Assembly (NCBI RefSeq): GCF_016890225.1 | Contig: NZ_JAFELM010000021.1 | Span: 30,933-54,932 of the forward strand | Direction of reading: 5' to 3' | Length of the DNA stretch: 24,000 nt | Origin: Bacillus suaedaesalsae | GTDB taxonomy: Bacteria > Bacillota > Bacilli > Bacillales > SA4 | Shown here: in pieces, positions 1 through 24,000 of the stretch | How the letters are laid out: every line of letters starts with the position of its first letter | How positions within the stretch are numbered: position 1 is the stretch's first letter | Made by a program: the position numbers and the translations under genes | Notes under the pieces: generated by a model | Database searches by the model: none | The model's input: the letters and a program-made list of their open reading frames with translations, nothing else | Told to the model about the DNA's origin: nothing

Positions 1-1
1 T

Positions 2-1585
2 AATATGGGTGATTTAGGAAACAGTATTACTGAATTAATTACATTCGGTGATCTTTTGATTTTTAGCGACTTGCTTATTCTTTGGATAGCTTTAAAGATT
101 GCTAGAAGGAAAGAGGTTATTCCAACTGGGATAACGATTTTAAAAAGAGATAAAATGGCTTATATTTTATTAGCTGTTACGATTACAATTGTTAATTTAG
201 GACTTGCAGAATCAGAACGTCCAGAATTATTAACAAGAACATTTGACCGTGAAATTTTAGTGAAGAATATTGGAACATATAATTTCCATATTTATGATGC
301 AGTCTTACAATCTAAGTCTTCCGCTCAAAGAGCATTAGCAGATGGAAGTGAATTAATTGAAATCGAGAACTACCTAAAAGCAAATCATCGTAATCCGAGT
401 GAAGAACTTTTTGGAGTGGCGACAGGAAAAAACGTAATTGTCGTTTCAATGGAATCACTACAAAACTTTGTAATTGGTGAAACGATTGATGGTCAAGAAA
501 TTACCCCATTTCTTAATGACTTTATCGGGGAAAGCTACTACTTTGATAACTTCTATCACCAAACAGGGCAAGGTAAAACATCAGATTCTGAATTTTTATT
601 AGATAACTCATTATATCCATTAGGTAGAGGTGCAGTATTCTTTACTCACGGAACAAACGAATATAAATCAACACCCGAAATAATTAAAGAGCATGGCTAT
701 TACTCATCCGTACTACATGCCAACAATAAGAGCTTCTGGAATCGCGATATTATGTATCAATCTCTAGGCTATGATCATTTCTTCGAAGTGAATGATTACA
801 TTGTAAATGATGAAAACTCTGTTGGGTGGGGATTAAAGGATAAAGACTTCTTTCAACAATCTGTATCCCATTTAAAAGCATTACCTGAGCCGTACTATGC
901 TAAATTCATTACCTTAACGAACCATTTTCCATTTGAACTTGGTGAAGAGGATAAAATGATTAATGAATATACGTCAAATAGTAGAACGTTAAATCGCTAT
1001 TTTCCTACAGTTCGTTATATGGATGATGCGATAAAGGATTTTGTACAACGTCTCAAGGATGAAGGAATGTACGATAACTCGATCATCATTTTATATGGAG
1101 ATCATTATGGGATTTCTGAAAATCACAATAAGGCAATGGCTCAGTTTTTAGGAAAAGACGAGATTACACCTTTTGATAGTGTTCAACTGCAGCGCGTACC
1201 ATTAATTATTCATATCCCAGGACACGAAGGGAAAACAATCTCTACAACGTCTGCGCAAATTGACTTGAAGCCAACAATCCTTCACTTAATGGGAATTGAT
1301 ACGCACAATGATGTACATTTCGGTGCTGATTTATTTTCAAAAGATAAACTTCCATTCACTGTTCTTCGTGACGGTAGCTTCATCACGGACAAATATGTCT
1401 ACACAAATAATGAGTGTTACGATAAGTCAACAGGTGAAGTAATTGATGGGAGTGCTTGTGAGCCTTATATGGATAAGGCAAAGCGAGAACTAGAGTACTC
1501 GGATAAAATTGTTTACGGAGATTTACTTCGTTTCTATAACGGCAATAACTTTCAAAATGATATAAAAGGTGTTAATAATCCATAA
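2..1585 (+). CDS. yqgS: LtaS-family lipoteichoic acid synthase / sulfatase-domain membrane protein (N-terminus lies upstream of the window)
   Basis: Frame is open to the window edge. Residual TM helices ([35 protein letters not shown]) precede an extracellular sulfatase-type domain. The catalytic-Thr context [20 protein letters not shown] is typical of LtaS enzymes. Symbol is assigned from gene order only. Confidence 0.85.
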
Positions 1586-1586
1586 A

Positions 1587-1612
1587 GTCCTGAATTTTCA
1601 GGGCTTTTTTTC
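1587..1612 (+). terminator. Rho-independent terminator after the LtaS-family gene
   Basis: CCTGAA/TTCAGG stem at 1589-1602 followed by GC and a T7 run (1605-1611), directly after the stop codon. Confidence 0.7.
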
Positions 1613-1639
1613 TGTTGGTTAAATATTGAGCAATAGTTG

Positions 1640-1770
1640 ATTGGAATGGAAGGTGCAAGACATCAGGAGAGCGGCGGGACAAGTGAGAAACGACAGGCAC
1701 AAGTTCGATGTACCTCACCTTACGTCACGTAAAAAGTAAACATCCTGTAGAAGAATTCCAATATGATTTA
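1640..1770. other. GC-rich structured intergenic element (possible dispersed Bacillaceae repeat or leader RNA)
   Basis: Local GC is well above the flanks. AAGGTG (1650-1655) pairs with CACCTT (1716-1721) and ACATC (1660-1664) with GATGT (1707-1711), giving two helices around a symmetric 4x4 internal loop. The core GCGGGACAAGTGAGAAACGACAGG resembles, from memory, a GC-rich intergenic repeat family often mis-called as small ORFs. Confidence 0.35.
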
Positions 1771-1880
1771 ACAAATCATTCTTTAAAATGTTTTATTTAC
1801 ACAACGGACAACATATCTCGACTACTATTTCCACTTCTTCACTCATACATTAAATCAGTATGGTGTAAGGAGGGGAATAC

Positions 1881-3074
1881 ATGGAGGTAAGTGTTAGATT
1901 AGGTGATTCACTCTGGTATTACAGTCAATTGTTTGAGTTACCACTACCTTTAATCATGGACTCAAATCCAATTGAATTTCAGTCAAACTTACGGGTTGCG
2001 GAGACCGTTAATATTCCTGGGTATGAATTAGAATCATATGTAATTCAACAAGGAGATACGTTCTGGAAATTATCAAATGAATATAACATACCTATTGATG
2101 CAATAACATTAGTTAATCCTTCCTATAATCCTTTAAATTTACCGATAGGAGGAGAAATAGCTTTACCTAGACGGATTAAAACAAGGCTCGTAAACGGTAA
2201 AAAGGAATATCACTACGAACATCTTATTGAAGATCTTTGTAAGCTCAAGAAAACATATCCTTTTATTAAATTATTTAAGGTAGGAGAATCTGTTTTAGGT
2301 CAAGATTTGTATGAAATCAAAATAGGTAATGGGCCAAAGCGTGTACACATCAATGGTTCTTTCCATGCAAATGAATGGATAACAAGTGGGATAATCATGC
2401 ATTTTCTAAATGATTATCTACATGCTTTAGCGACAAACACACCTCTTCGTGGTTTTTATATGTATCCGTTTTATCATGAAGTTACATTATCTATCGTACC
2501 TATGGTTAATCCCGATGGTGTTGATCTTGTGTTAAAGGGACCACCAGAGTCAGAACCTTATCGATCCAATGTTTTAACTATAAATAACGGGAGTTTAGAT
2601 TTTTCAAACTGGAAAGCGAATATTCGTGGTGTAGATTTAAATAACCAATATCCTGCATATTGGGAAATTGAAAAGGAAAGAAAGGAACCGAAAGAGCCAT
2701 CTCCAAGAGATTATCCTGGTGATTTGCCTTTATCTGAACCAGAGGCAATTGCAATGGCAGGGTTGACGGAAAGAAGTGACTTTTCAAGAATACTAGCTTT
2801 TCATACTCAGGGTAAAGAAATGTACTGGGGATACATGAATTTAGAACCGCCAGAGGCAGCACGTATCGCAAGTGAGTTTGAACGAGTAAGCGGTTATAAA
2901 GCAATTCAAGTTATTGATAGTCATGCTGGATTTAGAGATTGGTATATTTATAAGTGGAAACGACCAGGTTTTACAATCGAGCTAGGAGAAGGCGTTAATC
3001 CATTACCATTATCACAATTTGAAGAGATATATGATAATAGCTTAGGAATCTTCCTTGCTAGTCTATATATGTAA
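1881..3074 (+). CDS. yqgT: LysM-domain M14 zinc carboxypeptidase-fold gamma-D-glutamyl-diamino-acid endopeptidase
   Basis: SD AAGGAGGGG at 1867-1875. Two LysM-like repeats at the N-terminus (e.g. YVIQQGDTFWKLSNEYNIPIDAITLVNP). M14 zinc motifs are present: HANEW (HxxE), VNPDGVD and AFHTQG. Position next to the yqgS-like gene supports the symbol. Confidence 0.85.
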   Translation: MEVSVRLGDSLWYYSQLFELPLPLIMDSNPIEFQSNLRVAETVNIPGYELESYVIQQGDTFWKLSNEYNIPIDAITLVNPSYNPLNLPIGGEIALPRRIKTRLVNGKKEYHYEHLIEDLCKLKKTYPFIKLFKVGESVLGQDLYEIKIGNGPKRVHINGSFHANEWITSGIIMHFLNDYLHALATNTPLRGFYMYPFYHEVTLSIVPMVNPDGVDLVLKGPPESEPYRSNVLTINNGSLDFSNWKANIRGVDLNNQYPAYWEIEKERKEPKEPSPRDYPGDLPLSEPEAIAMAGLTERSDFSRILAFHTQGKEMYWGYMNLEPPEAARIASEFERVSGYKAIQVIDSHAGFRDWYIYKWKRPGFTIELGEGVNPLPLSQFEEIYDNSLGIFLASLYM

Positions 3075-3075
3075 A

Positions 3076-3104
3076 AAGCAGTCATTTTAGTGGCTGCTTT
3101 TTTG
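3076..3104 (+). terminator. Rho-independent terminator
   Basis: AAGCAGTCA / TGGCTGCTT imperfect stem followed by a T-run, immediately after the stop at 3074. Confidence 0.65.
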
Positions 3105-3197
3105 AAACCTTTTTATTGTTAACAGTTAAATATTTGCAAAATTAGTGAAACTTTTTTGTAGTTTAAATCGTATTAATTATATAGTCATTTTTATGAG

Positions 3198-4310
3198 GTG
3201 AATTCTTTGGATCGAATTGCGATGCTATTTGTACTGGTTAGTGTTCTCCTGTGTGGCTGCAGTTCTTTCCAAGCTGAAGGAATGAAGCCTGCTAGTAGTA
3301 GAGAAAGTTTTTTGGCTAATAAGATGCAACCTGATGTGGTAAATGAACGGAATAATCTCATTGTTCCAATACAAAGTGAAAGTGTCAAATTTCAGTCGGT
3401 TGTAGATTGGTATAATTATGATCATTTGCTATATATTGTAAATGATGAGTTAGGGGCAAAAGTATTTAAACATCATATTTATACTGGAAATCATGAGTTA
3501 TTCTTCGAAATAACTGATCCTATTATTACTCTTCAGAGTAGCCCATCTAATGATCATTTTCTCATCCATACTTCTAATTCTAGTAATGAAGCGAAATTGA
3601 TTATTGTAGATGACAAGGGGGAAGTTTTGCTTGATTGGGAAGTTGAATCAGCAGAACTACAATATGTTTGGAATCCCTTTGATGAAAATAAGATTTTTAT
3701 TACAAGTTTTTTAGAGGATTGGACTTTTAAAAATTATATTCTTAATATGGAACAGAAGAAGGTTGACGAAAATAACCTTCCACATCCATTCATTCAATGG
3801 ATGAGTTCAACAACTATTGCCTATTTAAAGTGGGAAGATGCATTTACCGAAGCCCCATTATTTTTAGCAAACATTAACGGAGATGAAGAGGAAAAACTTG
3901 GTGAACAAATCTTTGCTTTTCATTCGTACAAGGACATATTCCTTACCATTTCCGCTAAGAATGAATCAATCAACTTTCAGTTTTCTAAATCTTCAACAAT
4001 GGAGAAGCTTCATGAATTTACGTTACCTGTTATTAATACATATTCTGATAACTGGTGGATTCCGAACTATGATTATGATCCAATCAAAAAGAAATTTTAT
4101 TATTTCAAACCAATTACAGAAAATAATGAAGTGCAGTCATTAGATTTAATTTCTTTCTCAATTGAAACAGGTGAAGAAGAGACAATCCTTCCAAATATGG
4201 AAGACCAGCCTATTAAAATTTCAAGTGATGGAGAAAAGTTGTTACTTGGATATCAATATAATACAATAATTGAGTTGAAGTCTAAAAATACAAGTACACT
4301 TATTAACTAA
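3198..4310 (+). CDS. yqgU: Lipoprotein of unknown function (YqgU-like by position)
   Basis: Signal peptide with lipobox VLLCGC-SS. SD GAGGTG at 3195-3200, so the true start may be the in-frame TTG at 3207. Symbol by synteny only. Confidence 0.7.
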   Translation: MNSLDRIAMLFVLVSVLLCGCSSFQAEGMKPASSRESFLANKMQPDVVNERNNLIVPIQSESVKFQSVVDWYNYDHLLYIVNDELGAKVFKHHIYTGNHELFFEITDPIITLQSSPSNDHFLIHTSNSSNEAKLIIVDDKGEVLLDWEVESAELQYVWNPFDENKIFITSFLEDWTFKNYILNMEQKKVDENNLPHPFIQWMSSTTIAYLKWEDAFTEAPLFLANINGDEEEKLGEQIFAFHSYKDIFLTISAKNESINFQFSKSSTMEKLHEFTLPVINTYSDNWWIPNYDYDPIKKKFYYFKPITENNEVQSLDLISFSIETGEEETILPNMEDQPIKISSDGEKLLLGYQYNTIIELKSKNTSTLIN

Positions 4311-4324
4311 TTTGAGGTGATTTT

Positions 4325-4639
4325 GTGGCAATCGTTGATGTAACAGTAATACCAATCGGAACAGAAACCCCAAGTGTTAGCCAATACGTTGCAGAAATTC
4401 AAGGTATCTTAAAGGATTACGAAGAACAAGGAAAAATTTCTTATCAATTAACTCCAATGAACACACTCATTGAAGGAGAATTATCGGTGTTATTTGAAGT
4501 CATTGAAGCTATTCATGAATCTCCATTTCAAAATGGAATTCAAAGGGTAGCCACAAATATTCGAATTGATGACAGACGAGATAAAAAAGTAAAAATGAAT
4601 GACAAACTAGAAAGTGTCAAGAAGAGACTAAACGAATAG
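4325..4639 (+). CDS. yqgV: UPF0045 / MTH1187-YkoF-like small protein
   Basis: GTG start preceded by SD GAGGTGA (4314-4320). N-terminus MAIVDVTVIPIGTETPSVSQYVA and size (~100 aa) are typical of the YqgV/MTH1187 family. Confidence 0.75.
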   Translation: MAIVDVTVIPIGTETPSVSQYVAEIQGILKDYEEQGKISYQLTPMNTLIEGELSVLFEVIEAIHESPFQNGIQRVATNIRIDDRRDKKVKMNDKLESVKKRLNE

Positions 4640-4644
4640 ATAAT

Positions 4645-4690
4645 AAAAAAACAGGTTAGAGGCAAAGGTGCCAAGCTAACCTGTTTTTTA
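4645..4690. terminator. Bidirectional terminator between convergent yqgV-like and yqgW-like genes
   Basis: A-run, then ACAGGTTAG ... CTAACCTGT stem, then a T-run. Confidence 0.7.
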
Positions 4691-4701
4691 TTTTATTACT
4701 A

Positions 4702-4875
4702 TTAGTGTGCTGTTGGAAATCCGTGATGGATTAACGTCATGATTGTAAACCAACCAAAAACAACAAGCGTACCTACAGCAAAAACTACTGCAAGAATATT
4801 TTTTTCACGAAGGGAACGAATTGTTCCAAATAAAGCTAGTAACGTAACGAGTGCAAAAATGATAATTAGACCCAT
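4702..4875 (-). CDS. yqgW: Small two-TM membrane protein (57 aa, YqgW/DUF2759-like). Not in the supplied ORF track.
   Basis: My minus-strand translation: MGLIIIFALVTLLALFGTIRSLREKNILAVVFAVGTLVVFGWFTIMTLIHHGFPTAH. SD AAGGGGG lies upstream of the ATG at 4875. Position matches yqgW. Confidence 0.65.
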   Translation of the reverse strand: MGLIIIFALVTLLALFGTIRSLREKNILAVVFAVGTLVVFGWFTIMTLIHHGFPTAH

Positions 4876-5076
4876 GATATAATACCCCCTTCTATTAGTT
4901 TTTACATGAGAGGTTAATACTTATCCTTTATCACAATATGTTAGTGATGTTGACCTCTAGCATATGTACCTTCAACCATTGGATTTTCCCTGTCCTTGTT
5001 ATTTTTTCATATACATGAACCATTATACAGATAAACAGGAAATTACCATAACAATCTTATTTTAATCGTTTTCTAT

Positions 5077-5541
5077 TTATTTGTCGAGTTCAAAAAAGGC
5101 AATAGAGACTTCATAGGCATTTGCTATTTTCTCAATTAATGCTTGATGGTGGACGTCTACAAAATAAGTGGTATGTTCTTGTGCAATCAAATGTTCATCA
5201 AATTGTAACAAAGCCATCTTTATATTATCTTCGGTACCTCCAATTATTTGAAACGATTTTACCATAGAATTTAATAAATACGCCTTCCCTGTATTTGTTT
5301 TTAAACCATAATCCTCGAAGGTGTCCCAATATTTTCCTTCAGATAGACCAATTATTGTATGTGTCATCTCAATTATCGAATATATACTAAGCTCTTCCTC
5401 AATATAGTGGACATCCTTTAGTGATGAAAAGATATAAAACGTTGAATAGTGTTCAACAAATGACGGAACAACCTCTAAAAAAGGCTCAACGATGTCATGA
5501 TGATCTTTGTTCGTTAATTCAATTGCATAAAATGTATCCAT
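5077..5541 (-). CDS. Hypothetical cytoplasmic protein (154 aa)
   Basis: Long ORF with SD AAAGGGG upstream (reverse complement of CCCCTTT at 5548-5554). No motif recognised. Confidence 0.6.
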   Translation of the reverse strand: MDTFYAIELTNKDHHDIVEPFLEVVPSFVEHYSTFYIFSSLKDVHYIEEELSIYSIIEMTHTIIGLSEGKYWDTFEDYGLKTNTGKAYLLNSMVKSFQIIGGTEDNIKMALLQFDEHLIAQEHTTYFVDVHHQALIEKIANAYEVSIAFFELDK

Positions 5542-5628
5542 CTCTAACCCCTTTAGTTTTTTAGAATGAGATATTCTGTTATTCTAGTGTAGAATACAAG
5601 TAGTTGAATTGTAAATGGAGGTTTTTTT

Positions 5629-6264
5629 ATGAAGTGGAGAAGGATGCCGCTTGGTCCAATAGGCACGAATGCATACATTATTTCAAATGATATCAAGGAA
5701 TGTTTAATCATTGATCCAGGTGCAGAGGCACAGAAAATTTTTGCTTATGTAAATGAGCATAGAATGCAGCCTTTAGCTATATTACTGACTCATGCTCACT
5801 ATGATCATATTGGAGCTGTGGATGAGGTGAGAGAAAAATATACTATTCCTGTATATATACATAAAAAAGAAAAAAACTGGCTGCTTGATCCAGCGTTGAA
5901 CTTATCGTTTCGAGTACCATATTTAGAACCACTTCGATTAAAAGAAGCTGAAGAGATTATTACTGGTGATGGTGAACTTTCAATTGGTGGTTTCCATTTT
6001 ACAGTATTTGAAACTCCAGGTCATTCTCCCGGAAGTGTCTCATTCTATTTCAAAGAGCATGATGTTATTTTTTCAGGAGATGCTTTATTTGAGGGAAGTA
6101 TTGGCAGAACAGACCTTCCTGGTGGAAATACCGATCAGTTACTAAGAAGTATACATGATAAACTTTTAACGCTGCCTGAAGAAACGTTAGTACTATCCGG
6201 ACATGGGTTGGAAACGACGATTCAACAAGAGATGGATACAAATCCTTTCTTAAACGGGTATTGA
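5629..6264 (+). CDS. yqgX: Metallo-beta-lactamase-fold hydrolase (glyoxalase II-like)
   Basis: SD ATGGAGG. HxHxDH motif (THAHYDHIG) plus downstream TPGHSPGS and SGD metal ligands. Confidence 0.85.
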   Translation: MKWRRMPLGPIGTNAYIISNDIKECLIIDPGAEAQKIFAYVNEHRMQPLAILLTHAHYDHIGAVDEVREKYTIPVYIHKKEKNWLLDPALNLSFRVPYLEPLRLKEAEEIITGDGELSIGGFHFTVFETPGHSPGSVSFYFKEHDVIFSGDALFEGSIGRTDLPGGNTDQLLRSIHDKLLTLPEETLVLSGHGLETTIQQEMDTNPFLNGY

Positions 6265-6270
6265 TAATAA

Positions 6271-7386
6271 ATGGCAATGGAATATATTAAACAAGCTATA
6301 CAAAAAGAGAAATCGAACTCTATATCATACTCTAGGTTTATGGAGTTAGCCTTATATCATCCAGTGCAGGGCTATTACATGAAAGATAACATTAAAATCG
6401 GAAAGTCTGGTGACTTTTATACAAGTAGTTCTGTATCCTCCGTTTTTGCTGAGATACTAGCAGATGTGTTTATTCGACTAATGGAAACTGGAGCAGTTAA
6501 GCCGAATGTTGTAGAATTCGGTTCTGGAAATGGAACGTTCGCCAAACAGGTTCTTCAATCATGGTATAAAAAGTCACCCGACACTTATATTCAAGGAAGT
6601 TACTATATCGTTGAAACAAGTCCACATCATAAACAGTTAATTCAAAAAGCAGTAGGCTCATTTCATAAAGTAACGATGATAGGAAGTTTAGAAGAACTAA
6701 AGCAGTTGCTGCCTAATTTTGATGGAATCGTATTTTCGAACGAGTTTTTTGATGCATTCCCTGTAGATATTATCCAAAAGAAAAACGGTAGGCTGTATGA
6801 AGTTAGAGTTACAGAGGGAAAGGTAAACGAGCTTGAAGAGTTGTTAGTTCCTCTTGAAAACGAGAGTATTAAGAAGTTCTTGATGGAATATCAAATTGAG
6901 GTAAATGAGGGATATCGCTATGAGATACCACTTTCAATGTGTTCTTTTATTCGAGAACTTGGTGATTGGGTCACAGAGGGAATGGTATTCACAATAGACT
7001 ATGGGTACAAAGATGAGGAATGGCTACTTCCTTTTCATAAGGATGGAAGTTTGCGTGGTTATTATAAGCACCAGCTTATTCGTAATCCACTCGAAAATGT
7101 AGGGTCAATGGATTTAACAACTCATATTCATTTGGATAAGCTTGTTAAAGCGGGTAGTACATCAGGGCTTGAACATTATGCTACTTATAGGCAAGATGAA
7201 TATCTATTGAAGACCGGAATACTTAGCTACCTGGAAGAACATCATGACACGAATCCTTTCTCGGATAAAAGTAAAAAAAACAGAGCAATCCGGTCGTTGG
7301 TGATGCAAGGTGGAATGAGCAGTAGTTTTCATGTTGTAATCCAAACGAAGAATATAAAAAAAGAGGATATAGAGAATGTAACGTAA
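6271..7386 (+). CDS. Class I SAM-dependent methyltransferase (MidA/COG1565-like)
   Basis: SAM motif I VVEFGSGNGTF. The FSNEFFDAFPV motif is typical of the DUF185/MidA family. Starts 6 nt after the yqgX-like stop. Confidence 0.7.
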   Translation: MAMEYIKQAIQKEKSNSISYSRFMELALYHPVQGYYMKDNIKIGKSGDFYTSSSVSSVFAEILADVFIRLMETGAVKPNVVEFGSGNGTFAKQVLQSWYKKSPDTYIQGSYYIVETSPHHKQLIQKAVGSFHKVTMIGSLEELKQLLPNFDGIVFSNEFFDAFPVDIIQKKNGRLYEVRVTEGKVNELEELLVPLENESIKKFLMEYQIEVNEGYRYEIPLSMCSFIRELGDWVTEGMVFTIDYGYKDEEWLLPFHKDGSLRGYYKHQLIRNPLENVGSMDLTTHIHLDKLVKAGSTSGLEHYATYRQDEYLLKTGILSYLEEHHDTNPFSDKSKKNRAIRSLVMQGGMSSSFHVVIQTKNIKKEDIENVT

Positions 7387-7420
7387 AAAAAAGCGATGGG
7401 AAGCTCCCATCGCTTTTACT
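7385..7420. terminator. Bidirectional terminator between convergent genes
   Basis: A8 run, then AAGCGATGGGA (7391-7401) / TCCCATCGCTT (7405-7415) perfect stem, then a T-run. Confidence 0.8.
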
Positions 7421-7422
7421 TT

Positions 7423-7668
7423 TTAGTGGCCACCTGTTCCTAACGGCATCATGAATGTAGTCCAGTACGTAAAACCTACAAAGAATATCGTTAAGTAAGC
7501 ACCGAAAATATAAATATACATACGTTCAGAAAGGTTTAAGTAGCCTAATAGCACAAAAAATACTGTCTGTCCGAGAAATAGTAATGAGGTTGTATACATA
7601 TCTCCTAAGAAGAACATAACTGAGAAAATACCAGTCCAAAACCCCATAACACGGTACATACGATCCAT
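7423..7668 (-). CDS. yqgY: Small multi-TM membrane protein (YqgY/DUF2626-like, 81 aa)
   Basis: Three hydrophobic helices. SD AAAGGAGGG upstream. Size and position match yqgY. Confidence 0.7.
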   Translation of the reverse strand: MDRMYRVMGFWTGIFSVMFFLGDMYTTSLLFLGQTVFFVLLGYLNLSERMYIYIFGAYLTIFFVGFTYWTTFMMPLGTGGH

Positions 7669-7794
7669 ATGTATCCCTCCTTTTTGCCCTAGTCCATCAC
7701 TTTTACTATTATAATGTACGTTTCTTGTGATGTAAATATTAGAAAAAAATACTTTATGACTTATTTTTGAAGATTATAGATTAAATATCAAAAT

Positions 7795-7821
7795 AGGTTT
7801 AAAAACTGTAAATTCGGCTAA
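7795..7821 (+). promoter_or_regulatory. Candidate SigB-type promoter upstream of the mgsR-like gene
   Basis: AGGTTTAA (7795-7802), 13-nt spacer, GGCTAA (7816-7821), compared with the remembered SigB consensus GTTTAA-N12-15-GGGTAT. B. subtilis mgsR is SigB-dependent. Confidence 0.4.
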
Positions 7822-7955
7822 TTAGGTAAGTAGATAAAGAAGTTGAAAATAATTATATACAAAAGTTATACAAAACATATACAATATAGAAAAAGATGTT
7901 ATTTTGTTCGAACTTCGCGAAATTCATCACGAAAAACAGAACGGAGGCAAAAACA

Positions 7956-8333
7956 ATGGAAAATTTACTTTTTTATACGTATCCAAGCTGTACCTCTTGC
8001 CGTAAAACAAAAGCATGGTTAAAAGCTCATAACGTGACATTCCAAGAGCGTCATTTATTCAGAGAAACCCCAACACTCGATGAGCTAAAACAAATTCTTT
8101 CTTTAACAACAGAGGGTATTGATGAAATTCTTGCGACGAGAAGCCAATCGTTTAAAAAGTTAAATATAGATGTAAATGAATTAACCGTCTCAGAAATTTT
8201 AACGCTATTAAATGAGCAGCCTAAATTACTAAGAAGGCCAATTATTACTGATGGTAATCGCCTTGTAGTGGGGTACAATAAATCAGCTTTACAAAACATG
8301 ACAAAAAAATCAATTAAAACATCTGTTTCATAA
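7956..8333 (+). CDS. mgsR: Spx/ArsC-family redox-sensing transcriptional modulator (MgsR-like)
   Basis: Start taken at the ATG after SD GGAGG (track M21). N-terminal CxxC (YPSCTSCRK). Long stretches match B. subtilis MgsR/YqgZ as I remember it (HLFRETPT, ILSLTTEGIDEILATRSQ, KLLRRPI). 125 aa. Confidence 0.85.
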   Translation: MENLLFYTYPSCTSCRKTKAWLKAHNVTFQERHLFRETPTLDELKQILSLTTEGIDEILATRSQSFKKLNIDVNELTVSEILTLLNEQPKLLRRPIITDGNRLVVGYNKSALQNMTKKSIKTSVS

Positions 8334-8456
8334 AAGTAAAGGCTCTTCTTGTAAACATTTTACTGTAACGTCATCACTATTTCGAGAGGATGCCCCGAAT
8401 TCTTATGTGTTTCTAATCTTGTTCGAAACAACATCAATCCATATAAAAGTCAAAGT

Positions 8457-8508
8457 AAAAGAGCAGCCATGGGTTATATTGTTAATATAACCATGTGACT
8501 GCTCTTTT
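8457..8508. terminator. Imperfect long hairpin between the mgsR-like gene and tRNA-Gln (likely bidirectional terminator)
   Basis: AAAAGAGCAGCCATGGGTTATATT ... AATATAACCATGTGACTGCTCTTTT, with A- and T-runs on either side. Confidence 0.6.
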
Positions 8509-8534
8509 ATTTAAAGGAACTAACTAAAATTTAG

Positions 8535-8606
8535 CTGGGCTAGCTGGATTTGAACCAACGCATGTCGCAGTCAAAGTGCGATGCCTTACCGCTTGGCTAT
8601 AGCCCA
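8535..8606 (-). tRNA. tRNA-Gln (anticodon UUG)
   Basis: Reverse complement reads TGGGCTATAGCCAAGCGGTAAGGCATCGCACTTTGACTGCGACATGCGTTGGTTCAAATCCAGCTAGCCCAG. It has a 7-bp acceptor stem, D loop AGCGGTAA, anticodon loop CUUUGAC and a GGTTCAAATCC T-arm. CCA is not encoded. Confidence 0.9.
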
Positions 8607-8741
8607 ATGATAGTTTGTTACGACATTTAATATGTGCAAAGGTTGTACAAATTATTCAATAAAAATGAAGAAACCTCATTTATTTTACCAAAATTTGATA
8701 TATAGTAGAAGAAAGAACCAAATATTTGAGGTGGAATAGTT

Positions 8742-10292
8742 TTGAAAAAACGTTTATTTAATAAATCAATATTTTTAAGTGTTACTTTTCTTAGTTTTTT
8801 ATTAATCGTACCGTTATTTATACAAAATGTGATAGAAGAAAAAAACTTAAATACAGCTGGATGGAGCAGAAGTGTTGATATTGGCGAGGCAGCAATAAAT
8901 AAATCGACCTTTCAGAGAATTAATAATGATTCTATCGATATATACTTATCAGATAGTAAATCGTCTATTAAGAAAGTGGAGATTGATCCACTAACTTTAA
9001 ACGTGATCAATGAAAAAAAAATTAAAGTACCTAGCAATCCGTATTATACATATTGGGTGTCTGCTGACGATGAAAATATCATATATTTTTCAGGTGAGAA
9101 CTTATATCGATTTGGTTCTGGAAAAAATGAAATAATTGCTGAGAAGGTTGACGAGCTTACTGTAAATAATGACACGATTATCTTTCGAAGTGGTGAAGTT
9201 GTATATACCTTGAATCCTACAGATTTTTCTAAGACCAAAGTCTTGAGTGATGACAATATTTTAAAGATTATCGTGGACCCGTATAGTCCCTCATTTATTT
9301 CATTACATCAATATGGTGAGATTGGCGGGGTGGAGTTTAACTATCATAAATGGAATGGACATAAGTATGATTCAACTTCAGTTTATGTAAAAGATTCATT
9401 TACTCAGCCTGTTACAAATATTGACTTCAAAGAATGGGATAAAAACTTATTGTTAATTTATGAAACAACGGCAATTAGTGGAGGTGCAAAAGATACCTCA
9501 CATCATTACTTAGAACTACCGTTAAATATGACAAATCATGAACCTGTCGAAACAAAACTAAAAATATATGACGAGAATAATATAGAAATAAGCTCAGTTC
9601 TAGAGATTCAATTGCAAAATTCTAAAAAAGAGGCTAGTGTGATATTCAGAGGTAATGGAGAGTTGAAAAAATCAGTGCAAAATCGAAATCTCTATCTCGC
9701 TTCATTGAATAACGGAAAATGGAGCGCCGCTCGCATAAGTACAAATTATGACCCAGTTGTAGAACCTTTACTTACAGGTGATGACTATTTAACATGGTTG
9801 ATACACGATGGGACTAATTATAAGTTAGTGGCTGCGAATACGTCACCACAAGTAATAATAGATAGTAAAAGTAGTACGATTGAGGATTGGATAAGGGCAT
9901 TAGAAGATACTTTATTCGGTTTAACGAGTGCATTAGTAATGTTATTATTCTTTATTTTATTAGTTATACCAGCTATTATCGTCATCTTTTTAGCTAAATT
10001 TTTCGATGTGAAAAAAACAAAACTTGCTGAAATCACGGCAAATGTATTATTTGCATTGTGTTCATATGCATTATTGAATAAGCTTATGAATGAAAAGTTT
10101 CTTTTAATCGCACCAGAGTATATATCTTTTCAAGGATCAATATGGGTTATCTTAGTAGCAGTGATAGGTGTCTCCTACATCTTGACAAATTTGACGAAAA
10201 ATCAGGATTGGGAATTTGAAATGAATGTGATTTATTTTGTTGGAGTCAGTATCTGGGCATTTTCGTTGTTGATTGGTCCGTATATTATTTAA
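8742..10292 (+). CDS. Membrane protein: N-terminal anchor, large extracytoplasmic beta-rich domain, C-terminal multi-TM bundle
   Basis: TTG start after SD GAGGTGG. TM at residues ~10-27 and 4-5 TM helices in the last ~130 aa. No catalytic motif recognised. Confidence 0.65.
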   Translation: MKKRLFNKSIFLSVTFLSFLLIVPLFIQNVIEEKNLNTAGWSRSVDIGEAAINKSTFQRINNDSIDIYLSDSKSSIKKVEIDPLTLNVINEKKIKVPSNPYYTYWVSADDENIIYFSGENLYRFGSGKNEIIAEKVDELTVNNDTIIFRSGEVVYTLNPTDFSKTKVLSDDNILKIIVDPYSPSFISLHQYGEIGGVEFNYHKWNGHKYDSTSVYVKDSFTQPVTNIDFKEWDKNLLLIYETTAISGGAKDTSHHYLELPLNMTNHEPVETKLKIYDENNIEISSVLEIQLQNSKKEASVIFRGNGELKKSVQNRNLYLASLNNGKWSAARISTNYDPVVEPLLTGDDYLTWLIHDGTNYKLVAANTSPQVIIDSKSSTIEDWIRALEDTLFGLTSALVMLLFFILLVIPAIIVIFLAKFFDVKKTKLAEITANVLFALCSYALLNKLMNEKFLLIAPEYISFQGSIWVILVAVIGVSYILTNLTKNQDWEFEMNVIYFVGVSIWAFSLLIGPYII

Positions 10293-10299
10293 TTTGTCG

Positions 10300-10327
10300 T
10301 GAGAGGTATTTTTGCCTCTCCTTTTTC
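10300..10327 (+). terminator. Rho-independent terminator
   Basis: GAGAGG (10301-10306) / CCTCTC (10315-10320) stem followed by CTTTTTC. Confidence 0.6.
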
Positions 10328-10444
10328 TATATAAAGATATATGACCCTCACCTAATCTAAACTGCTGAAAAAAATCTAAAAAATTTTTATAAATTGATAG
10401 AAGGATTTTTTATGATGACATCGAAATATCTTATTTGAATAATT

Positions 10445-11248
10445 ATGAAAGAAGGTGATACCTTGAGCATGGTAGAAGAGCATGCTGAGAAGTTAGTTCA
10501 AGATGCGTACGAAAGAAGAGCGTCAGATATTCATTTTATCCCCCGGAAAGATGACGGCCACATTAAGTTACGGATCGGAAATGATTTAGTAGAAAAAGAG
10601 AAGGTCCCTAAAGAATTATTCACCAAACTTATCAATCACTTTAAATTTCTTGCTTCGATGGATATCGGAGAAAAGAGAAGACCACAAACAGGCTCTTTGG
10701 TTTTAACAGTTAAGGAAAAGCTCCTTAATCTTCGTCTATCAACCTTACCCACTCCTCATGAAGAAAGTTTAGTCATTCGCGTGCTTCCACAAGAAGAATC
10801 ATTTCCACTGTCAGAGTTATCTCTATTTCCAAACTCAACAAAAACGTTATTGTCATTTATGATGCACTCTCATGGATTAATCATTTTTACCGGGCCGACC
10901 GGGTCAGGTAAAACAACCACAATGTATTCCTTGCTTCAAGCCTCCAATCAACAATTAAGCCGAAATGTTATCACATTAGAAGATCCAATTGAAAAGCATT
11001 CTGATGAACTTTTACAAGTTCAAGTTAATGAAAAAGCAGGAATTACCTACAGCACAGGATTAAAGGCAATTCTAAGACATGATCCAGACATTATTTTGGT
11101 TGGGGAGATTCGTGATGAAGAAACCGCCCAAATTGCAATCAAAGCTGCGATGACAGGACATTTAGTATTAAGTACGATGCACACAAAAGATGCAAAGGGA
11201 GCTATTTACAGACTGTTAGAATGTAATCGTTCACGAAGCATGAGATAA
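10445..11248 (+). pseudogene. comGA: comGA (competence pseudopilus secretion ATPase), 3'-truncated: homology ends near nt 11221
   Basis: Walker A GPTGSGKTT, Asp box ITLEDPIE, Walker B DPDIILVGEIRD and His box TGHLVLSTMHT are all present. After KGAIYRLLE the ORF reads CNRSRSMR and stops (267 aa against ~350-360 aa for full-length ComGA). No comGB-like ORF follows. The likely true start is the ATG at 10469 (SD AAGGTGA at 10452-10458). Confidence 0.8.
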
Positions 11249-11288
11249 ATTCAAAACCTATAAGACAGATTCAAAAGCTATGAGATAA
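11238..11288 (+). repeat. Tandem ~20-bp direct repeat plus reiterated ATGAGAYA motif at the island junction
   Basis: ATTCAAAACCTATAAGACAG (11249-11268) against ATTCAAAAGCTATGAGATAA (11269-11288), 16/20 identical. ATGAGATAA occurs at 11240 and 11280, ATGAGACAA at 11334 and ATGAGATAG at 11449. Confidence 0.55.
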
Positions 11289-11484
11289 TGTTGGATTCGA
11301 TTACTGATTTAATAGGTATTAGAATTCACTAACATGAGACAAATGTATTTGTAATCTTACAAAGCTTTTTCATATCACATTCTAATTTTTTTAAGCTGCA
11401 TCTTTGTTTCATAGACCTTGAAACAAAAGGTGTAAATACTCACTGATGATGAGATAGGATAACATGATTCTAATGCTAAAACTC

Positions 11485-11513
11485 TTACATAATAGTTCCC
11501 CAATATATATAAA
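11485..11513 (+). promoter_or_regulatory. Candidate SigA-type promoter for the HEPN gene
   Basis: TTACAT (11485-11490), 17-nt spacer, TATAAA (11508-11513), ~45 nt upstream of the start. Confidence 0.3.
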
Positions 11514-11558
11514 AATTATAATAATACCCTTATGACAAATTTAATAGGAGAGAAAATT

Positions 11559-11933
11559 ATGATAGTACAAAGTGAAATAGAAACAATGCAAAAAGCCTAC
11601 GGAGAACTGTATGAAGTAGAAAACTTGTTGAGGTTATACATAAAGGAGAAAATGCAACTAACCTACGGTGTTCATTGGTTTTATGTAGCTCCTAGAAAGG
11701 AATATAAACGTCCTCCCAAAAAAGAATTTGAAAAATTACTATTCCACGAATATGAACAAGTTTACCTTAGAGCATATCCCGAAGCTTTTAAAGACCTCAA
11801 TTCGACATTCATTTATCAACTCCACTCCCTTTACCCACTCAGAAATACAATAGCTCATAATCATTATTTAGATAGGGAAGAACTTTCTGATTTATTACTT
11901 TTAAGTAGTAAACTCAAAGATGTGCTTAAATAA
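11559..11933 (+). CDS. Small Swt1-like HEPN-domain protein (putative RNase), 124 aa
   Basis: Start taken at the ATG after SD AGGAG (11546-11550). Rx4H motif LRNTIAHNH at nt 11841-11858. The N-terminal E..LR.YI....L..G..W pattern and overall all-helical layout match the remembered Swt1-type HEPN profile. Confidence 0.6.
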   Translation: MIVQSEIETMQKAYGELYEVENLLRLYIKEKMQLTYGVHWFYVAPRKEYKRPPKKEFEKLLFHEYEQVYLRAYPEAFKDLNSTFIYQLHSLYPLRNTIAHNHYLDREELSDLLLLSSKLKDVLK

Positions 11934-12120
11934 TAAAATAAATGTATTAGTATTCGAAAAAGAGAATTATAATTGATATGAATTTAAAAAGATATGATGG
12001 CTTAATTTATATATTAAAGAACACGCAAAATTAACTTGTGCGTATTAAATGTGTTAAAGAATAAATAAAGATTAAGAAAAAAATACCACAATAAAAAAGA
12101 AAAAGTCGGTAGGTCGTAAA

Positions 12121-12714
12121 ATGATGAAAAACATAATAAATTCAATTTTATCAAAAAATTTAACTGCCAAAGACCTTAAATATATCGAATTAATAATCAA
12201 GGCAGATATCCTAAATACAATAAATAAAAAACATAAGAAAAACGACATAAGGATAATAACACATTTGAATACCAGTGGTAATTTTGGATGTGCGATAATG
12301 GATTTTAATGGAGAAAAACAGTTATTTATTGCTCACAGTAAAGTTCAAAAAGAAAAGGATTGGGAACTAGTAAATGCAATGTTCTCGGAACCATACTTAA
12401 AAGGTGCCATTCGCTGCTATCGGGCGGAAGAGCTAAATCAAAGATATACGACTGAATGGCTAGATGATAATCTCGATAAAGACACATTAACTGCCTATGA
12501 TCGAAACAGGGACACTGAATCTAAAATTTTAGAAGAGGTTGCATCTTATTTAGATAATCAAGGATATAATGAAAGTAAAGATGAAATTAGTTTATATCTA
12601 TACACTGTTAAAGAACCCTGTCCAAGTTGTTCAAAGGTTATTAATACATTCAAAAGTGATTTTAGAGAGATAAATTTAGAGGTTTATTATCAAAATAATT
12701 TAATAAAAAAATAG
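12121..12714 (+). CDS. Deaminase-fold (polymorphic-toxin-type nucleic acid/nucleotide deaminase-like) protein, 197 aa
   Basis: D131-T-E133 followed 32 residues later by P-C167-P-S-C170, which is the [H/C/D]xE-x(24-36)-PCxxC spacing. A preceding beta-hairpin-like NFGCAIMDFNGEKQLFIAHS and the RDTESKILEEVA helix resemble toxin-type deaminases as I remember them. No signal or trafficking domain. Confidence 0.45.
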   Translation: MMKNIINSILSKNLTAKDLKYIELIIKADILNTINKKHKKNDIRIITHLNTSGNFGCAIMDFNGEKQLFIAHSKVQKEKDWELVNAMFSEPYLKGAIRCYRAEELNQRYTTEWLDDNLDKDTLTAYDRNRDTESKILEEVASYLDNQGYNESKDEISLYLYTVKEPCPSCSKVINTFKSDFREINLEVYYQNNLIKK

Positions 12715-12725
12715 GTGGTGAAATA

Positions 12726-13136
12726 ATGAATACAAATGAGTATGATCGGGATTATATAGAAATCATTGAAATGGTACCTATTTTAATGGATGACTTTCTA
12801 TCTGGTGGAGAAACTGTTGCGGAGGCTTCAGGAATGACATTAGTTGAATTAGAGGATTTATTTATAAAAGCAATGCCCTTAAAAATAATTGCTTATATTG
12901 AGTTATTAAACTATCCAAAGTTAAGAGGTAATGCAGAATTAACAACATATTATTTAAATAGGATAATTAATGAGATTGGATCATTTGATTTTTATAATAA
13001 TTTAAATGAAGAAAATCGTAAAAGGTTTGGAAAAAGTCTTTTGGATTTATTAACCATGCCTCAAAAAAAAATAAAAATGAATGAACGAGCTATGGTAAAC
13101 TTTGCACCTATGATTAATGAATCGCTTATTACATAA
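12726..13136 (+). CDS. Immunity-like partner of the deaminase-like protein (136 aa, no recognised domain)
   Basis: Starts 11 nt after the upstream stop with SD AGGTGG. Acidic and helical. The two genes share the terminator at 13120-13148. Confidence 0.4.
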   Translation: MNTNEYDRDYIEIIEMVPILMDDFLSGGETVAEASGMTLVELEDLFIKAMPLKIIAYIELLNYPKLRGNAELTTYYLNRIINEIGSFDFYNNLNEENRKRFGKSLLDLLTMPQKKIKMNERAMVNFAPMINESLIT

Positions 13137-13148
13137 GCGATTTTTTTT
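13120..13148 (+). terminator. Rho-independent terminator overlapping the stop codon
   Basis: AATCGCTTAT (13120-13129), loop TAC, ATAAGCGATT (13133-13142): a perfect 10-bp stem followed by a T-run to 13148. Confidence 0.8.
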
Positions 13149-13313
13149 GACAATTGTAAAATCAATATGATTCCCTTTGTAGTATTAGGTCCCAAATAGG
13201 ATGAGAGTAATTTTATTTTCTACAAGAGTTCTTAATTAAAGAGATTAGACTGTATACATATTAAAAGGGGAATTACTGTCCTTAGACATTAAAACAAGAA
13301 TAGGGTGAAAGAA

Positions 13314-13568
13314 ATGACAGAAAGAAAAGTGCAAGCTACACTAACCATTTCATGCGATATAGTAATAGATGACACAATTAAGAAAAACATTGAGGAATCT
13401 TATTCAAGATCATTGAATGATAAGGAGATAGCTAATAAATTGTTATATGCTTTCTTAAATCCTAAAATCGACTTGTTTAATGAACCAGACCTAGTTGATG
13501 GACAATGGGACATGGTGTGTGAGTTTAAAGGGAGATTCAGTGATTTTAGCCTTGACATTGAAGAGTGA
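13314..13568 (+). CDS. Small acidic hypothetical protein (84 aa from ATG 13314, 87 aa from GTG 13305)
   Basis: SD AGGGTGA (13302-13308) is spaced appropriately for the ATG at 13314. Net acidic, no TM segment and no recognised motif. Confidence 0.5.
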   Translation: MTERKVQATLTISCDIVIDDTIKKNIEESYSRSLNDKEIANKLLYAFLNPKIDLFNEPDLVDGQWDMVCEFKGRFSDFSLDIEE

Positions 13569-13660
13569 AAACTCAATTTACTAAAATTAGTTTTCTAAGT
13601 AAAATTCCCTAATTTTGTGTTATGCTGAAGCATATATAAATATTAAAGGGGAATAATGAC

Positions 13661-14713
13661 TTGACTCAAATCGCTATAAAAAAATTGATTGCTCATGATA
13701 TTGACTTAGATCAAAAAGCACCGACTCCAGCAACAAATGTTATTGACTTGACAACAACATCTCAAGAAGTACTTAACTTCTTTTCAGATCATGTGAAAAC
13801 AGCTCATACAACTAAACAAATAAAAGTATGTCGTTTTTCATATGAAAATGCTCAAGTTCTTTTAGACTCAATAGATATAGCTAAAGATATCAATGACGAT
13901 GATATGTTTGTATCTGCAACAGCTGATATGACGCATAGATTATTTAACATTATGAAAAGTTCTTCTACTAAAAGTTCAGGTGCAATGATTTATCTAGTAT
14001 ACGAAGATTTATCAGATTCTTCCCTTCATTTGGGGATTATGAAAATGGATCCGAATAAAGGAATTCAATACAACAAATCCACTAATTCATTTATCGTCCA
14101 ATCAAATATGCTACCGAATGCAAAAGACCGTCTTCATAAGACTGCTTTTATCAAGTTAAAAGAAGATTTATGGGGTGAGGATGTTCATTTATTTGTGCTG
14201 GATAAGCAGCAAACCAATGAAACAGTATCGAAGTTCTTTTTAATCTCATTCTTAGAAGCAGAAGTAAAAATAAATGATACTCTTGTTACGGAATTGGTAG
14301 AGAAAAAATTAGTGGAGATGGCAAGAACTCAGAAAATCACCCAAACTCCTCTTGATTTGTTGGACTTTAGTACGAAAGTAGATCGGATGTTAACAAGTCA
14401 CAAAGAAATTGACCTTGATTACGAATTGGACAGCCTATTAAAGTCATACATTTCTAGTGATGGAGATAGAGAGTCGAAGATAGAAGAAATTAAACTTGCT
14501 TTAAAAGAAGAGAACGAAGAGGTCTATTTCGAATTTAAAGCAACTAAAAAGCCGTCATATGCAGTATATTCAGACGTTCAAAATCAAATAAATTTTAAAT
14601 TTCCATTGGCTCTAAAAGGGAAGAAGGTTTTTATTAAAACAGAAGAAGTAGATGGACAAACAGTGACGACAATTAGGCTTGAAGGAACAGATTTAGTCGA
14701 AAAATTTAAGTAA
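13661..14713 (+). CDS. NdpA/YejK-like (NA37 family) nucleoid-associated-protein homologue, 350 aa
   Basis: TTG start after SD AAAGGGGA (13646-13653). N-terminus IAIKKLIAHDIDLDQ. Central GAMIYLVYEDL...LHLGIMKMD and HKTAFIKL...LDKQQTNETVSKFFLISFLEAE parallel the remembered YejK pattern (start I.LH.LI; ...ARIDL...FLKGR.G.KV.DFF.DFLGA.E). Confidence 0.5.
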   Translation: MTQIAIKKLIAHDIDLDQKAPTPATNVIDLTTTSQEVLNFFSDHVKTAHTTKQIKVCRFSYENAQVLLDSIDIAKDINDDDMFVSATADMTHRLFNIMKSSSTKSSGAMIYLVYEDLSDSSLHLGIMKMDPNKGIQYNKSTNSFIVQSNMLPNAKDRLHKTAFIKLKEDLWGEDVHLFVLDKQQTNETVSKFFLISFLEAEVKINDTLVTELVEKKLVEMARTQKITQTPLDLLDFSTKVDRMLTSHKEIDLDYELDSLLKSYISSDGDRESKIEEIKLALKEENEEVYFEFKATKKPSYAVYSDVQNQINFKFPLALKGKKVFIKTEEVDGQTVTTIRLEGTDLVEKFK

Positions 14714-16365
14714 TGGAGAATAGTATGAAACATTTAGTTGTCACATTTCAAAACTTAGTAACTGATTTAGACCAGGTGTCAAGTCGATTGGAATGGACTG
14801 AATCACTTCACCTTGTCTCTGTAACATATAGAGACAAGGTAGGATCATTTATTCATGTAATAAAAAATCCAACATACTTAGCTGAAATTAACAACACCCA
14901 TATAAGTGTAGAAGTAAAAATTGGTACAAATATACTCTATGATCAGCAATTTATTGATAAGTATGAAATGAAGATACTTGAGGACGATCAGGTAGCTGAA
15001 GTTACCATTAGCTTCAACAAAGAAATTAGCTTACAGCTACATTCAAATGTAACGTTATTCTTTAACATAGACTCATTTCTCTCAGAGTGGAGTTTCAATA
15101 ATTTAAGTATGGTTACATTCTTTAAGAATATAGATAAAGAAAAACAGGTATTCATTTACTTGCCTACTGACGAGAAAATAGAGAATCCCTTTTTGAAAGT
15201 AATCCCTTTTAAGGATTACAATGGATTTGAACCGAATGCCTTAGAACAAAATCAAAAGGATTTAATTGATGATAGTATAAAAATAAGGGAGGAACATACA
15301 CGTATATCGACAAGTATGCCTGTTCCTTATTATTTTTATTTTGAATCAAGCAAATTAAAATTCCCTGAAAACCTTTACTTATCTTTTCAGCAAAGTCTAT
15401 TTTTCTTATCATTACTCCATATAAGTAACAAATATGAAAATGAAGTTTTTATTGTTAGGGGTCAAAAAAGTGTGGAGTATAATTGGCAAAAAGATTTTAA
15501 ACCGAACTTTGCAGATATTTTATATAGTATTTTCAATTTCTGTTATGGTAAGGAACAGGCACAAGATAAACTGGAAATCGGTAGGAATATACTAACTACT
15601 TATCATCTTGATGAATCAATAGATAAATTAGACGCTCAGTTAGATAAAATTGAGAAAACAATTAATCGACATTTCTCACTTTATGTGAATGATAAAATAA
15701 AGAAGTTTTTAGATGAATCAAAAAAGGCAATAGATGAAGCTCATAAATATGCAAAAGAAACCAGAGAAGCCGCAGATAAGGTAGTCTCTAATATTAACAC
15801 TTCGATCATTGGATTAATTACAGCTGTTTTCTCAGGTATTGTTATTATGGCTAGAGGAAACAAGTGGTTTTTAATCGTAGCACTCTTACTACATATGTTT
15901 TATTTTGGATTAACATATTTTCTTAACCGTTATTTCGCTAAAAAGAAGCAAAAAGAAATTCTTGATGTGTATGACCAATCTATTGGATATATATCCAATG
16001 TCACTGAAGAAGAAAAGGTAGAAATAAAACAAATGTATATTGATTCTGCTTCAGAGAGTATCGATAACAATTTGAAAATCTATAAATGGCTCTCAAATTC
16101 ATTGGTTGTCTTAATGCTATTGCTAAGTATTGTTGTTTTCTTTTTTATGCCTAATTTGGATAGTGCTAAAAAACAATCAGAGCAACAAAATATAAAACAA
16201 GAACAGATAAATAAAGGTACTTCACCGAGTAATAATGAAGACAAAGTTCAAAATACCTCAGAAAAATCGAAACAGTCACAGGACCAAGCTGAAAAAAATA
16301 ACTCTAAGGTGAATCCCACTAATAGTAATACAGACTCGAACAAAAACTTGGATAATAAAAAGTAG
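14713..16365 (+). CDS. Large coiled-coil / 3-TM membrane protein with a Q/N/K/S-rich C-terminal tail, translationally coupled to the NdpA-like gene
   Basis: The ATG overlaps the upstream TAA (TAATG at 14711-14715). An alternative in-frame ATG lies at 14725 after GGAGA. About 370 aa are soluble with no recognised domain. A coiled-coil segment (DKLDAQLDKIEKTI...EAHKYAKETREAADKV) follows, then TM helices IIGLITAVFSGIVIMA, WFLIVALLLHMFYFGLTYFL and LVVLMLLLSIVVFFFM, then a ~75-aa low-complexity tail. Confidence 0.7.
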   Translation: MENSMKHLVVTFQNLVTDLDQVSSRLEWTESLHLVSVTYRDKVGSFIHVIKNPTYLAEINNTHISVEVKIGTNILYDQQFIDKYEMKILEDDQVAEVTISFNKEISLQLHSNVTLFFNIDSFLSEWSFNNLSMVTFFKNIDKEKQVFIYLPTDEKIENPFLKVIPFKDYNGFEPNALEQNQKDLIDDSIKIREEHTRISTSMPVPYYFYFESSKLKFPENLYLSFQQSLFFLSLLHISNKYENEVFIVRGQKSVEYNWQKDFKPNFADILYSIFNFCYGKEQAQDKLEIGRNILTTYHLDESIDKLDAQLDKIEKTINRHFSLYVNDKIKKFLDESKKAIDEAHKYAKETREAADKVVSNINTSIIGLITAVFSGIVIMARGNKWFLIVALLLHMFYFGLTYFLNRYFAKKKQKEILDVYDQSIGYISNVTEEEKVEIKQMYIDSASESIDNNLKIYKWLSNSLVVLMLLLSIVVFFFMPNLDSAKKQSEQQNIKQEQINKGTSPSNNEDKVQNTSEKSKQSQDQAEKNNSKVNPTNSNTDSNKNLDNKK

Positions 16366-16405
16366 GTCTATAATATGTTGTTTAACATTATAATCTACTA
16401 CAACT

Positions 16406-16453
16406 AAAAACCAGAAAGGAATCATTCATTACTAATGATTCCTTTCTGGTTTT
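16406..16453. terminator. Strong bidirectional terminator shared by convergent genes
   Basis: AAACCAGAAAGGAATCATT (16408-16426), loop CATTACT, AATGATTCCTTTCTGGTTT (16434-16452): a perfect 19-bp stem flanked by A- and T-runs. Confidence 0.9.
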
Positions 16454-16480
16454 ATATATTACTTGTAAACCGTCGACTAT

Positions 16481-16993
16481 TTATTTCAAAATGGAATTGT
16501 ATAGTGATCCCTTCCTCTTAGACCATTCGTAAATATAGTTTTTTAATTCCTCGACTCTTTGATCAGCATTAATCTTTCCATTTCTCTTACCAACTAATGA
16601 ATCCATTTTTAAAAACTCATGTATTAAATTTTCAGAATCGGGATACTCATAGCTATCGTTATATCCTGGATTAAGCCAATGCAAGTAAATAAAGTAATTG
16701 TTCTTTTGAAAATATCTTAGGGTGTTTAATGCATCTTTCTTAAATTGTATAGAACATAAAACGATTTCTGGAAGGTAGTCAACTTGTATTATCTCTTCTA
16801 CTGTTTTTCCCCGTTCTTGTGGAGAACCATTGATTAAAAATACGTCAGTGAACTCTCCATTAGGACCTACTTCTAATTTTCTTTCTGACCTTTGAGCTGT
16901 TCTTATATTCTTATCGTTAAAAAGTTTCTTCCATGTTTCCGACTTCCCAGAATTTCGATGACCAATTACTGCAATAAGTAATTTTTTTGTCAT
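16481..16993 (-). CDS. Small P-loop NTPase (170 aa), family not recognised
   Basis: SD GGAGG upstream. Walker A GHRNSGKS near the N-terminus (nt 16943-16966). A hydrophobic strand VFLINGSPQE is a possible Walker B. Confidence 0.6.
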   Translation of the reverse strand: MTKKLLIAVIGHRNSGKSETWKKLFNDKNIRTAQRSERKLEVGPNGEFTDVFLINGSPQERGKTVEEIIQVDYLPEIVLCSIQFKKDALNTLRYFQKNNYFIYLHWLNPGYNDSYEYPDSENLIHEFLKMDSLVGKRNGKINADQRVEELKNYIYEWSKRKGSLYNSILK

Positions 16994-17187
16994 AGTTTTA
17001 CCTCCATTATCTTACTGTTATGGTTAACATATTCTAAAAGAAGGTAAATAGAACTATTCTTTATATCAAGAATAATACTTGTACTGATCAAAGCCAGATA
17101 GTTTATTTTATGTGGGTACTATTCTAGAGTACATACTTTTTTACTTTTATTGGGAAAATAGTTTCATGTTTGAAAGGAGGATTTTTA

Positions 17188-17646
17188 ATGAGAAATTTCA
17201 CTTCGGCATTTACTCTTGCTGTATTACTAATATCAGCACCACATTTCACAAAGGCAAATTCAATGAAAGAACCCGTTGTACTTGAATCTGGTGAATGGAC
17301 ACTGACACTTGGTAATCCTGAAGTAACAGAGGAGGAACATTTGGCAAAAGGGAATAAAAATGCAGTTGTTTACTCATTAGGAATTACTAATAAATCTGGA
17401 CAAAAATATAATGTGAGAGTCCATACATTTAGAAAGGAACAAGGGAAGTCCTATGATTTCGGAATGTCTTTACATGAGACTGAAGGAATAGATATGGGTA
17501 CCGCTTCGGAACAAGGGAATGAAATTAAACATGTAAATTTCCCTGTGGGTAAAAAGACAAAAGAATTTGAAGTATTAATTACATGGCAGGATAAAGAAGA
17601 ATTCGGCAGGTTCTATAAACAGGAATTTATTGTTCCAGTAAAATAA
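17188..17646 (+). CDS. Secreted small protein (152 aa)
   Basis: SD AAAGGAGG (17173-17180) precedes the ATG at 17188. Signal peptide MRNFTSAFTLAVLLISAPHFTKA-NS. Confidence 0.65.
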   Translation: MRNFTSAFTLAVLLISAPHFTKANSMKEPVVLESGEWTLTLGNPEVTEEEHLAKGNKNAVVYSLGITNKSGQKYNVRVHTFRKEQGKSYDFGMSLHETEGIDMGTASEQGNEIKHVNFPVGKKTKEFEVLITWQDKEEFGRFYKQEFIVPVK

Positions 17647-17829
17647 TAACATTATTTATGGTTGTATATGAGATGTTGTGGAATTGAGGCAACTCTTTCT
17701 TTAAATAAATGGGAGTTTTTAGTATAAGAACAGAAGTTGTTGTTCAACTCCCTCCTTAATTGAAGTTAACAAGCAGGTAGTTTAGCTGAGTAGGAAGGAT
17801 ATATTGTTATTAATATTAGAAAAGTATTG

Positions 17830-17857
17830 AGAACGTCAAAGATGACGTTCTTTTTTA
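17830..17857 (+). terminator. Rho-independent terminator ~185 nt downstream of the nearest + strand stop
   Basis: AGAACGTCA (17830-17838), loop AAGA, TGACGTTCT (17843-17851), then T6. Confidence 0.7.
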
Positions 17858-18017
17858 TTGGCTGTTTTCGTAATGATTGTTGCTTTTTATTTATCCTGAA
17901 AGATTGTAGTATAAAAGAATAACAATTTATAATAGGAGATTTAAAAATCAAATTTTAAAGAAAGTTATGAAACCTTTTGATTTTATATCCGTAAAGTTAT
18001 ATAGGAGAGGTGATGTT

Positions 18018-18533
18018 TTGAAAAAGTTTTACGTACCGTTTATGTTAATCTTTATCTTGTTTGGTTGCTCAACCAAGACTACGGAACCAAGTAACACAGA
18101 AGGTTTATCATTAGAAAACCAAATCACCAATGTTATGTCAGAAAATAATTTAAGCAATAAAGAAATTATTGATTATGATATTAAGGATAACTTCATCTAC
18201 GTAATTTTCGAAAATAGACAAGGAGATAACAGTTATCCAGATTTAGCTATTCTAAAGAATAACAATGGAAAATTAGTATGGGAAGCAGGTCCAGACGACC
18301 GAACTCAGTCAATAAGTGATGCTATGGTCTTTGGAAGGGATGAAGGTTCTACTGTAACATTACTTTTACCAAACCAAGAGAACATAAAAAGCATTAAAGT
18401 CTTAGGGGAATATGCAAAAGCTGTAACTTACGTTGAGGAAGTTACTGATGATTTTTATATGAAACATATGTATTGGATTGCATATACGAATGAAGAACCA
18501 ACACACGAGGATATTGAAATCATAATGGAATAA
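18018..18533 (+). CDS. Lipoprotein (171 aa)
   Basis: SD AGGAGAGG (18003-18010) precedes the in-frame TTG at 18018. Signal peptide MKKFYVPFMLIFILFGC-S carries the lipobox LFGC. Confidence 0.65.
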   Translation: MKKFYVPFMLIFILFGCSTKTTEPSNTEGLSLENQITNVMSENNLSNKEIIDYDIKDNFIYVIFENRQGDNSYPDLAILKNNNGKLVWEAGPDDRTQSISDAMVFGRDEGSTVTLLLPNQENIKSIKVLGEYAKAVTYVEEVTDDFYMKHMYWIAYTNEEPTHEDIEIIME

Positions 18534-18539
18534 ATGATT

Positions 18540-18570
18540 AACGCTTGGGTATAAACCCAAACGTTTTTTT
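18540..18570 (+). terminator. Rho-independent terminator
   Basis: AACGCTTGGGT / ACCCAAACGTT stem (10 of 11 bp) with loop ATAA, followed by T7. Confidence 0.75.
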
Positions 18571-18821
18571 ATGCACTTCTAAACATCTCGACAGTAGCAT
18601 AATTTGACTTATGGTCAGCTTGAAATAAAAGTTACTTCACTCGCTCCTTGTGAGCCAACTCGTTTCGATTTTGTGCGACTCCACCACGTTTACGAACTTC
18701 TCGGTAATCTTCGATTAGTAATTTACTACATCTCCATCAGTATTCAATATTTTAATATCATATGTATCAATACTTGATACTGAATCTAATTCATTAGATT
18801 GTAAGATTTCAATAACTTCTT

Positions 18822-19337
18822 TCACAACCATCTTAGCTGCCTTAGTTGCTTCTTACCTGAATCTTTTATTGATGTTTGGATGGAAATAGTCTTTTGTGGA
18901 TACTCGGTATGTATATCTCCAACACCTTCGTATTCTTTAAGTCCTTCCATTAAAGTTGATGTTAATAGTGAAAGTTCCTTGTTAATTTCTTCACTATTTT
19001 GCGAAGATAAATCTATTCCTTCAACAACAATATTATAATCTTTTATTGAGGATGAGTTAATAATTCTTGTTGTGGTTGTCTTTATATCATTTTTCACGGT
19101 GTTAATATAATCTGCATTCCCATTTATTTGTATCACTAACTCATTCTTATGTGTTGTTTTTACAAACACACCCTCATATTTGTCATCTAACCTATCAGTC
19201 AAAGATTCCAATAAAGATAAATCCTTCCCTATCTTCGAATCATTAGCTTTTTTGGCTTCAAAAGGATTAGTTAAGATGCTAAATGATAATGTTCCTACTA
19301 CTATAATTCCAACAATGATTATAATCACTTTTTTCAT
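18822..19337 (-). CDS. N-terminally membrane-anchored protein (171 aa), possibly frameshifted near its 3' end
   Basis: SD AGGAGGG. TM anchor MKKVIIIIVGIIVVGTLSFSIL. A second frame continues (EATKAAKMVVKEVIEILQSNELDSVSSIDTYDIKILNTDGDVVNY) to a stop at 18715-18717. Confidence 0.55.
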   Translation of the reverse strand: MKKVIIIIVGIIVVGTLSFSILTNPFEAKKANDSKIGKDLSLLESLTDRLDDKYEGVFVKTTHKNELVIQINGNADYINTVKNDIKTTTTRIINSSSIKDYNIVVEGIDLSSQNSEEINKELSLLTSTLMEGLKEYEGVGDIHTEYPQKTISIQTSIKDSGKKQLRQLRWL

Positions 19338-19534
19338 AAGATCCCTCCTGATATGAGGGTATGTACTATTTTCTAAATAATGTCATAAAAGTCTTTACTG
19401 ATTAGAAGAAAATAGACATTTGATCATAAAATGGACTTTCCCTTTTATAGGGATGTTATTAATGTGAAATTCGAAATTAGTCTGGATTAAGTTTTAATAA
19501 ATATATGTTATATTGTGACAAACTCATCTTCTTA

Positions 19535-19726
19535 TCAAACCTGAATACTAGTATGATTTTTCGACTTAATCTGGTTATAAAAAAGTATATATGATAGGCA
19601 AATAACGAGTGGGAAATTCAATTGTTTTCCTGCAACTAACAACTCGATTTTAAACATATGGGTTAGGAAAATTAACAGATGGTTCATAACTAAGCTAAGT
19701 GAGAAGGTATATATAAAGTTATTCAT
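19535..19726 (-). CDS. 63-aa hydrophobic peptide, start overlapping the stop of the upstream gene
   Basis: ATGAATAA overlap (19719-19726). AAGGAGGTGA lies inside the 3' end of the upstream gene, 8 nt before this ATG. Two hydrophobic segments: FIYTFSLSLVMNHLLIFLTHMF and FPLVICLSYILFY. Confidence 0.45.
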   Translation of the reverse strand: MNNFIYTFSLSLVMNHLLIFLTHMFKIELLVAGKQLNFPLVICLSYILFYNQIKSKNHTSIQV

Positions 19727-20702
19727 ATTTTATCTCACCTCCTTTTAGCTCCTCGTCTAAGGACTGAAGTACAATAGGAAGAGCCATATGCAATGTTTCT
19801 TTGTCACCGATGTTCTCACTCAAACTAAGTAACTGGTTCAAAAATTTAACCAACAGTCGGTTCACTAGCAAGAGAATAATTAGGAATTTTAATAAATTTG
19901 GATCAACTAGAGGATTGCCCAGTCCAGCATTTTTAAACATTAATATAAAAGGAGTAATAAACTTGTCAATAAAAACTGAATTGACTTGATTTTCCTTAAA
20001 GTATTCGATATACCAGCCTATAAACTTAAATACTCTTTGAACTTCTGATAATTCTTCTTTGGTAATTCTATTAATTTGATAACCCCAGTTACTGACATCC
20101 ATCCATTCTTGTGTAGAGTCTTTATTTGTTATTGATCCAGGTGATGTGTATCCTAACTGATCCAAAAAAATTTTGCTGGTCTCTTCATCTAGTTGTCCAT
20201 TTGAAAAAATTTCATTAATCACATTTAGGACTGTAAATAATTTTTCCTGTTCTTGTCTCCTCAATTTCATTTTTCTTTCTAACTCTTTTTTACTTGGTCT
20301 TCCAGAATTCAGAACTGGAAGATTTTTCTCGGCTACTTCTCCGACAACCCATTCTTTTTTACTATTATCTTCAATCACTTCTAATAAATGATTAAAATTT
20401 ACAATCATATCTTCTACATAATCAACCAATGATAACTTTAGTTTTTTAATATCTACTAAATACCCTTTTGAAAATAGGAACTGGATAAGATCTTTATCGT
20501 ATATTCCATTACTTTTTAAATTCGTTATCTCTAATATTACGTCTAATGAATTTAAAGGATAGCACGCTTTAACACCTTTTCCTTTTCCTTCACTGCTTCT
20601 TTCAGAGGATAATAGTCCGTTTTGTACATATCTTCTAAATTGGCTATCTGTTAAATGAATATTATTCTTTTCCGCCTCAATAAATATTTCTTCCCTTTTC
20701 AT
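19719..20702 (-). CDS. Hypothetical protein with an N-terminal MerR/YhbD-like HTH-type domain (327 aa)
   Basis: Start taken at the ATG (track M9) after SD AAGGAG. N-terminus REEIFIEAEKNNIHLTDSQFRRYVQNGLLSSERSSEGKGKGVKACYPLNSLDVILEI fits the remembered MerR-like winged-helix pattern. The rest is helical and unrecognised. Confidence 0.55.
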   Translation of the reverse strand: MKREEIFIEAEKNNIHLTDSQFRRYVQNGLLSSERSSEGKGKGVKACYPLNSLDVILEITNLKSNGIYDKDLIQFLFSKGYLVDIKKLKLSLVDYVEDMIVNFNHLLEVIEDNSKKEWVVGEVAEKNLPVLNSGRPSKKELERKMKLRRQEQEKLFTVLNVINEIFSNGQLDEETSKIFLDQLGYTSPGSITNKDSTQEWMDVSNWGYQINRITKEELSEVQRVFKFIGWYIEYFKENQVNSVFIDKFITPFILMFKNAGLGNPLVDPNLLKFLIILLLVNRLLVKFLNQLLSLSENIGDKETLHMALPIVLQSLDEELKGGEIKYE

Positions 20703-20944
20703 AAAGTCACACTCCTTATAATCCAATTCTAAGTGAGATTAATAGATGAAAACAACATGATGAGAATGCGCAAATGAAAATAAATTATAATAGACCTAGA
20801 ATTAATATCTTTATAATAAATAGAAGGAGTTAAGAAATGATTTCTAGAAGTAAGAGCTGTTAAAGTTTAAAGATGTGTGAAGTGGAAGAATGATAGCAAT
20901 TAATCAGTAAGGTCATGCAAAGATAGTTAAGGGGAAATGGAACA

Positions 20945-21322
20945 ATGTTAGATAATAAAATACAAAAAGATGATATAGTGCATTTTTTAGACCTAGTAAA
21001 TTCAAGTTATAGTCCTAATTTTAAGTTAGGGCACTCAAAAATTGGAAAGCCGAAGCCATATTATAAAATATTAAAAGAAGAATACGTAGATAGTCTTGAA
21101 TATCAAAGTTTTATAAAAGTCTATTTATTTTCAAGACATGTTTTAAATGAGCAAGAATTGTATGTATTAAATCATACATATGGGGTATCAGGTGAGTTCT
21201 ACAAGGGGACTCAAATTGCAAAAATGTTAAACTTATCAAATACACGTATAAGAGCTGTGAGGGTTAAAGGTGAACAAAAAATAAGCACATTTTTAAGGAA
21301 GCAGCTTAATAAAGTTCATTGA
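20945..21322 (+). CDS. Small protein with a sigma-70 region-4-like HTH only (125 aa)
   Basis: SD AAGGGGA. The C-terminal LNEQELYVLNHTYGVSGEFYKGTQIAKMLNLSNTRIRAVRVKGEQKISTFLRKQL matches the region 4.2 pattern. No region 2. Confidence 0.5.
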   Translation: MLDNKIQKDDIVHFLDLVNSSYSPNFKLGHSKIGKPKPYYKILKEEYVDSLEYQSFIKVYLFSRHVLNEQELYVLNHTYGVSGEFYKGTQIAKMLNLSNTRIRAVRVKGEQKISTFLRKQLNKVH

Positions 21323-21388
21323 ATTGATGAATCTTTATCTTAAATGTTTAAAATGTTGAATGCACAAAAGTAAATCATAGAAAACAAA

Positions 21389-21415
21389 GGGACCACATTG
21401 TGGTCCTATTTCTTG
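21389..21415 (+). terminator. Probable terminator
   Basis: GGACCAC / GTGGTCC stem at 21390-21406 followed by a T-rich stretch (TATTTCTT). Confidence 0.45.
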
Positions 21416-21520
21416 TGATTCCACCAATAAAATTATGAATTCTTATAAAATTTTAAAAAACTTTACAAATTATTAAGCCAAATTAGAAACTTTATTGTCT
21501 AATGTATGGAAGCATAAATA

Positions 21521-21646
21521 GTGGATGGGGGAAATGACATTATTAAACTAGTTAAAAAAGCGCAAAAGGGTGATGACATAGCATTCTTGAAGCTTTTAGA
21601 AAAGTACGAGTTCGTAATAGATACAAAGTATTTGATTCCGACTTAA
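21521..21646 (+). pseudogene. Remnant of an ECF/sigma-70-family sigma factor N-terminus (41 codons)
   Basis: GTG-initiated MDGGNDIIKLVKKAQKGDDIAFLKLLEKYE is the typical start of group-4 sigma factors (AQ.GD..AF..L...Y). It then diverges and stops. Regions 2 and 4 are absent. Confidence 0.45.
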
Positions 21647-21762
21647 AAGTAAAGCTAATTAAATATGAACAACTTGGAAGGGAATAGGGTAGCTGACAAA
21701 TCTCTTAGTATTATTTTCTTTATAAAGAGCCAATGAAGAATCGAGTATCTTCATTTAGTAGT

Positions 21763-21795
21763 AGCAGGTCACATTTATAAGTGAACTGCTTTTTC
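21763..21795 (+). terminator. Hairpin plus T-run (plus-strand terminator with no intact gene upstream)
   Basis: AGCAGGTCAC (21763-21772) / GTGAACTGCT (21781-21790), 9 of 10 bp, followed by T5. Confidence 0.5.
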
Positions 21796-21812
21796 ACTTT
21801 TTAGAGGAGATA

Positions 21813-22127
21813 CTATTCTTCATTCATTCTGCTTACCAAGAGTGTGATTCTATCAGTTCGGCTAAACATATTAATAAAAATGAAGTTAACACATTCAATA
21901 GCTTTAATAAATTTAAAGTGGATCGGTGTATCATCAAAAATGCAGTTTCTCTGGAGACATAATCCATTGCACGAAACATTCATATCCCATAAAAAGTAGG
22001 CTGAATAATAACCCCTCTCAGACAGCATGACTCCTATTCCTTCCTTAAATTCAACTATCTTTGTCCCTCCAATACTAAGGGACTCGACCTCTCTCAAGTA
22101 ATCTAAAAAACGTTCTTCTATATTACT
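21813..22127 (-). CDS. Hypothetical protein (104 aa)
   Basis: Start taken at the ATG (track M32) after SD AGGAGG. No recognised motif. Confidence 0.5.
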   Translation of the reverse strand, partial: SNIEERFLDYLREVESLSIGGTKIVEFKEGIGVMLSERGYYSAYFLWDMNVSCNGLCLQRNCIFDDTPIHFKFIKAIECVNFIFINMFSRTDRITLLVSRMNEE

Positions 22128-22202
22128 CATGCTACAAATACCTCCTAAAAACCTGAGTATCTTCATATTAGTCCAGAAACGGTAAAAATATTCACCATTA
22201 TT

Positions 22203-22230
22203 AAAAAAATATTTTATCAAAATGAATAAT
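22203..22230. repeat. 28-nt direct repeat, copy 1
   Basis: AAAAAAATATTTTATCAAAATGAATAAT. 25 of 28 identical to copy 2 at 22289-22316. Confidence 0.7.
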
Positions 22231-22239
22231 TAATAATAA

Positions 22240-22272
22240 AAAGAGACCCTCAAATTAAGATTGTAGGGTCCT
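22240..22272 (-). terminator. Probable terminator of the XRE gene
   Basis: GACCCT / AGGGTC stem. On the minus strand it is followed by TCTTTTT. Confidence 0.4.
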
Positions 22273-22288
22273 TTCTTTCATTTCTATC

Positions 22289-22316
22289 AAAAAAACATTT
22301 TATTAAAATGAATAAG
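22289..22316. repeat. 28-nt direct repeat, copy 2
   Basis: AAAAAAACATTTTATTAAAATGAATAAG. On the minus strand it contains the CATTTT/AAAATG mini-hairpin followed by T7. Confidence 0.7.
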
Positions 22317-22343
22317 ATATGAAAATCGCGTCTAAACAGTATA

Positions 22344-22697
22344 TCAAGACTTCTGGTTATTTTTATCAAAGAGGTCAGCGCCTTTTTCCACAAGTGAAAG
22401 AAGATATTCGGATTGGTCGGGATTTTCTTTATTTATCTTTCTAAGGAGGTGGTTAATGTGAAGGAGTCTTAACTCAAACTCGTCATCATCTTTTATAACT
22501 TTCATTGTCTCTAGACTAAATAGAGCAAACTCATCTTGCAGTTGTTGTAACAATGAAAGTTGTATGGTTTCACTCTTTCCAGTTTCAAGGTTACTTAGAT
22601 AACCAGCTGAGACTCCTAATTTATTTGCTAAATCGTGTAAACTGTATCCACATTTCTTTCGAAGAGTTCTAACTTTTTGTCCTATATCAGTTATCAT
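22344..22697 (-). CDS. XRE-family helix-turn-helix transcriptional regulator (117 aa)
   Basis: HTH_3 pattern IGQKVRTLRKKCGYSLHDLANKLGVSAGYLSNLETGK. The SD GAGGTGA favours the ATG at 22697 over the GTG at 22706. Confidence 0.8.
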   Translation of the reverse strand: MITDIGQKVRTLRKKCGYSLHDLANKLGVSAGYLSNLETGKSETIQLSLLQQLQDEFALFSLETMKVIKDDDEFELRLLHINHLLRKINKENPDQSEYLLSLVEKGADLFDKNNQKS

Positions 22698-22821
22698 GTC
22701 GTTCACCTCGTGGCTAGATTAGTATGATGTTTTATCTAGTTGTCTTTCTAATTTCATTATAACAAGAGGTAAAAAGATTTGGTGGAAAATTTTGAAAAAA
22801 ATAAAGGGGTTATGTTTCTAG

Positions 22822-24000
22822 ATGACAAGTACATGGGTTAAGAATTCATGTTTGGATTATATGAAAGAGAAAAACAAGATTATTTATTATGCAAAACAGT
22901 TTGATATGGATCCTCTTATGATGAAAATAATCTTCGACCGAGGGCATAAAGACTGGTACCAAATTAACAAATTTTTAAATGCTGAGCCTAGTGACCTAAT
23001 AGGACCATTCTATTTAAATGACATGAAAAAAGCGATTGAAAGAATTAATCTTGCCCTTCAAAAGGAAGAAAAGATGATGATATTTGGGGACTATGATACG
23101 GATGGGATAACATCTACTTCTCTTTTATATAAAGCTCTTAGGCTTTTAAAAGGAAGTGTTGATTATTATATTCCTAAAAGGGTAGATGGATATGGTTTGT
23201 CAGTAGCGGCAGTTGAGAAATTTTTTGAGAAGGATATTTCATTAATAATCACAGTTGATAATGGATCATCAGCTCATGAAGCCATTAAACGAGCGAAAGA
23301 GTTGGGGATGGAGGTCATTGTTACTGATCATCATGAAATTTTAAGAGGGAATCCCATTTGTTCAGCTTTTGTCAATCCAAAACAGAGTGGCGAAAGATTT
23401 CCTTTTTCATATCTAGCAGGTGCAGGAGTTGCTTTTAAATTGGTTCATGCGCTTTTACTTGAAAGAGGGATGTGGGAAAAGAAATGTTGGGATTTTGTTG
23501 AACTTGCAGCAATTGGAACAATAGGCGATGTCATGCCTCTTCAAGATGAAAACAGAAGGATAGTACAACTTGGATTGGAGAAGATGAACAGGGCACCTTC
23601 TCCAGCGTTAAGAGTCTTATTCAAGCTATTAAGGAAAGAGGAAATCACATCAACAAATATAGCATTTTCAGTTGTACCCATTATTAACGCGGTCGGAAGA
23701 TTAAGTGATCCCAATTTTATGGTAAGAGTGTTTACAGGTGAAGGTAAGGACGAACAGATTGAGGAATGTTGGAAGAAGCTAATTCGTCTAAATAATATGA
23801 GAAAAGATTTACTTCACCAACAAGTCATGCAAGCAGAATTGTTAATTCAATTGAATGCGTTGGATAAGCAGGAAGTCATTGTAGTTGCTGGAGACTTTCA
23901 TGAAGGTTTAATAGGATTAATTGCTTCAAGAATCACTGACAAATATAAAAAACCAAGTATTGTGTTTAACTCTCGTGGAAAAGGTTCGGCAAGAAGTGTA
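22822..24000 (+). CDS. RecJ-like DHH/DHHA1 single-strand-specific exonuclease paralogue (C-terminus beyond the window). Not in the supplied ORF track.
   Basis: My translation from the ATG at 22822 is open to nt 24000 (393 codons). RecJ motifs in order: IFGDYDTDGITS, YIPKRVDGYG, ITVDNG, VTDHHE, LAGAGVAFKL, LAAIGTIGDVMPL, NAVGRL and GSARSV. The start is uncertain (the SD AAAGGGG lies 11 nt upstream). Confidence 0.8.
   Translation, partial: MTSTWVKNSCLDYMKEKNKIIYYAKQFDMDPLMMKIIFDRGHKDWYQINKFLNAEPSDLIGPFYLNDMKKAIERINLALQKEEKMMIFGDYDTDGITSTSLLYKALRLLKGSVDYYIPKRVDGYGLSVAAVEKFFEKDISLIITVDNGSSAHEAIKRAKELGMEVIVTDHHEILRGNPICSAFVNPKQSGERFPFSYLAGAGVAFKLVHALLLERGMWEKKCWDFVELAAIGTIGDVMPLQDENRRIVQLGLEKMNRAPSPALRVLFKLLRKEEITSTNIAFSVVPIINAVGRLSDPNFMVRVFTGEGKDEQIEECWKKLIRLNNMRKDLLHQQVMQAELLIQLNALDKQEVIVVAGDFHEGLIGLIASRITDKYKKPSIVFNSRGKGSARSV

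Follow-up and report, generated by a model that had tools for sequence, protein, structure and literature searches.

A genomic island of about 25 genes splits the competence ATPase gene comGA of Bacillus suaedaesalsae at a codon shared by related elements

Mobile elements in competence genes are well documented (PMC12378983), and an element that stops its host from taking up DNA is safe from deletion by transformation, a relationship described as 'anti-curing' (PMC4774983, PMC12378983). In a review table of such targets, the only entry for comGA is the SpST71A prophage of S. pseudintermedius (PMC12378983). Among transposons, TGT...ACA ends, a 5-bp duplication, phased repeats and strict orientation are features of Tn7-like elements (PMC8649781, PMC10293859, PMC11014353), for which defence cargo has also been reported (PMC8649781). 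We found no report of comGA as a Bacillus or Tn7-like attachment site in the open-access full-text literature. Here, we describe an island inside the comGA gene of B. suaedaesalsae RD4P76, the left part of which lies in the 24,000-nt stretch of DNA that we analyzed (the window). The features around the break are as follows.

10415 to 10443, plus strand: promoter-like site ATGACA-17-AATAAT just 5' of comGA, a consensus match only
10445 to 11248, plus strand: truncated comGA ORF of 267 aa, in which the true comGA codons end at 11221
11222 to 11248, plus strand: foreign tail of the comGA ORF, 8 codons and a stop
11222 to 24000, no strand assigned: left part of the inserted island, 12.8 kb with 15 of about 25 genes, running past the window end

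A sequence-only reading of this DNA had claimed that comGA carries the N-terminal and central hallmarks of a ComGA ATPase, is cut at about nt 11221, reads eight unrelated codons after KGAIYRLLE before stopping at 267 aa, and is followed by no comGB-like gene in the window. All of these points held. The ORF consists of the first 253 comGA codons, ending in ...KGAIYRLLE, and then reads CNRSRSMR and a stop; the annotated GenBank start, a TTG at 10463, gives a 261-aa product (P0001, MBM6617273.1) that is 100% identical. The Walker A motif (GPTGSGKT, residues 150-157), Asp box (ITLEDPIE, 176-183), Walker B motif (DPDIILVGEIRD, 213-224) and His box (TGHLVLSTMH, 237-246) are all located before the break. 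The Pfam T2SSE profile (PF00437) matches with an E-value of 2e-87, covering only profile positions 5-257 of 370. As intact references we used the comGA genes of two close relatives, Bacillus sp. BGMRC 2118 (L043, 351 aa) and a Logan assembly (L001, 349 aa); the former is 85% identical to the window comGA in nucleotides and 91% in amino acids. Alignment of the left junction to these uninterrupted genes set the breakpoint, with DNA and protein homology both stopping at 11221-11227. When the other 12.8 kb were searched by tblastn for the relatives' ComGA C-terminus, ComGB-GG, AroK, YqzE, YqhG, YqhH and GcvT, nothing significant emerged. The G+C content, 0.340 ahead of the break, is lower in 11222-22800 (0.303; Mann-Whitney p 3e-4).

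The 267-aa product could in principle be a functional short ComGA, or the break could be an assembly or sequencing artefact. The ORF passes the cut-off of the NCBIfam ComGA equivalog NF041000 (336.9 bits against 300), although this profile itself spans only 267 positions, and PGAP gave the product an ordinary protein name. However, a length of 346-385 aa is found in 117 of the 120 closest ComGA cluster representatives, and the remaining three, from RD4P76 and the proteins P0004 and P0020, are all cut at the same residue. The cut falls within the conserved ATPase core as judged from the alignment to V. cholerae EpsE (PDB 1p9r), and the part absent from the window ORF includes the conserved AQRL helix and four cysteines (Cys4 motif). 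This absent portion is present as an ORF of its own, and independent assemblies show an identical break. Against this evidence, a functional short form or an artefact is very improbable.

Using the C-terminal 98 aa of BGMRC 2118 ComGA as a query, we identified a 94-aa 'hypothetical protein' of B. suaedaesalsae (P0177, MBM6617299.1, MQEIEQTLVAVAAQRLL...SLEGWNI) that is 82% identical. The next accession, MBM6617300.1, is the full-length ComGB of this organism, consistent with comGA being the first gene of comGA-GG. GenBank protein accession numbers follow the gene order on a contig, and the window island proteins MBM6617275, 276, 278, 280, 283 and 285 do appear in positional order. The C-fragment and ComGB are 26 and 27 accession steps past the truncated ComGA (MBM6617273), and the protein records assign all three to a 192,996-bp contig. 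Because the C-fragment comes 26 steps after the truncated ComGA, about 25 genes are inserted, 15 of them within the window and about 10 beyond its end. The two annotated pieces of 253 and 94 codons, together with the four unannotated codons between them (F-D/N-I-S), sum to 351 aa, which equals the length of BGMRC 2118 ComGA. Neither half has decayed, as the split gene shows no more changes at conserved positions than intact orthologues do, and dN/dS is 0.024 for the 5' half against BGMRC 2118.

These data show that comGA is split after codon 253 and that the 5' part, an island of about 25 genes, the 3' part and comGB follow one another on one contig. The sequence-only reading had offered two explanations, an element integrated inside comGA and loss of comG through deletion or rearrangement, and had proposed a search for the missing 3' end followed by comGB; in accession order, MBM6617299 and MBM6617300 are these two genes, which bears out the integration. 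If the rest of comG had been lost and the foreign DNA adjoined a dead gene stump, the window would look as it does, with no comG sequence downstream, but genes with consecutive accessions specify the ComGA C-fragment and a full-length ComGB, arranged as expected and on a contig that is likewise 192,996 bp. As far as annotation order goes, deletion is refuted, and we assign it practically no probability.

Upstream of comGA are an ltaS-like gene, a yqgT-like gene, yqgU, a metallo-beta-lactamase-fold gene and a Methyltransf_28-family methyltransferase gene, followed toward comGA by DUF2626, an Spx/MgsR-like ArsC gene, tRNA-Gln and a gene for a 516-aa membrane protein. This order matches that in L043 and L044 and represents the conserved Bacillus yqg/mgsR-comG neighbourhood. 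No perfect ComK box (AAAAN5TTTT) is present within 10300-10445. Since the first plus-strand terminator-like site 3' of the junction lies only at 13119-13143, transcription from the predicted comG promoter may run into the first cargo genes.

The break at codon 253 is not unique to RD4P76. P0004, encoded on a 14.8-kb JGI contig (L044), and P0020, encoded by L045 and L046, stop at the same ...AIYRLL(E), which shows that related elements occupy the same comGA codon in the same orientation in two further lineages. L045 can be compared with L054, a 555-kb contig from a sibling sample that contains intact comGA and comGB. The two are 99.745% identical over 3,916 nt without a gap, and the identity ends exactly at the junction; therefore, occupied and empty comGA alleles coexist in near-identical strains. 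Across the three lineages the insertion points are 0-3 nt apart, the comGA side ending in TTAG in L045, in TTAGAA in the window and in CTGGAAT in L044. The window and L045 elements, whose termini are near-identical, are thus joined 2 nt apart, and the L044 joint is 1 nt further; a secondary 2-bp deletion is unlikely because the L045/L054 comparison is gap-free over 3.9 kb. The island itself is absent from the two closest sequenced relatives of RD4P76 and was not seen outside RD4P76. A metagenome scan for right junctions with the ComGA C-terminus alignment returned 13 loci in which comGA is intact or cut by a contig end, and a scan of viral contigs with this alignment, with HEPN, RecJ-like, NA37 and PIN_8, and with the end-sequence pattern returned none.

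The left end of the island has an ordered structure, as listed here.

11217 to 11221, plus strand: TAGAA, the last five comGA bases before the element and a predicted 5-bp target-site duplication
11222 to 11238, plus strand: element terminus TGTAATCGTTCACGAAG, colinear with TGTAATCCTTCACAAAA in L045 and TGTCATGATTCACGAAG in Bacillus sp. DJP31
11240 to 11288, plus strand: subterminal repeats ATGAGATAA / ATAAGACAG / ATGAGATAA in a 20-bp phase, at +20, +40 and +60
11335 to 11456, plus strand: two deeper repeats, TGAGACA at 11335 and TGAGATA at 11450

The motif TGAGAYA occurs nine times in the window, with four copies within 216 bp (Poisson p ~1e-6), and the repeats at 11240-11288 are putative transposase-binding sites. 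The L045 end (TGTAATCCTTCAC...) has TGAGAYA at +20, +41 and +61, while the L044 end has TTGGCG, GTGGCA and TTGGCA at +19, +39 and +59. This layout of three repeats near +20, +40 and +60 is common to the window, L045, L044 and DJP31 ends, and all six element ends compared start with TGT.

The other junction of the L044 organism is carried by L063, and also by L062, which starts 19 nt past the junction. L063 contains, in order, the element right end, the comGA 3' part, comGB-GG, aroK, yqzE, yqhG, yqhH and gcvT. From L044 and L063, which come from two sibling metagenomes, we assembled a sister element. Its left junction reads ...CTACTGGAAT followed by TGTTGCGTTCCAAC..., and its right junction reads ...GTGTGACACGCAACA followed by GGAATTTAATGTATCGATG..., with GGAATTTAAT on the comGA side. 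The sister element has perfect 8-bp terminal inverted repeats (TGTTGCGT...ACGCAACA), the heptamers of the L044 end reappear inverted in the L063 end, and the 5-bp direct repeat GGAAT flanks the element in L044 and L063. When the sister element and one GGAAT copy were deleted in silico, LLEFNVSM was restored in frame. Because GGAAT flanks the sister element, we predict that TAGAA recurs as a duplication at the right junction of RD4P76; an inverted copy of any terminus was not present in the loci that we fetched.

Related ends are also found in comGC. Bacillus sp. DJP31 (L002) has an intact comGA and an intact comGB, and in its comGC the homology breaks off after about codon 33, where the junction reads ...CCTAA, then TGTTGGTGAAAAATA, followed by the phased repeats GGGAACTAGAGAATAAAG / TTGGAAACTAGATAATAAAG, which we take to resemble Tn7 end repeats. 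About 170 nt further in lies a window-type end that is colinear with window 11222-11290, and another 1.3 kb on, 203 nt match the L044 end at 88% identity and have the same TGTTGCGTTCCAAC start; the DJP31 island thus holds both arm types. Its genes include one for a KAP NTPase and one for a protein longer than 574 aa in which a TniQ domain (PF06527) scores 48.9 bits, above the cut-off of 27, and HTH_17 matches weakly, below threshold, around residues 410-437; as read from the sequence, this is the architecture of a Tn7 TnsD-type target selector. There is no tnsABC directly upstream of this TniQ gene, which may belong to a different, nested element. Besides codon 253, comGA is broken at its Walker A codons. 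In L047, a 52-kb IMG/VR prophage, the terminal gene encodes a 511-aa large serine recombinase and is followed, after 3 nt, by a comGA 3' part beginning with the Walker A codons, and L061, together with the N-fragment P0184 (LTGPTG/NVI), has the L047-type Walker A site in another organism. Because of these two breaks, comGA is a target at more than one site.

The visible genes of the RD4P76 island include the following.

11532 to 11933, plus strand: first cargo gene, with a weak Swt1-like HEPN match
12121 to 13136, plus strand: toxin-deaminase gene (BURPS668_1122 family, E 2.5e-23), then a DUF3969 gene
13661 to 16365, plus strand: NA37 nucleoid-associated-protein-like gene and an overlapping gene for a 550-aa membrane protein
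19719 to 21322: a 335-aa ORF with no family match (minus strand) and a 125-aa sigma-70 region 4-like protein (plus strand)
22344 to 22706, minus strand: XRE-type helix-turn-helix regulator
22822 to 24000, plus strand: second RecJ-like DHH exonuclease gene, borne by the island and cut by the window end

The C-terminal 56 aa of the first cargo gene product share 50% identity with a remnant that occupies the corresponding position of the L044 element, and the 335-aa ORF has a homologue that is split in DJP31. The DUF3969 product is likely the immunity partner of the deaminase toxin. Across the related elements, the predicted cargo (HEPN, PIN_8, KAP NTPase, deaminase toxin) appears defence-like. 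PADLOC gave only weak HEPN and HTH hits in the window. We rejected a prophage: the visible part of the island has no DNA match to 50,697 phage records, its RecJ-like gene is the only function-named PHROGs match with a strong E-value, about 25 genes are too few, and phage structural genes are not visible in the window.

From these features, we consider Tn7-like targeted transposition the most likely mechanism for the comGA island, at somewhat better than an even chance. It is favored because TGT...ACA termini abut a putative 5-bp duplication with phased subterminal repeats at both ends, because the orientation is strict while the insertion points shift by a few nucleotides within a conserved target, and because ends are stacked at one locus together with defence-type cargo and an associated TniQ gene. 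Site- and orientation-specific insertion in a conserved gene, as in Tn7-like elements, is seen in three lineages. In this model, the RD4P76 island would be a transposon whose machinery includes a DDE transposase, an AAA+ regulator and a target selector of the TniQ/TnsD type. By binding a conserved comGA stretch, the selector would set both the distance and the orientation of insertion, and insertion would create a 5-bp target duplication. The transposition genes would be among the approximately 10 right-hand genes beyond the window (MBM6617289-298), and the left part, with the HEPN, deaminase toxin and its likely immunity partner, NA37-like, XRE and RecJ-like exonuclease genes, would be cargo. 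At the right junction, the model predicts an inverted TGTAATCG terminus plus the TAGAA duplication, that is, a right end ...CGATTACA, then TAGAATTT(A/G)AT. Several observations fit this reading less well. No TnsA, TnsB, TnsC or TniQ gene is present in window 11222-24000, the DJP31 TniQ gene lacks tnsABC immediately upstream, and the 5-bp duplication is seen only in the sister element from two sibling metagenomes. By analogy with Tn7, the end with the closely packed sites is expected to carry the transposition genes, but here it carries cargo. In addition, the low dN/dS and the intact comGA halves and comGB would fit a gene that is used after excision.

The main competitor is an integrase-type element, one with a tyrosine or serine recombinase that can excise precisely; its excision would restore comGA and might link competence to loss of the element. 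An integrase att core, too, looks like a direct repeat of 5 bp between inverted repeats and fits equally well, and in the attP reconstructed for the sister element, dyad symmetry centres on the 5-nt core. The repeated arm motifs could serve as Int or Xis sites, the split is clean with both comGA halves undecayed, the L047 prophage with its large serine recombinase uses another site in comGA, and near-identical strains have empty and occupied alleles. A reversible switch is possible if the unseen island end encodes a recombinase. However, the visible 12.8 kb encode none, and the joints do not share a single fixed attB/attP core: the window and L045 termini are near-identical yet joined 2 nt apart, which a fixed crossover core should not permit, and L044 adds 1 nt more. 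The TGT...ACA termini directly adjoin the 5-bp repeat, the related DJP31 island has a TniQ gene, and, in contrast to intervening elements that are developmentally fixed, this element is missing from the closest relatives. An integrase att site made of the 5-nt shared core and the inverted repeats was set aside in view of the 2-3-nt shifts, the TGT termini and TniQ, and we regard the integrase-type element as unlikely, though it keeps a real share of the probability. Of the proposal that an element inside comGA works as an excision switch of the skin, SPbeta or Listeria comK type, the insertion of foreign DNA stands; the switch is disfavored by the Tn7-type ends, the insertion points varying by 0-3 nt, the lack of a recombinase in the visible 12.8 kb and the lack of the element in the two closest sequenced relatives.

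The truncated ComGA lacks its last 98 residues, and the full length of the island parts comGB-GG from the comG promoter; for these reasons, we infer that the RD4P76 host is non-transformable. Tn7-type elements leave without precise resealing of the target, so the island probably shuts off natural transformation durably rather than reversibly. Under Tn7-like transposition, the knock-out would shield the element from removal via transformation instead of serving as a reversible switch. A broader reading, which we hold tentatively and put a little below even, is that a Bacillaceae family of protein-guided Tn7-like transposons has a selector homing to the competence-pilus operon and disables DNA uptake in an 'anti-curing' manner; within this family, comGA codon 253 would be the main target and relatives would be stacked in comGC.

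Codon 253 of comGA adds a precise and recurrent attachment site to the competence genes targeted by mobile elements, and the RD4P76 island offers a testable case, among spore-forming bacilli of soil and saline habitats, in which transformation and genomic parasites are in conflict. Should the Tn7-like mechanism be true, the TniQ protein of the element would provide a new natural module for DNA targeting whose target is a defined 30-50 bp, and the island would parallel AbaR/Tn6022 in comM, but in a Gram-positive host. For annotation, both comGA halves are named as ordinary proteins, with the consequence that RD4P76 would be scored wrongly, either as having a comG operon or as lacking one.

Among known systems, Tn7-like elements resemble the island in their ends. 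Tn7 at glmS and Tn6022/AbaR in comM of Acinetobacter baumannii are likewise site- and orientation-specific at a conserved gene (PMC11014353, PMC10293859, PMC8649781), and the target of the latter is also a competence gene. Tn7-like systems are alike in their TGT...ACA termini and several phased subterminal repeats, probably in a 5-bp duplication, and in variable, defence-rich cargo and ends stacked at one locus. They differ in that the transposition genes are unseen here and TniQ is found in a related island only; in addition, the target here is comGA codon 253 in Bacillaceae, which is absent from the reported sites that we found. Tn7 inserts downstream of glmS and leaves the gene undisrupted, whereas the RD4P76 island disrupts comGA.

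In its effect on the host gene, the island resembles the SpST71A prophage of S. pseudintermedius ST71, which likewise splits comGA, leaves comGB-GG behind and is predicted to cause loss of transformation (Brooks et al. 2020, PMC7029219). That prophage is 44 kb long, encodes an integrase and divides comGA at 509/479 bp (PMC7029219), while the RD4P76 island has about 25 genes, no visible phage structural genes and transposon-like ends, and lies at codon 253 of 351 in another host family. The Listeria comK prophage, B. subtilis skin in sigK and SPbeta in spsM also split a host gene and leave its halves intact; their serine recombinases excise them precisely, under control that is linked to the host, whereas the end anatomy of the RD4P76 island argues against a fixed crossover core. 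The streptococcal comYC/comGC prophages, for which 'anti-curing' was proposed (Croucher et al. 2016, PMC4774983), follow the same logic, and the DJP31 relative is in comGC, but the element type and the host are different and the effect on transformation here is predicted. Against the reports that we found, the site in comGA and the host family are new, and the class of element is probably a different one.

At least one integration site in comGA lies apart from the codon split by the window element. In an IMG/VR prophage locus (UViG 2791354918_000002, L047:8738-10820), a gene for a 511-aa large serine recombinase closes a 52-kb predicted prophage, and the 3' part of comGA, beginning with the Walker A codons (IYITRPTGSGKTT), lies 3 nt past the recombinase gene. 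This junction is a second integration site in comGA, different from that of the window element. A Logan assembly locus (L061:1480-2133) has the start of a comGA 3' part reading ...ITKPTGSGKTT, preceded by small HTH and zinc-ribbon genes. Its partner N-terminal ComGA fragment, P0184, falls in the same 90% cluster and has the terminus LTGPTG/NVI, where the slash marks the break. The break of this pair and that of the prophage locus are one and the same Walker A site. Two further ComGA fragments from ENA metagenomes (P0181 and P0182) terminate at the His box, with the ends AALTGHLV and AALTG, respectively; these could represent a third insertion site in comGA, or else simple frameshifts.

The annotation of the window's comGA does not reveal a split gene, in that one half is labeled 'type II/IV secretion system protein' and the other (P0177, the 94-aa C-terminal fragment) 'hypothetical protein'. 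The truncated ComGA of the window (10445-11248) passes the NCBIfam cut-off because the NCBIfam ComGA model is itself just 267 positions long.

The following features were located in the window, the last two being cargo of the island.
8534-8606, minus strand: tRNA-Gln(UUG), between an mgsR-like gene and the gene for a 516-aa membrane protein
12121-13136: stand-alone toxin-deaminase gene (BURPS668_1122 family) with a DUF3969 gene adjoining downstream
22822-24000: the island's own copy of a RecJ-type exonuclease gene, whose visible 393 aa score 371.8 bits against TIGR00644

The tRNA gene shows 87-99% identity across distant Bacillaceae loci and accounts for the conserved block there. The toxin-deaminase and DUF3969 genes look like a toxin-immunity pair borne as cargo, and an XRE regulator gene adjoins the exonuclease gene divergently. 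Between the RefSeq (WP_204202654-677) and GenBank (MBM6617275-299) accessions, the number offset changes by one somewhere in MBM6617286-298; therefore, for one island protein beyond the window, RefSeq either uses an older WP number that also serves another genome or has discarded the record.

In the left arm of the sister element, an in-frame fragment of 25 protein letters (L044:11154-11234) stands directly before the HEPN-gene remnant. It appears to resemble DNA gyrase subunit A, and would be either a captured piece of a housekeeping gene or the product of a chimeric assembly.

In Bacillus sp. DJP31 (L002:11045-21017), comGC homology is gone beyond about codon 33, and comGD-GG were not found within 10 kb downstream of this break. 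The foreign DNA there contains three stacked TGT-type ends (L002 11125, 11301 and 12664); it also encodes a KAP NTPase and, from 19295 onwards, a TniQ-domain protein. On the 5' side of the intact DJP31 comGA, we also observed merR/merA, along with a split homologue of the window ORF at 19719-20726 that is 28.6% identical to it (L002:2946-7988), indicating that the region 5' of comG is variable too.

Follow-up and report, generated by a model that had tools for sequence, protein, structure and literature searches.

Tn7 encodes TnsABC together with TnsD and uses attTn7, a site downstream of glmS. Tn7 and Tn7-like elements combine a DDE transposase with a Mu-type C-terminal domain (TnsB), an AAA+ protein (TnsC/TniB) and a TniQ/TnsD selector; they end in TGT...ACA inverted repeats with several subterminal repeats, generate a 5-bp duplication, use a fixed chromosomal site in a conserved gene and carry defence-rich cargo. 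Tn7-like elements with defence cargo are known (Benler et al. 2021, PMC8649781). Elements of the Tn6022/AbaR type, which occupy comM in Acinetobacter (PMC10293859, PMC11014353), are also Tn7-like; their homing site lies within the coding sequence of an ATPase gene related to competence, which they interrupt and where they build an accessory island. Systems with TnsB, TnsC and TniQ that lack TnsA are also known. Among possible cargoes, a YejK-like protein with a membrane effector is a type of defence with experimental support, lately reported as type II PANGU and consisting of the YejK-like Pag2A and the membrane effector Pag2B (bioRxiv 10.64898/2026.04.06.716658). PANGU-like systems are defined by the gene for a nucleoid-associated protein (NAP) coupled to a partner, beside defence (restriction) systems, and DefensePredictor validated a YejK-domain unit too.

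Here, we analysed a stretch of 24,000 nucleotides from Bacillus suaedaesalsae (the window) and, with a probability of roughly 0.9, identify positions 11222-24000 as the comGA-5'-proximal arm of one 32,340-bp Tn7-like transposon without TnsA. The element shares with Tn7 and Tn7-like elements the three protein types, the architecture of the ends, the 5-bp duplication, the fixed site in a conserved gene and the defence-rich cargo. In contrast to Tn7, it has no TnsA and two TniQ proteins with HTH_17 tails, its core lies mid-element with cargo on both sides and linked genes for a RecJ-like nuclease and an XRE protein, and it inserts within its target gene, destroying it, rather than downstream. As in the Tn6022/AbaR type, a gene is interrupted and an accessory island is built there, but the target is comGA, encoding a PilB/GspE-type ATPase, in a different host phylum; moreover, Tn6022 has TnsA, and the element shows no TnsF-like tyrosine-recombinase-derived selector. 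With known TnsA-less systems it has the gene set and the 5-bp duplication in common, whereas it lacks a TniR-type resolvase, Cas12k and a guide RNA, and its target is a chromosomal gene instead of res sites or a guide-defined site. By analogy, replicative (cointegrate) transposition products would be expected. The kind of element is ordinary; the comGA landing site together with this gene set is absent from the literature that could be searched.

Boundaries of the element in comGA

The 5' part of comGA (codons 1-259; 10445-11221, forward strand) matches Pfam T2SSE with 293.6 bits over profile positions 5-257 of 370 and is 94% identical to the intact ComGA of the relative G003. After codon 259 the interrupted frame takes up eight codons from the element and stops at 11248, and joining the flanks gives an intact ComGA ORF of 357 aa. 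The G003 alignment runs unbroken across the site, and homology stops at 11221/11222 and at L002:7561/7562; based on this junction, the first base of the element is exactly 11222, and its 32,340 bp correspond to window positions 11222-43561, reaching 19.6 kb beyond the window end. Comparison of the junctions with the empty site in G003 revealed a 5-bp target-site duplication, TAGAA, with the left copy at 11217-11221 and the right copy at L002:7562-7566, just after the right end. The left terminal inverted repeat (11222-11241, forward strand; TGTAATCG) begins with TGT, and its reverse complement, perfect over 20 bp, closes the element at L002:7542-7561 (window-equivalent 43561). The 3.9-Mb genome has no further exact copy, and no third copy with up to 4 mismatches was found inside the element. 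Adjacent to the left repeat are four subterminal repeats, YATRAGAYAR (11239-11342, forward strand; copies at 11239, 11259, 11279 and 11333), whose tight 20-bp spacing resembles the right end of Tn7. The motif occurs four times at the left tip, three times at the right tip and once elsewhere in the 32 kb, compared with 3.2 +/- 1.6 per whole element in shuffles, and these repeats are probable TnsB binding sites. G003 provides the empty-site comparison that the initial annotation had called for, and of 40 relatives searched nearly all have an uninterrupted comGA reading frame of ~350-375 aa.

Transposition genes and related elements

The transposition genes start 514 bp past the window end. Their order is TniQ, TniB, a TnsB-like paralogue, a TniB remnant, TnsB and TniQ. 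The two TniQ/TnsD-type proteins (L001:514-2394 and L001:7855-9693) both carry their HTH domains (HTH_17) at the C-terminus. The AAA+ regulator TniB/TnsC (335 aa; L001:2487-3494) is 68% identical to the TniB adjoining TnsB in Cytobacillus, and the DDE transposase TnsB (686 aa; L001:5712-7772) has rve and Mu-transposase_C domains and retains all three DDE positions. The TnsB-like paralogue is 34% identical to TnsB and has lost two of three catalytic residues; the TniB remnant has 119 aa and is 31% identical to TniB. Searches of the element gave neither TnsA nor a resolvase of the serine or tyrosine type. Because its core gene order is unlike that of most relatives and the TnsB paralogue lacks two catalytic residues, some rearrangement and decay has occurred. 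Thus, the suggestion of a decaying element stands for the paralogue and the remnant, whereas the ends and the target duplication are intact, as are the genes for TnsB, TnsC and both TniQ proteins; the element may still be mobile.

The core starts within the window. An XRE-family repressor (22344-22706, reverse strand; HTH_3, E=1.8e-8) is divergent from the gene for a RecJ-like exonuclease (553 aa in full; 22822-24000, forward strand, ending at L001:483; TIGR00644, 449 bits, cut-off 396.9), which is directly followed by TniQ. XRE orthologues with 44-45% identity occupy the same position in the Cytobacillus, Peribacillus and G316 elements, and 6 of the 8 members of the family that were examined have a RecJ-like gene adjoining the transposition genes. 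The RecJ-like gene described here is a paralogue of the host's own RecJ (786 aa), which lies on another contig. The last 1.7 kb of the arm (22344-24000) are therefore the start of a conserved core and not cargo, and the cargo that had been proposed to reach 24000 covers 11.5-22.2 kb.

Elements at the same comGA codon are present in B. thuringiensis, Peribacillus frigoritolerans and G316, of the same order, with TnsB proteins 49-56% identical to that described here. The insertion sites of these comGA relatives agree within 5 bp, with the ComGA fragment beginning at residue 258-260. In the G316 element the left tip is nearly identical, and a separate 5-bp duplication, TTGGA, lies 1 bp off the site described here. 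A Lysinibacillus copy adjoins comGB; a comGA fragment was looked for there and not found. Cargo to the left of the core varies in every relative and includes Hachiman, Mrr-type nucleases and an SMC-like ATPase, and a Paenibacillus relative carries a similar pair of an NA37 protein and a 500-aa protein. In keeping with a foreign origin, the TnsB family turned up in 1 of 400 genomes sampled from the order and was absent from five congeners. Because the TnsB paralogue and extra TniB recur in Cytobacillus and Metabacillus relatives, this arrangement is older than the insertion described here. Based on the boundaries, the transposition genes and the comGA-sited relatives, we conclude that a comGA-homing Tn7-like transposon, and not a phage, accounts for the region, which is its variable cargo arm. 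This agrees with the first alternative of the initial annotation, an accessory arm of a large integrated element beside its attachment site, with toxin/defence-type cargo; the element's type and far end could not be seen in the window.

Cargo of the left arm

The AT-rich island of 12.8 kb is real, every gene initially listed lies where it had been placed, and its DNA is foreign with precise bounds. Its GC content is 30.8% (adjacent 11.2 kb, 34.0%; genome, 36.2%), 3 points below the core; among 12.8-kb windows of the genome, the island ranks in the lowest 0.35% (z = -3.6). The composition contrast expected across the junction was only partly seen, as the GC step there is small and gene GC3 does not differ (0.272 versus 0.288; p = 0.39). 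As had been proposed, several modules end in a terminator-like hairpin (10 in total versus 4.5 +/- 2.1 in shuffles), and 11.5 to 22.2 kb would represent a variable cargo bay of independently transcribed modules.

The first module is a solitary gene for a probable HEPN RNase (133 aa; 11532-11933, forward strand), which matches HEPN_Swt1 at E=4e-4 (21 bits, under the Pfam cut-off of 27.5), has an R-x4-H motif at residue 104 and weakly matches PDC-M34B and the Cas13a HEPN in PADLOC; its AF2 model is of low confidence. It is followed by a standalone deaminase-fold toxin of the BURPS668_1122 family (197 aa; 12121-12714, forward strand; PF14424, E=2.5e-23, 83 bits, cut-off 29.6). A search of 1.8 billion representatives gave 132 homologues, of which about half stand alone at 150-210 aa and the others are the C-terminal ends of longer proteins (300-3700 aa). 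As in PF14424 polymorphic-toxin deaminases, the match covers the full-length model, a PCxxC zinc motif (PCPSC) is present and a small acidic immunity-like gene lies directly downstream; unlike these, the protein has no delivery domain, is transposon cargo and has DTE in place of the usual H/C-x-E in the first zinc motif. The downstream gene, after an 11-nt gap, encodes an acidic protein (136 aa, pI 4.6; 12726-13136, forward strand) with no family match in Pfam, PADLOC, NCBIfam or PHROGs and ends in a terminator-like hairpin (13119-13143). From its position, this protein is likely the immunity partner of the deaminase.

The NAP cassette, on the forward strand, comprises a small acidic protein (87 aa; 13305-13568), a YejK/NdpA-like nucleoid-associated protein (350 aa; 13661-14713; Pfam NA37, 59.5 bits, cut-off 24.6) and a 550-aa protein (14713-16365) whose start overlaps the NA37 stop codon; the N-terminal part of this protein is soluble and mildly acidic, and membrane helices lie at approximately residues 360-405 and 456-485. 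Homologues of the 87-aa protein (73% and 61% identical) lie directly upstream of the NA37 gene at two other loci, so that its position is conserved; NA37 homologues (86% and 78%) adjoin type I restriction systems, and in L020 and L021 the NA37 gene is always followed by one for a 67% identical counterpart of the 550-aa protein. The cassette as a whole is found again, at 61-86% identity, next to type I restriction systems and in one case in a different island with TniQ. Convergent on it is a P-loop NTPase (170 aa; 16481-16993, reverse strand; Walker A GHRNSGKS) with no family or PDB match and a low-confidence AF2 model; an 84% identical protein holds the same position in Bacillus sp. DJP31, and it is missing from the metagenome copy of the cassette. 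In architecture, the NdpA-like/membrane pair corresponds to type II PANGU, with Pag2B compared from its published description: a YejK/NdpA-family gene shares an operon with that for a larger protein whose soluble N-terminal part is acidic and whose membrane domain is C-terminal, and the operon lies among known defence systems. In contrast to type II PANGU, the cassette is in a Firmicute host and has the extra conserved 87-aa protein upstream and, at two of three loci, the extra convergent NTPase. The NA37 protein is a candidate sensor and the 550-aa protein a candidate effector of a PANGU-like system. The initial impression that several modules lack a close match to a named defence system therefore stands for PADLOC, which detected no known system among ten left-arm proteins tested, and not for this pair.

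The remaining genes are mostly orphans. Three small proteins with N-terminal hydrophobic segments, exported or membrane-anchored (17170-17646, forward; 18822-19337, reverse) or lipoprotein-like (17967-18533, forward), have no significant family match, with one sub-threshold Phr_nterm match for 18822-19337, and terminator-like hairpins lie at 17829 and 18545. A 335-aa protein whose gene overlaps that of a 63-aa hydrophobic peptide (19535-20726, reverse strand) weakly matches GlnR of the MerR family (E=0.16), making a MerR-like/HTH N-terminus possible; the pair has no Pfam, PADLOC, NCBIfam or PHROG match. Two ORFs without family match (20945-21322, forward; 21813-22220, reverse) are separated by short ORF fragments and a hairpin (21389-21407). 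In the right arm, outside the window, are a complete Gabija system (GajA, 720 bits; GajB, 710 bits) and a KAP/PifA-like NTPase.

Alternative explanations

We considered that the arm could carry chiefly selfish stabilisation and niche cargo rather than anti-phage defence: the deaminase pair and the HTH/peptide pair would be addiction (toxin-antitoxin) modules retaining the transposon, the NdpA-like protein would regulate the element or act as its xenogeneic silencer, like NdpA2 for the PAPI-1 island, and the exported proteins would serve the surface biology of the host. The PADLOC result, the many orphans and a polymorphic-toxin-family deaminase adjacent to an immunity-like gene fit this explanation, and an NdpA paralogue is reported to regulate transfer of an integrative element (PMC8565334). 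However, the coupling between the NAP gene and a membrane protein is tight, the cassette moves as a unit and lies beside restriction systems at two other loci, and bona fide defence systems are present in the sister arm and in relatives' arms, making predominantly selfish cargo rather unlikely.

It is improbable that the 32 kb are a pile-up of at least two transposons or mobile DNAs at comGA, with the left arm an eroded separate element. Such a history could account for the two diverged homologue sets (TnsB/paralogue, 34%; TniB/remnant, 31%), the central rather than terminal core genes, the ORF fragments and lower GC (3 points under the core) of the left arm and the second insertion in G316 comGA, but there is a single inverted-repeat pair and a single duplication, the end-repeat motif is nowhere clustered in the interior, the paralogue arrangement is shared with the Cytobacillus and Metabacillus relatives, and left-arm cargo beside XRE/RecJ/TniQ is the rule in this family. 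Finally, a decayed prophage or integrative conjugative element with comGA as attachment site is extremely unlikely, even though prophages are frequent among the mobile elements that interrupt competence genes, the element has an XRE repressor and ~49 kb split comGA of G029 at a different codon, because its ends form TGT/ACA inverted repeats, flanked by a 5-bp duplication, rather than direct att repeats, TnsB, TniB and TniQ are present, and no capsid, tail, terminase, portal, relaxase, coupling-protein or integrase match was found anywhere in the 32 kb. Within the window, phage, conjugation and integrase families likewise gave no match (Pfam, PHROGs, NCBIfam), as initially noted; because the transposition genes start just past its end, the absence of an integrase holds for the window only.

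Proposed insertion and defence mechanism

For the Tn7-like transposon, we suggest, by analogy with Tn7, that one of the TniQ proteins would read a conserved stretch of comGA and that TnsC would next recruit TnsB, which would insert the TGT...ACA ends after codon 259 with a 5-bp stagger between the strands. The insertion splits comGA, which heads the comG operon, and competence is probably lost as a result. We also infer an anti-phage role for each left-arm module. The NAP cassette most likely works like type II PANGU: degradation of the chromosome by a phage would release the nucleoid protein, and this would activate the membrane effector and abort the infection. We note that comGA of G316 also contains a second, independent insertion, and that comGA of G029 is interrupted at another codon.

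A Tn7-like transposon interrupts comGA

The host draft genome comprises 3.9 Mb at 36.2% GC, and the window corresponds to positions 30933-54932 of contig C18. The first 11.2 kb of the window encode a sulfatase-type enzyme, an M14 peptidase with LysM, YqgU, a thiamine-binding protein, a metallo-beta-lactamase, a methyltransferase, a DUF2626 protein and an ArsC/Spx-like protein, followed by comGA, which is a typical Bacillus yqg-comG neighbourhood. A tRNA-Gln gene (8534-8606, minus strand) lies in this chromosomal flank shortly 5' of comGA, and a 516-aa ORF without a Pfam family (8742-10292, plus strand) separates the two. The comGA ORF itself (10445-11248) covers only positions 5-257 of the 370-position T2SSE profile and then meets a stop. 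A genome scan for the T2SSE family placed the missing tail of the gene (T2SSE positions 258-354) on the same strand, 32 kb further downstream, where comGB to comGG, yqzE and yqhG come after it; apart from PilB/PilT-type paralogues, the scan found no second comGA. Nearly all of the 40 relatives searched have comGA as a single frame of ~350-375 aa, the exceptions being a single stop in four and a split gene in one other.

Comparison with an empty site defined the boundaries. In the closest relative (G003; ComGA 94% identical) comGA is unbroken and the locus aligns uninterrupted across the insertion site, with homology to the host stopping at window position 11221/11222 and restarting at L002:7562, in host DNA past the window end. 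Position 11222, at which the initial annotation had the island begin, is therefore the exact end of a 32,340-bp element (window-equivalent 11222-43561) that splits comGA after codon 259. The left end of the element is a 20-bp sequence starting TGTAATCG, the right end is its perfect reverse complement (20/20), and a direct 5-bp target duplication, TAGAA, bounds both. The left tip has four copies of the 10-bp motif YATRAGAYAR within 122 bp and the right tip three within 180 bp; a single further copy lies in the other 32 kb. In silico excision of the element with one TAGAA copy restores an intact 357-aa ComGA. A search for nested or tandem elements found no internal copies of the terminal repeats and no internal clusters of the end motif. 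We conclude that comGA is split by a single bounded insertion with Tn7-type ends, a target duplication and an intact TnsB/TnsC/TniQ set.

The Mu-type transposase domain and the 5-bp duplication led us to consider a Mu-like prophage, which was rejected on account of the lack of any phage gene and the site specificity of the insertion. The initial annotation had seen no phage, conjugation or integrase genes in the island by eye, and PHROGs and family profiles matched no phage, conjugation or recombinase family in the window. The island has a GC content of 30.8%, in the lowest 0.35% of equal-sized genome windows, so that the anticipated compositional shift was borne out for overall GC and not for third codon positions, where island and flank do not differ; because the adjacent 11 kb is also low in GC (34.0%) and third-position GC is equal, composition supports but does not prove a foreign origin. 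Terminator-like hairpins are about twice as frequent in the island as in shuffled sequence, and several modules end in one. Scans of the island with Rfam and for tRNAs detected no RNA gene.

Transposition genes of the element

The RecJ-like gene and the transposition genes lie on the plus strand and extend from the window into L001, the host DNA that directly continues it. First comes a gene for a 553-aa RecJ-like exonuclease (window 22822-24000, continuing to L001:483; TIGR00644, 449 bits), followed beyond the window by a Pfam-matched TniQ protein with an HTH_17 tail (626 aa), a TniB/TnsC AAA+ ATPase (L001:2487-3494; 335 aa, TniB 91.9 bits), a TnsB-like paralogue (L001:3777-5033; 418 aa), a TniB remnant (L001:5180-5539; 119 aa), TnsB (L001:5712-7772; 686 aa, rve and Mu-transpos_C) and, 3' of TnsB, a second Pfam-matched TniQ-HTH_17 protein (612 aa). 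Both TniQ genes exceed the Pfam cut-off in a genome scan. Because the 686-aa TnsB keeps the catalytic D, D and E in an alignment with its relatives, and because the 335-aa TniB is 55-68% identical to the TniB proteins that accompany TnsB in those relatives, the working set of TnsB, TnsC and two TniQ proteins is intact.

The element shares with Tn7-like transposons a DDE TnsB with a Mu C-terminal domain, TnsC/TniB, TniQ, TGT...ACA ends with several subterminal repeats and a 5-bp duplication, and like them it inserts in a fixed orientation at one specific, conserved attachment site. Unlike in TnsAB-type (cut-and-paste) Tn7 elements, however, the TnsA endonuclease was not found: none of the element ORFs scanned with Pfam contains a TnsA domain, and TnsA is missing from the Pfam lists of six relatives. 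TnsA PF08722 had no match in the whole genome either, a weak negative since the control of that search also matched nowhere. Therefore, we place the element in the TnsA-less branch of the Tn7 superfamily (Tn5053/V-K-like). No resolvase was found in the element.

The 418-aa TnsB-like paralogue has no N-terminal DNA-binding region, and of the catalytic triad it retains neither the first D nor the E. Its counterpart in Metabacillus (402 aa) has the residues E/D/E, and in Cytobacillus it is a fused 557-aa protein with D/D/E intact. This recurrence across diverged elements suggests that the paralogue has a function and is not mere decay; elements lacking TnsA might use it as a second catalytic subunit. 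We note that the paralogue, with an extra TniB-like piece, lies 5' of the real TnsB at window-equivalent 27777-29539, at L015:7214-8887 and at L026:8330-9538. The RecJ-like gene adjoins the transposition genes in six of the eight family members examined and is absent within 10 kb of them in Peribacillus and Paenibacillus. The host's own RecJ is a separate protein of 786 aa (contig C40). The element-borne exonuclease may have a role in transposition or may be conserved cargo.

Related elements use the same position in comGA

TnsB homologues with 40-62% identity are present in Cytobacillus, Peribacillus, Metabacillus, Lysinibacillus, the B. cereus group and Paenibacillus. The right tip of the elements in B. 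thuringiensis and Peribacillus frigoritolerans, ending in ATGAAYGRTTACA, abuts a ComGA fragment starting at residue 258-260, followed by comGB. For a related 32.1-kb element in G316, a genome of the same order, both junctions were recovered; its left tip, TGTAATCGTTCACCAAG, is almost identical to that of the host element, and its target duplication, TTGGA, lies 1 bp away from the TAGAA of the host. The insertion points of the four elements whose junctions were read (host, B. thuringiensis, Peribacillus and G316) fall within a 5-bp span at comGA codon 259, and all four are oriented alike with respect to comG. The Lysinibacillus copy has its transposition genes and a TIR-SEFIR cargo gene directly 5' of comGB; no ComGA fragment was found at this element. 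A block of comGA encoding the His-box, 15-45 bp upstream of the insertion, has a conservation of 0.83-0.91 compared with a gene average of 0.76 and is a plausible candidate for the recognition site. The TnsB family is rare and patchy, with a close homologue in one of 400 sampled genomes of the order and in none of five other species of the genus.

The left-arm genes, from the comGA-5' end to XRE/RecJ/TniQ, differ in all relatives: Peribacillus carries Hachiman and an ATPase/HNH pair, Cytobacillus an Mrr-type nuclease, Lysinibacillus an SMC-like ATPase, and Metabacillus other content again. By contrast, the XRE (44-45% identity) and RecJ-like (43-54%) neighbours of TniQ are conserved across relatives. 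Because the cargo differs but these neighbours are kept, the window from 11.5 to 22.2 kb is a bay for variable cargo, and the core begins with the stretch at 22.3-24.0 kb. The island had been proposed to be either the accessory arm of a large integrated element or a decaying element, and the position of this bay beside the comGA attachment site agrees with the former. We conclude that one position in comGA has been used repeatedly, in the same orientation, by diverged relatives with variable, defence-rich cargo. More generally, comGA looks like a recurrent target of mobile DNA, other kinds included.

Cargo of the two arms

All genes named in the initial annotation exist in the window. The deaminase, the NdpA/YejK-like protein, XRE and the DHH/RecJ-like protein score above their family cut-offs; the HEPN assignment is weak, since the candidate, although it has an R-x4-H at residue 104, has a HEPN_Swt1 score of 21 bits, below the cut-off of 27.5. 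Single-sequence AlphaFold2 models of the HEPN candidate (all-helical, mean pLDDT 46) and of the P-loop protein (mean pLDDT 51) were too low in confidence for a fold search. PADLOC returned two weak HEPN matches and no defence system among ten left-arm proteins, in keeping with the earlier impression that several modules have no close named counterpart, which needs revising for the NdpA-like/membrane pair (see below). Family-profile searches and PADLOC on the ten left-arm proteins assigned no family to the HEPN candidate, the P-loop protein, the three exported proteins, the 335-aa protein with its paired 63-aa peptide, or two orphans; PHROGs and NCBIfam gave nothing useful for the left-arm orphans. 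A PDB sequence search gave no significant match for the P-loop, 335-aa, deaminase or NA37 proteins.

The putative deaminase matches PF14424 with 83.3 bits, well above the cut-off, which suggests that it belongs to the polymorphic-toxin family BURPS668_1122. It contains PCPSC, and its first motif is D-T-E compared with the usual H/C-x-E. An exhaustive search of 1.8 billion representatives, needed because a word-based search gave one distant relative only, found 132 homologues. About half of these are standalone, as the host protein is, and the others are C-terminal toxin domains of long proteins. By its position, the acidic gene beside the deaminase is likely the immunity partner.

The right arm, also on the plus strand, lies in host DNA past the window end (L014 and L002) and carries a gene for a 957-aa KAP-family NTPase with a weak PifA-like match (L014:75-2948). 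It also carries overlapping genes for GajA, an OLD-family ATPase with TOPRIM (L002:950-2965; 720 bits), and GajB, a UvrD-like helicase (L002:2955-4787; 710 bits), which by these matches make up a complete Gabija system. The stretch 3' of Gabija (L002:4905-6869) holds a 324-aa orphan, a 201-aa zinc peptidase and a 94-aa ORF, which like the KAP-family NTPase are uncharacterised cargo.

An NdpA-like/membrane protein cassette with a type II PANGU-like architecture

The left arm contains a cassette of an 87-aa acidic protein (13305-13568), an NA37 (YejK/NdpA-like) protein (13661-14713) and a 550-aa membrane protein (14713-16365). The second protein matches Pfam NA37 with 59.5 bits (cut-off 24.6) over model positions 1-277 of 325. 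According to a 2026 preprint, PANGU systems pair YejK-like nucleoid proteins with effectors and act by abortive infection; the type II partner combines an acidic, DNA-mimicking domain at its N-terminus with a membrane domain at its C-terminus, and the systems were discovered by their linkage to defence islands (bioRxiv 10.64898/2026.04.06.716658). A YejK-domain unit was also validated in the DefensePredictor study. The host pair is like type II PANGU in having a YejK/NdpA-family protein (as Pag2A) and in its linkage to known defence systems. Because the NA37 and 550-aa genes overlap, and because the 550-aa protein has acidic residues 1-200 (pI 4.9) and membrane helices at ~360-405 and 456-485, the pair fits this architecture, with the 550-aa protein a candidate counterpart of Pag2B.

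The host cassette and Gabija share one element. In Bacillus sp. DJP31 (L020), homologues of the 87-aa, NA37 and 550-aa proteins (73, 86 and 67% identity), together with a convergent P-loop NTPase (84%), sit in an island with a TniQ-HTH_17 gene, ThiF/JAB and SLFN genes and a type I restriction system; on a metagenomic contig (L021), homologues at 61, 78 and 67% identity adjoin a type I restriction system. We infer anti-phage roles for the left-arm modules, most strongly for this cassette. Of note, a similar pair of NA37 and a 500-aa protein is found in the cargo of the Paenibacillus transposon relative (L027:1-1851), which also includes DarTG, a UvrD-like helicase and GmrSD.

Proposed mechanism and implications

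By analogy with the Tn7 paradigm, a TniQ protein would bind comGA DNA and, via TnsC, steer TnsB to insert at a fixed distance. Because there is no TnsA, the primary transposition product is expected to be a cointegrate. By splitting the first gene of the comG operon, the 32-kb element would abolish ComGA and be polar on comGB-GG, and the host is therefore expected to be non-transformable. A more speculative reading is that the element represents a novel Bacillaceae Tn7-like lineage that homes into comGA and silences natural transformation; that TnsA or a resolvase has been replaced by the RecJ-like 5'-3' exonuclease (six of eight members) and the N-terminally truncated TnsB paralogue (several members), which together would process donor 5' strands or the strand-transfer intermediate; and that the left arm is a dedicated defence bay including a Gram-positive three- or four-gene PANGU variant. 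As a joint proposition this is tentative, and we give it a probability of about one in four.

Because defence-laden Tn7-like transposons are well documented (PMC8649781) and a competence gene, comM, is already known as a homing site (PMC10293859, PMC11014353), the element type itself is already known. New here are the landing site in comGA, a core placed mid-element between two cargo arms, the lack of TnsA as well as of a resolvase, and the RecJ-like nuclease linked to the core. Our literature search found no paper tying comGA to Tn7-like elements, and one supplementary file of PMC8649781 is without a comGA, competence or RecJ entry. The insertion completely explains the island, that is, its boundaries, how it arrived and why its content is mosaic, and turns an odd locus into a family in which a conserved gene for a competence ATPase serves transposons of several Bacillaceae genera as a programmed landing pad. 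With this, comGA joins comM among the transformation genes that Tn7-like elements target, which fits the idea that mobile DNA gains by disabling transformation. That the element lacks TnsA and a resolvase and has a linked RecJ-like nuclease raises the question of how transposition is completed. The arms of the family form a catalogue of candidate Gram-positive defence genes, including the compact NdpA-like/membrane cassette, and if the targeting protein and DNA site were defined, a comGA-specific selector could serve for site-specific insertion in Bacillus.

Two observations concern further insertions in comGA. Besides its Tn7-like element, comGA of G316 contains another insertion, ~11 kb long, near codon 150 (G316:C4:71732-83736), and in another relative, G029, the gene is split near codon 215 by ~49 kb (G029:C34:34641-84772). 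The host genome itself probably contains a second Tn7-like element. Further TniQ-domain genes of the host are two long ones on C37 (1318-3667), a 17.9-kb contig with 34% GC, and a fragment on C46 (26-256).

Follow-up and report, generated by a model that had tools for sequence, protein, structure and literature searches.

A standalone deaminase of the BURPS668_1122 clade and its conserved downstream partner gene in Bacillus suaedaesalsae: a candidate intracellular toxin/immunity module

Introduction

The BURPS668_1122 clade of toxin deaminases was described in 2011, and its hallmark is an RxxDxExK signature with Asp as the first metal ligand (Iyer et al., 2011, PMC3239186). Imm3 has been published as an immunity family of this clade, and the SCP1.201 clade is its sister, sharing a polar residue two positions past the catalytic Glu (Iyer et al., 2011). 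The polymorphic-toxin definition given in the same study admits standalone cassettes that lack trafficking modules. Members of the clade, which corresponds to the Pfam family PF14424 ("Toxin-deaminase"), have been reported to be active on single-stranded DNA (ssDNA) cytidines when assayed as nCas9 fusions (bioRxiv 10.1101/2023.05.21.541555).

Three other groups of deaminase-fold toxins likewise mutate DNA cytosines: DddA with DddI (BaDTF1, SCP1.201-like), SsdA with SsdAI (BaDTF2, DYW-like), and BaDTF3 (Pput_2613-like), each neutralized by a cognate immunity protein encoded directly 3' of the toxin gene. Here we describe a pair of genes found in a 24-kb stretch of the B. suaedaesalsae genome, referred to below as the window, to which our view of the source genome was confined; the contigs used for comparison were mostly short (1.8-14 kb).

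Deaminase Gene

The first gene (12121..12714, + strand) encodes a standalone deaminase of 197 aa, to which the Pfam profile PF14424 gives a score of 83.3 bits (cut-off 29.6, E = 2.5e-23, profile positions 10-146 of 146). Judged by this E-value, its motif pattern is well above chance expectation, and the protein is a clear member of the PF14424/BURPS668_1122 clade; an earlier note on this DNA had called it a toxin-type deaminase, and PF14424 is indeed a polymorphic-toxin deaminase family. A full HMMER scan found 132 relatives (representatives) among 1.84 billion, and a word-index search found just one further protein among 5.8 billion.

Residue conservation was counted over an alignment of 85 relatives. 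The clade signature R128-N-R-D131-T-E133-S-K135 (codons 128-135, 12502..12525, + strand) lies at the start of helix 2, and R128 is conserved in 83 of the relatives, D131 in 81 (the remaining four have Cys), and E133 and K135 in all 85. The P-C-P-S-C motif (codons 166-170, 12616..12630, + strand) at the start of helix 3 holds two predicted Cys zinc ligands; P166, C167, and C170 are each conserved in 85/85 and S169 in 83/85. A beta1-beta2 hairpin (codons 55-73, 12283..12339, + strand) is preceded by the conserved G53-N54 and ends with A71-H72-S73, for which the counts are 84 (N54), 77 (A71), 84 (S73), and just 55 (H72). All of the clade-invariant residues (N54, S73, R128, D131, E133, K135, P166, C167, S169, and C170) are intact, and the three features that characterize the clade, namely a score above the gathering threshold, RxxDxExK in helix 2, and PCxSC at helix 3, are present together. 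The earlier note had reported D131-T-E133 and PCPSC separated by a 32-residue spacer, and this reading holds, with DTE at residues 131-133, PCPSC at 166-170, and the spacer lying between E133 and P166.

The same note had considered Asp at the first zinc ligand to be unusual, possibly marking a distinct clade or an inactive fold, and these suggestions must be abandoned. Asp is the prevalent residue among the aligned relatives and a published hallmark, so it is not unusual; the clade that it might have marked is the one already published with RxxDxExK; and DxE as a sign of inactivity was ruled out because all invariant residues are kept and other clade members are reported to be active. His72 of the IAHS segment was rejected as a substitute zinc ligand, since just 55 of the 85 relatives have His at this position, others having Phe or Tyr, and D131 is much better conserved.

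An AF2 model of the deaminase was obtained with pLDDT 87.5 and pTM 0.86. In the model, strands 55-62 and 65-72 form a beta-hairpin ending with FIAHS, which bears out the hairpin ending with IAHS (residues 70-73) that had been noticed upstream of the motif. D131 and C167 are at the N-termini of helices 132-147 and 168-180, respectively; as in the published layout of the clade, residues 74-131 connect strand 65-72 with the first of these helices, and beyond helix 3 there are just one strand (184-190) and a short helix. Foldseek with this model gave APOBEC3C, 3H, and 3G as best matches, with a probability of about 1 and a TM-score of only ~0.36. Near-threshold Pfam matches to SNAD4, NAD1, and APOBEC_N (27 bits or less for the APOBEC-family profiles) lie beneath the stronger PF14424 match. 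Profile and structural searches both therefore place the protein inside the deaminase fold. Sequence searches of PDB with the deaminase, with the downstream protein, and with a profile of the partner family gave no match, and no PF14424 member has an entry there that is detectable by sequence.

Pfam finds deaminase families alone in the protein, with no LXG, WXG, Rhs, or PAAR domain, and its N-terminus has no hydrophobic signal-like run, in agreement with the previous statement that signal and delivery domains are absent. In a neighbor-joining tree (constructed without support values), 17 of the 18 members of the clade containing the window protein are standalone-sized, as are 22 of 24 one level up, compared with 24 of the 61 representatives in the rest of the tree. 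A region of about 50 residues at the N-terminus is alignable among the closest relatives. Longer PF14424 relatives carry WXG100, VgrG-like, fn3, peptidoglycan-binding, or ADP-ribosyltransferase modules.

Partner Gene and Conserved Pairing

The second gene (ORF2; 12726..13136, + strand) encodes an all-helical protein of 136 aa with a pI of 4.64, presumed from the genes downstream of the deaminase's relatives to be an inhibitor or immunity protein; size, acidity, and the 11-nt distance from the deaminase gene are as described earlier. A strong ribosome-binding site, AGGTGGTGA (12713..12721, + strand), overlaps the deaminase stop codon, which indicates that ORF2 is translationally coupled to the first gene.

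In five other loci (six with the window), a homologue of ORF2 directly follows one of the closest standalone deaminases, so that the immunity-like linkage proposed earlier extends beyond this genome. The closest deaminase relatives (P0004, P0006, P0007, L010, and L001) are all 178-197 aa in length and each is followed by an ORF2 homologue; in relatives, the two genes overlap at ATGA or by 11 nt, or are 15 nt apart with AGGAGGT in the gap. The occurrence in five other loci points to a conserved, translationally coupled two-gene module. The contigs carrying the pair range from 27 to 54% in GC, and both genes diverge fast, with about 35% identity between nearest pairs. A search with an alignment of five deaminase sequences detected a single locus each in GTDB genomes and JGI metagenomes, and a pattern search for the partner in JGI metagenomes gave no match.

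The partner family is an unclassified one, marked near the N-terminus by the motif Y-[ED]-x-I-x-E-x-V...F...A-[SA]-G-[RM]-T-L-[YV]-E-L-E. Over 117 aa, ORF2 is 35% identical to the partner at locus L007, and it scores 133 bits against the family HMM. A word-index search with ORF2 returned the protein itself alone; a true orphan is ruled out because the genes 3' of deaminase relatives are homologous to it. No match was found for ORF2 in Pfam, NCBIfam, PADLOC, PHROG, or PDB, and no DNA-binding family (HTH, RHH, AbrB, or other) was detected in ORF2 or four of its relatives. Its structure model is helical and of low confidence (pLDDT 64), and the best Foldseek E-value of 2 obtained with such a weak model is uninformative. 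The idea that ORF2 is an acidic DNA mimic or Ugi-like factor is weakened by the pI values of the family, which span 4.4 to 9.3.

ORF2 is below the thresholds of Imm2, Imm3, and SUKH, and against Imm3 (PF14425; gathering threshold 25 bits) it shows no match even at E up to 10; an authentic Imm3 from locus L005 scores 170 bits against this profile. Two partners gave colinear sub-threshold Imm3 matches, namely those of L014 (18.3 bits, profile 5-96 of 119) and L011 (15.0 bits, 2-84), and the L014 partner scores 44 bits against the ORF2-family HMM. Comparison of the ORF2 family with three Imm3 sequences by hhalign gave P of only about 0.05 over 35 N-terminal columns. The ORF2 family may be a distant relative of Imm3.

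Expression Signals and Gene Neighborhoods

A candidate ribosome-binding site for the deaminase gene, GGTAGGT (12108..12114, + strand), was read from the sequence 6 nt 5' of the ATG. No sigma-70-like promoter with at least 9 of 12 matches is found in the 187-nt spacer upstream of the gene, and co-transcription with the HEPN-like gene located directly 5' of the pair is therefore possible. Downstream, an intrinsic-terminator-like hairpin with a U-tract (13119..13151, + strand; hairpin 13119-13143) overlaps the ORF2 stop codon. It has 10 Watson-Crick pairs and one G-U pair, a 3-nt loop, and a U8 tail, with an energy of -11 kcal/mol (z = -4.6 against shuffles), and is the sole such site in 11200-13700; the single 10-bp terminator previously noted after the pair is thus found again, with the G-U pair in addition.

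The deaminase gene lies within a low-GC variable stretch of the window, and a single tRNA (8534-8606) is located outside this stretch; neither an integrase nor convincing flanking direct repeats were detected as island boundaries. Related loci adjoin a type I restriction-modification system (L007), a restriction-modification remnant (L011), and a Hypoth_Ymh protein (L012), and ICE-like or RadC/DUF1643 genes are found near L002 and L004. By raw count, restriction-modification or HEPN-type neighbors occur in four of ten loci (the window, L007, L011, and L012) and housekeeping neighbors in three of ten (L009, L010, and L014). Among the ORFs of at least 80 aa in the window, no toxin, trafficking, or secretion genes are found, and the flanks of L007, L009, L010, L011, L012, and L014 contain neither a trafficking domain nor a complete toxin gene.

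No known defense system was recognized: PADLOC-DB 2.0 gave no match for either the deaminase or ORF2 at E up to 0.1. Phage origin was rejected: tblastn gave no match in 50,697 phage records, neither gene has a match in IMG/VR, there is no PHROG match, and a structural search of BFVD gave no significant match.

Possible Functions of the Pair

We consider that the pair is probably a self-contained toxin/immunity module with an addiction or abortive-defense role, and give this reading a probability of roughly 0.55. Because there is neither a delivery domain nor a neighboring full-length toxin gene, the producing cell itself is the most likely site of action of the module. Gene 1 would encode a compact, cytoplasmic, zinc-dependent nucleic-acid cytosine deaminase, in whose predicted active site D131, C167, and C170 hold zinc and E133 is the proton shuttle; by analogy with clade members, ssDNA cytosine is the most likely substrate. 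The helical product of gene 2 would bind and block the deaminase at a 1:1 ratio, in the way that DddI and SsdAI neutralize their own toxins, and the deaminase would stay silent as long as both proteins are made. Loss or titration of the partner, through island loss, host translation shut-off, or phage infection, would free the deaminase to convert C to U in exposed ssDNA, and subsequent uracil excision, strand breaks, or hypermutation would cause growth arrest, the outcome of which would be addiction or abortive defense. The gene contexts make a toxin-antitoxin-like or anti-phage role plausible. A bolder version, which we put forward only as a speculation and think rather doubtful, is that the standalone PF14424 clade and its helical partner form an unrecognized intracellular defense or abortive-infection system, in which an APOBEC-like ssDNA deaminase is restrained by its inhibitor, freed on phage or plasmid entry, and hypermutates or destroys replicating foreign (or host) DNA.

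Several points count against the intracellular module. Type II antitoxins usually have a DNA-binding domain and ORF2 has no recognizable one; the toxin-first order is that of polymorphic toxins and is rarer for toxin-antitoxin pairs; no PADLOC model matches; and three of the ten loci have housekeeping flanks. A distant full-length toxin gene or a T7SS might also be encoded beyond the window or past the ends of the short comparison contigs. The order of toxin followed by immunity gene would also suit an orphan polymorphic-toxin cassette, i.e., a stored tip and its immunity gene that recombine into a full-length secreted toxin (e.g., a T7SS LXG protein) encoded elsewhere, or that are retained mainly for immunity against the deaminase toxins of neighbors. 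PF14424 is a classical polymorphic-toxin domain whose longer relatives carry the modules listed above, standalone cassettes fall under the published definition, and a B. mycoides plasmid (L005) shows the textbook layout, in which a toxin of 513 aa and Imm3 are accompanied by additional orphan toxin/immunity cassettes. However, published cassettes lie near a complete toxin gene (Iyer et al., 2011), and none is present in the window or the six related flanks; the deaminase gene here carries a start codon and a ribosome-binding site of its own, and encodes an N-terminal helical region of ~50 residues. Near-uniform standalone size and the same partner family across contigs of such different GC content also speak for an autonomous unit that is stably maintained, and against tips stored sporadically, and we therefore regard the stored cassette as possible and rather unlikely.

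Export by an unrecognized route, such as a T7SS (using the N-terminal helices, or the partner in the role of a chaperone) or a mobile element's transfer machinery, would make the deaminase an interbacterial or anti-host effector and the partner a protection against attack by sister cells. The bacterial deaminase toxins that have been studied by experiment (DddA, SsdA, and BaDTF3) are all delivered effectors, the standalone relatives L002 and L004 are in conjugative-element-like contexts, and one relative (L006) is clearly secreted, having a signal peptide and being paired with a binary-toxin B component. We nevertheless hold this to be improbable, because neither a signal peptide nor a trafficking module (WXG/LXG, PAAR, or other) is present in the window protein, and secretion-system genes are absent from the window and from the surroundings of L007, L009, L010, and L014. 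A role apart from toxicity is very unlikely. Within the deaminase superfamily, tRNA and nucleotide deaminases that have partner subunits are known, and the housekeeping surroundings of L009, L010, and L014 would suit an enzyme that edits tRNA, mRNA, or nucleotide pools for housekeeping or regulation, or a mutator that generates diversity, with ORF2 as a specificity or activating subunit. Against this stand the very sparse and patchy distribution of relatives, the position in a low-GC variable stretch, the fast divergence of both genes, and membership in a clade of toxins for which the known partners are immunity proteins.

If the module does act intracellularly, bacteria would have in it a counterpart of APOBEC-style restriction, i.e., a DNA editor used for immunity or for stabilizing mobile elements and controlled by a protein inhibitor, and a polymorphic-toxin warhead would prove re-usable as a toxin-antitoxin or defense effector. 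The clade has no solved structure, and since the catalytic core is compact (~150 residues) and comes with a natural (presumed) inhibitor, the protein is a candidate cytosine deaminase for use in base editing or in sequencing chemistry.

Relation to Described Systems

AID/APOBEC proteins have a similar spacing from xE to PCxxC and provide the best structural matches, at the low TM-score given above. In contrast to their HxE...PCxxC and helix-4 division, which define membership, the window deaminase has DxE and belongs to the C-terminal-hairpin division, and thus falls outside this family; it is also bacterial and paired with a presumed inhibitor gene. Intracellular deaminases that take part in conflict are likewise known in dCTP deaminase and AvcD-AvcI (both nucleotide depletion) and in RdrB of RADAR, and AvcID has a toxin-antitoxin-like layout. 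These enzymes, however, are dCMP-deaminase-like or adenosine-deaminase-like and act on free nucleotides or on ATP/RNA; the AvcI antitoxin is an RNA, and the window proteins match no PADLOC model.

Like type II toxin-antitoxin systems, the pair consists of two small, co-directional, coupled genes and is scattered over unrelated contexts including mobile and defense regions. It differs in that the toxin gene comes first and the partner has no HTH, RHH, or other DNA-binding domain. In our literature searches, no deaminase-fold toxin from the PF14424 clade was found as the toxin of a toxin-antitoxin system. DddA, SsdA, and BaDTF3 belong to other deaminase clades, have HxE in their characterized representatives, and are C-terminal domains of large T6SS-delivered proteins with solved structures, whereas PF14424 has no PDB entry detectable by sequence.

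The closest systems are the BURPS668_1122-clade toxins with Imm2, Imm3, or SUKH immunity proteins (Iyer et al., 2011; Zhang et al., 2012), which have the same domain family, RxxDxExK, and PCxSC, and a small gene directly 3' of the toxin gene, here perhaps distantly related to Imm3. As polymorphic toxins require, a gene directly 3' of the toxin is present, and it would act as the inhibitor; within the 24-kb window, the deaminase is neither a C-terminal tip nor a cassette near a complete toxin gene. The pair differs from those systems in that N-terminal trafficking or repeat modules, a nearby complete toxin gene, and a cassette array are absent, the partner misses the immunity-family thresholds, and the lineage is nearly all standalone. 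At present, the finding amounts to having correctly recognized a member of a family known since 2011.

Sequence and Fold of the Deaminase

The deaminase gene (12121-12714, + strand) encodes 197 residues and contains an IAHS segment at 70-73, D131-T-E133 and P166-C-P-S-C170, with a spacer of 32 residues between E133 and P166. The downstream gene, ORF2 (136 aa, pI 4.64), starts at 12726 on the same strand, 11 nt past the deaminase stop codon, and its ribosome-binding site AGGTGGTGA overlaps this stop codon. A terminator-like hairpin at 13119-13143 (-11 kcal/mol, z = -4.6 against shuffles) has eight U on its 3' side and is the only such site in the scanned region 11200-13700. Every statement of the earlier note on the sequence itself is correct.

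In Pfam, the deaminase matches nearly the whole profile of PF14424 ("Toxin-deaminase, the BURPS668_1122 family") with E 2.5e-23 and 83.3 bits (curated cut-off, 29.6 bits), and weak secondary matches to the SNAD4, NAD1 and APOBEC families lie beneath the same stretch; its sequence firmly assigns it to PF14424. An AlphaFold2 model built with 47 relatives is confident (pLDDT 87.5, pTM 0.86) and shows a predicted deaminase topology: a beta-hairpin (55-62/65-72) followed by a long insert, a helix (132-147) beginning at D131/T132, a strand (156-162), a helix (168-180) beginning at C167 and, as the last element of the protein, a strand (184-190). When this model was searched against PDB with Foldseek, the only coherent matches were APOBEC3C, 3H and 3G, with probability of about 1 and a TM-score of just about 0.36. 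The deaminase fold proposed earlier is supported. No PDB chain was detectable by sequence, and the PF14424 clade therefore appears to have no solved representative. The protein shares no more than 39% identity with any sequence of the collections that were searched and is a divergent new member of the clade described in 2011.

Scanning all 1.84 billion cluster representatives with HMMER gave 132 relatives, and conservation was counted in the 85 with complete, aligned domains. Position 131 is Asp in 81 and Cys in four; E133, K135, P166, C167 and C170 are invariant (85/85), N54 and S73 are each found in 84, and R128 and S169 each in 83. The active-site signature is thus intact, and this pattern matches exactly the published definition of the BURPS668_1122 clade, which includes RxxDxExK in Hel-2, CxxC in helix 3 and frequent C-terminal truncation, and which "possesses a DxE motif" (Iyer et al., 2011, PMC3239186). 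The suspicion that Asp is an unusual first ligand did not hold, because DxE is the defining motif of the clade. H72 of the IAHS segment was also considered as a displaced zinc ligand and rejected, since it is His in merely 55 of the 85 relatives and mostly Phe or Tyr in the remainder.

A Conserved Partner Family

ORF2 has no match in Pfam, NCBIfam, PADLOC, PHROG or PDB, and a word-indexed search of 5.8 billion proteins matched no other protein; its single-sequence structure model is all-helical and weak (pLDDT 64), and the fold matches of this model are meaningless. Its status as an orphan was overturned by fetching the contigs of the closest deaminase relatives, all five of which carry a coupled downstream gene of 138-171 aa: L001 (deaminase P0002), L007 (P0004), L008 (P0006), L009 (P0007) and L010 (a metagenome match). 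The five products are homologous to ORF2 and to each other (ORF2 and the L007 partner, 35% identity over 117 aa; L007 and L009 partners, 76 bits), all members score 131-188 bits against the family HMM, and they have in common the N-terminal motif Y-[ED]-x-I-x-E-D-V...F...A-[SA]-G-R-T-L-Y-E-L-E. The two genes overlap by ATGA in L007, L009 and L010 and by 11 nt in L008, and are separated by 11-15 nt with a strong ribosome-binding site in the window and L001, on contigs whose GC content ranges from 27 to 54%. The pair is a conserved, co-diverging two-gene module. The partner had been called acidic and immunity-like; its linkage to the deaminase stands, while pI spans 4.4 to 9.3 in the family and acidity is therefore no conserved property.

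For the BURPS668_1122 clade, Imm2, Imm3 and SUKH have been listed as immunity proteins (Iyer et al., 2011, PMC3239186). The sister locus L014 has a deaminase of 173 aa, also standalone, upstream of a 121-aa partner, which scores 44 bits against the ORF2-family HMM and 18.3 bits against Pfam Imm3 (colinear and near-full-length, below the cut-off of 25 bits). The L011 partner also matches the ORF2-family HMM and reaches a sub-threshold 15.0 bits against Imm3. The genuine Imm3 of the B. mycoides plasmid (L005) scores 170 bits against Pfam Imm3 and has no significant similarity to ORF2, and profile-profile comparison of nine partners with three Imm3 sequences gave a P of just about 0.05, covering 35 columns at the N-terminus. 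The ORF2 family is possibly a distant relative of Imm3, and the L014 and L011 partners may be evolutionary intermediates. Standalone deaminases with overlapping small partners were observed at L014 5637-6543, L011 2948-3851 and L012 1902-2904. In L002 and L004, the small partners of standalone relatives are unrelated, a pattern typical of immunity proteins.

Genomic Setting

The window corresponds to a Bacillaceae-like yqgS-to-comGA region. Its comGA homologue (10445-11248, +) stops at 267 aa, covering T2SSE profile positions 5-257 of 370, and the 3' part of comGA and comGB-GG are absent from the window. Beyond it, about 11.6 kb (11250-22900) including the pair has a lower GC content (28-33%) and ORFs mostly without Pfam match, and ends at two genes, one HTH_3 repressor-like (22344-22706, -) and the other recJ-like (about 22930-24000). 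This stretch looks like an island or replacement disrupting the competence operon, although neither an integrase nor direct repeats at its flanks could be detected. The single RNA gene found in the window, tRNA-Gln (anticodon TTG; 8534-8606, -), precedes an ORF of 516 aa (8742-10292) without family match.

Directly upstream of the deaminase gene is a 133-aa HEPN-like protein (11532-11933, +) with an RNTIAH (Rx4H) motif and weak matches to Swt1-like HEPN (E 4e-4), PADLOC PDC-M34B and Cas13a HEPN. Since no good promoter was found in the 187 nt upstream of the deaminase gene and no terminator between the two genes, the predicted transcription unit may hold three genes; the HEPN-like gene is not kept beside the module in other loci. 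Downstream, an NA37/NdpA-like nucleoid-associated protein gene (13661-14713, +; E 4.7e-16) overlaps by its stop the start of a gene (14713-16365, +) for a 550-aa protein that combines a coiled-coil region with predicted transmembrane helices and has a Ser/Asn/Lys-rich tail of low complexity; neither has a defence-database match. A 170-aa protein (16481-16993, -) with an N-terminal P-loop GHRNSGKS matches no family of Pfam, PADLOC, PHROGs or NCBIfam.

Neighbors of the relatives include a type I restriction-modification system (L007), a methylase and a SacI-like restriction remnant (L011), a 653-aa Hypoth_Ymh protein (L012), integrative-element FtsK and Replic_Relax genes (L002), RadC, DUF1643 and a helicase (L004), and housekeeping genes (L009, L010, L014). 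Searches of phage genomes, IMG/VR and PHROGs gave nothing related.

Interpretation and Comparison with Known Systems

The most likely reading, to which we give a probability of roughly 0.55, is a self-contained toxin/immunity pair. The deaminase would be a cytoplasmic Asp-Cys-Cys zinc enzyme acting on cytosines of nucleic acid, probably ssDNA; members of the PF14424 clade are reported to have ssDNA cytidine deaminase activity as nCas9 fusions in a structure-clustering study (bioRxiv 10.1101/2023.05.21.541555). We infer that the co-translated partner would keep it inactive by stoichiometric binding and that loss or titration of the partner would set it free, resulting in island stabilisation or abortive defence; the defence outcome is itself rather doubtful.

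Less likely, the pair is an orphan polymorphic-toxin cassette for a full-length toxin encoded elsewhere. Published cassettes have a full toxin gene in their vicinity, and the B. mycoides plasmid (L005) shows the classical arrangement, in which a 513-aa toxin is accompanied by Imm3 and additional orphan cassettes, whereas no complete toxin gene was found in the window or in the flanks of L007, L009, L010, L011, L012 and L014. Standalone size (140-215 aa) is found in 55 of the 132 relatives, and in a rough neighbor-joining tree with no support values it characterizes 17/18 members of the present clade and 22/24 one level up, against 24/61 in the rest. Export of the deaminase as an effector by an unrecognised route is less probable still; the present protein has neither a second domain nor a signal-like hydrophobic N-terminus. 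Longer relatives bear WXG100, VgrG-like, fn3, peptidoglycan-binding or ADP-ribosyltransferase modules. A non-toxic editing enzyme with the partner as regulatory subunit seems very improbable. Separately, in L006 (Clostridiaceae bacterium M8S5, CP118523.1; 7314-10340), a protein of 297 aa has a signal peptide at its start and a PF14424 deaminase (80 bits) at its C-terminus. Directly after it comes a protein of 699 aa in which all three clostridial binary-toxin B/anthrax protective-antigen domains are present (127, 67 and 49 bits), and the two together look like an A-B binary toxin with the deaminase as its enzymatic component.

The clade and its DxE motif have been known since 2011. Slightly beyond the literature that we found, the lineage of this pair is stably standalone, has its own conserved, unclassified partner family, possibly Imm3-derived, and often adjoins restriction or HEPN genes away from secretion apparatus, which together suggest that the pair acts inside the cell, as a toxin-antitoxin or in defence. 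The three families of bacterial deaminase toxins that have been dissected by experiment belong to other clades, BaDTF1/DddA being SCP1.201-like, BaDTF2/SsdA DYW-like and BaDTF3 Pput_2613-like, whereas the present deaminase belongs to PF14424.

Follow-up and report, generated by a model that had tools for sequence, protein, structure and literature searches.

YejK-type nucleoid-associated proteins (NAPs) bind DNA non-specifically. Two papers of 2026 describe phage-defence systems in which a NAP is paired with a membrane protein. In PANGU type II the YejK-like Pag2A is encoded together with Pag2B, which has an acidic N-terminal domain and a C-terminal transmembrane (TM) part. This pair protects E. 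coli, and both genes are required for the defence (bioRxiv 10.64898/2026.04.06.716658). Upon infection with T4, Pag2A quits the nucleoid; its KD for the acidic domain of Pag2B is 19 nM. How the type II effector is activated was not settled by the authors, who find PANGU-type operons mostly in Bacillota and Pseudomonadota and report that in the E. coli NAP + TM systems either gene alone is non-toxic (bioRxiv 10.64898/2026.04.06.716658). The other system is DS-1 of DefensePredictor (WP_000355468.1 and WP_000150292.1), in which the NAP gene precedes that of a 404-aa protein carrying a TM hairpin and, further on, a third TM helix; it was validated as anti-phage in E. coli (Science 2026, PMC13092281).

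We compared with these systems a cassette found in a 24,000-nucleotide stretch of Bacillus suaedaesalsae DNA (hereafter the window). The likeliest reading is a Gram-positive variant of the PANGU/DS-1 phage-defence systems, not a wholly new kind of system. The first-pass annotation of the window had spoken of an undescribed system, a label that does not hold since the kind is already named in the two papers; its idea of a DNA-binding sensor joined to a membrane effector finds an experimental precedent in PANGU type II and DS-1 of E. coli. The ORF list gives three co-oriented frames on the forward strand (13305/13314-13568, 13661-14713 and 14713/14725-16365), and all three are real genes, kept in synteny in at least 13 other genomes. 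The features of the locus are as follows.

13314..13568, forward strand: small acidic protein gene (84 aa, pI 4.4; start taken from the homologue alignment)
13618..13626, forward strand: extended -10 promoter-like element TGTTATGCT, putatively serving the NAP-membrane bicistron (from conservation)
13661..14713, forward strand: gene of the YejK/NdpA-like NAP, the putative sensor (350 aa, TTG start; NA37 family, YejK fold)
14715..14718, forward strand: Shine-Dalgarno sequence GGAG of the membrane-protein gene, abutting the NAP stop codon
14725..16365, forward strand: membrane protein gene, the putative effector (546 aa; start by alignment)
16407..16453: bidirectional intrinsic terminator (20-bp stem, 7-nt loop)

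The 350-aa protein was earlier assigned to NA37 (NdpA/YejK) from its layout, and the searches bear this out. It matches Pfam NA37 (PF04245) over residues 10-296 with E=4.7e-16 (59.5 bits against a cutoff of 24.6), and its AF2 model (pLDDT 81.8) matches E. coli YejK (PDB 9be2) in Foldseek over the full length (E=6e-10, probability 1.00, 362 alignment columns), although the identity over this structural alignment is only about 16%. 9be2 is also the sole significant PDB match of the model. By sequence and by predicted fold, the protein is thus a member of the NA37/YejK family. Its TTG start is kept in 9 of 10 aligned loci.

On searching related genomes, the NAP gene was found directly 5′ of the membrane-protein gene in all 19 informative cases (14 of 14 close and 5 of 5 distant), which answers the co-occurrence check that had been proposed for the pair. 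These genomes cover about 15-70% identity and belong to Bacillaceae, Paenibacillaceae and Clostridia. The pairwise-identity matrices of the NAP and the membrane protein correlate with r=0.94, and those of the small protein with either of the two with r=0.82-0.83. The cassette has a patchy distribution and is rare, 185,579 species genomes yielding 13 loci; a tblastn search with the membrane protein gave no copy on 72,556 plasmids or in 50,697 phage records, and the family profile brought in no further members when the word index was searched a second time. Two broad alignments, A5 and A6, could not serve to scan for loci because of their diversity.

For the start of the membrane-protein gene the first-pass annotation had taken a TAATG overlap with the NAP stop codon. 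This sequence is present, but it is not where the homologues begin. By sequence, the two genes are coupled through close spacing and not through overlap, because the homologues align from the second Met (ATG 14725, 11 nt past the NAP stop), the NCBI annotation of the product is 546 aa long and GGAG abuts the stop codon. Most related loci have a gap of 11-14 nt (range 6-23 nt) with GGAG, GGGAG or GGGG beside the stop. Short overlaps are also seen, and two distant loci have spacings of 42 and 104 nt. The terminator at 16407-16453 has a stem that is perfect over 20 bp (earlier counted as 19), a loop of 7 nt and T/A runs flanking both sides; the 104-nt stretch that holds it has a folding energy of -35.1 kcal/mol (z=-8.8). 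It is bidirectional and is common to the convergent gene at 16481-16993.

The membrane architecture given earlier for the large protein also holds. The cytoplasmic N-terminal part of about 355 aa begins with an acidic alpha/beta domain (residues 1-190, nt 14725-15294) and continues into a conserved middle region with long helices (residues 191-358). It is followed by the TM hairpin (residues 359-402, nt 15799-15930), a cytoplasmic loop of 56 aa, the third TM (residues 459-482, nt 16099-16170) and a disordered, polar C-terminal tail (nt 16171-16362). This membrane architecture is the same across the 159 representative clusters of the family. In the AF2 model the first ~190 residues have a pLDDT of about 90; beyond them the values are low and the model is unreliable. 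With a pI of 4.8 and a net charge of -12 over 190 residues, the N-domain is only moderately acidic: such a charge is modest if the domain is to act as a 'DNA mimic', and is nothing out of the ordinary among proteins of the cytosol. Of 118 family members, 97% have an N-domain with a net negative charge. The tail is highly variable across homologues, and in P0021 it is swapped for an Ig-like surface domain, which implies, as judged from this homologue, that the C-terminus lies outside the cell. No Pfam, PADLOC, NCBIfam or PHROG family was matched above threshold, with only sub-threshold matches of the TM or coiled-coil type, such as phrog_276 (E=2.4e-5) and DUF2951 (E=0.006). There was no fold match in the PDB or BFVD either, and sequence searches of the PDB with profiles of all three protein families found nothing. 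A SLATT-type membrane effector was considered and rejected, as no SLATT Pfam match appeared even at E up to 1.

When set beside PANGU type II, the cassette shares a YejK-like NAP gene adjoining a co-oriented effector gene (the criterion there is <40 bp; the gap here is 11 nt), an effector whose cytoplasmic N-terminal part is acidic (moderately so here) and whose TM helices are C-terminal, and a location in defence islands. It differs in that the effector is larger, with 546 aa, three TMs and an extracellular tail (Pag2B being compared by its description), and in that PANGU is bicistronic by definition whereas the gene of the 84-aa acidic protein is a third conserved gene here. PANGU type I (Pag1A with the GRel toxSAS Pag1B) likewise has a YejK-like sensor, and its NAP, once released from the nucleoid, binds an acidic effector domain, but Pag1B is a soluble alarmone synthetase and not a membrane protein. 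DS-1 has the same gene order from NAP to membrane protein, with a gap of 2 nt, and its effector is co-linear with the protein here: a soluble domain at the N-terminus leads into a helical region, after which come a TM hairpin, a loop of about 65 aa and a third TM. However, the NAP of DS-1 shares with ours only the Pfam NA37 family and carries an N-terminal zinc-ribbon extension, and the DS-1 transcription unit has no small acidic gene. Sequence homology of the membrane protein to the DS-1 effector (DS-1B) found no support: hhalign gave probabilities of 0.5% with 8 sequences and 3.7% with the 118-sequence profile, hmmsearch a full-sequence E of 0.18 and phmmer a best E of 0.012 against a 170-sequence set, none of which is significant. 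Kiwa (KwaA/KwaB) also combines a membrane protein with a non-specific DNA binder and is found in defence islands. Neither the fold nor the family (DUF4868) of KwaB is present here, KwaA is a small protein with four TMs, and the gene order is reversed. Identity with Kiwa was also rejected, none of the three proteins matching KwaA or KwaB in PADLOC or Pfam and the fold search with the NAP leading to YejK only. Lastly, the chromosomal YejK/NdpA of E. coli (9be2) and the element-borne Pnd of pCAR1 have the same fold and Pfam family as the NAP of the cassette. They are stand-alone genes, in contrast to this NAP, which is obligately paired and lies in an island.

Homologues of the small protein align from the Met at 13314 and share the motifs LNPK and GxWDxVxEFxGR; ATG 13314 (84 aa) is therefore taken as the most likely start from the alignment, and GTG 13305 appears less likely. 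Those of related loci are acidic and 80-90 aa long. No match was obtained in Pfam, PADLOC, NCBIfam, PHROG or the PDB, and the proposal that the small protein is a paralogue of a part of the membrane protein was rejected (hhalign probability 7%). Of 17 informative loci, 13 have the gene immediately 5′ to that of the NAP and the other 4 lack it, so that its standing as a component of the system, as first put forward, is not universal. The NAP-membrane pair is found without it in these 4 loci, yet it is kept in the 13 and is co-evolving with the pair (r of about 0.82). In locus L016 an IS fragment cuts it off from the pair. The small gene is probably a transcription unit separate from the NAP-membrane pair, because a conserved extended -10 (TGnTAnnnT) precedes the NAP gene; it lies 39-53 nt 5′ of the NAP start in 11 of 15 loci, its columns are conserved in the intergenic alignment, and it may be the promoter of the NAP-membrane bicistron. 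A single three-gene operon is doubtful both because of this element and because a terminator-like hairpin with a T-run follows the small gene in 7 of 11 scanned related loci (it is absent in the window), and the core operon would be the NAP-membrane pair. Hence the earlier picture of three co-oriented genes closed by one strong shared terminator stands as to the genes and the terminator, but probably not as to the transcription of the first gene. The spacer between the small gene and the NAP gene gave no consensus RNA structure. In the window it forms a fold that sequesters the Shine-Dalgarno sequence (z=-5), which is not conserved in related loci.

The NAP and membrane-protein genes are obligately paired and co-inherited, and the cassettes are embedded in defence islands; a check of the neighbouring genes that had been suggested at the outset turned up Wadjet, Septu, Hachiman, Kiwa, restriction-modification (RM) and CBASS-type genes. 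In B. cereus the cassette is flanked by Wadjet JetC and Septu PtuA/PtuB. Another copy has Hachiman and a type IIG restriction-modification gene in its neighbourhood, that of L013 adjoins a complete Kiwa (KwaA E=4e-74, KwaB E=1e-111) with a type I RM system, and one lies near a CBASS-type E1-E2 protein with a JAB protein and a type I RM system. Further neighbours are HsdR, MNT/HEPN and a prophage holin/lysin module. Four loci (L008, L009, L011 and L020) have no recognisable defence gene beside the cassette. In the window the cassette sits on a low-GC island that interrupts comGA.

Several cassette loci lie at the DNA-uptake/competence genes comG and comEC. The islands are horizontally acquired, with TniQ, IS elements and prophage ends nearby. 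Toxin-like neighbours are also seen: in the window, a HEPN-like protein and a deaminase toxin accompanied by its partner, and near other copies, PemK and MNT/HEPN genes.

The explanation that we find best, and towards which we lean, is a defence-island cassette of a NAP sensor and a membrane effector that resembles PANGU type II and DS-1 and acts by abortive infection. The roles may instead be reversed and Kiwa-like, whereby the membrane protein would sense envelope perturbation at attachment or DNA entry through its tail and TM helices and would release or position the NAP, which would then coat incoming phage DNA and block its replication and transcription without killing the cell. The established non-specific DNA binding of YejK-type proteins would suit such a role, as would an extracellular tail that varies highly and gives way to Ig-like domains in P0021, and the location of several loci at comG and comEC. 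In Kiwa itself, KwaA is the membrane sensor and KwaB the non-specific DNA binder (PMC11785009). Yet the NAP has the YejK fold and not that of KwaB/DUF4868, with no KwaB match in Pfam or PADLOC, the membrane protein is unlike the 4-TM KwaA of about 200 aa, and in the sole NAP + TM system studied the NAP begins on the nucleoid and relocates on infection. The complete Kiwa beside the cassette in L013 also means that the two are not redundant copies. We therefore regard the reversed arrangement as unlikely, if the strongest of the rivals.

The cassette may also serve the housekeeping of mobile elements and not immunity, with the NdpA-like NAP tuning the transcription or topology of the island or host and the membrane partner tethering DNA for maintenance, segregation or uptake. 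Mobile elements do carry NdpA-type NAPs, such as Pnd of pCAR1, in plasmid-host transcriptional networks (PMC6606824), the islands are acquired, with TniQ, IS elements and prophage ends nearby, and competence genes adjoin some loci. We consider this quite unlikely: strict pairing and co-evolution with a membrane protein (r=0.94) are foreign to known element-borne NAPs, the cassette moves independently of the element type, with the flanking defence systems differing per genome, and the 72,556 plasmids and 50,697 phage records held no copy. Least probable to us is a toxin-antitoxin-like addiction module, in which the membrane protein would be a constitutively toxic pore-former, the NAP and/or the small protein a labile antitoxin, and the stabilisation of the island the main role. 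A small acidic 5′ gene with transcription signals of its own does resemble antitoxin arrangements, and the toxin-like genes in the window (deaminase toxin with its partner, HEPN-like protein) and near other copies (PemK, MNT/HEPN) fit the same idea. But the small gene is absent from 4 otherwise intact loci and split off by the IS fragment in L016, and the E. coli NAP + TM systems are reported to be non-toxic with either gene alone. Such a role and defence by abortive infection would overlap anyway.

On the preferred sensor-effector reading, the YejK-like NAP would be held on chromosomal DNA in the uninfected cell. By analogy with the E. coli systems, we infer that a phage that degrades or remodels the nucleoid would release it, that the freed NAP would bind the membrane protein translated along with it, at the acidic N-terminal part on the cytoplasmic side, and that this binding would switch the TM hairpin and third helix to a membrane-damaging state. 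The infected cell would then halt growth or die ahead of phage release, and the cassette is, on the same analogy, a probable abortive-infection module. The small acidic protein may be an accessory of the Bacillaceae/Paenibacillaceae branch, separately transcribed; its role, which we can only conjecture, would most likely be to take up free NAP, as a buffer or decoy, and so to set the threshold of activation. A more elaborate three-component system, to which we give about as little credence as to the housekeeping role, would have the small protein and the effector N-domain competing for the DNA-binding surface of the sensor as a 'safety catch', with an effector fold that has no known relative and an extracellular tail that adds an envelope input, so that nucleoid damage and surface events are integrated.

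Up to now, E. coli is the only host in which NAPs have been shown to sense genome damage, and the operons were derived from Gram-negative bacteria. The cassette family offers a compact Gram-positive version, with a conserved promoter-like element, a TTG start of the sensor and Shine-Dalgarno coupling to the effector, whose N-terminal domain is uncharacterised and confidently predicted by the model. If the cassette fails to defend, that would set a limit on the generality of the PANGU principle. It is a concrete candidate for B. subtilis, where effector activation and nucleoid release are easily imaged, and its conserved third gene could reveal how NAP systems stay silent.

A YejK-like gene lies directly upstream of the membrane-protein gene, in the same orientation, in 19 of 19 genomes, so that homologues of the two do co-occur elsewhere, as the first-pass annotation's proposal required. 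Relatives in a word-index search numbered only 8 for the membrane protein and 9 for the nucleoid-associated protein (NAP); an exhaustive profile search with the membrane protein gave 159 representative clusters at E <= 1e-3, nearly all of 450-550 aa and alike in layout, the named members being Bacillota. No match to it was found in plasmid or phage collections. Gene contexts were compared in 14 closer genomes (the window with Robertmurraya, B. cereus, Bacillus spp., Mesobacillus, Cohnella, Brevibacillus and Paenibacillus) and in five further contexts, four of them much more distant (Clostridium cochlearium, a Bacillota MAG, metagenomes). One of the 19 NAPs is too divergent for all but a custom profile (E ~1e-6, full length). 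Between NAP and membrane protein the matrices of pairwise identity correlate at r = 0.94, and between the small acidic protein and either of them at r = 0.82-0.83; the cassette genes therefore travel and diverge as a single module.

Features of the cassette and its surroundings in the window
11532-11933: HEPN-like protein, 133 aa (sub-threshold HEPN_Swt1, E=4e-4; PADLOC PDC-M34B, E=5e-5)
Within 12121-13143: deaminase toxin of the BURPS668_1122 family (PF14424, E=2.5e-23), upstream of the cassette
13305/13314-13568, forward: small acidic protein gene, 84-87-aa ORF, pI 4.4
13618-13626, forward: extended -10 motif TGnTAnnnT, promoter-like
13661-14713, forward: NAP gene, 350-aa ORF
14715-14718, forward: GGAG Shine-Dalgarno of the membrane-protein gene, abutting the NAP stop codon
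14713/14725-16365, forward: membrane-protein gene, 546-550-aa ORF
16407-16453, both strands: bidirectional terminator, perfect 20-bp stem, 7-nt loop, flanking A and T runs
16481-16993, reverse: convergent gene, 170 aa, P-loop (GHRNSGKS)

The NA37 (NdpA/YejK) layout earlier ascribed to the 350-aa protein holds: it matches Pfam NA37 at E=4.7e-16, exceeding the curated cutoff, and its AF2 model (pLDDT 81.8) matches E. coli YejK (9be2) full-length at E=6e-10, the sole significant PDB match. Both this protein and the membrane protein have 100%-identical NCBI entries in Bacillus suaedaesalsae, the source of the window. Nine of the 10 loci aligned begin the NAP gene with TTG and the remaining one with GTG, at protein identities of 35-87%, which suggests selection for weak translation initiation and hence low sensor expression. 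The TAATG sequence, read at first as an overlap of the two genes, is present but is not the real start of the membrane-protein gene, because every homologue aligns from the second Met and NCBI annotates a product of 546 aa. Linked expression of the pair is still likely, through close spacing instead of overlap, since the gap from NAP stop to membrane-protein start is 11-14 nt with an adjoining GGAG or GGGAG in most related loci (range 6-23 nt).

ATG 13314 is the probable start of the small gene, which is probably also a transcription unit of its own, because it is followed by a hairpin and T-run in 7 of the 11 related loci scanned and because, in 11 of 15 loci, the extended -10 motif recurs 39-53 nt 5' of where the NAP gene starts. 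Of the strong terminator once assigned to all three genes, the strength stood (a stem of 20 bp, not 19; the 104-nt stretch holding it folds at -35.1 kcal/mol, z=-8.8) but the single transcript probably did not; the terminator serves the membrane-protein gene and the convergent gene. The 170-aa product of the latter has no family match, and an 84%-identical copy was found at the equivalent position in Bacillus sp. DJP31 and in no other locus; the gene accompanies the cassette in this sub-lineage only. The small protein is found in 13 of 17 informative loci and is missing in L006, L018, L020 and L022. At the Cohnella sp. 56 locus (L016), an IS91-type transposase zinc-binding fragment (3406-3942) splits the small gene from an intact NAP-membrane pair. 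The spacer RNA at 13566-13665 folds (z=-5), the NAP Shine-Dalgarno GGGG (13648-13651) pairing with CCCU (13607-13610); this occluding fold is not kept in the other loci compared and may be a local feature or chance.

The membrane protein has no family in Pfam, PADLOC or NCBIfam. A well-predicted alpha/beta N-domain of ~190 residues (AF2 pLDDT ~90) is followed by a conserved middle region, long helices, a TM hairpin, a 56-aa cytoplasmic loop that is Lys-rich just past TM2, a third TM and a 64-aa polar disordered C-terminal tail. The N-domain is net negative in 97% of 118 family members (mean charge -9.6 over 190 residues), a moderate acidity short of the extreme charge of classic DNA mimics. 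The homologue P0021 (Bacillus sp. ISL-7) carries at residues ~485-630 two bacterial surface Ig-like domains (PF16403, E=5e-34) instead of the tail, which implies that the C-terminus lies outside the cell, perhaps with a part in sensing or anchoring.

A comGA-like gene at 10445-11248 (T2SSE, E=2e-87) stops at about residue 253 of 352, a low-GC stretch begins after it, and the comGA 3' end and comGB-G are absent downstream through the window end (24000). Therefore, the competence operon is interrupted or replaced by a low-GC island that spans 12.7 kb or more. A tRNA-Gln (UUG) at 8534-8606 on the reverse strand lies upstream of a family-less 516-aa ORF (8742-10292) and comGA. Directly upstream of the cassette, the deaminase toxin and a 136-aa protein that starts 11 nt after it, without a family match and possibly its immunity protein, close at a separate terminator (13119-13143) and look like a separate toxin/immunity pair. 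The 133-aa HEPN-like gene may be a further small defence or toxin gene of the island.

Neighbours of related cassettes
B. cereus (L002): between Wadjet (2569-8148; JetC, E=0) and Septu (12344-15402; PtuA 9e-286, PtuB 5e-97)
Bacillus sp. DJP31 (L003): CBASS-type E1-E2 + JAB protein, SLFN/AlbA protein, complete type I RM, NERD, TniQ
Mesobacillus (L006): Hachiman HamA/HamB and type IIG RM enzyme
Paenibacillus marchantiophytorum (L013): complete Kiwa (KwaA + KwaB, 8245-9815, ~1 kb downstream) and type I RM
C. cochlearium (L018): directly after a prophage holin/lysin module
Other loci: HsdM/HsdS; HsdR + IS1595 + TniQ; NERD; MNT/HEPN; PemK + GajB-like helicase
L008, L009, L011, L020: no obvious defence neighbour around the cassette

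Competence genes recur as sites, the cassette lying just 5' of comGA (L001), just 5' of comEC (L007) and after a fragment of a split comEC (L012).

Two publications of 2026 have established this kind of system. PANGU operons of a YejK-like NAP and an effector protect E. coli, and dozens of NAP-operon types occur, chiefly in Bacillota and Pseudomonadota (10.64898/2026.04.06.716658). In PANGU type II, the NAP Pag2A is joined by Pag2B, whose N-terminal domain is an acidic 'DNA mimic' and whose C-terminal domain is TM; both are required and neither is toxic singly, Pag2A departs the nucleoid on T4 infection, its KD for the acidic domain is 19 nM, and defence is abortive, the authors leaving Pag2B activation open (10.64898/2026.04.06.716658). 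DS-1 was validated independently by DefensePredictor; it consists of an E. coli NAP (391 aa) and, 2 nt further on, a 404-aa protein (PMC13092281). The sequence of this effector (DS-1B) has an N-terminal soluble part, a TM hairpin, a ~65-aa loop and a third TM, co-linear with the TM layout of our membrane protein. The cassette is alike to both systems in architecture, gene order, spacing and island context, Pag2B being compared by description only. Yet the two NAPs of DS-1 and the cassette have only family-level NA37 similarity in common, and the membrane protein against DS-1B gave an hhalign probability of 0.5-3.7%, a full-sequence hmmsearch E=0.18 and nothing significant with phmmer. Also, the published two-gene definition of PANGU has no equivalent of the conserved small acidic protein.

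What this analysis itself establishes is anatomy, pairing, co-inheritance and island context only. The most likely reading, which we hold slightly more probable than not, is a NAP-sensor and membrane-effector abortive-infection module acting as PANGU type II; by analogy, the sensing and killing steps would follow that system, with the small protein as a putative accessory, either buffer or decoy. A reversal of these roles, for which Kiwa itself is a precedent, would suit the external, variable tail swapped for Ig-like domains in P0021, but the NAP has the fold of YejK and not of KwaB, and Pag2A is reported to localise to the nucleoid; we regard it as unlikely. Housekeeping of a mobile element, for which the element would carry its own NdpA-like NAP in the manner of Pnd of pCAR1, seems to us a little less probable again, and an addiction module of toxin-antitoxin type the least probable.

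The three-gene feature is thus real and biologically coherent, and the function guessed for it at first pass was a good guess. It had been proposed as a candidate undescribed system; its kind has since been described and validated as PANGU and DS-1, and the cassette is not a categorically new system. What it represents is a Gram-positive family of the NAP-plus-effector kind, with an effector without sequence relation to DS-1B and an added third gene.
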